This document shows positions 1-64,000 of a stretch of DNA of 64,000 nucleotides, piece after piece. Position 1 is the stretch's first letter, and every line of letters begins with the position of its first letter. The DNA comes from Lepidodermella squamata (taxonomy: Eukaryota; Animalia; Gastrotricha), in the NCBI GenBank assembly GCA_047495785.1, contig JBLDXI010000025.1, positions 2,232,001 through 2,296,000 of the forward strand. Reading direction: 5' to 3'. Both the position numbers and the translations under genes were made by a program. The notes beneath the pieces were generated by a model, which was not told the origin of the DNA, ran no database searches, and saw only the letters and a program-made list of their open reading frames with translations.

Positions 1-813
1 AGGTAACTTCGTCTCTCATTTCAGTTTCTGAACACTTCTCCGTGTAATTACATTGCTTGCGTTACTATCAAAGTTATGGACGATTAAAAAAGTTGAAAAA
101 TCGCCGGATAATCGGGACTCGCAAGCCATTCAAAGAATCGCATAATTTTCGAGCATTGTGTCGCTCCCGTTAACCCAACTCGTCGATATAAGCCGTTGCA
201 GTATTCTCCAGCTATCTCCCTTAAAATTAGGTCATTGAACCGTAAACCGTGTCGGCCAATCAAAAACTTCCAGCGAGTAATTATTTCATTTTTTATTATG
301 TTTTTTTCCTTTCAATATTTTCGGTCAATTTTTCCGAGTTGAGAGACAAACGTGCAACTTGTCGCGAGTCAAAGTTAATAGTAACATTCACTATTCATTA
401 TAATAATCAATAAATTATATCAATTTTCATCCATTTACACAACAGCAACAGCTCTAACTTTCTGTACATTATCATCAATATCTCGCCGAAAATTTTATTA
501 AATGAAACGAACGAGAATGTCTACAAATCAAAAGGCAAAGAGGAAGTCTCGAATCATCAGTTTTAGCATAATAACATAAAAAATGAAAAACCAACTCAAT
601 AAGGAGGAAAGTTTGCTATAATAATATTTCAGATTTTTTTACCATCAATTATTATCAAAAAAAACAAGAGATGATGATGAGAGAGAAATGACGTGAGCAT
701 AATCATTAATTTTGTTCAAGCGCGTTAAAATCGAATTGTTTACACTGATTAAGGCGGATTTTTTATTTTAAACTCTGAAAGACATGAAATTAATTTTTCT
801 AGCCCGATTTTCT

Positions 814-3800
814 TCAAGGCGTCGACGTTTCGGACGATGACCCGCCGCCGTTTTGCTGCGCGACCATAACCAACTGGCGATACTCGGCATCCGGGTTGTA
901 GCCGATAACTCGCCGTTGTAGTACCATCGACACCTCAGACATAGCCGGGCGGCGCGACGGATCGGCCCGCCAGCACTCTTCCATAAGGCACGCCAACTCA
1001 GCCGGGCAGTACGGCGACGGGATGCGCGGCAAATACGTCTCGTCATTCGACAGCTTACAAATGTGAGATGCTACGGCAGTTTCGTTTAGATGAGGCAGGG
1101 GTAGTAGGACCTCGGTCGGGGCGGGCGAGTAGGAGACAGTGCCCCAGGCTAGCAGTTCCCACAGGGTGACTGCAAATGACCAAACGTCAGATTTCGCCGA
1201 GTAGTCACCCGCTAGCAGGACCTCAGGCGCTGCCCACCGGACCGCGACCGGGCGATTCGCGCCTCGGCTCGACAGCGGCGTGTTCGGTTGAGAATACAGC
1301 CGCTGGTACCGTGTCCTAGCCGCCGCTGTGTCGGAGAGTTTCAGGACTAGCCCGACGCCGACGAAGCAATTCCGCGAGCCGACATCGCCGTGGCACATAT
1401 GCGCGACTGAGTCCATGTATCTGAGTGCCGAACTCAACTGCGAGGCGAGATGCAGCCGGCAGGATAGCGATAGGTACGAGCTGTGATCTGCTAACAAATC
1501 AACCATATCGCCTAATTTCGGCAGTTCATGCACGAGAATATTCGCCTGCATTGACTGGCCGACGACTAGCGATATGTTAGGGTGGTTCAAAATCGTTAGC
1601 AACCGGCATTCCGAGGCGAATTGATCGCGAGATATGTCCGGCGCGTTCGGGAAGAGGCGTTTCACCAAAACTAGGGCAGACGATACGGACTGGTCGTTTG
1701 ACCTAATTTCGCAGATGGTAATCTCGCCGAATTGCCCGCGGCCCAGGGTTTCGACGAGCAGCAACGACTCAGGGTCGATTTCGGCGACGAATCGCTCTTC
1801 GACCTCGGTCAACAACTGCTGGGCCTGTTCGTCCAGATCGTTCGCCGTCGCGCTGAGATTCGCCAAAATCGGCAGGGTGTTGCCGCAGGACCCGGTCCCG
1901 CACCCCGGCCCAGCCCTAGCGCCTAGGTCGTAGGCACTCAGGCGTGACGTGGTGTTATTGCCGGTCATTAGATGAGTCGAAGGCCGGCCGGTTGTTCGCG
2001 GCGAGGCGACCGATGTCCCAACATGCCACCTACGACCCGCGGCCGGGGAGATCCAGCGGCCCAGGGTGCCCATAGTCGGAGCATTCCCGTTGTTGCTATT
2101 CTGAATAAACTGCCGCTGATGGCTCGAATTCGGGGAGATGACGTTCGGCGGCATCGGGGCGCGGATCGTGGGGAGGAACCCTGGCTGCTCGTGAGGCGGG
2201 CTCACCGTGACCCCGAACGCGAGATGACCCGAATTCGGGGGTGAGGTCAACGCGTTAGGCATGAACCCTAGCGATGTCGCGGTTGTTGTCCAGTCGGAAT
2301 TCACGCTGACCAGCAACTGGCGGCTCCCGTAGGGCTTCTCAGCGGATCCATTGATATCAGGGGCGCCGGTCGAGTGGGGCGGCGAGGCGGAACCCGGTCC
2401 GGCTGAGGTGCTAGCCGCCGAGCCGCTGCTGCCGTTCGCCAACATGCACGCCTCATCGTCGTGCAAAACCGACCTGAGATCTCTCAAATCACCCCTGGGG
2501 CCCAGGGCGCAAGGCCGGTAGACAAAGGCGGCACTCGGGCGTTTTAAACCCCCTGATTCAATCGAAACACCCCGCCTTCGCTTTAACCTCCGCCGCCTGA
2601 TAACACAAGCGAGGACCACCACGAAAATCAACAGGGTGACTGCTAGGATCGACCCGACTACAATTGCGATGAACTCCTCACTCAACGGCCGCAGCTCAAT
2701 TATCGGTTTCGTTATCAACTGCCGATCGGGTACCACCGCCGGTTCGGTACTAGGACTGGTCGAGGCTGTGCTATCCGTCTCGCTATTCACGTCAACATTC
2801 TCCGTCGAGTCATCGCTGGTTAAATGGCCCTCCTTAAGCCGCTTCGACAGCTCCTCATCGATGATATTCGTCATTTGCGTCGTAATTTTCCCACGCCCTG
2901 GCTTGCCGGTTTTCCACTTATTCGGGTCTTTACTACCTGGTTTCTTCGATTTTTCCGATTTCTTCGTCGAGGTCGAAGTCAGGGTCGTTGTCGATGGCGG
3001 AATTGGTGTCGTAGTACTAGGCGTAGTCGACGTAGTAGTCGTGACAGTTGTCTCAGCGGTTATCAGCGCTAAATCACTCGCTGGAACCGAGTCGAAATGA
3101 ACCTCGCTAATCGCAATCCATTGCGAGGCGAAAAGCATCGTCATTTTAACATAACGGCCAATTGTTTTTGATAGATCGATTCGAATCGACTCTGGGTGGG
3201 CGGAATCCGACCGGACTGGCCTGGTTTCAACGGCTTTTTGAAACCAAACGCCGCCGATGGAGAATTCGAGTTTAACATAAGCCGGCGTTCTCACGTCTAA
3301 TTTAGGGTCGTTTGACGTGTGGATGATTGCTGACGAGAAGTTGCGGACGCTGTCGAATTCGAATAGGATGCGGATGGGTTGGCCGTTGTTGCGCCATGCG
3401 ACTGATCGCAGCAGGTTTCGCGAGTCGGGTTGTTGCGGGTTGGCGCCGGGTTCCAGCTGGCCGTCCATCAGGAGGCCGAGGCCTTGTATCCAACTGCCGT
3501 TTGAGAATGTACCGTCGTAGCGCGAGTCGTCGAGCAGAGCGTCACCGAGACGATCGCCGGGCGGAGTTGAATAGCTGACGTAGCCACCTTGAGAAAATAT
3601 AAATTAAAAATTAATAAAAAGAAAGATGGGAAATTCATTTTCCGAAAATTACCTAATAAAATTAACAAAAATTACTTATGGAGCAAATTTCAAAATGTCA
3701 AAATTCCGAAAATTCTGTGAAAATTTAGAATTTAAAAAATTTAAAAAATTTAGCACTAAAATGTTTCATCTGATGAGCTGAATAAACATAAAAATTCCCA

Positions 3801-6800
3801 AATCTTCTAAAATTTTCCAAATTACTCATTTTGAAATTTAAAAAAAATTTTATTTTAAATAAATCGAATCGATGATTTTCCAAATATTGGGCTGAATTCA
3901 TCATATTTTCCTCATTAATTTTCATCAATCAGAAGGTTTCAGCCATCAGATAAATAAGTTCTCAAATTCTTCAGTAAAAACTCGAGCATTGCAAATTTTC
4001 GAGCAATAATATCCAGATCAAATATTTTAAAAAAGTATGAAAAGCGGGAATTTGCAAATAAATATTCCAAATTGGCAAGCGAATTTTTAAATGGTCCGAT
4101 GCACATACTATTAAGCAAACTTTTTTAGATTTTCCCATTAGTAATAAATTCCAAAATCAATCAGAAAAATTCAGCCCGGTTATTGGCAATTCGCTGCCGC
4201 CAAGAAATGACCAATGACTATTCACGAGCATCGCAAATTTCCTAGTTTAACACTTCCATTGAAATGTTCCAGCCAATTTGTATGCAAAATTTTACCTCAT
4301 TAAAAAATATGAAAAAAATTATGTTTTTTCAAAAATTCAAGGCTTATTCAGATATTACAGATTATATTGCTAATATTTTCTTCGTTTCATGTCACATTTT
4401 TTCTTCCTTTTTCATCCTCATTTTTTATGAATGAATGCTGAATCTAGATTAAGTGTATAATTCATAAGTATTTACTTTTATCTCGACAGCCGTAGAATCC
4501 AAGATGCAGGCAGATCTTCTTGGCTGGCGCGTCAGCCGGCTGCAGCGGTACAATGCGAATGAACCGTGCTAGCAGGGGCGGGTCCAGCGCCGTCAGCTCG
4601 ATGCCACTCGAGTCGTCGTTGCCCTTCATCACCTGAAACGTCACAAACAATTGTAATATCACATCGTGCCATCAAAGTAAACACTTGACTCAAATATAAG
4701 TCATATTAATAATACCCGAAAATTATTACAATCAGCCATTTAGCATCATCATCATCGCCTTTTTACACGGTTCATTGCCTTAAATTGTATGCCTATTAGG
4801 GTGGCCGATAATGAAACAATAAAAGGTGCCCGCGACGAGAAAGTTGTTTACTTTGTTTCGGTCCGTTTATTACGCCTGATTTGACCCTGTGCGTTCAAAT
4901 AACTGGACGCAATAATATAAGTTGTCTTTTTCGAAAAATATTGTTGTGCCGCGGAGAAAAATCGAATTATATACCCGCTCTATAAATTTGTTTACGGCAA
5001 AAACTTGTTGTCTGCATCGTCGTATTTTTAAGGCGATTAAACCAGGGGCGTCGGATGAATTATCATTATCGTTATTATTTTTCATATACAGCCAAGATTT
5101 CGGCTGTAAAACGAAATAAAACACAAAGCCCTGAGGGATGCTTGCCGATATACACAAAAAGGCCAATTTAGCCTGCACTTGTCGTCGTGTTTTTGTTTAC
5201 GCCAGGTACTTACTATTACAGCGATGATAGAAATAAATATGCAAATACGACGTAACACTTTTTGAATTATAAGGTGGTTGTGGTTGACCGTTGGCCGATT
5301 CATATAAAATGCACGATAAACAGGTGTGAGAGAGCGTGGTAATAAAACACACCACGACGCGCAATTATCGGAAATAAATGCGATAAATTTTATTATTATG
5401 GAAATCACACACAAGCGACAACAATATAAACGGCGTCGCTAGGAAGTCGCTAAGCGCGGGTCGGAATTAAACCACAGATAATGTGGGAAAAATAGCCATA
5501 AATTGACCCCAATCATCGCAGAGGGAAAAAATTGAAAAAAATATATTTTTGATTAACCCTTTCATGGCGGAATTATTTATCTGCGGTAGAAAAAATATTT
5601 GAAGGCAGTTCTAGGGGTTTTAGAGGGCCCTGATCACGATTTTGAAACCCGTTTAACTCTATCTATCACCGCTAATGCTGTACAAAAAGTGGCCGAAATC
5701 GTCCTATCCGCCCAGCTGATTTCAGCAGATTTTTCGAACACCCTAATTTCTGTCTCAGGTGATTCCAGCTTTGGAATTTTAGATTATAAATTACTCCCAT
5801 GAATGTCCCCAAGATTCTCCCTCACTTAAATCGCCGAAAACATTCAGTTTAAAAAAGTTTCAGAGGCTCAGCATTCAGATCTGAATTCAGTTTTTCCAGT
5901 TTTTGCTCGCGACAGTTTTTGCAGCACAAAAACCATGCACTCCGCCTGTATGAGTCCTGGCGGATAGGACGATTTCGGCCGGTTTGATTAAATCTCAATA
6001 GCGTCGTCATTTTTAATTTCCAACTCGAAAAAATTTGCAAAGAGGTCAATGAGACTATGGCGGACACGGTGGTATTTTTTGTTGGATCAAAAAATGATCA
6101 GAAACCTATGAGATTTCAAGTTGAAAAAAATCGAAATTTCAATCTCAGGTTGACTATTTTCAAATTGCTTGTATGTCCTGACCATGCAAGATAACGGCGC
6201 CCTGGTCTTAAAACCTTGTAGCCAACATCGAAAAGCAATATTCCTGAAAAGGGCGATCAAAAATTCATCGAATTCAATTTTCTGTGAATTTTCAAAGTCG
6301 AAATTCCGAAATCGTCCTTCCCGCCGTGAAAGGGTTAAGGAGGATTTTTAATAAAAATTAGAAAATTAAATTACACCCCAAATTCAAAATTTTATAATTA
6401 TTTATAAAATTTATAAATTATATTTTTGTCAAAAAAATTCTCACCTCAGCTCCGTTGAAGAGTCGATAAACTTTCCAAGTTTCGTTAGATTTTCGCTTAA
6501 ATTCGATGCGATAACGTTCGACGTATTCATTGGTGGCCAACAGGCGGCCTTTTGTCAGTACGCCGCGGAAATAGTACAACGCGCCGTAGTCGATTTGCAG
6601 CCATTCCGACTGGTCAGTGGGCCGGTCGAACCCGGGGTGAACGTAGCCGCGCGAGCACCAGCCTTCACCCTCGAGTCGCACCTGGTTAGCGTCGAAATTA
6701 CCCTCGTAAGAACTCGCCGTTAACACGGCTTTATCGCCAACTGTTTTCAGCAATTCGTCATTATCCTGCTGGCCGCAGCTTAATGATCCTGAAAAAATGT

Positions 6801-9800
6801 GTAAATTTTTAATTAATGTTATTGATCATTAAATTAATTAATTTTTCCGTCATCAATTTCTCATCTGTGCCTAAACTAATTATTTAATTAGGCCCAATTT
6901 TTCGAGTCAAATACGACAGCACGGAAACGGGTGCGACGAACGACAGATGTCAGGCGCGAGATCAAGTCATCTGCCAGTCGCCCGGCTACTACTGGTTATC
7001 GCATAGCATTTGAGCCTATTTGCCAATATATATAACTATATAATAATAACATTGGCCGCAACTTGCGCAACACATTTGGCGACGGACTAAGAGGGGTGGG
7101 TGGGTCTTCGTTCGCACCCGCTAGGTCAGCCAGCTTATCGTCAGACCGGCGCCAAAATCGAAGCCGATAATGCCCAGCTTAGTTGCGTAACGCGCGATCA
7201 ATCGCACACACAGGCTTCTCTTTTATACTAATATTTATTATTATTACCCGTCGCCCGTATTTATTACATTACTCAATGTTTGCTAACAAGCTAATGGCCG
7301 GAATCAATTGGATTTGAGACCCTTTATTATTATCATCGCCCATTGTCTAGCCGGGCTAGAAATTTGTCACAACTCGACGAGGTCATTTCACTGAGAGAAT
7401 TAAATCACGACGACAGCCACCTTAATGAAAATAAATTTGAAAACAATGCGTGCTTGAGGTGTCAATGATCTTATTTTAAGGTCGCGCTGTATTATTTCTA
7501 ATTATCACAAGACCGCTGACCCGTATGAGTAGACGCGTGCCGAGTGCGCCTCACCGCCCCTATGCGCCACCCTACCTTGCCCACTCAACGTGTCAAGTGG
7601 CGACATAGGTGTGAAGCGTTTAAACATTATTTCGCAATCATTCACGCCACCGAGTTCCCATATGGCCAGCTACTAAAAATGGCAGCAAATAATTATTATT
7701 AGACTACCGGCGGCTTGTCGCCTAAGCTCAGACGGCTTATCTGGGCAAGCAGATGGCGAGCGATCTCACGATAATAGCCGCAAACCGGTAAACACTGAAT
7801 TGTTTACTCATAATCTTATTAAAAATGCCGGTGAAAGTTAAACGCGGTCACCTGTTGCAAAGATGAAAAATTTCGTTTTAATCAAGTCACGTATTCAAAA
7901 TTCTTAGCGAGCCGTCACGCGAAAAATTACCGCTATAAAAACAAAACGTGATTGACGTAACAAATAGCGAGCGTTCGGAATTCGAGTGTACAAAAGGCTC
8001 GCAGGCGTTGCCGACAGATAAATATTATTTATTGCGCGAAATCGTAACATAACAACGCACCGTTCAATTTCCCGTGCCGCCGTACGCTATACTAACTACT
8101 ACTATAAAGGTGAAAATTGCTGCGCGGTTAGACACCCTCGAAGCGCCGGGTGACGGTTATACGCGAAAGTACGCACTTGAAATTATTAAGGCGGCGGTAA
8201 ATATTTGCGCGATTTTTTCGGCGCGCGCGCGTCAAGAGGCGCGGCGGTGCTATTATCTTTGCGCGAACAGCCGCATCCTATGGTTACCTAAACCGGTTCG
8301 AACACTTGACGCGCCACTTGTCGTAATGCCTAAATTGAGTAAGTATAAGTAGACGTAAATATAAACGCACCTGAAACAGCCGCGATCGAGATCGAGATAG
8401 CGACGGTGATGTGAAGTAAAAATTCCACCTTAAAAATTCGCATTTGTCAAGTTTTCGCGTTTTTCTCACGATAACAGAAGCGAATTTTCGACAGCAGATG
8501 ATGTCATAAGTAAACAGCGGCAAAAATTGTGTGAAATATTAAATATCAAGTCTCTATAGGAATAAAAATAAACAAAACGGGAATTATTGTTATTATTTTA
8601 GCTGACAAGTAGAAATTTTTCCTGTAAAATAATAGCGTCTTTTGGGCTGCAAGCGGCGGTCAATTACGAGCCTAAAATATGAAGAGCGAGAGAGATATAT
8701 GCATTATAGCGATAGAGACATGAATGGGCCAAACGAATGAAAATTTTACCATCGTAGTCATAATCCACGATGCGATGCTAGTAACAATAATACAATATTT
8801 ACAATTTATGCCGGGGTATCATCGCCGCGCGCAATGTGGACACGAGTGGGGGTGAACTCTCGCGAAACACAGGAAGACATGATAATAAAAGTTGGCCCTA
8901 ATAAAACCGTAGTTGTAGTAAATTTATACATGTAGCGTTCTATACAGCATAAAATCGAAATTATATAGCGGTCATCATTATAAACAAACACATTCTCGTT
9001 GTAAGATAGATACTTTAGCTACGTTCAAAACACAGGGTGCCTCGTTCTATGAATATTATAAAAATAGCCAACAGAGTAATAAAACGACGGCAACACATCA
9101 TTTCCTGGGCCATTAATACGGCTATTAAGGAGTAAAGGAGCCAAGCGGGGGTGTGTAAAATTGTAAGAGAAAGTTTTTCGCCGCCGATAAACAGCTGTTC
9201 CAATAAATATATTGAATCGCTTATTACTCGTAGTATGGGCGAGAAAAGGGCTACTATGCACTACTACTTGGTCACCGCGTGAGACTTTGTGTGTCGCTAG
9301 TCACTCGGCCAATCAGCGCGCGCCGTGTGCGCACACCCTCCCATGCTCATGAATATTAATGTGCCAGCCGGGTGGACACAAACGCGACAACAACTCGCGC
9401 TGAGAAAATTAGCACGGCGGGAAACAAAAAATGCAAATTGCATATACAACATTTGTATTATAATTAGCCATATATACAGCAGACCAGAGCTAAATCCTAT
9501 TTTTGCTAAATTTGATAATAATGATAACGCGATGAACAAAACAACAAGATCGGCCAAAAAATCGACCCGCGAATAAGGCAGCACATTCGTGTTATTTCTA
9601 GCCGCCATGATCCATCTCGCTGCCCCTAGAGTGCATTATACTTCAACGCGCGGTCAGTTGCGGCCGGGCGCTAAAAAAAAATCACGCGCAAATAATAATT
9701 TATATTGCGCGCGCATACATTTCGGCGATCTGATCGGAACGCCCGCGCGATTGACTCGCGGACTACTACTATCTATTTCGGTGTAATTTCTTTATCAAAA

Positions 9801-12800
9801 CAATAGAAAATCGCGCCGCGGCTATATGCGCCGCAATTTAGCACGCCGATATAACTGTTATTATAACATTAAATTCTAGTCATGATTTCATCATATCGTT
9901 ATTATTAAAAAATCAAGAGGGATGAACAATATGCGGAAATATTTTTTTAACCGCAAGATTTTTGCACCGAGGAAAATTGAATAAAAATTGCGAGGGGCGA
10001 GAAAATTATAAAGTTATTAAGGAGGAGGAAGCGAAAAAATAGATGTGTCGGTCGAGTGTTTGGGGGACGCGTTGAGCAACAAGAAGCGGACGCGTAATCC
10101 GGTCGTAGGCGCGCGACTTGAAAAACGAGCCGTCGTGTTATGATTGCGATTAATAGGCCGTGGGAGTAATCGTCGTCTTAGATGAGCCTACTGGTATTAC
10201 TTTTATTGTTATAACCAGCAGCTCGGCAAGCAGCGCTGGGTGGCGATAAATGGTCGGCTTATAAATATAACGAGATAAAAGGATGAGCGCGCTCGAGAGC
10301 GAGGCCGAGCTCTACAAAAGCAAGCGATGCGGCTCAATGCCGCCGAGCCGCAGACAAAGGCGCGTACAACTTGCCTGTGCGTTGATGCTTGTCAACGCCG
10401 CCTTAATACGCGCAAACGGTGCGCACACGCGCGCTTATACTAGTTGTAATATATTCAACCTTTTACTTATTTTACAACTGCGACAGTACGACAATAAAAC
10501 ATCGTTTTCGCTGTCGCGAGATGCAGATAATACGCGCTCGGCTCGGCCCACTCGAGGCCGGGATGCCGAATAAACACGATGCGCGCCGACGCTGTCTTGA
10601 AATTGCGAGATAAAAGAGCGTAAACAGCAGCAGCAGCAGCAGCGCCCGGCCCCGTTTTGCTACAACACAAGGGCGCCCGTTCAAAATAACCTGTCAGATT
10701 TTTTTTCGTCGTTATATCTTGCTCGCTGCATCGGACAGGTTCAACAGGGCGCCTGTCTACGACGTTCTCGAGGCAAATAAAAACAAAAACAAGTGTTGTT
10801 GTTTTGTTACCAATTAACTAGTCAGACAACGGCTGAAGAGCTCTAATTTCTCTTAAGTAAACTCGCCTCAGGAGAGGCAACTTTGACGCCAAAATGTCAT
10901 CGCGGGACCATTGTTAGAAACGCAAGATTGCCCTAATGAGAGAAAAACGATAAGATGCTGCGGAATTTTCTCGAAGCGCACATTATTCGTGATAATTCAA
11001 CAAAAAACAAAAAATCCTAAAAAATCGCACAAAGTTTGAAAAAAAAATTAAGGAGGAATATTTAGATATCGAGCGGCTAGCTTGACCTCGCCTTTCGAAA
11101 TCGTTAAAACCGGGACTTTGAAAAATTCAGAAAAAATCGTTAATAATAACGTTTTCGATTTTCTAACGATGTTTCAAGAGGTAAGAACAACAAGTGTTAA
11201 GGAGTAAGATGGTAATGATTTTGAAGCTGGTGGTTTCACCTTGCGGCGGCGGCCGCCAAAAGCGACGATTGAGTAGCCGGTGGCGCGTGTCCGGCGCCGC
11301 GCGCCCGCCCGCCTGCCGCCCGGGTCGGCGCCGAAATGCTCGACTGGCAATCTCGCGCCTAATAATCAGTGTGAACAACAAACGCGGGCGAAGATCATTA
11401 GCCGGCTACTACTAAACAACTAATAAACAACAGATCGTAAATGTGTAGAGATGCCTGTATTATAGCAGTAGTAGTAGAAGTACTACAAGAAGAAGATGCG
11501 CGATAATTTTTACAAATTTGGCGCATTTTCGGTTTTGGCGTCGCCTTTGTCTGCGAAACCCCGTCCGCACGCCGACAAGAGGCGTCGTTTTACTAATTGA
11601 CTTTCCGTTCAAGAGGCGACGCCAAACAGACAAGAAAACTTGAACATCCGAAATCCGACGCATCAAAATTTCTCTAAAAGGGGATTAGCCAGCCGGTTGG
11701 TTGTAATTTATCTATTTGCTATTTTAATAAATAGCCACAAATTTATTGTTGTATCGCTGCTGCTGCTACTTATTAGTATTGCTAAAAACGGCCGCGGCTG
11801 ATTACGCGCCGAGAAATAATAAGTTATTGCGCAATGCCATTGACGCATCTTCAACGGCCCTTAGGGCGAAAGTAATTAAGGCGACTGGTAATTAGCCAAA
11901 TTCTACACGGCTCGCAGGTATTAAACCCAGCGGGTGGCGACCGCATGAGAAAACAGCCCCTCGACAGAAACGGTGACATGGCAAATTATCTACGCTAATT
12001 CAGAAATAAAAATACCAACCGCAACCAGCCACTATATGAATGAATGAACGTAAAAATAAAGGTGGTATAGTGTACAAATAGCTGCGATGAGACTGCTGAT
12101 GCTGATTAAACAGCACGCCGTGTAAATGATGATCAGTCAGTCAGTCAGTCGGGTCGTAAAAGAAGAAGAAGAAGAAGAGTTAGTGCTATATAGATGGGAT
12201 GGGTTATAAAATATTGTTTACGGATGCGCTTATTTATATAATCCGCGCGCGCGATCCGCCTTAATAACACTCGAAATTATTAGAAGTAGTCGGTTTGGTT
12301 TCACGGCTGCTGTTGTTTCACGGCAACGATGTTTTGTTAGCGGAAGAAAGTATCGCTGTGCGTTTTGTGGAAAAACAAAGCAGCCAGCGAGCAGAAGACG
12401 CGCGGGGCTGGGTTCGGTTTACAAACACACTGATCGAGGCGTCGAAATTACCGCGTGCCACAAAAACATAAACACGCGAATTAATCGCTACTAACCCAAG
12501 TTTTTTCGCGCGCCCGTAAACATGGCCAAAAATCTAAGGGCGTTGTTAAAAGTCACGTCCCTTCGAGCAGCAGCGGAGATAACAGCAGCAGACCGGGGCC
12601 GGTAAACACACACAGGAAGTTTTTCGAGCGACAAAGAAAGTAACAGGAAGCGAGAAAATGATAAAAGCTCGTGAGCAAATTTGCCTTCCATCGCCAGCCG
12701 GCGGCGGTGCTTTGTTCTTCAAAATGACAAAGCACGCGTTTCGTGTAAAAGTTATTACAATAATTGTAACGCGATGCCGTTAAAACCTGTAAAAATTCGC

Positions 12801-14367
12801 CAGGCGATGAAAAATTGAATAAAAACAATAAAAAGTGTGTTTTTAGCTGGTGTGTTGAAAAGCCACCAACCAGCCAGGCAATAAAAACCGTCGCCCCACG
12901 CGCCAGCTAGTAGGTCATCGCACAGACGAAGAACAAACAAGTAAAATGGCCATGACGTGTGTTAGGCCGAAAAATTTGCGTGACTTTTGACGTCATTATT
13001 ATTATTACTGTCATTACCACACACACATACATACAGCAGTGTAAAAAGATGCATGGATGCGAAGGCGCGGTGTGGTGGTGTTTAACCGGCGTCAAAAACT
13101 TGTAAAAATGCACGTGTTGACGATGATATCTAAATAATAAACATTTTATTACACCTTAAATGAGCAATGAGTGAGTGAGCGAGGTTAGGAGAAGCAAAAA
13201 AAAATTTGAATAAAAATAGCGCGTGCTTTTAAGGCGGATTTTTCATGTATTATTATTTTTAAAAACGCGCGCGCGCAGTGCAACATTGCGCACGTGTTTA
13301 TTTCACCGGCAATTCGTGATAAATTCCGACGCTGAATGCTTTCGTATGCTGGCCGTTGCTCGTCGACAGGAAAAAAGGTCATTTAGCCGGCGCCGGGCCT
13401 GCGGCAGGCGGCGGCCAGGTGCCAGCCAGGAAATTCGAGCTCACTTTGCGCACACGGAGATTTTCGAGATAACTCGAGGCGATGTGGTCATTTTGTTGTT
13501 GTTGTTGCTGGTTGTCACCTTGGCGTTGTGTCGACGATGTCGCGGCTCGGTGATGTCGTCGCACACAATCGCCAATGTGCGTTTTGCACATTTTCCCGAG
13601 CGAGAGCGAAACTCGATATAGTATCGCAGAGGTGTTTCCAGCATGAGTATGGGTGATGCAACAGGGTGGTGTCTGATCTCTAAAAATGATTTCGCAAGGG
13701 CGGGCCCCGCCTTTTTACGGCCAAATGGCGCCTTCAGATAGCGATCGACGTTCAAAAACCGTAATTACAACCGCGCCGCACACACTTTGAATTTGACGCA
13801 TCACTCATCGCATCGGCGCCATTAATATTATTGGGGTGAGAAGATAAAGTATATATATCGGAAGCCTTTCACTGTATCGCGCTCACCTTTTGGCGTACAT
13901 TTCAGTACAAGATTAATGCGCGCGGCTCACGCGCTCTCTGAAGACGAAATGATGCGCTGCACTCAAAATTAAGGTGGAGATCGCCTGCCGTGATCGAATT
14001 AGCCCGGGCGCGTGCGTCTCGCGATAAATCACGCCGGCCTTTGATCCGCACCGCTGCCACTAACTGCGTCTCGTGTCAAATAGTACTAACAATGTTCGCT
14101 CATTCATAATTCGAATTTACGCCCATCAATCAGCCGATATATATTGGTTACTAAGAACAAAATATCCAATCATAGGCGATGGTAGGAGGAGATGCAACGA
14201 AGCGAAACTACAGACGTTGTCGCTATTATGACCAAAGGCGATTGATTAATCAAACTATCATTCGAGCTCAAAATCGAAGTTCGGTTTTCAAAATTTAGGT
14301 TAATATCTATTAAGAGCAATAAATAAATAATTAATTGAATAAAAATTGCGTGAAAAATATGGGTCAT
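814..14367 (-). CDS. DDR: Discoidin domain receptor tyrosine kinase (DDR-like), ~1128 aa; exons 14367-14256 (tentative signal-peptide exon), 6788-6445, 4632-4476, 3587-814
   Basis: F5/8C discoidin motifs (LTASS, GWC, EWLQIDYG, ARFIRIVP, LGFYGC), then a DS-like domain (GYVSYSTPPG, GLGLLMDG, WIAISEVHF), Thr-rich stalk, TM segment (IAIVVGSILAVTLLIFVVVLACVI-RRRR) and kinase (LGRGQFGEI, VRWAAPE, KSDVWSFAVTLWE). GT-AG junctions are phase-compatible (1,0,1). Exon 1 is less certain. Confidence 0.9.
5557..6334. mobile_element. Non-autonomous piggyBac-like element (MITE) in a DDR intron
   Basis: TTAA at 5553-5556 and 6335-6338; terminal inverted repeats CCCTTTCATGGCGG / CCGCCGTGAAAGGG (13/14 match); no transposase ORF. 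Confidence 0.85.
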
Positions 14368-17300
14368 CGGAAAATCGAATGAAAATTCCTGAATAAAATA
14401 GCGGATTCTCCAATATTCGAAAATTAGAAAGAATTTGGAAAAAGATTAGTAATGGGATCATAAAAAACTGGAAAATAAAACTGAATATTCGAAAATTTCA
14501 AAGAATTGTTGTGATTATTTTGAAAATATTCGATCGTCACTTATTTTTGCTGTGGAAATATAATGGATATTGTTAAGCAGATAATATGTAATTATTAGCT
14601 GTTCTATACCGATTCAGATTTTGATACCGAAGAGAATAATGGCCACGCGTCTCCTGATTCAATTAGCCGCGCTCTATTACCGCTGGCTTGATTGGTTCTG
14701 ATTGATTGGCGATAATTAACGCTAATAACGCAGTAAATCGCGGGATATAAATGTCGGAAATAATGCTATGAAATTATACTTGCTCAGTTGCTGTTGTTGT
14801 TGTTTCGCTGTTCAGTAAACGGAATATTCGGGCCATTATAATGTTTTGTTGCGTGTTTATTATTACGAGGGAATTGAAACGAAAACAGTAGGAGGAGGAC
14901 CATGAGCTGTTGTGGCGTGACCTTGAGCGCAAAATATTTCGCACGCGCGCGATCGACGCCCGTCGAGAGACGAGTGCAGGCGCAGCAGGATGCGCGAGAT
15001 GGCGCGATTCGATTTATTATTATTATTATTACTACAACTATCATTATTACCATCGTTTTGTACATAGATTTATCTTCCGAGTAATATTATTATTACTTAA
15101 CCCTATCAAGTGAAGAATGACGGGTAACAGTGGTAATATAAGACGAAGATGAAGCAATTTGTTGTTTTGACCTCGCGCCCGCAATTAATCACTGCTGCCA
15201 AAACGTCGACGTGATAATAAATTAGCCAAAAATTATAACCGCTATCATGGCAGCCGGTCTATAAATCACGCGCGGAAATTGAGCGCACTCAGCTAAGACA
15301 ATATACAGAAAAAATGTGGCGAAATTATGATATATTTTTTCATAGGTGTGATAAAATGTTCGGGAAATTGACCATTCGGCCCTGTGGAAAATTTTGACCT
15401 TATTTATTGTTTTGTGTCGCGTTTTTTCGGCGCGTGCGCACAATGTCCTCGTTGCAATAATAAATAAGCGCGCACTTTTAGGTGCGGCCAATTAACTCGC
15501 GCCCGGCCAGTGAAAATATGGGCCTTCGAAATATGCAATAATCAGCATTTCGAGAGTGAGAATATTGCTTAATTATGAGCTATTTTTTGTCGATCGGCCG
15601 TCGATAGGTGGTAATTATTTTTCGGTCTGGCTGAAAGCTGAGTGCTGAATTTTCGTGACCATAATATCGGCATATGCCTAAAAGTTCAGGTCACAAATTT
15701 TGAAAAAATAACTTGTAGACCAATAAACAAAAAACGTGACGTGAAAAGTTGTGGCCTAATGCAATTTGAAGAATAATTGAGCCATTACACTTCAGCTAAC
15801 ATAAGCCGAAATTATGCAGACGTAAATAAGAATAAAAAATGTCACTAATGGCCAACCTGTTAAAACCGTTAGGAAATGAAAAATTATCGTCGAAAATGTG
15901 ATTTATGGTAGCCTCATGACTTGTATAAACTTTTGTAACAGCAATTTTTTTATATAATTTTGTATCAATTTTTCCCTAATTGATTTGTGATTAAAAATTG
16001 AATATACTAATGAAATAAATCGCAAAAAACCAGGCTGTTCCATATCTCACAGTAATAATATATGCAGTAGGATGCCATGCCTTGATTCTGAATTTAGAAA
16101 AATTCGCGAACAATTTATAATAAATATTCTTTCTCTGACCGTTGGAATGCCAGAAGCCAAAATTATGATCAGCCTAATTTGCGAAGGCTCGTGTCTCATG
16201 CGAATAAAGATTAAAGACAGCTAAAGCCGGTTCTGCCGATAGGTGAGAATAATCGGAAAATGAATGGCTCTTGAAAATATAAAATACCAATTTATTAAAG
16301 CTGAAGTATAGAATCGGACCTGTCTCCTAAAAGTGATGAATCAGCGCTTTTTATCCTACGTCTGCGATTTTAGTCATTATAACGTATTGCGGGGTATATT
16401 TATCCTACCGTTTTTTCATAGCGATTTTAGTGAAGGCGAGTCAATAAATAACAAAGGCAAATAAAAGCCTGGAAAAAATACCTGGACATATAGTATAAAT
16501 CCATTTAATCACGAAAAAAATCAGGGCCACTCGAGGGAGATAAGCTTTTGAGCACTTGATCTAATGAAAAGGTAAGTTATATGCTTTGCGAGACATGAAC
16601 TAATTCGGCGACACGCGGCTTGTGAACTAATATAAAAGACCGCCGACAAATAGCCGGCTAATTTTAACGTGTTCGAATAACATGCGATATAAATGATAAT
16701 ATGGGACCTAAATATGTATGCGCGTGTTAATAGCCGTGTTACAGCAGACGCGCTGACCTTTCGCAGTAACTGACTTTTGCCTGCTGCCTAAATTACCTGT
16801 AAAATTAGCCCGCGCCTCAGGCCACAGACGGTGGATGGTAGGCAAGCAAGTCTGCGGCTGAAGGCTGAAAGATGCGCGACTTCTTCGTTTTGTGTGCGAT
16901 GGCGCCTGAAAACGTGCCCTATCGCCGGTTGCGGCCGGCGGGCCCGGTACCAAGGCCGGAAATGACCGTTCCGCCGCCGTGGCAAGACTTGTCGCAAGAC
17001 GCACGCGCGCGCAAAAACAATAATATTACAGAGTGCGCGCTAGTAAATATATACAACAGTCGAAATATATAATAATATAATATAGGTCACTCACTAGTTT
17101 TCTCTCATTGCGCGATACTATTAAGTGGGCTAAAATGCGTGTCCCGGCTACAGGTAGTGGCTAAATTTCCGGTCAATCGGCGACCGGAGACGAACGCTAG
17201 AACGTCATTAGCTCGCCTCATCATCAGAAATCTTTCTTTTTATAGCGACAATAACATTATTTAATTTCAAAATAGCTATGCACTGTCGCTTTGTTTTTGA

Positions 17301-18503
17301 AAAAGGACGCACGGCCGTGGCGATAAACAAAATTTATTTCTTATAGCCTATATACTATAGGATCGTTTGTGATTTTGTTAGATCGCGTTCCTATGTCCTG
17401 GGAATTGAGATTTGTTGATTCTTTGCCTGGATTTTTATTTGATATTTAGTGTATAAGATAATAGCGTCGCGCGCGCGCCTTTTCTCATCCGGACGATGCG
17501 AAAAGTTTGTATTGTTTTTGTTTTTCGATTCCTTTTCTCAAGGCCGAATGAATTTTATAATAATTAAACCGGTACGCGTTCAGATCATCGCTTTGTCCTT
17601 GTTCTTGATACATTCCTCGTCCTGATCTTTGGTGAAAATAGATTAAAAAAGTTCTGAAAGCTGAAAGGAAAACAGCGCCAGACAAAACACGCCTCAGACA
17701 GAACAGAAAGGATCAGGCCTGAATATTTGCGCCATTAAATTTAGGATTACAGATATGATAATTTCCGATGCTTGGCGATTGGGATGATTCATTTCCTAGA
17801 TCGATAATTAATACCCGTCTGACCGCAGGATTTTTTAATTCAGCAATCTTGAAATCTCATTTAAGTAGACAAATATTCAACATTGGTATCGGAAAAATCA
17901 GTAATTTTTGAAATCGATCATCGATCATGAAATCGATATCGGCTAAAGTTTAGCTTTTAACAGAATTGCGTAAAATAGTAAGATTTATCGGTTGGTTTTG
18001 ATTTTTGATGAATTTTTGATTTCACGAAAATCCAGTGCCGGACCTTCAGATTTAATGCTGGAACCTTACATTTGGAAACTCTACCTGAAACTTCAAAAAT
18101 GCGGGTGAAATTTGAAAAATCAATAAAAATACCTAATTTAACGGTAAATTCTTCTATTTTCTTGCGTTTCAATGCTATTTAATTGGGAAATATTGAAATG
18201 TGATGAGACAAAAAGGCAAAATAACATAGATCAAAGCTTTTATTGCCCGAAAACTCAGCTGCGAGGCGATTATACCGGAATTGGCGATTTTTTGAACAAT
18301 TTTAATAAAATATGGGCAGCGGAGAGTTCTGAGCTTTTATTAGCTTGAATTTTAGTGCTGTTCTCGCCCGATTATTTCCGCCTATTCTCGGTTCACTGAA
18401 CATACTCGTAAGAGCTAATGGCGAGAAAAAGGTGATTGTAAGCTGCAGTACTAAAGATTGACGAAAGATATATATGAAACAAATGCAGCTCCAAACTTCA
18501 GGC

Positions 18504-18964
18504 CAGTGTTTGAAACAGGTAAGGTTTTGCAGACCGATACCAGACCTGTGAACGGTGGAAGTCAAACTAAACCGGACCTGGAACGGCCCGTTTTAGAACT
18601 GCATTTTTTAAATCGCATGAAAATAGCGAAGGCGTGATATCAAACGCATAAAACTTCCTAACTCATCTAAAAAGTAAGATCAATCAATGTTGGGAGCCAT
18701 CCTAAGCCTCAGTAAACAAGTTCGGAAGCCGGAAACTAGCCCAACCATATCCGATACGTTTGACTGCCGCGCAAATGCTCCAAGTCAAGAAAATGAGGAA
18801 AACAGCAAACTCTAATTTTTCTATAGAATTCTTTTCCATTATTCCCTTTCATTATAGCATAAGTAAAAATTAAGTTTTCCCGGTCTACCGATGGCGCTTT
18901 TTGAGACCGATACCGGACCTGGAAGGGGAGCGGCGTCGGTCGAGCGGACCTGTTTCCAAAGCTT
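18504..18964. mobile_element. Possible degenerate MITE with internal ACCGGACCTG repeats
   Basis: Imperfect terminal IR (agtgtttgaaacaggt / acctgtttccaaagct); GACCGATACC(A/G)GACCTG repeated at ~18533 and ~18905. Confidence 0.35.
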
Positions 18965-19283
18965 AACGATAGTGAAATTTTGCGAGACTCGCTCAGGTTT
19001 CTTTCAAATTCAATATTGCACGAATGTTATAGTTTGGCTTAGGATGAGAGCTTTTGCGTCAGAGATTCTAAGCTTTCGTTAGCTGATCATTGATAAGATC
19101 GTGAAAATTCTTCAATAATAATGCTCTGAGTGCCATGGATTGTGAAATGGTAAAGTGCTAGGTGTGGTTCATGTGTGGTTCCGTTACTCAATGCCCATTT
19201 ATTCAAATTCTTAGATAGCGTGGTGCAAGCTCGGGAGTAAGGCAGCAGTCTAACATTATTTCATTCATTTTCCATTTTTTTCT

Positions 19284-20708
19284 TTACAAAATGTGGCATA
19301 TGCCACTGTTGAGGGATGGCACTCTAATTTGATTCGACGGCTGGGCAGCATCGAGAAACTGCTTAACCAGCCGCCAATCTCGCTGCACTTTCAACTTGGT
19401 TGTCTCGTTGCCAGCGAAAACAGCCTCATCTGGGAACCCAGCAAATTGCAACGTATTAGGGCCATCCACTTTCTTCAACGCAGCTTGGCTTGGCTTCTTC
19501 GGATCTGCAGCATTCCGCTCGGCTTGGTAAACCCTAGGAAATTGATCCCGCAACTGCTCCATCCGAGATTCATTCACAGAATCGGCTTTAGTCGCCAGAA
19601 ACATGAATCTCGTCTTGGAGCTGTTGTAACTCAACCACTGAAGAATGTTAGCAACAGTTTCGAAATAACCTGGCGGGAGACGGTCGGTTGCTGAGCATAG
19701 AATGAAAACAGCGTCGAGGTGGCGAACATTGGCCCCAATCCGTCCCCGGAGCATTTTCACGATTTCATCATTGTCCCAATGCCTGTCGTAGAATCCTACT
19801 GTGTCCGTCACGAGGATGTTACGTTGCCGTCCTCCGATCATCCCTGTTCCGCGGATAAAGTAAATCTCTCGGGTGACGTTTTCGAAACTGATCTCAGACT
19901 CGCAAATCTCTTCATTAAAGATCACGTTGATCAGCCGAGATTTTCCTGAACCTGTTGGGCCAATCAGCAGGATGTTGTAGTCCTCATCTTTCGCCGAGTC
20001 GAGGTAATACTCAAAACGGCTCGCTCGGAAGTTTGTTTCAATGAAACTATAAACCCGTTGCGGGACGTGATTTGGATCAAAAAAATGTGGCCTGATCGCG
20101 GCTGGGAAGGCATTAACCTTCGTCAAAACGTCGCCAATTATGTTAGACCTGAAGTAGGACATCAAAACATTTTCACCATCCATCTGCGAACTGATCCAGC
20201 GGCCGCGGTAGATGTAGTTGGCCACATGTTCGCAGTTTCGCAGGCAAAGGGAGTAGTTACACATGCCTAAGATGCTTTCCATGCGTTGTCGCATTGGCTC
20301 GTCGATTTCCTTAGCGTAAACGACTTGGTACTGATTTTCGGCGTATTGATTGCCAACAATTTGAACTCGAGCTTCGTCTAGGTCGATACGGTCTGAGCCG
20401 AATTCCAGGCAATAAGGGCCGCTGATTAGGAACCAATGTGAGTAAGCTAGGCTCATGTAGGATCTGTCGATTTTGCAAAGGCACACGTCATGGCCGATGG
20501 AGAAGGCGCCGTCGCGGAGAATCTCCGAACTGCGTTGTCTCATTGCGCGGTCAAAAATGATGGTATGATCCTGTTGCCACTTTGCTCTCTCAGCTCTTAC
20601 GAGATCGCTGTTTTGAATAGCTTTTGTAACCGCTATTGGAATGCCAATGATAGCAGCCACAGCGGCACCAGCTGCGACCACTGCTCCAACCACTGCTTTT
20701 GAATCCAT
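19284..20708 (-). CDS. Intronless 474-aa fusion: N-terminal hydrophobic anchor + LRAT/PLAAT-like (permuted NlpC/P60) domain + AIG1/GIMAP-like P-loop GTPase + CaaX
   Basis: AVVGAVVAAGAAVAAIIGIPIAV; H-box YSHWFL and NC motif YSLCLRNCEHVANY; G1 GPTGSGKS, G2 VT, G3 DTVG, G4 TKAD; C-terminal CHIL. Confidence 0.85.
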   Translation of the reverse strand: MDSKAVVGAVVAAGAAVAAIIGIPIAVTKAIQNSDLVRAERAKWQQDHTIIFDRAMRQRSSEILRDGAFSIGHDVCLCKIDRSYMSLAYSHWFLISGPYCLEFGSDRIDLDEARVQIVGNQYAENQYQVVYAKEIDEPMRQRMESILGMCNYSLCLRNCEHVANYIYRGRWISSQMDGENVLMSYFRSNIIGDVLTKVNAFPAAIRPHFFDPNHVPQRVYSFIETNFRASRFEYYLDSAKDEDYNILLIGPTGSGKSRLINVIFNEEICESEISFENVTREIYFIRGTGMIGGRQRNILVTDTVGFYDRHWDNDEIVKMLRGRIGANVRHLDAVFILCSATDRLPPGYFETVANILQWLSYNSSKTRFMFLATKADSVNESRMEQLRDQFPRVYQAERNAADPKKPSQAALKKVDGPNTLQFAGFPDEAVFAGNETTKLKVQRDWRLVKQFLDAAQPSNQIRVPSLNSGICHIL

Positions 20709-21100
20709 AAAATTAGTTAGAAATAATATTCAAGGAAATTATCAGGTGAGTCTGTTTGTGGAAGATAAGGAAATATAGGTTCTTTATGACTAATTTTGCA
20801 TTCGCCAAACTGGATAGCTTATCTCCCTTCTATCCTTATCCACCGGTTCACAGTTCCAAGTTACAAACCATTTCAAGATGAGTCATCCTTTTAAGGCAGA
20901 GAAATCTAATCCATCCAAGCTGCTAACATTTTCGCATCGTCTAGACTGCTTTAGTTGTTGGTCCAAGTCAAATAGCTTATGGCTCAAGCCGCATTTTTTA
21001 AGCCTTCGTTTCTTCCGTCAAAAATCCGTTACTCGTTATAAGTTTGGATTTTATTTATTTGAATTGATTGTAGAAGGAAAGACAATGCTTGATACATTTA

Positions 21101-22500
21101 TTACAATTCTGAGTAGCCTTTCCGCCTCAACATACAAACTGATAAGTGTCCATCTCTGAAAATTAGAAAGATTTGCATCATGAGACTGACCGCCAGCACC
21201 AAAGCTTGAATAGACGTAGCGGCGGCAAATCCGAGATTTTCCATCATTGTCCCAGCTAGGAAAGCGCCCAAAAAGCCTCCGACTCCGAAACAGCAGTCGT
21301 AAAACGTCGAAATGAACGCAGGTATCGAAGGGTCGTCTTTAGCCAGGCCATTCAACTCTCCTAGCCGTTGAACTTCTTTCGACAGTGGGACCATAACAGA
21401 AGCTAGGCCGCAATGAGCAACGATAGCTCCAACTACTAGCTGGATAAGCCCAGGCTCGAGTCCAGGGAAAATAGGACTCGGCCCAATGATCAAATAACCG
21501 AAGATTGCAAGAATCGTCCCAACAAGAATAACAACCCAACCAGCGTTTAACTTATCAGATAATCTACCCGCTATAGGAGCTGCGATTCCATAAGCTCCGG
21601 AGGATGACAGATATATAGCCCCAACTATCAATGGATCAGTTATTTCAAACTCAGCCAATCGAACACCTAATGTCGTCTCTGTGAAGACCATTGTCATTGT
21701 ACCAGTTAGGCCGGTATAAAACAGGAAGATCATGCTTAATCCTGATAGCTTTCTTAGTGCTACAAACATGTTCCCCTCACCATTTTCGTCTCCTTTTGAG
21801 TCACTAGGCACCGCAATGAGGATAACTGGGACGAATACTATGAGAACTACGCCCATGAATAAGTAGGGCATCATGTAACCACCAGCAGCATACAAAGCAC
21901 CGCCTAAACTTGGTCCTATGAGAGTCCCGAGAGAATAACTGGTCGACATGAGTCCGATGGCGAACGTAAAATTGTCGCGGAACAGCAATCCAAGCATTGT
22001 GAAGGTTGTGACGTAATAAGCTGATACGCCAATGCCTTGGAAAATCCTGACGAGGAAGCTGAACGCTATGTAAATCGTTCCGTTTGGGCCCAGGTCGAGT
22101 AGGCCAAACAGGATTGAACATGTCGAGGCCCACACGATGCCGGAGCATAGAAGAAATTTTAGCCCAATTTTTAACATGGTAAACGCTTTGATAATAAAAC
22201 TTTATCGACATATTTATAAATAATCCAAGGGACTTACCAAGTATAATAGCTGCAAAGCATTGAATGAGTTGCATTGAGCCGAGAACAGCTCCTGCAATCG
22301 ACTGACTCATTCCTTTCTCGATTGCTCGATTCGGAAAAAAAGCCAAGAGCCAAGAGCAACGGAAAAAATGGGGCTGGAACTGAGAACAAAGCAGCTCCGA
22401 TGAACTGAAGAGCCAAGAAGATGGCAAGTAAAAACTTTTTCTTTGCAGGCGACACTGCGGTTTTCACCGCATCTTTTCGTTCTAAAGGAGCTACTGCCAT
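21101..22500 (-). CDS. SLC18B1: MFS transporter, SLC18B1-like; exon 1 carries a 28-bp frameshifting insertion (possible pseudogene or null allele); intron 22186-22237
   Basis: Multi-TM MFS with APFFP..A.EKG, FLVRIFQGIG, LIGPSLGGALY, APIAGRLSDK, LIIGPSP; GT-AG intron of 52 bp joins in frame. Confidence 0.8.
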
Positions 22501-23974
22501 CGAATGATATCTTTGGGAATGCAAATAAGTGCTGCCCGATGCCCAGACCGAGCTGAACAAATGGCTTCGATCTACACTCATTTTTGTGGTTGAGAATGAA
22601 ATTCCTGGAGCAAGAGCAGAAAGTTGTAATTATATAAGTGATAAGATCTTATCTTATCTTTGGCAATTCAATGCCGATGTGTCCGGCGTGCGATCCGAGT
22701 TACAGATAACAATAAGCTGTTATCTGTCCGCTGACCAAATATTCATCTTTCGTGTGTCCAGTCATATCGTGAACTTTATTTAGGGCCAGGTGTGAGAAGA
22801 GACTTGCTTGCTAGCAGAAATCGTGTTTAATCGAAGACGTAAGCAATAGCAATTTCCCGTTATAACGGACAATTATTAACTTTGATCCTGAGTATCGTGT
22901 TCATTAGAGATGTAGAACCTTAATAGTAATCATTATTACGTAGGAATAATCGGTTTAACATGAAACAAGCGAAATTCTCTCAATAACACGCTGGTCATGG
23001 TACTTCGAGCAGCTGTTGTTGGTGACCTGATTTGCGGATATTGTGATGTGATATAAACCGACTTGAGGAAATTCCTAATGCTCGCGATTCTTGATTCTTC
23101 GATTCTGATTCTCAAATTTGGGCTTAGACTCTTGATTCCGGAGCCGAAATTTAGATACCAATTCTCACCCATCCGATTCTGATTCCCGATTCTCAAAAAA
23201 TTCACAAATAAATCGTTTTGAAATTGTGTTGAAACAGCAAGCGCATCATTCTTTTATTGAGCCTTGTCGGCCATTTCAAAAATCAAAACAAAAATCGAAA
23301 ATTAAACAATGAAAATTAATGGTTTGAATATGCTCAGTCGTAGCAAAATGGAAAAGGGATATTGATTAAGATTTTAAAGTTATCAATGACTTTCCTATAA
23401 AATGGCTGGCTGAAATTTGTCCCTGGGATCTTGTTTCTTGACATAGAGATCACGGAAACTTAACCCCGAGAGCTCCATTGTTTTCTAGATTCCTCAATTT
23501 TGTTTTCCAAGCTGTTTGCTACATACAGGAATACATTCTGTTTCATAGCCCTCTCTTTGAGTGCGAAACTATAAGCTACACGTGATTTTTGTCAAAAAGC
23601 TGAACGCGACGTACGCTGCTGTATTTCACAGACAGATCTTATTACGTATGCTTTATCCCGTGCTTGCCCGACTGTCTACATTGATCGATACGTTTTTTAT
23701 GCGGACGCGTTGATCTTGTTTTTCAAGTTGACGAGGTTTTGTCAAGTAAACTCATGTGAGAGCGCATGTAATTGCCCATGATATTATGTAGCCACTCATT
23801 CAGCAAAGTGTTAAAACATACATTTTGTATTTTCAGATTTCATGTGTTTTGATTTCTTCGCTTGATAGATAATGTTCTCTATCCGTATGCGAAAGTGATG
23901 ACTGTAGGAGTCAGAATATAAAATATAAAGCCAGTGTAACGAGCGAACTTTTCGTCCAAGCCGCTCAAGAATCA

Positions 23975-25377
23975 ATGCCCAAGCCACTTCGACCTACTTC
24001 ATGTGAGGACACAGTGAAATGTCGTGTTTGTGATCTTGTTGTACCTCGGCGCCTCAAGTATCAACCCTCATGCTGCGAGGCCTGCCAAAAATTCTTCAGG
24101 CGGAATTGCCATCGAACCGATCAACTCAAGTGCAAGCACGCCAAATTAAAGCAACGCCCGGAACAATCCAAATTTGCTGTCTACGTAAGCCGGAGTATGT
24201 GTTCCCGCTGTCGGTTCGACAAATGTGTAGCAGCTGGAATGACCAGTGAGGAAAACCGCCAATAACACATTTCAATAATCTTTTTGTTAAAATTGCAGGC
24301 AAGTTTTTGATTCAAAATAATACTCACGGTATGAAATCGGAGCCCGGAAGTGAGGAAAGCGATCCATCGGATAGTAATAGTGGGATTCCGTTACTCGAGC
24401 CAGCTGAGAGCAATGCAATCACGCTCACGCTGCCAAAAACGCCCGAGTCTTTGGTCCAAAATCCAATAGAAAAGCTAGTTCGAACTTCTATTCATGCTTT
24501 CACGGTACTTCACGGGCTCGAATTTGTAGGATTAACTGATTTAGCCATAGTTTTACCTTATGTGCTAATCGATTGCAGGGTCCGCTAAAAGATAGGTCTG
24601 ATCCCGCTCAACAACTTGATTTACGCACTCGCATCGTCCAACGGATCCACTACAACGTTGAACACGTCAAAGCATACCAGTTTCAGTTCCTAGGTGAGAA
24701 AGATTTTGCAAAAATGAAGTTGAAGCAATTTTCCACTACCAGAGGCCTGGAATGACATTAACATTGATGACGTGGAGCCAGGTCGAGGGTTTGCATCCGG
24801 GAAAATGAGTTCTGTTTTCCACAACCTTTCAGGTGATTCGAAACCATCCTGGTATGGTCTGGATGATGGAGTGAAGGAGCTCATTTACCGCGACTTTCCG
24901 TATTTATCGGTAGAGATTCTCTTGTTTTGTGCTTCCATCCTATATTCAAAATTAAATCCAGGTACTGGAGAAAGAGTATCATTTGCTGAAGAAACTGCTG
25001 GGCAAGCTAGCGCCTACCTTCATCGAAGCTGCATTAGTTCTGAGCATATCGATATTTCACGGTAATTATAAGCTTTCTAGCTTTAACATTTCCTTGAGTT
25101 GAACTTTTCAGACGAGACAGGCAAAAATCAACAACTTCAGCGCTTTCAGAGAAAACTTATCGCTGCTCTGATGGGAGTAATAAGCGACAGATACGGCGAT
25201 AGCCGTGACGTTTTAAATGACCGCTTGGAGCTTCTTGGCCAAAGTATCGCGACTAATGTTCGGCTGCAAAAACGAGCGCTAACCATCTTTGAACATGAAG
25301 CCCATGATTCCCATTTTTGCAGTTCAGCTGCTGTAGCTCTTAATTTTTCACCCGGATTTCATGATACTGATCGGTGA
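23975..25377 (+). CDS. Divergent nuclear receptor NR-1 (6 exons)
   Basis: DBD CRVC..CEACQKFFRR..CSRCRFDKC..GM; five ~50-bp GT-AG introns join in frame (intron 1 at 24246-24298) to an LBD-like region (PTFIEAALVLSISIFH). Confidence 0.85.
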
Positions 25378-25935
25378 AAATACTTGCCAGAATGACATGT
25401 ATTCGCTATTTCCAGCAACAATTAATTTGTGCTCAAATGAGATATTTTCAGCCACTGCAGAATAAAACGGGTGTTCTTCGCAGCTACTGTTTTAGAACCG
25501 TACCAATAAAGGATCACCTTAGTTAGAGATGAGAGTTTCATTTGACCTTTTAAGGTGGTTCGCGTTATACTGAGCTTTAAAAAATGCTCACCTGCGCATT
25601 GTAAGCGATATGCGCAAAATTTCGCGTTCCAATTTGTTGAAATATTCAAGTCTGCGCATTAGAGCAGTAAATGTGTTTGAACTTGGCTTATTTGATGCGT
25701 GTGCTACGTAAAAACCCAGACAGTGGCTAGCTTTTAGTTCTTGTTTGGCTCATGAGCTGTACTTCTTATTTCCAAAAGTGGTACGTGTGTCTATGCCTGA
25801 TCGATAAACTGCGTCTCGACGTTTATTTTCGGCGTGAAAAACATGCGGGCTGAGTTCAAATTACGGCGCCCTTCAGAGTCATTCGTCAATTTATAAGCTA
25901 GCATTATTGTTACAAATGATTCGCGAGGAGCCATC

Positions 25936-27256
25936 ATGCTAACTCAAGTAAGCGAATGCCGTGTATGTGGCGTAGTCGTCCCGCCGCGCGACTCGTATCA
26001 GCCGAAGTGCTGTGAAGCCTGCCAAAAATTCTTCCGAAGGAATTGCCATCGCAGGGACTCCCTCAAGTGTCACCATTCGAAGAAAGGCGCAAAAGCCGAT
26101 CCTAACAAGCTGAAATACTACATCAGCCGACGAATGTGTGGCAGGTGCCGTTTCGAGAAATGCATTGCCGTTGGAATGCAGAGTGAGCGAATCCTTTTTA
26201 CCTTCTTCCTAACGGCTATAAAAGTTTCTGTTAGGTAAATTCTACGCTGACAGAACGGCTATGAGTGAAAAACCCCAAGACGACGCAGATAGCGATCGTG
26301 TTTTAACCGAAATTCCTAAAGCAGTGGCTACAAGTTTACCTGAAAAACATTTACGAACATCGATACATGCTTTCACATTACTCCACGGGCTCGAATTTGT
26401 GAGTTTTATTGCCATTCAAGACGCTATGATGAAAATTTTCGAATCAGGGCCCTTTGAAAGAGAAACAGTCGTTTGATTATGGTGACGAACAGTGGCTAAC
26501 ACTCAGCTCTCAACTTCTTAAACGAATGAAGTACAGCGTCGATCATCTTAATGCTTATAGTTTCCAGTTTATCGGTATGTCCAGTATAATGAAAACCTTA
26601 GTGTAATTACTTCCCTATTCCAGCGTCATTCGAAGAAATAAGCATGGACGACGTCATTGAAATTCGGGCCTCAGCAACATCTCACATGTGTACGATATTT
26701 CATAATCTATCCGGCAGTTCGAAGCCATCCTGGTTTGGGCTTGATGATGAGATGGTCGATTTCATGGTTCGAAAATTTCCCGACTTGGCAGTAATTAATC
26801 CTTCGATTTGCCCCAAAAATATCAATATTAACTATCTTATTATTGAAAAGGTCCTTGACAAGAAGTTCAGAAAACTGAAGATTTCGCTCGATAGATTTAA
26901 CCCAAATTTTATCGAGGCAACCTTACTACTTGCAATCGCCATTTTTCACGGTAATTTTCATTCGAGTTATCCACTATTTGCACTTTGCCCTATTTTCGCA
27001 ATTTGTAGACCAATCAGCGAAAAATCAGCGAATAAAGAAATTTCAGCGAAGGTTAGTCGAGACTATATGGGAAGTTTTCAGCGAGACGCAGCATGGCGAT
27101 GCCGAACTCGTCCGACTCCGCATGAAACTGCTCAAGCAGTGCGTTTCAAAATCAGTAGCTATTATCAGGAAAGCTCGCACCTGTTTTGATGTTGGGCGTC
27201 CTGAGTGCAAGGAGTTTCACGATTCGACTGCAGAGGCGCTGAACATTGTCGAATAG
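25936..27256 (+). CDS. Divergent nuclear receptor NR-2 (6 exons)
   Basis: Same DBD (CEACQKFFRR, CGRCRFEKC), same intron positions, LHGLEF / HNLSGSSKPSW / PNFIEATLLL blocks. Confidence 0.85.
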
Positions 27257-27923
27257 AGCAACATTTTTGTGTCCGCTTGTAAATATTGTTCCGATGATAA
27301 CCGATATGGAGCCATCCCGATAAATGCTGATTCTTAACCGATGAGGCGGCAAAAATTATTTGATCCAATAACTCACTATAACTCGGAAAAAGGCTTGAAT
27401 TGCAAAGCAAGTACTTAGTCAGGGAAGAATCTATCTTTGAGTGCGATCATCAGTTGCTCATCGGCGAAATTCAAATTGAACCACACGGGAAACCCTTTGT
27501 AAACTTCGACTACAGTCGCGGGAAAGAGAAATTAGAAGAACAATTTCAGCTGTATATAGCCAAATCTCAATTGATTTATCAGTCAGGTCCTCACACTGGA
27601 ATTCAACTACGATTTTAAATAAATAACTAATCTGCGATTGCAATACCTTGATAATGATTTCATTTTATCGGGCCCAATCGCTTCTCAAATTCGAAGGATA
27701 AACAACACGTCCGTTATAAGCTGTTAAAGCTCATAATCTGGGGGCGCTCATTCCTTTCATGTGTGTAGAATAACAGTGAATTCACGCTGATAAATCAATG
27801 CAGATTTTATGAACTTATGTACGTGAGACTATCCCTCGCACCCGCTCACATTCGCGAACGCAGTAGAACTATTCATCTGACTGTTATTCATTTGCAAAAA
27901 GGTCTGCCTTTTGATTTTGCATT

Positions 27924-29239
27924 ATGACTAAATGCCCTGTCTGCGATTTCTTCGTAGCGCCGCGTGAGAAATATCAACCGCGAACCTGCGATGCCTGCCA
28001 GAAATTCTTTCGCCGTAATGGCCAACGTTACAGCAAGCTAAAATGTTGCCATGACCCTCGATCGGCAAACCAATCGGTTTCTTCTATCTATTTCGCGCGA
28101 AAAATGTGCCCTAAATGCCGATTCGATCGCTGTTTGGCGACAGGAATGCAGAGTTTGTTATGCATATCATTATACTTTCATGAAACATAGGTAATTTCAA
28201 CCAGGCAAATTTCTATGCGAAGATGCGAAGATTGCCCGCATGAAACAAGATCTACCCAAACCCGATCCTACTCTGAGTAAGACTCCCGAGATGGTCATTG
28301 ATGATTCGAATTCTAAAATTGCGATGCTATCGATTCGAGCTTTCACATTTCTTCATGGTCTTGAATTTGTAAGAAGCTTAAACAATATCTTTGAATTAAT
28401 TTAACATCTGAGTTCGCCAAAGGCTCCTGTCAAGAATTTCTCGATACTTGATTCGAAACAGTTACGAGAGAGACTAGTCCAACAAGCTGCTTATGCCGCC
28501 GATCTTTTAAAAACTTACGGCTTCTGCTTTCTTGGTGAGTCACAACAGGGTTAAAGATTGCATGGCAATTTTTGACTTCTATTACAGATCTCGCTCCGGG
28601 ACTTACTGAAGAAGATTTCCTCGAGTTGCGAGCTTCGTCAACAATTCACATGGCTGCAATTTATCACAATTTGCCTAGTTCAGCGAACCCGTCGTGGCTC
28701 GGAACGCCGGATGAAGTATTGCCTCTATTGGGCCTCACCTTCCCGCAACTAATGGCGGTATAATGATTTTTTTTAACTGAGGGAATATCGACAAACGTTT
28801 GCGTAGAAAGGATTGCCGAAAATCAATAATTTGAAGCAGCAACTCGACGCTTTCAACCCGACTTTCTTGGAGGCTGCGCTATTGCTGAGCGTCTCAATTT
28901 TCCATGGTACGACCCTGTAATGCTGACGCGGATGATGATGATGAGTTTTTTCTAGATATTTCTGGTAGAAATTCCCGTGTCGTGCAACTGCAACGGCAAT
29001 GTTTTGCTGCTCTGCGCACTGAGATGCTAAATGCTGCTAGCGGGGATAAATCATTGGTTAAGGCTAGACTGCTAATGTTTCGCAAGTGTTTTGAAGCCGC
29101 CATCGATGTTCAAAAACATACGCTGAGTGAAGTGGCTGCCACGAAGGATTCGTCGCCTATGTTCAAGATTTTCACCAAGATTATTAATTTCGCTGAATCT
29201 GGACCACCATTGGTAGGGGTGGGTGAACCCATTGTGTAA
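27924..29239 (+). CDS. Divergent nuclear receptor NR-3 (MTKCPVC subtype, 6 exons)
   Basis: DBD CDACQKFFRR; exons splice in frame through LHGLEF, YGFCFL, HNLPSSANPSW, PTFLEAALLL. Confidence 0.85.
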
Positions 29240-29795
29240 AAATATCAATTCGAAAAATCTCCATAAAAATGATGACACCAACTATTGCACCCTCTTATTC
29301 ACGAAAATGAAACATGGAGATAGAACCTATGCCAACGGATTGATGATTTCGAAAACGTTTTCATATCAATATAGTTTTTATAGATTCGGATTCAGCCGAA
29401 AACACCCAAGACTGTTTAACTCAATATCGATTAAAACTTGTTGAAAAATTGAGATAGAACTTGTTCTCGAAGTGTTGATAGTATGTTGTCCATCTTGAAG
29501 CTTTCGAAAGCTGCTATAATTACAAACATGCTGTTAGCATCCCCTCCGAGGTAATGTCTCTCTGAAATTTGACCAACAAACCTCATTTTTGCAAAGACAT
29601 GTTGCAATCGTAATGGCAGGGCGGTCAATAAAGTATTTTAAGGACTGTTTATCATCCTCCTTTTTTCATACGTCTGTGGATCAATAATCTGCCACCGCGT
29701 GCCTGCGAAAACGGAGGAATATAATTTCGTATATAAAGCTGTTTGGCGAATGAACTCGCTCACAAGTTATTTTGTTCTCGAATCTTGGACGATTA

Positions 29796-31179
29796 ATGCC
29801 TAAACCGCTCCGTTCTGCTCAAACGGTTGGCGGTGTTGTGAAATGCCGCGTTTGTGACCTGGTTGTATCGCGTCGTCCAAAGTACCAACCTTCATGCTGC
29901 GAGGCCTGCCAGAAATTCTTCAGGCGAAACTGCTATCGAGCCATTGCACTCAGATGTCGACATACCAAATTGAAGCAAAGCCCAGACCTTACCCGGTATC
30001 CTGTCTATGTAACCCGTGGTATGTGCTCCAAATGTCGATTCGACAAATGCATTGCAGCTGGAATGACAAGTGAGTATACGGCAGATAATTTCACTACAAG
30101 TGTTTTTATGGATTGCATATATATTCTCTAGGTAAATTTCTGACACAGGAGGTTGGTGGATCGAGGTCGGGGTCTATATCATCTGAAACTAAAGAAGAGA
30201 CCGCACCGTCCGAAGTCAGGATGATTTCCCTGCCACTCACACCAGAATCATTGTTCGACAATCCAACAGAAAATCTTGTTCGAACTTCAATTCATGCTTT
30301 CACCATTCTACATGGGCTTGAATTCGTAAGCTTGGAATAACTTATGAAAGGTTTACCTTCAATTGAAGCATTAATTTCAGGGTCCGCTGAAAGATAGATA
30401 CGAAACCGCTGAACAGCTCGGTTTACGTTCTCGCATAGTTCAACGGATGAGCTACAACGTTGCACATGCCAAAGCATACCAATATCAGTTTTTAGGTGAG
30501 ATATATACTTTGTCCAAAATCATGGTTAAGTAGATATTTTTCGACTTCCAGAGGCCTCGGATGACATCAGCATTGAGGACGTTGAGCCAAACCTAGGATT
30601 TGCCGCTGGAAAAATGAGTTCCGTTTATCACAACCTGTCAGGTGATTCGAAACCATCCTGGTACGGAATGGATGATAACGTGAAGGAGTTGATTTATCAG
30701 GAATTTCCGTATTTGACGGTAAAACTTATCTGTGAATTCGCGATTTCACTTTGAAATCAATTCCAGAAGCTAGAGAAAGAGTTTCATCTACTTAAGAAAC
30801 TGCTGAGCATGCTTGCTCCAACTTTTATCGAAGCTGCATTAGTTCTGAGCATATCGATATTTCACGGTAAGAAACATTTGGGTTTTAGGATTTTGTAATG
30901 TCACAAATTCCAGATGAGACTGGCAAAAATCGACGAATCCAGCGCTTGCAAAAAAAACTTATCGATGCTCTGCGGGGAGTAATAAGCGATAGATACGGCG
31001 ATAGCCCTGACGTGCTTAATAGCCGCATGGAGCTTCTTGGCCAAAGCGTTACGACTACCGTTCGGCTGCAAAAGCTAGCCCTAAATTTCTTTGAACATGA
31101 AGCGCATGACGTTGAGTTTTGCAGTTCAGCTGCTCAGGCTCTCTTTATCCAGCGGGATTCGACAATGAACTATGATTGA
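29796..31179 (+). CDS. Divergent nuclear receptor NR-4 (MPKPLR subtype, 6 exons)
   Basis: Paralog of NR-1 and NR-8; exons read in frame; TATATAAA at ~29730. Confidence 0.85.
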
Positions 31180-32345
31180 AAATGCTTTGAGACAACAAGA
31201 TAACATTTCCGTTTTACGCTTTCTCAAGTGAAAACGCTGACCTTCATTAAAAATGACATGATGTTTCCTGATAATTTAAAAAAGTAAAACAGTGTCCTGA
31301 AAAATATTTTCAAGAATCATTCTTGGTTGTTTCCTTATTGAAATTTATCTCACTATATTCTGCTTCAACCCTATTTTTTGAAGTTCGACGAAAGACCTAA
31401 GCAATGTTCGTTAGGTACTTCAAAGCAGACATCTACAAGCTCGTATTTCCAGTCGTCATGTTATTTTTTCACCGCACAATCGATAATCAACCCAATCTGC
31501 GGGTTTTTACTAAGAAATGGAAATAGAACTACTAGAGCTTTTTTAACAAATGCAGATCCGGACAATTTTCTCAAATCGGACTTTTTCAAACAAGGGGCTT
31601 TGAGCTGTTCTTGTCGGATTGTTTGGCAATAAAGTAGATGTGCTTGAAGTGCCCTGGATCAGTCGAGCTGCAGGGTTTAGGGTTTCCAGTTTCTCGAAAC
31701 GCACCGCACAATCTGCTAATTTTTAAATCAGCTGCTGGCTCAATTTCCAGTATCGAAATTCACTCGCCATGGTGTCTGCTACATGTTTATGTCTTATGCG
31801 ATGATCAAATATCTGTGTCTTATCGAAGATATTATATTAATTGGCGAATGCAGTTTTACCGTGCTCATTTTGTGACGCTTACTTTTGTATCCTCCTTTAA
31901 GTCCTTTATGGGCCTAACATGTTATAGCTATGTGATATTACTTCATTTTCAGCTATGTCTGGGTTTAAGGTTTCTTGCGTGGTGATGAGAAGGGGCGGAA
32001 CGGCAGAACAAAAGCAGACATTTCCAGCCTCTAAAATATCCGTTCGACTTTGTTTATGAGAGGTACTAATAACGTGGACCACAGGGCCGCCGTTTCCCAA
32101 ACGCTAGCTAGCGGTGTTTCTGAAAGGGCCGTTACTACACTAAGTACAACTTGAATTGATTAATTTCATAGGTTAAATGGTCCTCAACTCAGGAAAGCAA
32201 TTCAAAAGCTACCACGAGTACTTGGCTTAGCAGCCAGTACTCATACCGTTTCCCCTATAAGCGTAACAGTAACACCCCTAAAAACCGTGGTTAATGACAC
32301 CAGCAGTTACCGCTTCATATCTGCTCATCTATTAAACAAATGATT

Positions 32346-33768
32346 TTATTGAGGGATATAACTCACACGTTTGTATTTCAGAACAGAGATTGGGTCGGAT
32401 ATTATGTTATCGGGTACGCATTCACATGGGAAACATTCGCTTTTGATCACGTCGTAGCAGGAGATTCAGCTAAATTAATTGTTTTGGTGAAAGTTTTGAA
32501 CATAGGTGACGGATCATCATTGATAGATATTTCACTCAGCGAAATTCTTTGAGCGGCCAACGCGGCACCAATGCACGCGCGAAATTTCAGCAGTCTAGCC
32601 TTAACAATAGCTTTATCCCCGCTTGAGGCCAGCAGCATTTCAGACTGCAAAGCAGATAACAATCGTCGTTGAAATTGCATGACACGGGGATTTTTACCGG
32701 AAATATCTATGAAGAAAACCCTATTATTCGAGATTGTGTTCCAAAGGTTCCCTACCATAAAAAATCAAAACACTTAGCAGGAATGCAGCCTCCAGGAAAG
32801 ACGGACTGAAATCTTCGAGTTGTTGCTTCAGATGGTTGATTTTCGGCATCATCCTCTGCACGCAACAGGTTATTCAGTATTATTGCTGTAAAAACCCAAT
32901 CTTTACCGTCATCAGCCGTGGAAACGTCTCGTGCATTAGAGGCATGACCTCATCCGGCATTCCCAGCCACGACGGGTTCGCTGAGCTTGGCAAATTGTGG
33001 TAAATTGCCACCATGTGAATTATTGACGAAGCTCGCAACTCGCGGAAATCTTCTTCAGTAAGTTCGGGCGCAAGATCTGCAAAACAGAATAACAAAAAGG
33101 TCACCTATACTCTTTGCTACGCTTTGACTCACCTAGGTAGCAAAAGCCATAAGCGTTCAAGAGATTAGCGTTATGAACACCTTGATAGAATAATCTTTCT
33201 TTCAGCTGTATCGAATTCTGTATTGGGGATTCATTAAAAGGAGCCTTAAGAGAATTCAATTGTATAGAATAGTGAAACATAAATGCACGCTTATTACGAA
33301 TTCAAGGCCGTGGAGAACAGTGAAAGCCCGAATAGCTCGCCTCGCAATTATTGAATTTGGATCATCGATAACCATCTCAGGAGTCTTACTCAGAATTGGA
33401 GGCGATTCAGGCTCGTATTTGAGGAAATCTGTAACTTGTTTGATGCGTGGAACTTTAGCTTCTTCACATAAATATTTGCCTGCGGGAAAATCAATTTGTT
33501 ATTTCAAGTTTGAATGAATAACAAAATTTCGTAGCAAACTTTGCATTCCTATTGCCAGACAGCGGTCGAAACGACATTTCGCACACATTTTACGCGCGAC
33601 GTATATAGTTGCAACGGATTGGTGTGCTGATCGAGCGCGATGGCGACATTTCAGCAAACTGTAGCGTTGGCAATTTCGTCGGAAAAATTTCTGGCAGGCT
33701 TCGCAGGTTCTCGGTTGATACTTTTCACGCGGCACTACGAAGCAATCGCACACAGGGCATTTAGTTAT
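32346..33768 (-). pseudogene. Nuclear receptor NR-5, probably disabled (start ATG->ATA; 7-nt deletion truncates the tail)
   Basis: Close paralog of NR-9. The codon at 33768-33766 is ATA where paralogs have ATG, and an in-frame TAG lies upstream at 33822-33820. The C-terminus ends ESPATT* at 32447, while the NR-9-like tail (..DNIISDPISVLKYKRVSYIPQ*) persists out of frame to 32346. Confidence 0.65.
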
Positions 33769-34255
33769 ATCAATATGAAAATATTGACAGCTAGAGCCAA
33801 GATATGTGAAAATATCACTCTACGCGCTCGCGAACGTGTGAGAGACGCGTAGTCTAATGTCGGAGTTCTCACAAAGTTTATTGATTTATAAGCGTTCGGC
33901 ATATTTTTTTCCTAGACTTTATTGTAGGAGAATAATTTGAGCTTCTGACAGCTCAGGACGTTGGAGGAGCGGACTAAAAAATCGATGGAGGTTTATTCGC
34001 GATTGAGATACTACGATGAATGTTGCGAATAATTACGGCAAGCTGTTGCTGCTGGTAATGGCTGTACTTGTTAGTTCTAATAATACTTTTTCGAATACTT
34101 GTTACTTGAATGAAGGCTATAAGCCTATAAACGTGCTACACGGCTCAAATTGAGCGCATTTCTGCAATGACCGATTTGAACTAGTCCTCCAAAGACATTT
34201 GATAGCGAGATCAATGTTTACTCTTGTCCCGCTTCTTTTTCGGAAAGCCAAGATA

Positions 34256-34351
34256 CCGTAGTTTCCGAAATACAAGTTCAGGCGGCACTACGAAGAACAT
34301 CAAAGTGCCGACAAAGAGGCGCTGCCTCGGCTTGTATTTTGGAAACTACGG
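34256..34351. mobile_element. Tc1/mariner(pogo)-type MITE, 96 bp
   Basis: TA on both sides; TIR CCGTAGTTTCCGAAATACAAG / CTTGTATTTTGGAAACTACGG (1 mismatch). Confidence 0.8.
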
Positions 34352-34577
34352 TATATCAAAGTGCTTCCTCAGTGACCTTCCTCAGTGACATCATAGCCAT
34401 AGGCCATTTTTTGACGGATTTTGTTATTTTTAGAGGCGATGATAGCAACGAGTTATAAAGGCAGGCTGCAAAGACGTGAGCAAGGACTATCATCTCCGCC
34501 AAGCATGGGCGACACTGATTTCCTCTCTGACTGAAAACTGGAACCCTTCTAACCGGAAAAGTGTTTGTGGGTCAAGT

Positions 34578-34810
34578 CTTTATTCAATGAAATAATAGGT
34601 TAAGGCTTGAAGAAAACAATTGTAATCAATCGTATGCATTAAATTCACCTGTTAGGATGAATTAATTTTCCTGAAATTAAAAAAAATAACTAGTCGATTC
34701 AGAGTCTTCAGCTTTCCGTGTAACAGAAAGCGATTATCGGAAATATAATTTCGGCTAGCGAAGACATAAGAACTAATAGTTTCATGTTTTTTCAGGGCTG
34801 CCGTCTCATC
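34578..34810 (-). pseudogene. Orphan 3'UTR remnant of a Gly-rich secreted protein gene
   Basis: Aligns by eye to 46806-47030 (ttttcctgaaa..ttccgtg.aacagaaagcgat.atcggaaatata.tttcggctagcgaa) but no coding region follows. Confidence 0.65.
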
Positions 34811-35075
34811 TTCCGAAATTTCGTTTTCGTAAGCCATACGAAAGTAACAGAAAGATGTGCAATTTACTCACGTTAGTCACAGCTCAGCTATTTAGTCCTC
34901 TTTAACACGTATAGCTGCATATCGCATTGATAATATAATATGATCCAAGTAGCAGCAAATTTGGTCTATCCTATAATCAAAGTAATACTGACTGATGGAA
35001 GTGACACGAATAAATTCAAGTGCTGACGATGTTCGGCAAACGATCCAGAAACGCATGCTAACAGCCGAATTTAGT

Positions 35076-36405
35076 TCATTCTGCCAATGGCGAGGACTGA
35101 AACTCAGCTATATTAAGAATCTCGGTGAAAATCTTGAACCGAGGTGACGGATCTGCCAATGCTATCAGCTTCATTTCATGCAACAAACATTTTTGAACAT
35201 CGAAAGCAGCTTGAACGCACTTGTGAAACATCAGCAACCTAGCCTCCGGCAACGATTTATCCCCACTTGCAGCATGCAGCATTTCAGCGCGAACAGCAGA
35301 CAACAACTGCCGTTGAAGTTTCATGACAAGAGCATTCTTACCGGAAATATCTATAGCAAACCGTATAATCCGCGTCGGTTTTAGTACGCGTTTTTCTTAC
35401 CGTGAAAAATTAAGACACTCAGCATGAGCGAAGCCTCCAAGAAAGTCGGTTGGAAATTTTCGAGTTGCTCCTTCAAATTAATGATTTGCGGCATCGCTTT
35501 CTGTGTGGACAATAATTGAATCAGGAATATTCTTCTATCGCTCAAAAGCATTACCGCCACCAGCTGCGGAAATGTGCGGTCGATTAGAGGCATGGCTTCA
35601 TCTGGTATTCCGAGCAATGAAGGGCTAGCTGAACTGGGCAAATTGTGATAGACTGCTGTCATGTGCATTATTGACGAAGCTCGAAGATCGCGGAACTCTT
35701 GTCCTGTAAGCTCTGGAGCAAGATCTGTTATGAAAAACAAGAATAACCTCTTCCGTGTATACTCTGATCGAACCACCTCGAAAGCAGAAGCCGTAAGAGT
35801 TGAAAAGATCAGCGGTATAAGAACTTTGTTGGACTAGTCTCTCTCGTAACTGCATCGAATCAAGTATCGAGCCATTCTTCACAGGTGCCTTTTGGCGAAC
35901 TCAGATGGTAAATAAATTCAGAGATATGAAGCAACGCCCTTACGAATTCAAGACCATGGAGAACGGTGAAAGCTCGAAGTGACCTCATCGCATATTTACT
36001 AGATCCATCAATAACCACGCCAGGAGTTAGGCCCAGAATTTGTGGCGGTTTAGGTTTGGATATAGCCTTTGCATACTGAGATCGAGCGAGTTTCGCATCA
36101 TCACATAAGAACTTGCCTGTTGAAAGTTTGAACAACTTCTGTTTTTAAGAATATAATAAACATTCAATAAACAAACTCTGCATCCCTTTTGCCAAACAGC
36201 GGTCGAAGCGACATTTCGCACACATTTTCCGCGCAACATAGATGACAGCAACCGATTGGTACGCTGATCTAGTGTGATGGCGACATTTCAGCTTACTGTA
36301 GCGTTGGCAATTTCGTCGGAAAAACTTCTGACAAGCATCGCATGTTCGCGTTTGATATTTCTCACGCGGCACAACGAAGCAATCGCAGACAAGGCATTTA
36401 GTCAT
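35076..36405 (-). CDS. Divergent nuclear receptor NR-6 (6 exons)
   Basis: DBD CLVC..CDACQKFFRR; closest to NR-10 (LPSSASPSLLGIPD, KLIAL); exons in frame. Confidence 0.85.
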
Positions 36406-36822
36406 AGATTCCAATCTGAAATAATGAGAGTTATAACTTGCTCAAAAGTATTCGATTAGTTCTACCCCGCTTTCGAGCGTAATTCATGACGTATGTAGGG
36501 TGCATAGTGTCGCGTCCGTAAGTTCGCAAAATTTATTGATTTATTCGTGCTGCTGTATTCTAGACTCTTAAGTAAACCTCTGCCCCAACATTACGGGCTT
36601 TGACAGCTCATGGCATTTGTTATATCCCTCATGGCTGACCAAAAAACCAGAGTGTGTGCATGAGGCGGGCTTTTGGTTATAGAAGGGCACTTCATCTTTT
36701 TTAGGTTTTAATCATGAAGAGACGCAAATCAAGTGGCAGTTTTGTTATTTTTGCACCTTCGTTTGTATACTTTTATATACTATCAGGTTTTTCTGTCAAT
36801 ATTTTCAAATGGCGAATTTCAA

Positions 36823-36984
36823 ATGGACTGAATGCCTTGTGTCTGCGATTGCTTCGTTGTGCCGCGTGAAAAGTGTAAACCGCGAACCTACGAAGCTTGC
36901 CAGAAATTTTTCCGACCACATTGTCAACGCTGCAACAAGCCTAAATGTCGCCATCACACTCGATCATCACAGCGATCGGTTGCT
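36823..36984 (+). pseudogene. Degenerate nuclear receptor DBD fragment
   Basis: Nucleotide similarity to the MTK-type DBD exon (tgcgattgcttcgttgtgccgcgtgaa..gcttgccagaaatttttccgac..aaatgtcgccatcacact) with indels and Cys loss; no downstream exons. Confidence 0.8.
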
Positions 36985-37493
36985 TAACAAATTGCGTGCC
37001 ATCATTAATAATCGCATAATGATAATAAACATGACATAATTTATCATGGCAGCGTTCAGTGTGCTGTCGATATTTCGTCACACCGTATTCCAATGAAAAC
37101 ACTGATTTGTCTTCGCATTCTTCAACGTATCCTTGTCCCCGACCCATTTCGCTTCGCAGCTAGGTTTTATGTCCTTCCACGGGCATGCCTTCTACTTTAA
37201 TGGGAAAAACAACTAATCAGAAATGACTAAATCATTTCATTTTATCGGACTCAAATGCTTCCTTAGCACACAAAGGCACGTAAACATACTTATAAGGTGG
37301 CAATGTTCGTAATTTGGGGACATCCATTAATGAGTGTGGAATAACAGTGGACGAACGCTTATCAATCAATAAAGTTATACTAACTTGTGTATGCGAGACA
37401 ACCGACACATTTCCTGCAGGGTTCGCAAGTGCAGTAGAACTATTCATCCGACAGTTTCTTTTTTCAAAAGGGTGTACTTCTCAATATTGCATT

Positions 37494-38855
37494 ATGACTA
37501 AATGCCCTGTATGCGATTGCTTCGTAGTACCGCGTAGCAAGTACCAACCGCGAACCTGCGAAGCTTGCCAGAAATTTTTCCGACGAAATTGCCAACGTTA
37601 CACTACGATGAAATGTCGCCATAACACTCGATCGAAAAATAAATCGGCTGCTACTATCTACGTCGCGCGTAAAATGTGTGCAAAATGCCGCTTGGACCTC
37701 TGTTTGGCAGCAGGAATGCAAAGTTTCTGAATTTCATTTTACTTGTATAATATAATTGTTCCCATATTTTGAAAGGCAAATTTCCATGCCAAAATGCGAT
37801 AAGTGCTCGCATAAAACAAGCTCTACCGAAATCCACTGCAATGCTGATAAAGACGCCTGAAATGGCTATTGATAATCAACATTTGAAAATTACCATGCGA
37901 TCACTTAAGGCTTTTACTGTTCTCCACGATCTTGAATTCGTAAGAGCCTTTCTTTCATTCTTTTAAAGTATTTCAAATGTGAATTCGCCAAAGGCTCCTG
38001 TGAAGAATTCATCGATACTTGATTTGATACAGGTGCGAGAGAAACTTGTCCAACAAGCCGCTTATACCACCGATATTTTGAACCCTTACGGCTTTTGCTT
38101 TCTAGGTGAGTTGCAACACAGGATTGAAGCTTATGCGGAAATGTTTTCATCGCAGATCTTGCTCCGGAGATGACAGAACAAGACTTCCGCGATCTGCGAG
38201 CTTCTTCAACAATCCACATGGTAGCAATTTATCACAATTTGCCAAGTTCTGCCAACCCGTCATGGCTTGGAACGCCTAATGAAGTATTGCCTCTAATGGG
38301 CCACACATTTCCAAAACTAATAGCGGTAAAGATTTTTTAGATCAAGTTGACTTCAATGACCATCTGCATAGAAAGGAATGCCGAAAATCAATCATTTGAA
38401 GCAACAACTCGACGCATTCAACCCGACTTTCTTAGAGGCTGCGCTCTTGCTGAGCATTTCAATTTTTCACGGTACGACCCTGTACTGCTGACGCGGATAT
38501 AATAATAAGGCTTTTTCTAGATATTTCAGGTAGAAATGCTCGCGTCATGCAGCTTCAACGGCAATTTTCTGCCGCTCTGCGCACGGAGATGTTGAATGCT
38601 TCTAGCGGGGATAAATCATTGGCCAAGGCGAGGCTATTGAAATTTCGGGGGTGTTTTCAAGCTGCTTTTGATGTTCAAAGATTTACGCTGAGTGAATTGG
38701 CTGTAACGAAGGATCCGTCGCCCATGTTCAAGATTTTCACCAAGATTATCTATTTTGCTGAATCTGAACCACCCTTGGCTGGGGGTGGGATCATCAAAAA
38801 CGAGTCGGAACCATACGCATCTGAAACAGTTCAGCCACATGATCCTATCTACTAA
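37494..38855 (+). CDS. Divergent nuclear receptor NR-7 (duplicate of NR-3)
   Basis: DBD CEACQKFFRR; six-exon structure; high similarity to NR-3 including introns. Confidence 0.85.
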
Positions 38856-39616
38856 GCACTAAAATACCAATGTTCCCTGATTTTCAACAGTAAAATCGAC
38901 TTTTAGATCGAAAACTGCTCCAGAAGACTTATTAACAATAAACAGATTTTATCCACGCGGAAAATCTTGCGGCTAGCGAAGCACTGGGGGCAAGGTTTTT
39001 GAATTATTAGGAGAAACTTGGTTCTGTTTAGGCCGAGGTCCAATTATACAGAAAACATTAGGCGAGATGAAACGGAAAAGATGCACCACTGAAGAAAATT
39101 CCGGTTATCCAGTGAGCGACTTTCAGGGGGGGATGGGGGGATCATCCCACCCAGCTCGGCCGGGCTAGACAGCAAAATGAGAATTTAGCCCACTGTTTCG
39201 TTAATTTTGCGAGGTTGTGGAGCATGTTTTAGTGGAAAATCTTCTCGCTTCGCAATTACATGCAAAACTACCTGATTTCCCGTAAATTTGGATGTCCCGT
39301 CAGGATTCTCGTGGATATTGTATCACAAATTCCTGCCCAGTTGGTTATTTTTTGCCTAGACGGAAAAAGTGATTCTGCCCGATGTTTCTGCCCGCTGTTT
39401 CTGCCCGCTCAAACGATTAGGGTGGATTTTTTATTTTCGAAAATCAATTGATGCTCTCGAAAATTCGGGAAAACCTCTCACCTGAAATAATGTTGCACAA
39501 CTTCAATTTCCGTTCCCAGTCCCTTTACTACAACCTTCAGACTCTGACCAAACGAGTGAACAAGTGAATAACCTTTATTAGAATGTTTAAACTTTAAAAC
39601 AAGTGTTTGGGCCGGA

Positions 39617-41078
39617 TTAATTGTTAATAACGACGGAGCAATTCGAGAAATTGAAGATCGGCATGGGTTTAGCTTGCTTTACGGGTGGCTCATCGCGCGG
39701 GTCATTTTCGACGTTTCGAAGCAGCAGCGTTTGCGAGAAATGCGACTCGGCCACCACCAATCCTTCGGTTGGCTTGATCTCTTGTGCAGACACACCCGAA
39801 ACTGCAGCTGATTGTCCATCACCGAAACCGACAGCCAGTTTGTCGCTGATACTTCGTCGTTCAGAGGTGTTGAGTTTGTGGTAACTGTTCAGAGAATCGA
39901 CCGATGCATGACCAGTAATCTGGATGATCTTTCGAGAATCGACACCGAGTTCAGAGAGGGTTGAGACGAGAAACTTTCGAGCCGAGTGGTTCGTGATTCG
40001 TTTGGTAATACCAGCACCGACAGCGGCGTCCTTGAGGAGCGATCCAAGGGGGTTCTTGCCCAAATTTTGGCATTTGTAGAAGAGGCCGTCGGGTCGAAAT
40101 CGGGTCAGGCAACCAACATACATTGGGTCACTCGGGCGCGAAAACTTTCCCGGTCGTTTTGCACAAAAAATAAGGAACAATCGAACCGGGCAGAAAAAGC
40201 CACCGTTCTCGTATGCTCGTGGTGCCAGTTTTGAGTGGGTTGATTCGCCATTCCTGGTTTTAGTCTGTCGCTCGTTGAATTCGAGATACCTGCGACCTCC
40301 AGATTCGGTTTTTAGCTGGACATCACCAAACCTGAAAACGGCCAATTTAACAATTTTTCAATGGCAATCCAACAACCTACTTCATTTGTAGATGTTCATC
40401 ACGGCCACGAAGACCGAAATACACGGTGAAAACCAGCCACAGCATCGTGATCAAACCGATTGGCGTGTCATCAGTCAGCGTTTTCGCCTCACGCATTTTA
40501 TCAATATCTTCTCGTTCTAGGCATTCAGATGCTCGGGCTTTATTTCCCTTTCCAGCACGCTTAGATTCGACAAACTTGGATTTCAGCATTTTCATGCTAT
40601 AGAAGAAATCGACTCTCGCCATGGTGAAGTTGATTTCGTTCTTCGTCACATCGCGGAGATGGCGAATGATGGAGGAATAAATGCCTCGAATCGTTGTCGG
40701 CTCCATCGCGCTACCATCAGTCTTCGTCAACTGCTTGAGAAAAAGAGCGACATAGAGATCCATATCCTTGACCGTAAGTTCAACTAATAGTTGCTCCGAA
40801 ATGTGGAATCGCTGCTCGACAAATGCGACAAATCGGCTCCAGTGCTGCTTGGTTTTCTGAGCTGTGCCGTTTGCTTCAAAACCAGCCACGAAATTTTCGA
40901 CTTCTTGAATGAACTCCGACGTATCACCCTCTTCATCGGATTCTTCTTCTTCGATATCAGCATCAAGTTCTCGTTCGAGAAGTCGAATTGGATCGGATTC
41001 TTCGCGCTGTTTCACTTCCACGGAGCCGTCAGCGAGAGCACCGAGGCCCAGGTCGCCAATATCAAAAGTGATCTCCAT
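39617..41078 (-). CDS. Crypton tyrosine recombinase (DUF3504/ZMYM-KCTD1-related), 470 aa; exons 41078-40381 and 40331-39617
   Basis: 49-bp GT-AG intron (40332-40380) fuses the two ORFs in frame (..HLQMK|FGDV..). Full catalytic set: R (FGLRG), K (QTKT), HxxR (TNHSAR), H (ITGH), Y (SLNSY); also CPV motif. Confidence 0.92.
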
Positions 41079-41296
41079 TGAAAATTCGACGGAAATTCGC
41101 AATATTCAATTGATAATAAAACAAGGAAATGAACAACGAACAAAAAAAATTCAAAAAAAAAATTTGCTACAAATTTTAAGCTGGATTTCTTATTTTCGTT
41201 ATTAACAACGGTCATCTTTCATACGCACTATACACCATTCCCCATTTTCACTCGTCCGAGTGTCGGATTAACGAAAATAACCAACTGGGAAGGAAC

Positions 41297-41445
41297 AGGA
41301 ACTCTTCCCTTGTGTCTCGGGCAAAACCTCGAATTCAGCCCTTGAAAATACCCTCGGGCTTCGCTTCGCTGCGCTCCGCTACGCCCTCGGGCATTTTCAG
41401 CGGGCAGAATTCTCGGTTCTGCCCTCAACACCGGGAAGAATTCCT
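41297..41445 (-). repeat. Long imperfect hairpin with tandem GA/GA mismatches and three GCGNAGC mini-hairpins
   Basis: Minus strand: aggaattcttccc..gtgtt-GA-gggcagaacc-GA-gaattc..tgaaaatgccc-GA-gggc [GCGTAGC, GCGCAGC, GCGAAGC] gccc-GA-gggtattttca..gaattc-GA-ggttttgccc-GA-gacac..gggaagagttcct. Confidence 0.85.
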
Positions 41446-41781
41446 TAATTCTCGTGCGATTTGAGTCTATCAAAAGCTGAAACAACAGAAAATGCTGTTA
41501 GGATCCCCTCAGAATCCCAGGTAATGCAAGCAAGTCTCTCCGAGTTTAACCGACAAATCTCAGTTCTGCAAAGATATGTGGTAATCATAATGAATGCGAT
41601 GAGAGTGCGTTCAATAAAGTATTTTAAGGACTGTTTATCATCCTCCTTTTTTCATACGTCTGTGGATCAATAATCTGCCACCGCGTGCGTGCGAAAACGG
41701 AGGAATATAATTTCGTATATAAAGCTGTTTGGCGAATGAACTCGCTCACAAGTTATTTTGTTCTCGAACTTGGGACGATTA

Positions 41782-43164
41782 ATGCCTAAACCGCTCCGTT
41801 CTGCTGAAACGATTAGCGGTGTTGTGAAATGTCGCGTTTGTGATCTGGTTGTATCGCGTCGTCCCAAGTACCAACCTTCCTGCTGCGAGGCATGTCAGAA
41901 ATTCTTCAGGCGGAACTGCCATAGAGTCGATGAGCTGAGGTGCAAGCATACCAAAGGGAAGCAAAGCCCAGACCTCACCAGATATCCTGTCTATGTGACT
42001 CGTGGTATGTGCACCAAATGTCGATTCGACAAATGCATTGCAGCTGGAATGACAAGTGAGGATACGGCAGATGATTTCACTTGATGTGAATCATGCATTG
42101 TGCATTTTCTAGGCAAGTTTCTGACCCAGGAGGTTGGCGGATCGAGATCGGGGTCTATATGTGAAAATGAAGAAGAGACCGCACCGTCCGAAGTCAGGAT
42201 GATTTCCCTGCCACTCACACCAGAATCATTTTTTGACAATCCAACGGAAAAGCTTATTAGAACTTCTATTCAGGCTTTCACCGTTCTTCATGGTCTTGAA
42301 TTCGTAAGCTTGGAATAACTAATGAAAAGTTCTGTTATCACTCGAAGCCTGAATTTTAGGGTCCATTGAAAGATAGGTCCGATGCCGCTGAACAGCTCGA
42401 TTTACGTTCTCGCATTGTTCAACGAATGATCTACAACGTTGAACATGTGAAAGCATACCAATTTCAGTTTTTAGGTGAGAAATATCCTTGTCAGTTGTCA
42501 GTAATAATGCTGAAACAATTTTCCGTTACCAGAGGCTTGGGAGGACATCAGCATTGATGACGTTGAGCCGGGACGAGGGTTTGCCTCTGAAAAATTAGTT
42601 CGGTTTACCACAACCTGTCAGGTGGTTCGAAACCATCCTGGTACGGAATGGATGATAACGTGAAGAAGTTGATTTATCAGGAATTTCCCTACTTGACGGT
42701 AAAAAAATATTCTGTGAAGTTTCCATTTTCTTTAGCAATCAATTCCAGAAACTAGAGCCAGAATATTATCTGTTGAAGAAATTTCTTAGCAAGCTTGCTC
42801 CCACTTTCATCGAGGCTGCATTAGTTCTGAGCATATCAATATTTCACGGTATTAAGAAGCCTCGAGCATGCAGCATCACTTAATTTCGAACTTTCCAGAT
42901 GAGACTGGCCAAAACAGGCAAATCCAGCTCTTGCAAAAAAAACTTATCGATGCTCTGCGGGGAGTAATAAGCGATAGATACGGCGATAGCCCTGGCGTGC
43001 TTAACAGCCGCTTGGAGCTTCTTGGCCAAAGCGTTATGACTACTGTTCGGCTGCAAAAACTAGCGCTAACCTTCTTTGAACACGAAGCACATGACGTTGA
43101 GTTTTGCAGTTCAGCTGCTCTGGCTCTCAATATGCATCGTGATTCGATAATGAAAAATTATTGA
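41782..43164 (+). CDS. Divergent nuclear receptor NR-8 (duplicate of NR-4); apparent 1-nt deletion in exon 4
   Basis: Six-exon paralog of NR-4. The A-run at ~42590-42594 is one base short of frame (GAA AAA TTA vs expected GAA AAA ATT AGT): a true frameshift or a homopolymer error. Confidence 0.7.
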
Positions 43165-43690
43165 AGATGTTTTCTGATGAAAAAATAACACATTCTGATC
43201 CGTTTTTTCAAGTAAAATTGTTGACTGTTGGCCCTCATTGAATGACAAATTCATCCTTATTTCAAGAAATGAAACAAGAATCCCGCAAATGTTTTCAGTT
43301 TACAGCCGAGGATAACGGCACAACTAGCAATGTATTATGGATAAGAAATCTCCTCCCATAGCTAGACATTTCTTTTCAGTATGTTGCGCTAACCTTGATT
43401 ATGACGATTTTCAAGTTCGACAAAAGCGAAGGCGACGTCCGCGCTAGGTACTTCGAAGCAGACATCTACAAGCGTGCATTTACAGGCCTCATGTTGTTTA
43501 TTTTCACCGCCTAGTCGATACTAATCTGTAAGTAATGTGAGTGCGTAGCGTAATTACCCAGAACTGGAACTAGGGTCAGAACGTTTTTGATAGTTATATG
43601 GGTCACCTACCTGTCATTTTTACTTACGTTCAGGGTGCCTGGATATAGGTGATCAGGGTGATCCTGGAGCTGCCAGCTGCCTGGGATTTT

Positions 43691-43846
43691 ATATTTGTAT
43701 GGGTATGACATGAGTAAAACGTTTATATCTGTACGGAGCCGCCCGAGATTTACGAGTCGTGACGAGCCGGAGGCGAGTTACGAAGAGTAAATCGAGTGCG
43801 GCGAGTTCAGATATGAACGATTTACGAATGTTATACCGTAAAATAT
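43691..43846 (+). repeat. Second long imperfect hairpin with five tandem GA/GA mismatches and a c-GGA-g triloop; likely end of a non-autonomous element extending to ~44340
   Basis: Arms pair: catGAgtaaa/tttacGAatg, gGAgccgc/gcggcGAg, cGAgattt/aaatcGAg, tacGAgtcgt/acgaaGAgta, gacGAgcc/ggcGAgtt; loop at 43769-43771. Not seen in the homologous NR-4/NR-5 interval. Confidence 0.75.
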
Positions 43847-44973
43847 CGAATTGTCATAGCGACTCGACCTATATTTTTGGCGACAATTCTATATTTATGG
43901 GGACAATTCTATATTTGCCAGAATTATAAGTACTTTCAACAGAAAATCAAGCAAAGGTGAAGAAATTGTGATTTGCTTGAGATTCCCCCACTAAATCACG
44001 CTCCGAACCCTCTGAAAATATACGGAACAGTGGGCTGAATTTTCATTTTCTTGTCTCGTCTAGCCCTCCCCCTTCCCACTCCTTCCTTGGAGAATTTCTT
44101 GGAGAATTCACAATTCACTGCATTACGACTTAAGTTCAGTTTCACGATATAGTATCGAGTTTCACGAAATGCGTAGTACAACCTGCTCATTTTTTAAATC
44201 TGTCCGCGACTCGATTTACAGCTTAGCAATTAGCTCGCCAGGGTGTTAGCTACATATTTCATTACATCGCTACGTATGTCGTAAAAGCTAGGATAACATT
44301 TTTGCATGTCATAGATGTACATAGATGTAATGATGTAATGATAAATCATGGAGGCATTCGATTATTTAAGACAGCAGACAATTCATTCTGCTTTACCGTC
44401 ATTCATTATTAATTCCTGCACTCAGTACATATAATACAGAGTCACTTCTGCGTCTGTTTTGAGCCTAACAGGTACATCTATGGGATAATACTTCAAGTTC
44501 AGATATGTCGGGGAATACGTTTTCTAGCGTGGGAATTAAAAGACAAAACCAGACATTTCCTGTTAACCTGTTATCCGCCGGACTTAGTTTTTAAAATGTA
44601 CTAATAGCGTGGACCGCGGGCCGCCGTTTGATGAATCAAAGAGCTGTTTCATTGGAGCTAACTCCATATAAATATGCATTCTACTATAATGCATTTTGTA
44701 TTGCATACCTAAATTGATGGTCGGTAAGTTCATAGCGAGAATCGCGAAAAACAACCTCGAGAAGCTACCTTAAGAGCCAAATCAGCAACCACACCGTTTT
44801 TCCAACCCGAAACTTCCAACGACTTTAAACACCGTGGCTAATGACTCAAGAAGTTACCGCTTCTTTTGATATTAGTTATTAGTGTGTAAGCTTTGAGAAA
44901 AAATTGAGAATGAAATACTTGAGATCCGACTTTACCGACAAATCTTGCTGTTCATGTCATTAAACAGCTGATT

Positions 44974-46392
44974 TTATTGAGGGATATAACTGACGCGTTT
45001 GTATTTCAGAACTGATATTGGGTCGGATATTATGTTATCGGGTCCAAATTCACAAGGGATACATTCGCTTTTTATCATGTCGCCTGCTATTGCAGGAGAT
45101 TCAGCTAAATTCATCGTCTCGGTGAAAGCCTTGTACAAAGGTGACGGATCATTATTCATAGCCATTTCACTCATCGAAATTCTTTGAGCGTCCAATACGG
45201 CTCGAGTGCAATCGCGAAATTTCAGCAGTCTAGCCTTAACAATAGATTTATCTCCGCTGGCAGCAAGTATCATTTCAGACTGCAATGCAGATAACATTCG
45301 CCGTTGAAATTGCACGACACGAGGATTTTTACCAGAAATATCTATAAAGAAAACCATATAATTCGAGATTGTGTTCCAAAGGATCCCTACCATAAAAAAT
45401 CAAAACACTCAGCAGGAACGCAGCCTCCAGGAATGTCGGGCTGAAATCTTCCAGTTGTTGCTTCAGATGGTTGATTTTCGGCATCATCCTCTGTGAAACA
45501 GGTTGTTCACTATTATTGCTGCAAAAAGGCAATTATACCGTTATTAGCCGCGGATGGATATCGCGCATTAGAGGCACGGCCTCATCCGGCATTCCCAGCC
45601 ACGACGGGTTCGCTGAGCTTGGCAAATTGTGGTAAATTGCAACCATGTGAATTATTGACGAAGCTCGCAACTCGCGGAAGTCTTCTTCTATAAGTTCGGG
45701 CGCAAGATCTGTGAAATCAAATAACGAAAATCTCCGTAAATAACTCCTCGACACTGGTTTTACTCACCTCTAAAACAGAAGCCGTAGGTGTTCAAGAGAT
45801 TTGCACAATAAGCAGTGTGGTAGTATAGTCGTTCTTTCAACTGTATCACATCGCGTATTGGGGATGCCCTAAAAGGGCCCTTCAGTGAATTGAATTACAT
45901 ATGAGATTTAAAATAAATACAAGCGTATTACGAATTCAAGATCATGGAGAACAGTGAAAGCCCGAAGCGATCGCATCGAAATTATTGAATTCGGTTCTTC
46001 AATAACCATCTCAGGAGTCTTACTCAGAACTAGAGACGATCCGGGCTCGGATTTTTGGAAAGCAATCACTTGATTGATGCGTGAGACCTTCGCTTCATCA
46101 CATAAATATTTGCCTGTGAACAATTTGATTTGTTTCTAAAAGTTAAGGTGATTCAAAACAAACTTTGCATTCCCGTCGCCAAACAACGATCGAAACGGCA
46201 TTTCGCACACATTTTACGCGCGACGTAGATAGTGGCAACCGATTGGTGTGCTGATCGAGCGTTATGGCGACATTTCAGCTTATTATAACTTTGGCAATTT
46301 CGTCGGAAAAATTTCTGGCAGGCCTCGCAGGTTCGCGGCTGATACTTTTCACGCGGTACTACGAAGCAATCGCACACAGGGCATTTAGTCAT
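44974..46392 (-). CDS. Divergent nuclear receptor NR-9 (duplicate of NR-5, intact)
   Basis: ATG at 46392; DBD CEACQKFFRR; six exons in frame. Confidence 0.85.
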
Positions 46393-47034
46393 AGTTTATC
46401 AATTTGAAAATATTGACAGATATAGCTTGTGAAAAAATATTAGTGTGCGCGCTCGCAAACGTGCGCGAGAAGTGTAGTTTCACGTCCGAGTGCTCACAAA
46501 TTTTATTGATTTATACACGTCCGGCCTCTTTTATTCTAGACGTTCATAGTAGGAGGATATTTTGATCTTTTGACAGCGCCTAACGTTTTAGGAGCTGACT
46601 AAAGAAATCGATTTAGGCTTTGCGATGAATGATACGAAGAATAATCATCCATCCGCAGTGAGGGAAAAGTTGGATCGAAAAGAAAATGGAAGATTCACCA
46701 AATATAAATTTTGAATTATCGCCGTTGATTCCAAAATGACGAATAAGTTCAATGGCTTTTCGAGTTAAGGTACGCGTGTAACCGAAGGCGTAATTTTAGA
46801 CGACAATTTATTATTCAACGAAGTATTATCTTGAAGCTAGAAGTGAACAGTTAAACAGTGAAATCACGTCTATTTGGGATGAAGTGTAATTTTCCTGAAA
46901 TTTTTAAACAAGTTTCGATTCAGTGTTTGCAACTTTCCGTGCAACAGAAAGCGATAATCGGAAATATATTTCGGCTAGCGAAAAAAAGAATTAATAGTTT
47001 CACTGTTTTTCCAGAACTGCCGTCGTTTCTTCTC

Positions 47035-47841
47035 TCAGTATTCGCCGCGACGGTCATGGTGGTTCCAATGTACTTCCTCGCGGTGAGGACCACGACGGCT
47101 GTCGCGATGGTCATTGCGAGCCTTCCCGTGCGATTCACCATGTTTCCGACCCCTGCGGTGGTCTTTGCTTATCTTTCCGCCATGTGTTTCTTCGCTCGAA
47201 TCTTCATCGCGGTTGTGGCCCCTCTTGCCCCCGAAACCACCGCGATGGCCTCTGAATCGGCTGAAACCGCTGAATGGACCATGGTGGCCTGCAAATCGGC
47301 CCATTTCTCCGAATCGGCTCAATTTTTCGAATTCACCACGACGACCGCCAAGGTGACCTGAGAACTTTTCGAAGCCACGTTGCTCTTCATCGCTGCCGCT
47401 TGAATCTTTATCGTGTTCGTGATGTCTCTTGCCACCGAATCTACCGTGACGTCTGGAACCTTCCAAACCGTGGTTTTTACCGCCGAATCTTCCGTGGGGT
47501 CGCATAGCTCCAAACTCTCCGTTATTTCCGCGGATTCGGCTCATTTCTCCGAAGCCACCATGACGGCCACCAAGGTGTCCACGGAACTTGCTGATACCAC
47601 GAGAACGACCATGTTCCTCTTCGTCACTGTCGCTGCTGTCACTGCTACCGCTGTCATCGTCATCAAATTTGCCGCCATGTCGGCCGCCGAATCCCTTTCG
47701 GCCAAATTTGCCCATCAGACCACCGCGTCCAACCTCCTCCTTTCCTTTGCGGTCGTCGCCTCCGAAGGGCGGACGATGGGGCTCGGCCATGGTGACTGCG
47801 ACGAGAGCAGCTAGAAGAGCTACTAATACAAAGTTACGCAT
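47035..47841 (-). CDS. Secreted Gly/Arg/Phe/His-rich low-complexity protein GR1, 268 aa, intronless
   Basis: Signal peptide MRNFVLVALLAALVAVTMA|EP; GGRHGGFGEM-type repeats alternating with D/S/E blocks; TATAAAA at 47925-47919; AATAAA at 46812-46807. Confidence 0.85.
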   Translation of the reverse strand: MRNFVLVALLAALVAVTMAEPHRPPFGGDDRKGKEEVGRGGLMGKFGRKGFGGRHGGKFDDDDSGSSDSSDSDEEEHGRSRGISKFRGHLGGRHGGFGEMSRIRGNNGEFGAMRPHGRFGGKNHGLEGSRRHGRFGGKRHHEHDKDSSGSDEEQRGFEKFSGHLGGRRGEFEKLSRFGEMGRFAGHHGPFSGFSRFRGHRGGFGGKRGHNRDEDSSEETHGGKISKDHRRGRKHGESHGKARNDHRDSRRGPHREEVHWNHHDRRGEY

Positions 47842-47918
47842 GTTGAAATATTCAACCTGTTCTGTTACTAAAGGTTTGCTCGCTTTGAAATGATTGAAAC
47901 CTGCTGCATGAGAGGGGC

Positions 47919-47950
47919 TTTTATAGCCAAAATACCACAGGTCAAAATTG
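47919..47950 (-). promoter_or_regulatory. TATA box with adjacent conserved RGGTCAAA(A)TT motif (GR1 promoter; same at 57674-57702 and 60947-60972)
   Basis: Motif pair at the same position upstream of all three GR genes while flanks diverge. Confidence 0.6.
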
Positions 47951-48852
47951 CTGGTGGCAAAACTCGCTTGTATTCATAACTGGGGCATATTTTTTAACGA
48001 AGGAGTAGCTGGGACCACAGTGGATAGAACCCATCAAGGCAAACTCGTTGCTATCATTGTGCCATTATCCTTCATTCAATTGATTTATTTCATGAAGTTT
48101 TCGTTGATTTGAGGAGCGTGAACGTTTTCGGTGGCTACGGCGTCGTGTCATCTCATCACCACCAATTTGACATCAATAATTTTTTCCTTGATTACCGGTT
48201 TTTCCATTACGTTGATGAGTTTCCACGTGATGTTTTTTTGCGTCTTTCATGAAAAAAGTTAGTAAGGGAAAGCGTCTTTCTGGCCTGAGGGCAACCACGA
48301 GAGCACGACTACTCTCACTCACATCTCTCAGTTCTAGCCACCGACCACGCAAACACTACGAGGCCACGATTGCAGTGTAGGCATGAAAAAGTGACTCCTT
48401 ATGGCTGATTTGTAGCATCAAGAGGCGAGAATAGAAGTTACACATCGAGAGATTATTACCGGCGAATCAATTATCAGCGTCACTTACCACGGCGGTTCGT
48501 GATCTTCGCCGGAATGACAGAATGATCGGGGAACCTTCAATTTTGATTATCTGATCCTATTACAGCCACTAAGGCGCGGACGTGTTTCTTGAAAGTTTCG
48601 CAAATGAAATTCTGATTAAATATTCAACAGCTAAACCTAATTAACGCCATGACGTGTGAAAGTTCTTAATCTGATGACTGTTTTCCGGAATAGAAGTAGC
48701 ATGCAAGCATATCATTGATCTCGCGAATTGACGGACTTGAAACTATGTACTCCGCATATTTACTTGTTATACGCTCGACACTCGAGGGCGGGGTAGAGCA
48801 ATGTAATCGGATATTTTTTATTTCAGATTTAATATCTTCAGATCGACAAACT

Positions 48853-50172
48853 ATGACTAAATGCCCTGTATGTGATTGCTTCGTGGTACCGCGTGAGAAA
48901 TATCAACCGCGAACCTGCGATGCCTGCCAGAAATTTTTCCGACGGAATTGCCAACGCTACAGCAAGCTAAAATGTCGCCATCATGACAGACCATCATACC
49001 AATCGGTTGCTACCATCTACGTCGCCCGAAAAATGTGTGGTAAATGCCGCTTCGACCGCTGTTTGGCAACAGGAATGCAAAGTTTGTTATGGGTTATCTC
49101 AATCAAAGAAGCAATTAATTCAAACTTAAATTAGGCAAGTTTTTATGCGATGATGCGAAAATCGCTCGCAACAGACACGCAAAGGCTTTATATTTATGCG
49201 ACCCTGAACCGACACCAATTCTGAGTAAGACTCCCGAAATGGTTGTTGATGACCCGAATACGAAAATTGCGATGAGGTCACTTCGAGCTTTCACCGTTCT
49301 CCATGGTCTTGAATCCGTAAGTATCTTGTTTCCTATCTTTGAGGTAATTCCACGTATGAGTTCTTCAAAGGCCCCTATGAAGAATTCATCCGCACTCGAT
49401 ACGCTACAACTACGGGAGAGTCTACTCCAACAAACTGCTTACGCTACTGAACTTTTGAACACTTACGGCTTTTGCTTCCTCGGTGAGTTCCTTTATGATC
49501 GAAGTAAACATGGAAGATGTTACGATCTTTTTATTGATCCAGATCTTGCTCCATGCATTACAGAGCAGGACTTTTGCGATCTGCGAGCTTCATCAATAAT
49601 GCACATGGTAGCAGTTTATCACAATTTGCCAAGTTCAGCGAGCCCCTCATTGCTTGGAATCCCCGATCAGGTCGTGCCGTTATTTGACCGCTTGTTTCCG
49701 CAGTTAGTGGCGGTAATGATTTTTTGAGCGCTGGAAGAATTCGTTTAATGATCGTCCACACAGAAAGCGATGCCAAAAATAAACAATTTGAAGATGCAAC
49801 TGGACAAGTTCAACCCAACTTTCTTGGAAGCGTCGCTCATGCTGAGTGTTTTAATTTTTCACGGTAAGACCCTGACGTACTTAAACCGTGCAGGATGATA
49901 ATATAAGGTTTTCTATAGATTTTTCGGGCAAGAATGCCCCTATCATGGAACTTCAACGGCAACTTTTTTCTGCTATGCGTACTGAAATGCTGCATGCTGC
50001 CAGAGGGGATAAATCCTCAGTCGACGCTAGGCTGCTAATGTTTCGCCAGTGTGTCCAAGCTGTTATTGATTTTCAAAAGCGTACGCTGAGTGAACTGAAG
50101 CTAATAGCCCTGGAAGATGCGTCACCTCAATTCAAGATGTTCACCAATATTCTTAATTTAGGTGAATCTTAG
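48853..50172 (+). CDS. Divergent nuclear receptor NR-10 (paralog of NR-6)
   Basis: ATG at 48853; DBD CDACQKFFRR; six exons in frame. Confidence 0.85.
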
Positions 50173-50510
50173 CGGAATGAACTGAATTCCAGTAACCATT
50201 AATATCCAGTTAACATCAAAACTATAATTCAATCGTGCCGCTCTAATTCTCCTTTGATTTAATATCTCTGAATGTGCTGCTACAGGACTATTATGATACT
50301 TATATCATTTATTATCAATGCCACATTTAGCTAGTACAGTGAAAATCTAAAGTTACGCACGGTCAGGAATTTGTTGAGCTGAAACTAAAAATATCTCACA
50401 CGCGCCCGAACTATTCTTAGCTTCAAGCTTACTTTTAGCCAGAGTGAGGCAATGGGTTAAAATCAGCTGAAAATAAAAAGTGTAACTCGGTCTGACTAAG
50501 AAGTTTTAAC

Positions 50511-50730
50511 AGCTTTAAAAATATGAATATTCATAAGGTGCTAATTAATATTTCGAATATACCTCAAAGTTGATAATTAGGTATGTCAAAAGATTCCGGA
50601 AAATTTATTGTTGATTTGTTGTAAGTTGTAACCTCATTTCAACTGCTCAAATTTTTCTGCGTTTTTTGACACTTAACTAACAATGTCCTAGTTTCATGAC
50701 ACCTCACGAATATATTCATATTCTTGAAAC
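50511..50730. repeat. Degenerate foldback (palindromic MITE-like) repeat
   Basis: aatatgaatattcataaggtg..tgtcaaaagattccggaaaattt mirrored by aaatttttctgcgttttttgaca..cacctcacgaatatattcatatt. Confidence 0.45.
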
Positions 50731-51242
50731 TACATATCCTACTTTCACTGTAGCTATTTTTGGAGCTCGTGAAAAAGGCTTGTGAAATCAGACTTCAAAA
50801 GACTCATGTCATGTTCCACCAACTTCGGAATTACATGAACAAAACCTATTTAGAGACATCGTCTTTCTGGCCGGAGGGGAACTACGAAAGCGCGAATTAT
50901 GTTCACTCTCAGGTTTTTCGAACAGCTCACGCGATGAGTAAGAAACGCACAATTTTTCATGGAAATCGAACCACACAAACCCAGACGATCATACCATGAG
51001 GCCTAGTGTAGAGATTGGGCAGGAAAACGTCCCCTTGTCATTCTGATTTGTGGCTTGGAGTGGCAAGAACAGAATATTAGGTATCTAGGGATCATAAGCA
51101 AATCGGACATCTGCGTCAGAAAATCAGGTAGCAGAAGTAAACTTACCCTGGCAATTCTATCTTCGCCGGAATGAAATATGCCAGTCATGATTTTAAAGAC
51201 CAAATCGTTGGCGCGGACGATTAAGCCGGATTTGGGATTTTT

Positions 51243-51349
51243 CATGTCAGTTTTGAGGTAAAATTTTTAGTTAAGTCAATTATAATAATGAATTTTTTTC
51301 GTATTTTAATTCACTTCTTACCTTATAGTATTACCCTAAAACTGACATG
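51243..51349. mobile_element. Small MITE-like element
   Basis: TIR CATGTCAGTTTTGAGGTAA / TTACCCTAAAACTGACATG (2 mismatches) around an AT-rich core. Confidence 0.6.
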
Positions 51350-51456
51350 GGCAGGCTCTAATTCCTCTCCGCTAACGATGGCACGCCACTTGGCTATGTT
51401 TTGAACAACTTTGGGCTAAATCAGCGGGTATTTTCAGATTTGTTGGCAAGAAAATC

Positions 51457-51597
51457 CAATTTGATGGCGAAAGTACCCAAATTGATGGTGACATTGGTTT
51501 CGTTGGTAAAAGCCCAAATTTGATGGTGAAAGTCCCATTTTTGATGGTGAAATTTGAATTTTCCGGTTTGATGGTGAAAGTCCCGAAATTGATGGCA
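51457..51597. repeat. Minisatellite, ~21-bp unit AAATTTGATGGTGAAAGTCCC, 6-7 degenerate copies
   Basis: TTGATGGTGA core recurs throughout the interval. Confidence 0.8.
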
Positions 51598-52193
51598 GAA
51601 AGCATTTTCCCCTTTGAAATTTGTTTTGATTAATTTCAACTTTCAATCAAAGCGAAATCCATGGTGTGTGAATGTTCTGCCAGTGGGTTTAAATCATTGC
51701 CTGAGACCAGGCTGTGGATGTTTCACAATTTTTTTCAAGCTGCTTTCGATGCGGAATGGACGAAGGGTGACGGAATGGTATCTGGAACGTTGTCCAATGT
51801 CAATTCATCGTCCAACATCATTCATTCTAGCTTCGATTTTCTCTACAAAATTTGCTGCTGCAGGATTATGATACTTATTACTTATTGTAAATGACACATG
51901 CAGCTAATACATGGGTAAAAAGTAAAAACTAATTATCTGGCTACAATTAGTTCAATTCACTGTGTGCTAAAAAACTCAGTTATCGAGCATGGAATAAACT
52001 TTGGCCACCGCCCCAATGTCTAATATTAAAGACGCACACTTGCATGCCCGGGAGAGATAACAAAAAGAAAGCAGCACTCTTCGGGGTTATCAAATCCAGC
52101 CGGCACCACCGTTAGAGCAAACATCGGAAACAGGTATATAACCCCAATTTAGGTGACCCCACCCTCATTCTACAAAGTTCTTCGTTAGAAAAA

Positions 52194-53234
52194 ATGATTT
52201 CTGCTGTAATTTTGCCCGTACTTCTCTTCGGTCTAACTTCAGGCCAATACACAAGCCATGAAACAGGTTGGACCCATAATGGTGGTGGCGGGGTGCGCTA
52301 CATCGATCAGCAGCACGTCGGCTGCCCAGATGGCCGCGTCCTGCGCCAGTTCCAAATGCAAGGCCATGGCGACTACATGAACTACCGTTACCAGTGCCAG
52401 CAGCCCGTCAACCACGGCAACACCTGGATGAGATACTCCGGCTGGCGGGGCATGTCAAAGGTCTGGGACCTACCGAACGCCCCAGTCGATTGCGGAGCAA
52501 ACGCGATGGTCAAGAATTTCCAGCTTAAAACAAACCCAGGGAACCAAGACGAATTCCAGTATGAATACACCTGCGCCTCGGTTCAGGAGGATTCTTGCGA
52601 CAACCACCACACCCAATGGGTGGGCGAAGGCAGCGGCCGTAACTGGCAACTCACCCCCTTGGATGTCGCCTGCCCCAACGAGAGGCCCCATCTTCAAAAT
52701 TTCGTGCTTGAGGCCATCAGCGGGCAATTACGGTACAAATACCGATGCTGCTCTGCCAAGGTGATCCACGAAACCTGCGACAACCCAACCGATCAATGGG
52801 TCGTCTTCCGGACCATTGACAACTTGGGAAGCAAGATTCCGCTCAAGCTGAAATACACGAAAACCGTCGGCATGTCGACTTCGACTTCAAGCAGCGAAAG
52901 TGGCGGTTCGAAGGAGACCTTCTCCACTGAAGTTTCCGTCTCAGTCAAGCAGACGTTCTCGTCCAAGCTCGGCTACAGCTACGTCACGTATCACGACTGG
53001 CGCTACGAGGAGACGAGCACGTTTTCGGGCAGCATTCAGACTTCGGTCGAATTCGAATGCCCGGCTCGAACTGAGTGCGACATTATGCAGGTCCTAGGCC
53101 AGTGTGGCATCTATTACGTGCGAACCGATGATATCAAAGTCAACACGTACGACAAGGAAGACCCACGGCCTGGCAAGCCGAGGAACGTTGGCTACTACAA
53201 CGCGAAAAATCACACAATCCAATGGCTCCATTAA
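52194..53234 (+). CDS. Secreted 346-aa protein: three Cys/Trp repeats + putative aerolysin/ETX-MTX2-like beta-pore-forming domain
   Basis: Signal peptide; three repeats (W..G...D...V.C....L..F....Y.Y.C); S/T-rich alternating strand region YTKTVGMSTSTS..FSTEVSVSVK..LGYSY..W; intronless; TATA at ~52136; AATAAA at ~53308. Confidence 0.75.
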   Translation: MISAVILPVLLFGLTSGQYTSHETGWTHNGGGGVRYIDQQHVGCPDGRVLRQFQMQGHGDYMNYRYQCQQPVNHGNTWMRYSGWRGMSKVWDLPNAPVDCGANAMVKNFQLKTNPGNQDEFQYEYTCASVQEDSCDNHHTQWVGEGSGRNWQLTPLDVACPNERPHLQNFVLEAISGQLRYKYRCCSAKVIHETCDNPTDQWVVFRTIDNLGSKIPLKLKYTKTVGMSTSTSSSESGGSKETFSTEVSVSVKQTFSSKLGYSYVTYHDWRYEETSTFSGSIQTSVEFECPARTECDIMQVLGQCGIYYVRTDDIKVNTYDKEDPRPGKPRNVGYYNAKNHTIQWLH

Positions 53235-54012
53235 ATGAGATGTGAACCAATCTAACCTGAATATTCTATCCATGCTTTTTTCTCGTCATTATCGAACATT
53301 CAGAAGTAATAAAAATGTCTAAACGAAATCAGAGCCTAACTTCTAGCAACGATACCACTAATCACCTTAACTGATTTTCAGGAATGAATTTCAAAATTCG
53401 CTAACAAAACTGCTTCTTGATTGAAACGACCAATTACCAAGTATTAGGGGCACAAGTGAATAAATCCAGAAATTTTAAGCTCGTTGGAGCTGTTTAGTCT
53501 CAAGAAACCAGGCTTAGTGCTAGTGACTAAAAATGAACTCTGAAACGGCCCAGGCGAACTATTCATGAGGTAAAATGAGTAAATTAACATATGTTTCATC
53601 CATTCCTGTCTCATCCGGACCGGTCCAAAAGGCTCGCAAGTCACCTGAATGGCCGATTTGCATGCTTTTTGATGTTTCACTACGGCGACCTTACAATAGG
53701 CTTCGAAAGACTCAATTCATGATCCACCAACCAAAGAGTTTTAATGTTTTTGTTTTCATTATTTTTCACTATCAAGGAATATGGAACACTCCATTTCCAG
53801 AATTCTCTTTCTGTCTTTTTCTCTAGTTCGTATTTTTGGATTCCAAACAAGGCCCAGGGTCAGTGGCTATAATTAGCGTGTTCTCACGGCGCAAGGTACG
53901 CCGATAAGACTTATCATTTTAGCGAACCAGAAAATTCACGCCACCAAAGTAAACAATTCTAGAAGTTTAGCGACATACGATGCATACGTAACCATTCCAC
54001 ACCGAAAGAAAA

Positions 54013-54978
54013 ATGCTTTTCAGGATTAGCTTCCTTTTGAGTGTCCTAATCGGCCTGACCTGGGGCCAATATACAAGCCATGAAACTGCGTGGACGCATG
54101 ATGGCGGTGGGGGTGTTCGATACATCGATCGACAGTATGTCGGCTGCAACGACGGCTGGGTCCTCCGTCAATTCCAGATGCAGAACAAAGGCGATTACAT
54201 GAACTACCGCTACCAATGCCAGCAGCCGTTGAACTACGCCAACTCATGGTGGCGTTACTCAGGCTGGAGGAGGATGTCAAAAGTCTGGGACCTGCCCAAC
54301 GCTCCTGTCGATTGCGGCTACAACGCCATGGTCCGGAATTTCCAGTTCAAAACTAACCCGAACAACCAGGACGAGTTTCAATACGAATACGTTTGCACAT
54401 CCATCCAACAAGACCAGTGCGACAACCACTACACGCAATGGGCGAGTGAAGGAAGCGGCCGTAACTGGCAGCTCACCCCATTCAACGTTGCTTGCCCGAA
54501 CGAGAGGCCGCACCTTCAACACTTCGTGGTCGAGGCTGTAAATGGCCAACTTAGGTACAGATACGGTTGCTGCTCATCCAAGGTGATTCATGAGACGTGC
54601 GACAACCCGACCGATCGGTGGGTCGTTTTCAAAACTGTGAGAAACATGTACAGTGGGGCTGCCTTGACTGAAACCTACAAAAAGCAAACGGGCATGTCTC
54701 GGTCAAGCGAGATTTCTAACAGTGGCGGCAGCTCTGAGCAGTTCTCCAGCGAAGTTTCGGTCAATGTTAAGAACGTGTTCGCGACTAAGCTGGGTTACAG
54801 CTACGAGACGTACCATGACTGGCGCTTTGAAGAAACTTCGTCGTTTCAGGGCTCAGTTCAAGTGGAAATGGAATTCACTTGCCCGCCTTACACGGACTGT
54901 GAACTATACCAGGTCATGGGACAATGCGGTTCTTTCTTCGTCCGCACCGATGACATAAAAGTCGTAACATCTGATTAA
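54013..54978 (+). CDS. Tandem paralog of the secreted Cys-repeat/aerolysin-like protein, 321 aa
   Basis: Colinear with 52194-53234 with conserved Cys pattern; lacks the C-terminal extension; intronless. Confidence 0.75.
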   Translation: MLFRISFLLSVLIGLTWGQYTSHETAWTHDGGGGVRYIDRQYVGCNDGWVLRQFQMQNKGDYMNYRYQCQQPLNYANSWWRYSGWRRMSKVWDLPNAPVDCGYNAMVRNFQFKTNPNNQDEFQYEYVCTSIQQDQCDNHYTQWASEGSGRNWQLTPFNVACPNERPHLQHFVVEAVNGQLRYRYGCCSSKVIHETCDNPTDRWVVFKTVRNMYSGAALTETYKKQTGMSRSSEISNSGGSSEQFSSEVSVNVKNVFATKLGYSYETYHDWRFEETSSFQGSVQVEMEFTCPPYTDCELYQVMGQCGSFFVRTDDIKVVTSD

Positions 54979-55376
54979 CCTATTCCAAAAAACCCAAAGA
55001 CATGAAAACCTATAGTTATAAATGAAAATTTGAAATCCTGATCCAGCAGAATAAAAATTTCGCTACTTATGATGTTTATCGAATGAACGAAGTGGGAAAA
55101 CCGTTCAAAAATTATGTTGACTGTGTTTTTCCAACACAGCTATTAGAGTGAAAACTTAATTAGAAATTTATTTTATCATTTTAGCGGGATCTTTGTCTTA
55201 TAACTTTCTGTGCAACAGAATTCTTAAATAAGGGCTACAGAGGTGAAAGAAGGTCGACTATTCGGCATACACAATCTTAAATTTGTAAAACAATAGGTTT
55301 TTTCCAGAAAAACCTCGTCTATATCACGTGTCTAAGATATATCAAATGTAAAAAGCTGGGGAATGCAGGAACGAAT

Positions 55377-56036
55377 TCAGATCCAACCATTTCGATCGGT
55401 TCTAGCTTGGGGCTTCCCGTAGTATCCACCGCGACGATCTTCGGACTTGCGATTGCCTGATAGGCGACCACGGCCCATATCTTCGTTGTCGTCATCGCGA
55501 TCCCAGCCGCCTCGGCCACCAGGCTGACGGTCGCGCTTCGCTTCTTCCATGCGCTTCTGCCATTTTTGATACTGCTTGTACTCGTCGCCGAAGCGCAGTT
55601 TAAGCCATTCGAGGAACGGTTTCATCCAGGAGTCATCATCAACTTTCTTAGTGTCATTCTTCGCCGTAGCATTGATCTTCGCGGTACCATTAACCCCTTT
55701 CGCGGCCGTTTCGTTGCTCAGCCTAGCGGGGTGTCTATCGCCACCACTTTGCTGCCAGTTCTCCCTATCGTCAAGATTGGGCCTGTAAAATTGCTTTTCA
55801 ATGTAGCGAATATGGAAGAGGCGATCCACAAGTACAACTCACCTATTATCATCGTTGTCATTGCCGGGCCTTGATCCGCGAATAGGTCTGTCCTGACCTA
55901 CTCCACGGAATCCACGGTCCCAATCATCGCCCTCAGAAGAGTCATCGTCGTCGTTCCAGTGGCGATTTCTATGAGAGTTGACTTGAGCAAGTTCGACGAG
56001 AACAACGAGACTAACTGTAACCAGCCAGGCTTTCAT
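55377..56036 (-). CDS. Secreted hydrophilic protein P2a, 199 aa; exons 56036-55843 and 55782-55377
   Basis: Signal peptide MKAWLVTVSLVVLVELAQVNS; 60-bp GT-AG intron in phase; N-glycosylation cluster (NET, NGT, NAT, NDT); amphipathic helix WMKPFLEWLKLRF; paralog at 58930. Confidence 0.8.
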
Positions 56037-56351
56037 TATGGTAAAATAAAACGTCTAAAATACAAAGATCATTAAAGTTGGAGCAACCGCCAAAAGAATG
56101 ATGGCATTTTTGCAAGTGCTTATTTCTTTATTTGGTGCACGATACTGGTTTTAACAAAGGCGATCAATCAAAGAATATTGAGAGATGAAGTAATATTTTC
56201 CTGAAATTTTGAAAACAATTATAGATGCATCGTAAACTCCTTCCGTGCTACAGAAGGAGTACATTTCGGCTTGCGAAAATAAAATAATTAAAACAGTTTG
56301 GTCAGCAGCATTGCTTACTGGTGCATGTTTTTGCAGGCTTCATTTAATTCC

Positions 56352-57603
56352 TTAGAAGCCGCCGCGGCGCTCCCAGGGTCCACGGTTGCCACCTTGGCGA
56401 CCTCCGCGCTGGCCCTTTCTGCCATGTTTCTCCTCATCGCTGTCGCTTGAATCGTCGTCGCGGTCGAAGCGTCCCTTACCACCAAAACCATCGTGAGGTT
56501 TCATGCCGCCAAATCCACCACGCTGACCACCGAATGGACGCATTTCACCGAAGCCACCATGGCGACCACCAAACGGGCCCATTTCACCGAAACCACCTTG
56601 ACGACCGCCGAATCGGCTCATTTCCCCGAATCCACCTTGACGGCCACCAAAGGGACCTGGTGGGAACCTGCCAGGACCGTGGGAGGGACCATGGCGCTCC
56701 TCGTCGCTGTCGTTGGAATCGTCATCGCGATCATGGCGTCCCTTGCCACCAAATCCACCATGGGGTTTCATTACTCCGAATCCCTCTGGGCGACCACCGA
56801 ATGGGCGCATTTCACCGAATCCACCACGACGACCACCAAAGGGGCCTGGCGGGAAAGCTGGGGGACCTGGGGGGAATCTGCCGGGACCGCGGGAGGGACC
56901 ATGGCGCTCCTCATCGCTGTCGTTGGAATCGTCATCGCGATCATGGCGTCCCTTGCCACCAAATCCACCATGGGGTTTCATTCCTCCGAATCCCTCTGGG
57001 CGACCACCGAATGGGCGCATTTCACCGAATCCACCACGACGACCACCAAAGGGGCCTGGCGGGAAAGCTGGGGGACCTGGGGGGAATCTGCCGGGACCGC
57101 GGGAGGGACCATGGCGCTCCTCATCGCTGTCGTTGGAATCGTCATCGCGATCATGGCGTCCCTTGCCACCAAATCCACCATGGGGTTTTTCATCTCCAAA
57201 ACCGGGGAATCCACCTTGACGACCACCGAATCGGTTCATTGGTCCAAAGCCACCACGGCGACCGTCAAAGGGTCCTGGAGGGAACTTGCCGCGACCGCGC
57301 GAAGGACCTCGTTCCTCGGAATCGTTCTGTTACAGCAAGGGATATAATAAGCCGATGAAATAAAGGTGTTGATAAAATCTTTACGTCATCATCATCGTCG
57401 TCGCTGCTGTCACTGCTGTCGCTGTCATCGTCATCAAATTTGCCTCCACGACGGCCGCCAAACGGACCTCCGAATCCCTTGCGGTCGCCCATCGGACCGC
57501 CGTGCCTCATTGGAGGCGCGCCTCCCATGGGTGGACGACGGGGCTCGGCCATCGCCACTGCGAACAGAGCTGCAAGAAGAGCTGCTACAACAAGACGCAT
57601 CAT
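56352..57603 (-). CDS. Secreted Gly/Phe/Pro/Arg-rich repeat protein GR2, ~397 aa; exons 57603-57385 and 57326-56352
   Basis: Signal peptide MMRLVVAALLAALFAVAMA|EP; 58-bp phase-0 intron; internal 70-aa repeat. Confidence 0.88.
56640..57190. repeat. Coding tandem repeat, 210-bp unit, ~2.5-3 nearly identical copies
   Basis: gggagggaccatggcgctcctc recurs at 56681, 56891 and 57101. Confidence 0.9.
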
Positions 57604-58929
57604 GAGATGTTTTACTGATTATGATAAAAAGAGAAGATTTGCTTGATGGAAAAGGCCTGCAACCTTCGGGGCCTTATATAGGCACAGTGTCAGGTCAAAA
57701 TTCCATCTTCCAATCAGGAAAAAGTGGCCAAGATAAGAGCTTAACCAGGGCGAAGGACAGTCGAGCCGGAATTCAAAGTTTTGATTGAAAATGAGATCAA
57801 ATTTTATCTGATTGAGATCAATATTATTATGGGAACCTTCCCTGTTTGCAATTTCTTCTTACCTGGGAATTATTGATTATTTCTGCCGTGTGAATTTTTC
57901 TGGTTATTACGGCGTCGTGTATCTACTAAACCACAATCATTGTTTTCCTTGTCGACTCTGATTTTTTCATCATTATTTTGGGTATCTTTCACGTATACAT
58001 GATAGAATACAAGTAAGGCAAAAAATTTGTGGAGATGATGCCTCACCTACAACAGCACGACTCATGCTCTGTTGTTCTCTTTGCCAGTAACACGTAATAA
58101 CGCGAAACCGCTAGCCCCGTTCCAGCCGCTTTGCTGTCTTGGCAACATCATTTTGACTTCATTGTGCGGAGCAATGTTTGACCTTGCAAAAATCAATCAC
58201 CGACTCCTGAATATCAAAATCAAGCTACATAATCGCTCACGTTTTTGAATAACCGAATTCACATTCAGATTTTGGAGCAGTGTGCATAGTAAGATTCTGA
58301 AGCTTAGGTGATTTTTATAGCCAAGCCGAAGAAACCAAAGGGTCTTCTTCCTGTTGTTTGCTGGCTTTCTGAAGCTGAGCAGGTCCAGTAACTCTATTCT
58401 TCACAGCGTATCCCTCGATTTCCGTCATAAAATAGGCGTGAATGGCGTGAAATGTGGAACCTTTAAAAGGACAGCAAATTTGCGCTTTTCCGAAACTCAA
58501 CAACTAGAAATATTTTCAGTTATCAGGATTTGACGATTTTAGACGCAACCAGCAACCGTAAGCCGGTTTCATCGGTGGGCGTCGATGGATATTCGCCCTT
58601 CACCCCGCTATTTCCGCCTCGGGCCTGCATAGCTAGCCTTTAGGCCATTATCATTCTTATTTCATCGTGATATTGTATATTTTGTGAAACCACCCATATC
58701 CCATGATATCTGAATCTCCTAGGAACACAATTTATTATATTTTTTTAGCGGCAACTTTATCCAACAGCATTCTATGTAAGAGATTTCTTGGCGAAGGTCT
58801 GAAATATGAATTACGGAGGCGGAACGGAATAGACTATTAAGAACTGTCCATCTTAAATCTTAAGTAAAAGTAGGTTTTTCCAGAGCTCATGTCTAGGAAA
58901 GCGAAGAGCAGAGAAATACAGATATAAAT

Positions 58930-59684
58930 TCAGTTCCAACGATTTCGATCGTTTCTAGCTTGGGGCTTGCCGTAACTTCCACCGCGACGACCTTCGGACT
59001 TGCGATTGTCTGATTGGCGACCACCGGCCATATCTTCGCCGTCATCATCACGATCCCAGCCACCTCGGCTAGCAGGCTGACGGTCGCGCTTTCCTTCTTC
59101 CATACGCTTCTGCCACTTTTGATACTGTTTGTACTCGCCATCGAAGAGCATTCTGAGCCATTCGACGAACGGCTTCATCCACGAATCATCGTCCTTTTTA
59201 GTTTCATTCTTCGATGTGCCGTTTACTTTCGCAGTATTGATGACCGGGCTTTTGGCCGTCTCGTTGCTCGGCCTAGCTGGGCGCCTGTGGGCACCTTTCT
59301 GCTGCCCGTCCTCAAGATTGGGCCTGCAATATTGGATTACATGATGGCAAACGGAGCGGTTTTGCATCAGGTATAGCTCACCTATTACTATCGTTATCAC
59401 TGCGTCTTGATCCGGGAATACGCCTGCCCTCGAGATTGGGCCTGCAAAAAAGGAATACGGTAAGCCGAATGAAATTAGTATTACGCGAGTAGAACTCATC
59501 TATTATCGTCGTTATCACTGCCCGGGCGTCCTAGTCCGCGAAAAAGTGCGCCACGGAATAAAAGATCCCAATAATCGCCCTCAGAAATGCCATCGTCGTC
59601 GTTCCAGTTGCGATTTCTGCGAGAGTTGACTTGAGCAAGGTCGATAAGAACGAGCAGACCAACAGTAACCAGCCAGGTTTTCAT
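58930..59684 (-). CDS. Secreted protein P2b (paralog of P2a); exons 59684-59500, 59441-59382, 59323-58930; first donor reads AT instead of GT
   Basis: Signal peptide MKTWLVTVGLLVLIDLAQVNS; extra 60-nt duplicated exon; AG|ATGAGT at 59499 vs AG|GTGAGT in P2a. Confidence 0.65.
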
Positions 59685-59992
59685 TTACAGTATAAGGCAA
59701 TTAAATAGTCTAAAAGAAACAGATTTATTACAGAAAGGCGAAAGAGAACCGCGAACAAGAGCCACCGAGTACTAGTGCGTATAATTTATTTCGTGCAGGG
59801 TAGTAAGCTTGAACACATCAATGAGCAATCAAGGAATATTAGAAGGGAATTTTCCTGAAATGTTAAAAATGAAATATAGTCGTATCTTCACTAATTCCGT
59901 GATGCAGAATGAGTGAAAACAAATATTCAAATCGTCTTTTCAGTAACACCGCTGCTTAGCAGCATTTGCGTTGTGGCTGCTAATCTTCGTTG

Positions 59993-60873
59993 TTAGAATC
60001 CGCCCCGGCGGCCGAAAGGTCCAGGGAATCCAGCGAAGCGGCCTTGGCTACGCTTGTTTCCGAAGCCACGGCTCATTTCTCCAAGTCCACCTTGACGACC
60101 CCCAAATGAAGGGAAAGCTGGGGGAAATGGAGGGAACATGCCACGAACAGGTGGAAAGCCAAGTCCTTCTTCATCACTGTCGCTCGAGTCGTCATCGTGG
60201 TCAACAGGTCCCTTGCCACCGTGAGGCTTCATCCCTCCTAAACCTCCGAATCCACCATGGCGACCCCCAAATGGAGGGAAAGCTGGGGGAAATGGAAATG
60301 GAGGGAACATGCCGCGAACAGGTGGAAAGCCAAGTCCTTCTTCATTACTGTCGCTTGAATCGTCATCGTGGTCAACAGGTCCCTTGCCACCGTGAGGCTT
60401 CATCCCTCCGAATCCACCATGACGACCCCCGAAACGGCTCATCCCTGCGAATCCACCATGGGGACCACCAAAGGAAACTGGAGGAACCGGCGGAAACATT
60501 CCGGGGAATCCACCGAATAGCCCTGGTGGGAACTTACCAGGGGGAAACTTGACGGGACCACGTGAAGGACCGCGTTCCTCTGCATCACTCTGTTACGGAA
60601 ACAAAAAATGGAATTAGCAATAACAAAGAAATATTCAGTTTTTACGTCATCGTCATCGTCATCATCATTGTCGCTGCTGTCTTCACCATCGAATTTGCCT
60701 CCACGAGAACCGCCGAATAGTCCACCGAATGGACCGCCAAACCCTTTCCGGCCATAGCCGCCTAGCGGACCACCATGTCCCATCGGAGGCGCGCGTCCCA
60801 TGGACGGAAAGCGGGGCTCGGCCATGGCCATCGCGAGCACTGCTGCAAATAGGGCCGCTATAACGAGACGCAT
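59993..60873 (-). CDS. Secreted Gly/Phe/Pro-rich repeat protein GR3, ~274 aa; exons 60873-60646 and 60589-59993
   Basis: Signal peptide MRLVIAALFAAVLAMAMA|EP; 56-bp intron at the same site as in GR2; two internal repeats (MKPHGGKGPVDHDDDSSDS). Confidence 0.88.
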
Positions 60874-61643
60874 CTTGAGATATTCAACTGATAGTGATTA
60901 CTAGAGAAGGTTTGCTCGATGAGAAGTGTTTGAAACCTCAAGGCGCTTATATACCCACCGTGGGGGTCAAATTCAATCCATCGCCGAAAAAGTTGCTGCG
61001 GCCAAAGCAAAGCCAGTGAAGGCGACAGTAGAACCTGGGCTCAATGTTATGTACTATTGAAAATGAACTTCATGTATAATGTGGGATGGCCCAAGTGGGA
61101 TAAACATGAACCTTAACTTGAGAAATATGCTCTCATGAAATTGTCTCAGTTTTTAGACTTGTCGACTATTCTTGCACCGCGATTTTTTCTGGTTACTACG
61201 GCGTCGTGTATCTTACTCCAAATCTGGTATGAATTATTGTATTCACGGTCGGCCAATTTTTTTAATCATGAAATATGGCCATCTTCTTCGTGTAAACATG
61301 CTAAACGAGTAAGACAAAATAACAAGTTTTTGATAATAACGCCTAATATACATCAGCACGACTCATGCTCCTGGATTTGTATTGCTATATTGGTCTGTAA
61401 CGCAAAACGCAAAAGAACATGCCATTCGTCGACTAACATGTTGTCATGGCAACTACGGCCAAATTCCGTCTTTGTAGAGGGCTGAATAGAAAAAAACATG
61501 CGTTGGCTGCTGCGAAATGCGAGATGCACAAGTAATACCATGAAGACGTTCAGCTCGGAGTAAAAATTGTGATCAGTTCTCCGCGATTGCTCAATTCAAC
61601 AATGCGTTTGACTTCTTTTCTGGGCACTCTATAAGCCATATAA

Positions 61644-61749
61644 CGCCTGTGTGAATTACGACCTACAAATGCCTACTAATGACTTGCTCGAGTGTTACTT
61701 CAAAAAAATGACAACTCCACTCCGGTGTTAGTCGTAATTCAAACAGGCC
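61644..61749. mobile_element. PIF/Harbinger-like MITE, ~106 bp
   Basis: TIR GCCTGTGTGAATTACGAC / GTCGTAATTCAAACAGGC (17/18), TAA/TTA-like flanks. Confidence 0.6.
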
Positions 61750-63346
61750 TTTAATGGCTCTAACAATGTTTGAGCGATCTCTCAAAATATTGCGGATCTC
61801 GAGTATGTTGAAGGATTCCATAGTCCCGAGTGCAGATACGATGGGAGACGATGGAAGATGCGATGGGGACTAAACACGGTGCATTTTCATTGGCGGTATT
61901 TGTTGATTGACAGTAGGTCTACATTTGGCGGTAGTCTGGGGGTTTCCTTTCAGCCAAGAATTGGTTGGATATCCTGATAAACTTGCTTAGCTTTTCTTTA
62001 TTTTTTATTGAATCAAATTTTTCCATTTTGAGACGTCAGTGGTCTAACGTTCGCTTTTCAATTTCTGAGACGATCACAATTTTTCGTGAATTCTAGTTTA
62101 CTCATGTAAGACGGAGAGATGCTGACAAAGGCCAGGCCCTGGATACACTCAAAACATCAGCTTGGAATGCATTAAATGTCAGGAAGAAAGCAAGATATAG
62201 AATCTAACTACAAGATACTATATATTAGATGTAAGAAAGATGAATAGATACTGAAACTACTTCCAGTTTCCAGAATGAGCCATGAATCCCGCTAGCCAAG
62301 TTTTCCCACGTGTTCTGATTAAAACGCCACTGCTACGTCATCTAGTGCGGGCGGACAAATGACCCACATTTATCAAGGATGAACCGTGTTTTGGACTATA
62401 TGCGAGATGCACGCAATCGATTCCCTCGGTCGATAGCATGCGCTTAACCATTGGGATGAAAATAAAAAAATAAATTAATGATATAGAAACGTACACTGGC
62501 TAGCCTGAATCAACAAGGAACAAGGCGACAAAAAATAATTCAGTCGAAAGAATTTGCTTGCGCTCATCACGATCCCTACTGATTACTTCTTCCAGTATAC
62601 TTACCGTATTTTATTACGATTTAGGTGACACTGCCCTACATTTCTTTTCAAACGAGGTCCAAGTCCTGCGTCCTGTCTTGCATTTAGTGTCTGTCTTTTA
62701 ATTTTTCGAACCTCATCCCTTATCAGTCAACCTGGTCAACCTCAAGAGTAACTGGATAAACAGCTAAAGACGCCGAATAACTGTTAGCTAGCAGAGACCA
62801 GAGACTTTGCTCAAGTATATTAAGGAGGATTAGTTGACTTCCTCTCGCAATCGCAGTATATCAAGCACCAACCAACTGTCCAGCATGTGCTCATGCAAAC
62901 CACGTTCTACTAGGCCCTACCTATTACTACAGTTTGCCCTTGTTATTTCGAATCATCTGGCTTGAAACTCGATTGTAACGGGTGATGTAAAATAATAAAA
63001 TTATTCTTAATTCTTCAAGAATTGGCGGCACGTGTTGCCACCTGGTAATTGAATTTGTCAGATTCGAAACGAATCGTGCCCGTGATCCAAATGCGAGACA
63101 TTTCTATTGCGACGCTGCATCTCACTACGTGGTAAAAGTGAACTGATTATTCGGACTTGTCGCATCGCACTGAGCCGTATCGATTTCTCTGCCGCGCCTC
63201 GCATGTCTTCTCCTCGTTTAGTAATGCGCGATAATATGTCAAAAGCTTTCAGATATTATTGGATACCTACATCTCTCTCACTGCCGCATTAATTCGCTTT
63301 TCAACCATCAAGTTCATTTGATTTTTAGTAACTGAAATAAAAAACT

Positions 63347-64000
63347 ATGTCAGGAGTAATGCTATGCAAAGTGTGTGCTACTGTTGTTCCGAGAAGACGT
63401 GGCTATCAGCCAACAACATGCGAGGCTTGTCAGAAGTTTTTTCGAAGAAACTGCCAGATGAAACGGCCGCTACGTTGCAAACACTCGCCCATGTCCGGAA
63501 ATGAGGACAACGAAGTCACGTCCTCTAACCGCCGGCACATTTGTCCTAAATGCAGGTTCGAGAAGTGTCTATCAATCGGTATGCAAAGTAAGTTGAAATA
63601 CTGCTTTATTTCCCTCGTAAATAGTTTTTCAAAACAGGCAAATTTCTGAAAGAAACATCGCATGACCCCACCTCAAAGGAGGATTCTTCAGCATCCTCTT
63701 CGAATACCGATAGTATTAAAATTAGCAAAGATCAAACTACTCCAGGTCCAGTTATAGCCAAGGAAGAAACAACATTCCTGATTCCGCTTGTTAGAGATCC
63801 CGTACTTATTGACGGATCAGCTCCTGAATTGATTATCAGAGCATCTTTGAATGCTTACCCGGAGCTTCACACGCTTGAATTCGTGAGTTTTTCACCCTAG
63901 GAACTGATTCTATTGAACCCTGTGCTTTTTTTTAGGGGTCTTTGAAAGATTTACCTCTATCCAGAATGGACATGGGAGCCATGCTTGCAGGAACCCTCCA
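63347..64000 (+). CDS. Divergent nuclear receptor NR-11, truncated by the window end
   Basis: DBD CKVC..CEACQKFFRRNC..CKH..CPKCRFEKC; same first two introns; LHTLEF block. Confidence 0.85.

What the first reader, a model, noticed from the sequence alone, without database searches (positions are those of the whole stretch)
23975..64000. Array of 11 nuclear receptors with a non-canonical DBD: C-x-H second zinc finger and (E/D)ACQK P-box
Seen in all copies: finger 1 is C-x2-C-x14-C-x2-C (canonical x13) and lacks the usual HYG; the P-box is C(E/D)ACQK; finger 2 is C-x-H-x16..20-C-x2-C with no second Cys and an invariant His (CKH, CHH, CCH, CRH). Known: canonical finger 2 is C-x5-C-x9-C-x2-C, and Cys-to-His variants are rare (reported in some flatworm NRs with other spacing). 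Inference: a lineage-specific NR family with a CHC2 finger, no normal D-box and probably a new DNA specificity.
Basis: partly seen in the sequence, partly recalled or inferred. Interest (0 to 1): 0.8.

Follow-up and report, generated by a model that had tools for sequence, protein, structure and literature searches.

The report
Nuclear receptor array with Cys3-His finger
Eleven neighbouring genes in this short-intron animal encode hormone-receptor-type gene switches whose second zinc-binding loop has lost one standard cysteine and always carries a histidine two residues after the preceding cysteine, which most likely takes over as a zinc ligand.

Summary
There are 11 DBD exons plus one decayed relic. 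Each gene has 6 exons and 5 conserved GT-AG introns of 46-62 nt. Eight are intact (348-386 aa), one lacks ATG, one is frameshifted, and one is cut by the window end. They are under purifying selection (dN/dS 0.06-0.30 in the DBD), and copy 10 is spliced in a public run.

The x14 finger and the CEACQK P-box are not private to this genome. A sister clade on environmental animal contigs has both, with a normal four-Cys finger 2. The C-x-H form itself was not found among 1.84 billion protein representatives or in JGI metagenomes.

His as a zinc ligand is supported comparatively, not physically. In the hit set, all five DBDs that lack Cys6 carry His or Cys at Cys5+2, against 4.4% His and no Cys in canonical DBDs. 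A venerid-clam clade evolved C-x-C-x17-C-x2-C independently.

The only described CHC2 nuclear-receptor finger (flatworm HR96b) has a different spacing. I rate this a new variant of a known kind. The scan noted the same family before on other DNA of this genome (s1-391734, s1-368358, s1-365940).

The parts
23975..25377 (+). Copy 1: intact 6-exon gene, 381 aa, finger 2 CKH with a 20-residue spacer
   Evidence: Gene model from the paralogue alignment; all 5 introns are GT-AG, 49-53 nt
25936..27256 (+). Copy 2: intact, 350 aa, CHH with a 20-residue spacer
   Evidence: Pfam zf-C4 33.1 bits
27924..29239 (+). Copy 3: intact, 352 aa, CCH with an 18-residue spacer; Gly in place of the extra Cys (FFRRNG)
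29796..31179 (+). Copy 4: intact, 371 aa, CRH with a 20-residue spacer
32447..33768 (-). Copy 5: reading frame open through all 6 exons (350 codons) but ATA where the paralogues have ATG; possibly newly inactivated
35076..36405 (-). Copy 6: intact, 352 aa
36832..36984 (+). Decayed DBD relic: first-finger Cys lost and the third Cys now Tyr, but CRH is still readable
37494..38855 (+). Copy 7: intact, 369 aa
41782..43164 (+). Copy 8: 1-nt deletion in exon 4 (166 nt against 167) gives a frameshift; probable pseudogene
44974..46392 (-). Copy 9: intact, 386 aa
48853..50172 (+). Copy 10: intact, 348 aa. Exons are 48853-49081, 49135-49316, 49371-49482, 49543-49712, 49764-49863 and 49919-50172
   Evidence: Introns 3 and 4 appear as GT..AG joints in contigs of run X1 only, not in the DNA run X2
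48862..48933 (+). Copy 10 finger 1 (C4, C7, C22, C25; 14-residue loop) and P-box CDACQK (residues 22-27)
   Evidence: AF2 helix 23-32 is the recognition helix
48973..49047 (+). Copy 10 finger 2: C41-R-H43 (His codon 48979-48981), 18-residue loop, C62-x2-C65
   Evidence: loop pLDDT about 65, flanks about 90
63359..64000 (+). Copy 11: the most divergent copy, CKH with a 19-residue spacer; the gene is cut off by the end of the window
   Evidence: Pfam zf-C4 46.1 bits

Best explanation
This is a tandem, mixed-orientation array of paralogous nuclear-receptor genes.

Shown:
- Each gene encodes an N-terminal DBD followed by about 270 residues.
- That C-terminal part is homologous to the C-terminal domain of relatives on environmental contigs. 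In one such relative it looks like a strongly diverged ligand-binding domain.
- The copies are old duplicates kept under purifying selection, and at least one is spliced into RNA.

Inferred mechanism:
- Finger 1 binds zinc through four Cys, with a loop one residue longer than standard.
- The recognition helix carries a P-box, (E/D)ACQK, that I found in no paper. Gln replaces the near-universal Lys, and Lys takes the last discriminating place.
- Finger 2 binds its zinc through Cys5, the His two residues later, Cys7 and Cys8. That is a Cys3His site in which a tight C-x-H knuckle replaces the usual C-x5-C D-box loop.
- About 5-7 extra residues are added before the conserved (Y/F)-x-x-R-x-M-C segment.
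- With the D-box gone and the P-box changed, these receptors probably read a different half-site and cannot use the standard D-box dimer contact.

The family is a derived branch of a wider, unnamed clade (x14 finger 1, CEACQK-FFRR, GM(K/Q)SKFL junction) whose other known members keep four Cys in finger 2.
For: Anatomy:
- 11 DBD exons share the same invariants.
- The genes have 6 exons and 5 GT-AG introns at conserved places. Eight are intact.
- Spliced joints at introns 3 and 4 of copy 10 appear in run X1 only.

Nuclear-receptor identity:
- Pfam zf-C4 is matched above its cut-off.
- The best PDB sequence matches are Rev-erb, PPAR, TR and RAR DBDs.
- The AF2 DBD model has pLDDT 83.5, and its top 50 Foldseek matches are all receptor DBDs with TM 0.57-0.68.

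Selection:
- Within the MTKC group dS is 0.35-0.9, whole-gene dN/dS is 0.21-0.34 and DBD dN/dS is 0.06-0.30. Between groups dS is saturated.
- His is CAT in 9 copies and CAC in 2.

His as a ligand:
- No other Cys, His, Asp or Glu is invariant in the loop.
- The sister clade with Cys6 has S, T, G, Y or R at +2, never His.
- Among 183 canonical DBDs of the hit set, +2 is His in 8 and Cys in none. All 5 DBDs that truly lack Cys6 have His or Cys there: CCH, CNH, CPH, CKC and CCC.
- Four venerid-clam proteins have C-[KR]-C-x17-C-x2-C, while their nearest molluscan kin are canonical.
- The extra FFRRN-C Cys is Gly in the intact copy 3 and I, A, V or L in the sister clade, so it is a core residue of helix 1 rather than a ligand.

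Clade placement:
- The window copies plus the CEACQK clade group at 98/92 support, and the CEACKR clade is sister at 95/82.
- A single origin of the window copies is not rejected (AU p 0.13).

C-terminal domain:
- The family HMM matches P0032 residues 172-407 at E 1e-20.
- For P0032's C-terminal part, 36 of 40 language-model neighbours are PF00104 clusters.
- The AF2 model matches receptor LBDs in about 47 of the top 50 Foldseek rows, and VIA-align gives Z 8-9.6 over 170-190 residues.
Against: - No coordinates of the model could be read, so the geometry of His relative to the three Cys was not checked. AlphaFold carries no zinc in any case.
- The finger-2 loop is the least confident part of the model (pLDDT about 65).
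- The 5-of-5 count comes from hits retrieved with a profile that itself contains C-x-H. Two of the five sit in one protein.
- The LBD assignment is indirect. It rests on a homologue, a model of pLDDT 57.9, Foldseek E of 0.14 or worse, and Z values in the range that helical proteins can reach by chance. Pfam PF00104 is not matched by P0032, and a small profile-profile test gave nothing.
- DNA specificity and dimerisation were not tested.
- Run X1 is only guessed to be RNA.
Confidence: 0.65

Rival explanations
1. His is not a zinc ligand. Either finger 2 uses the extra Cys after the recognition helix (FFRRN-C) as its fourth ligand, or it holds zinc with three Cys plus water. On this reading His is conserved for another reason, such as a phosphate contact or a protein-protein surface.
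For: The extra Cys is present in 10 of 11 copies and also in the relative P0018. The geometry could not be checked. In the CEACKR clade, some members that keep Cys6 also carry C-[KR]-H, so a His at +2 can exist without being needed as a ligand.
Against: The extra Cys is Gly in copy 3, which is intact and under the same constraint. It aligns with hydrophobic core residues (I, A, V, L) in the sister clade and with the I of FFRRSI in Rev-erb. Outside this genome, loss of Cys6 always goes with His or Cys at +2.
Confidence: 0.2
2. The second finger is degenerate and the family is decaying or has lost DNA binding. The motif would then be a relic with no function.
For: Two of the 11 copies are damaged (copy 5 has no ATG, copy 8 is frameshifted), and one relic fragment lies in the array.
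Against: Eight copies have intact 6-exon frames after dS of 0.35 up to saturation. DBD dN/dS is 0.06-0.30. Three Cys plus His are invariant. A spliced transcript is seen.
Confidence: 0.07
3. This is an annotation artefact. An unrecognised intron inside the DBD exon removes part of the long loop, and the mature protein has a normal finger.
For: Nuclear-receptor genes often carry an intron between the two fingers, and introns in this genome are only 46-62 nt long.
Against: The stretch from His to Cys7 is only 54-60 nt, about the minimum intron size here, and has no usable GT...AG pair that keeps Cys7 and Cys8. No Cys6 codon lies anywhere downstream. No intron-like (GT..AG skip) joint lies inside the DBD exon among the joints that one search lists (17 found, 15 shown). 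The C-terminal half of the loop is conserved at protein level.
Confidence: 0.02

Closest known systems
CHC2 second zinc finger of parasitic-flatworm HR96b (SmHR96b / Vitellogenic Factor 1), PMC8363021
   Same: It is a nuclear-receptor DBD whose second finger has one Cys replaced by His, with ligand order Cys-His-Cys-Cys. Its authors report it as unique among the animal nuclear receptors they studied.
   Different: There, His is described as replacing the second Cys of the D-box, so a D-box-length spacing is kept. A later paper by the same group writes the motif as C-X6-C-X9-H-X2-C (10.1101/2023.05.09.540016). The P-box is of the HR96 type and there is one orthologue per species. Here, His sits only two residues after Cys5, followed by an 18-20-residue loop. 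Finger 1 has 14 residues, the P-box is (E/D)ACQK, and the genes form a large tandem expansion.
Unnamed sister clade on environmental (ENA) animal contigs: P0006, P0008, P0014, P0016, P0018, P0020, P0022, P0027, P0031, P0032, P0170
   Same: It shares the 14-residue finger-1 loop (18 in P0170), the CEACQK-(F/Y)F(R/Q)R P-box, the GM(K/R)SK(F/L)L junction after the DBD (GL in P0170) and a homologous C-terminal domain (E 1e-20). Its genes are also compact, with short introns or none.
   Different: All members keep Cys6 (C-x5/6-C-x8/9-C-x2-C) and none has His at +2. I found no published description, and the host organisms are unknown.
Venerid-clam receptor clade (Ruditapes philippinarum XP_060552200.1, two Mercenaria mercenaria proteins, and P0181)
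   Same: Finger 2 has the same layout: a ligand-type residue two places after Cys5, no Cys6, then a 17-residue loop and C-x2-C.
   Different: The +2 residue is Cys, not His. Finger 1 is standard (x13, HYG) and the P-box is CEACKG. The origin is independent: their nearest molluscan relatives are canonical.
First DBD of two-DBD nuclear receptors (2DBD-NR, P-box CEACKK), PMC1810520 and PMC10497141
   Same: The P-box has an E-A-C core with Lys in the last place, and some members have a 14-residue first finger (P0005, P0017, P0049).
   Different: Those proteins have two DBDs and a canonical C4 second finger. In my tree they fall outside the clade that holds the window genes.
Site 2 of RING fingers (C-x-H ... 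C-x2-C); from my own knowledge, not tested here
   Same: A Cys and a His one residue apart, together with a distant C-x2-C pair, chelate one zinc. This shows that such a knuckle is sterically possible.
   Different: The fold is unrelated (cross-brace), so this is an analogy only.

Membership tests
Nuclear receptor superfamily | DBD matching Pfam zf-C4 (PF00105) above the gathering score | tested here: met
   All five copies tested score 28.8-46.1 bits against a cut-off of 21.1
Nuclear receptor superfamily | Eight conserved Cys spaced C-x2-C-x13-C-x2-C and C-x5-C-x9-C-x2-C | tested here: not met
   Finger 1 has x14. Cys6 is absent in all 11 copies, and His sits at Cys5+2
Nuclear receptor superfamily | DBD fold: two zinc modules with a recognition helix and a third helix | tested here: met
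   AF2 pLDDT 83.5 with helices 23-32 and 63-72. The top 50 Foldseek PDB matches are all receptor DBDs, TM 0.57-0.68
Nuclear receptor superfamily | C-terminal ligand-binding domain (helical sandwich, PF00104) | tested here: inconclusive
   The homologue P0032 (E 1e-20 to the window C-terminal part) gives no PF00104 match. The window's spliced C-terminal sequences could not be scanned. Language-model neighbours of P0032 are 36/40 PF00104 clusters. A low-confidence model matches mostly receptor LBDs, with Z up to 9.6
Flatworm HR96b CHC2 group | His in place of the second D-box Cys with D-box-type spacing, and an HR96-type P-box | tested here: not met
   Here the motif is C-x-H with an 18-20-residue loop and the P-box is (E/D)ACQK. 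The group is described in PMC8363021
2DBD-NR (NR7) | Two DBDs in one protein, the first with P-box CEACKK | tested here: not met
   The gene models have a single DBD, the P-box is CEACQK, and the tree places the CEACKK DBDs outside the clade
Unnamed x14/CEACQK clade (environmental contigs) | 14-residue finger 1, C(E/D)ACQK-FFRR, SKFL junction and a homologous C-terminal domain | tested here: met
   joint clade support 98/92
Nematode supplementary receptors (HNF4-derived) | Descent from HNF4 in a DBD/LBD phylogeny | not tested
   No curated NR0-NR6 reference set was at hand. The best PDB sequence matches are NR1 members (Rev-erb, PPAR, TR, RAR), and HNF4 is weaker

The most novel reading that the evidence does not exclude
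C-x-(His/Cys) followed by an enlarged loop is a recurrent, viable alternative build of the second zinc module of nuclear receptors. It has arisen independently at least in this animal's CEACQK clade (with His) and in venerid clams (with Cys), and possibly in a mite and in other unplaced proteins. Each time it abolishes the D-box. That would create receptors with new dimerisation rules and, in the His form, a zinc site of different affinity and pH or redox sensitivity. This genome would then hold by far the largest expansion of the His form, alongside a P-box not recorded in the literature.
Probability: 0.45. Interest if true: 0.6.

Novelty: new variant of a known kind. Interest (0 to 1): 0.5.

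Why it matters
The eight-cysteine DBD is the most conserved feature of nuclear receptors. The D-box between Cys5 and Cys6 sets how receptors pair on DNA. The only published His-containing second finger (flatworm HR96b/VF1) is called unique by its authors, and its function is unknown.

This family has been expanded and kept under selection. It has a different Cys3His layout, no D-box and a P-box that I found in no paper. It is therefore a natural experiment on how far the domain can be rebuilt.

The comparative pattern found here makes the zinc-ligand question directly testable: whenever Cys6 is lost, a His or Cys appears at +2. A small recombinant domain and two point mutants would settle it. 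The result would also improve the motif filters used to count receptors in new genomes, because filters that demand C-x5-C-x9-C-x2-C would miss all of these genes.

Tried and rejected
- **Longest-ORF gene models.** A splice model that maximises ORF length ran through true stops and into neighbouring genes. I replaced it with models based on paralogue alignment.
- **Word-indexed protein search.** The search with the DBD exon found nothing.
- **JGI metagenome scan.** The scan with the DBD profile found no relative.
- **Profile-profile comparison.** Comparing the C-terminal alignment with five weakly annotated LBDs gave nothing (probability 0.9%).
- **Exon pieces as alignment rows.** MAFFT misplaced exons 2, 3 and 6 when single exon translations were aligned to P0032 (A3). 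That alignment was not used for folding. Only exons 4 and 5, which aligned correctly, were kept (A4).
- **Zinc-site geometry.** No model coordinates are exposed to scripts, so the geometry could not be measured.
- **Naming the organisms.** Attempts to name the window's organism or that of the sister clade failed. Run names are coded, the ENA contigs carry no taxon, and an Atlas look-up of a neighbouring gene was uninformative.
- **Literature.** No paper contains CEACQK or CDACQK. None links a C-x2-C-x14-C-x2-C first finger to nuclear receptors.


Full report
**Observation**

A six-frame scan for C-x2-C-x12..15-C-x2-C finds exactly eleven hits in the window. All lie between 23.9 and 63.6 kb: eight on the + strand and three on the - strand. 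Aligned (A1), the eleven share these features:
- C-x2-C-x14-C-x2-C in finger 1;
- the P-box C(E/D)ACQK followed by FFRRN;
- seven residues, then C-x-H;
- 18, 19 or 20 residues, then C-x2-C-R-(F/L)-x-x-C-...-GM.

No Cys stands where Cys6 normally does. The spacer is 18-20 residues, not 16-20. Pfam zf-C4 is matched above its gathering score by the five copies tested (28.8-46.1 bits against 21.1). The best PDB sequence matches are the Rev-erb, PPAR, TR and RAR DBDs. A twelfth, decayed DBD fragment lies at 36832-36984 (+).

**Gene structure and state**

DNA alignments of the paralogues show six exons and five introns at conserved places. All introns are GT-AG and 46-62 nt long.
- Eight genes are complete and open: copies 1, 2, 3, 4, 6, 7, 9 and 10, at 348-386 aa.
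- Copy 5 is open throughout but has ATA where the others have ATG.
- Copy 8 has a 1-nt deletion in exon 4.
- Copy 11 runs off the window.

Contigs of one public run (X1, guessed to be RNA) join 49482 to 49543 and 49712 to 49764. These are exactly introns 3 and 4 of copy 10. The DNA run X2 does not show these joints. So at least copy 10 is transcribed and spliced as modelled.

Nei-Gojobori estimates:
- dS is 0.35-0.9 within the MTKC-type group (copies 3, 5, 6, 7, 9, 10) and saturated between groups.
- dN/dS is 0.21-0.34 for whole genes and 0.06-0.30 for the DBD.

These are old duplicates under purifying selection.

**Fold of the DBD**

I folded the copy-10 DBD with an alignment of 50 sequences (A2). 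The model has mean pLDDT 83.5. Helices fall at residues 23-32 (recognition helix) and 63-72. Confidence is lower (about 65) in the finger-2 loop, residues 41-60. The top 50 Foldseek matches in the PDB are all nuclear-receptor DBDs (TM 0.57-0.68, probability 1.00). Model coordinates are not exposed to scripts, so the zinc-site geometry could not be measured.

**Relatives**

A word-indexed search with the DBD exon was blank. A profile of the eleven DBDs was then scored against 1.84 billion representative proteins. It gave 531 hits at E of 0.001 or better, but none at 1e-30 or better. None of the top 150 has the x14 / (E/D)ACQK / C-x-H-x18-20 combination of this family. A scan of JGI metagenome contigs was also blank. 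The C-x-H form is therefore not represented in those collections.

The other two hallmarks are not unique to this genome.
- **CEACQK clade.** Ten hits from ENA environmental assemblies (P0006, P0008, P0014, P0016, P0018, P0020, P0022, P0027, P0031, P0032), plus P0170 found later, have the CEACQK-(F/Y)F(R/Q)R P-box and the GM(K/R)SK(F/L)L junction (GL in P0170). The ten have the 14-residue first finger; P0170 has 18. All keep a normal four-Cys second finger, C-x5/6-C-x8/9-C-x2-C.
- **CEACKR clade.** A second group (P0050, P0059, P0064 and others) has x14 and Cys6, plus a loop of about 20 residues before Cys7.

In a maximum-likelihood tree of the DBDs, the window genes and the CEACQK clade form one group (98/92). 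The CEACKR clade is its sister (95/82). The CEACKK-type DBDs typical of two-DBD receptors fall outside. Holding the eleven window genes together as one clade is not rejected (AU p 0.13). A single loss of Cys6 is therefore compatible with the data.

**Is the His a zinc ligand?**

There is no direct evidence. Several lines of indirect evidence agree.
1. Cys5, His, Cys7 and Cys8 are invariant in all eleven copies across saturated synonymous divergence. His is encoded by CAT nine times and CAC twice.
2. No other possible ligand is conserved in the loop.
3. The extra Cys after the recognition helix (FFRRN-C) is Gly in the intact copy 3. It is I, A, V or L in the sister clade, and it aligns with the core Ile of FFRRSI in Rev-erb. 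It looks like a core residue, not a ligand.
4. Sister-clade members, which keep Cys6, never have His at +2.
5. In the hit set, 183 DBDs have a canonical Cys5/Cys6 pair. Their +2 residue is His in 8 (4.4%) and never Cys. The five DBDs that truly lack a Cys6 all have His or Cys at +2:
   - two DBDs of P0003 (CCH and CNH);
   - P0094 (CPH);
   - P0128 from the clam Ruditapes philippinarum (CKC);
   - P0046 from the mite Dinothrombium tinctorium (CCC).
6. A follow-up search with the clam DBD shows that C-[KR]-C-x17-C-x2-C is conserved in four proteins of Ruditapes, Mercenaria and one unnamed source. Thirteen nearest molluscan relatives are canonical, C-x5-C-x9-C.

The clam result is an independent origin of the same layout with Cys in the place of His. 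It is what one expects if that place supplies the fourth ligand.

Caveats: the hit list was retrieved with a profile that contains C-x-H, and two of the five cases are in one protein. From general knowledge, a Cys and a His one residue apart chelate the same zinc in site 2 of RING fingers, so the knuckle is sterically possible. I put the His-ligand reading at about 0.7.

**C-terminal domain**

An HMM of the window proteins' post-DBD region matches P0032 residues 172-407 at E 1e-20. P0032 is a 435-aa intronless gene on contig L001. P0032 does not reach Pfam PF00104; the window's spliced C-terminal sequences could not be scanned. A small profile-profile test was negative.

For P0032 residues 160-435:
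- 36 of 40 language-model neighbours are PF00104 clusters, with scores of 0.92-0.93.
- An AF2 model is all-helical but of low confidence (pLDDT 57.9).
- About 47 of its 50 best Foldseek matches are receptor LBDs, although E is 0.14 or worse.
- An exhaustive VIA-align search puts GR, VDR, oyster ER, CAR, Rev-erb, SF-1, ERR and DAX-1 at the top, with Z 8.1-9.6 over 108-190 residues.

That Z range can occur by chance for helical proteins. The dominance of one family over most of the domain makes a strongly diverged LBD the best reading.

**Comparison with what is known**

- No paper in the library contains CEACQK or CDACQK.
- CEACKK is the published signature of the first DBD of two-DBD receptors.
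- The only described His-containing second finger is the CHC2 motif of parasitic-flatworm HR96b (VF1). There, His is described as replacing the second Cys of the D-box. Its authors state that the motif is absent from the receptors of all other animals they studied (PMC8363021). A later paper by the same group writes it as C-X6-C-X9-H-X2-C.
- Either way, the spacing, the P-box, the finger-1 length and the gene-family context all differ from the present family.

This is therefore a new variant of a known kind of thing: a lineage-specific, divergent receptor expansion with a second, differently built Cys3His finger. It is not a new class of protein.

**Earlier notes of this scan**

The scan noted the same family on other pieces of this genome: s1-391734, s1-368358, s1-365940 and s1-431974.
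- I re-derived the His reading and the bivalve C-x-C parallel of s1-391734 independently.
- I also re-derived the 14-residue finger and the hard-to-recognise LBD of s1-368358.

Taken together, those notes suggest several dozen family members genome-wide. I could not verify that count.

**Verdict**

The Cys3His finger and the loss of the D-box are well supported comparatively, but zinc ligation and a new DNA specificity remain to be shown. Two of the three hallmarks belong to a wider clade. Interest is moderate.

Noticed in passing
window 36832-36984 (+): A decayed DBD fragment of the same family lies between copies 6 and 7. Several Cys are lost but CRH is still readable. It is a pseudogene relic of a twelfth copy.
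   Followed up: partly
window 39617-41102 (-): Two adjacent ORFs (242 and 241 aa) match Pfam Phage_integrase and DUF3504.
   Followed up: partly
window 52194-53234 (+) and 54013-54978 (+): Two tandem paralogous ORFs (346 and 321 aa) have no Pfam match. They sit in the 13-kb gap between copies 10 and 11. GC rises to 0.48 there.
   Followed up: no
window 47035-47973 (-), 56352-57358 and 59947-60592: Three similar stretches carry overlapping ORFs on both strands and have no Pfam match for the two ORFs tested. This is probably a repeated element. The blocks 55.3-57.8 kb and 58.9-61.0 kb are duplicates of each other.
   Followed up: no
window 814-3468 (-): A single 884-aa ORF encodes a receptor tyrosine kinase with a discoidin-domain-receptor DS-like domain (Pfam PK_Tyr_Ser-Thr 161 bits, DDR1-2_DS-like 75 bits).
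   Followed up: no
window 19284-20708 (-) and 21101-22177 (-): There is an LRAT-like plus AIG1/GTPase fusion ORF (474 aa, also noted as s1-430097) and a neighbouring MFS transporter ORF (358 aa).
   Followed up: no
P0003 (876 aa, UniParc UPI00074D98E5): This predicted protein has five nuclear-receptor DBDs in a row and an LBD-like tail. Two of its DBDs lack Cys6 and have C-C-H and C-N-H. It may be a fused prediction of tandem genes or a true multi-DBD receptor. Its organism is unknown.
   Followed up: no
P0128, P0180, P0181, P0182 (Ruditapes philippinarum, Mercenaria mercenaria): This venerid-clam receptor clade has a second finger of C-[KR]-C-x17-C-x2-C and P-box CEACKG. Databases annotate its members as RAR-, NR1D2- or ROR-like. 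Their nearest molluscan relatives are canonical.
   Followed up: partly
L001 and L002 (ENA environmental contigs): Sister-clade receptor genes sit on compact animal contigs. They are intronless (P0032) or have one gap of about 70 nt between the DBD ORF and the C-terminal ORF (P0162). Two receptor genes lie in tandem on L001. The host animals are unidentified.
   Followed up: partly
window 46393 / 48930 (run X1): One X1 contig joins the DBD exon of copy 9 (- strand) to that of copy 10 (+ strand), with 17 foreign letters between them. This is most likely an assembly chimera between paralogues, not a transcript.
   Followed up: no
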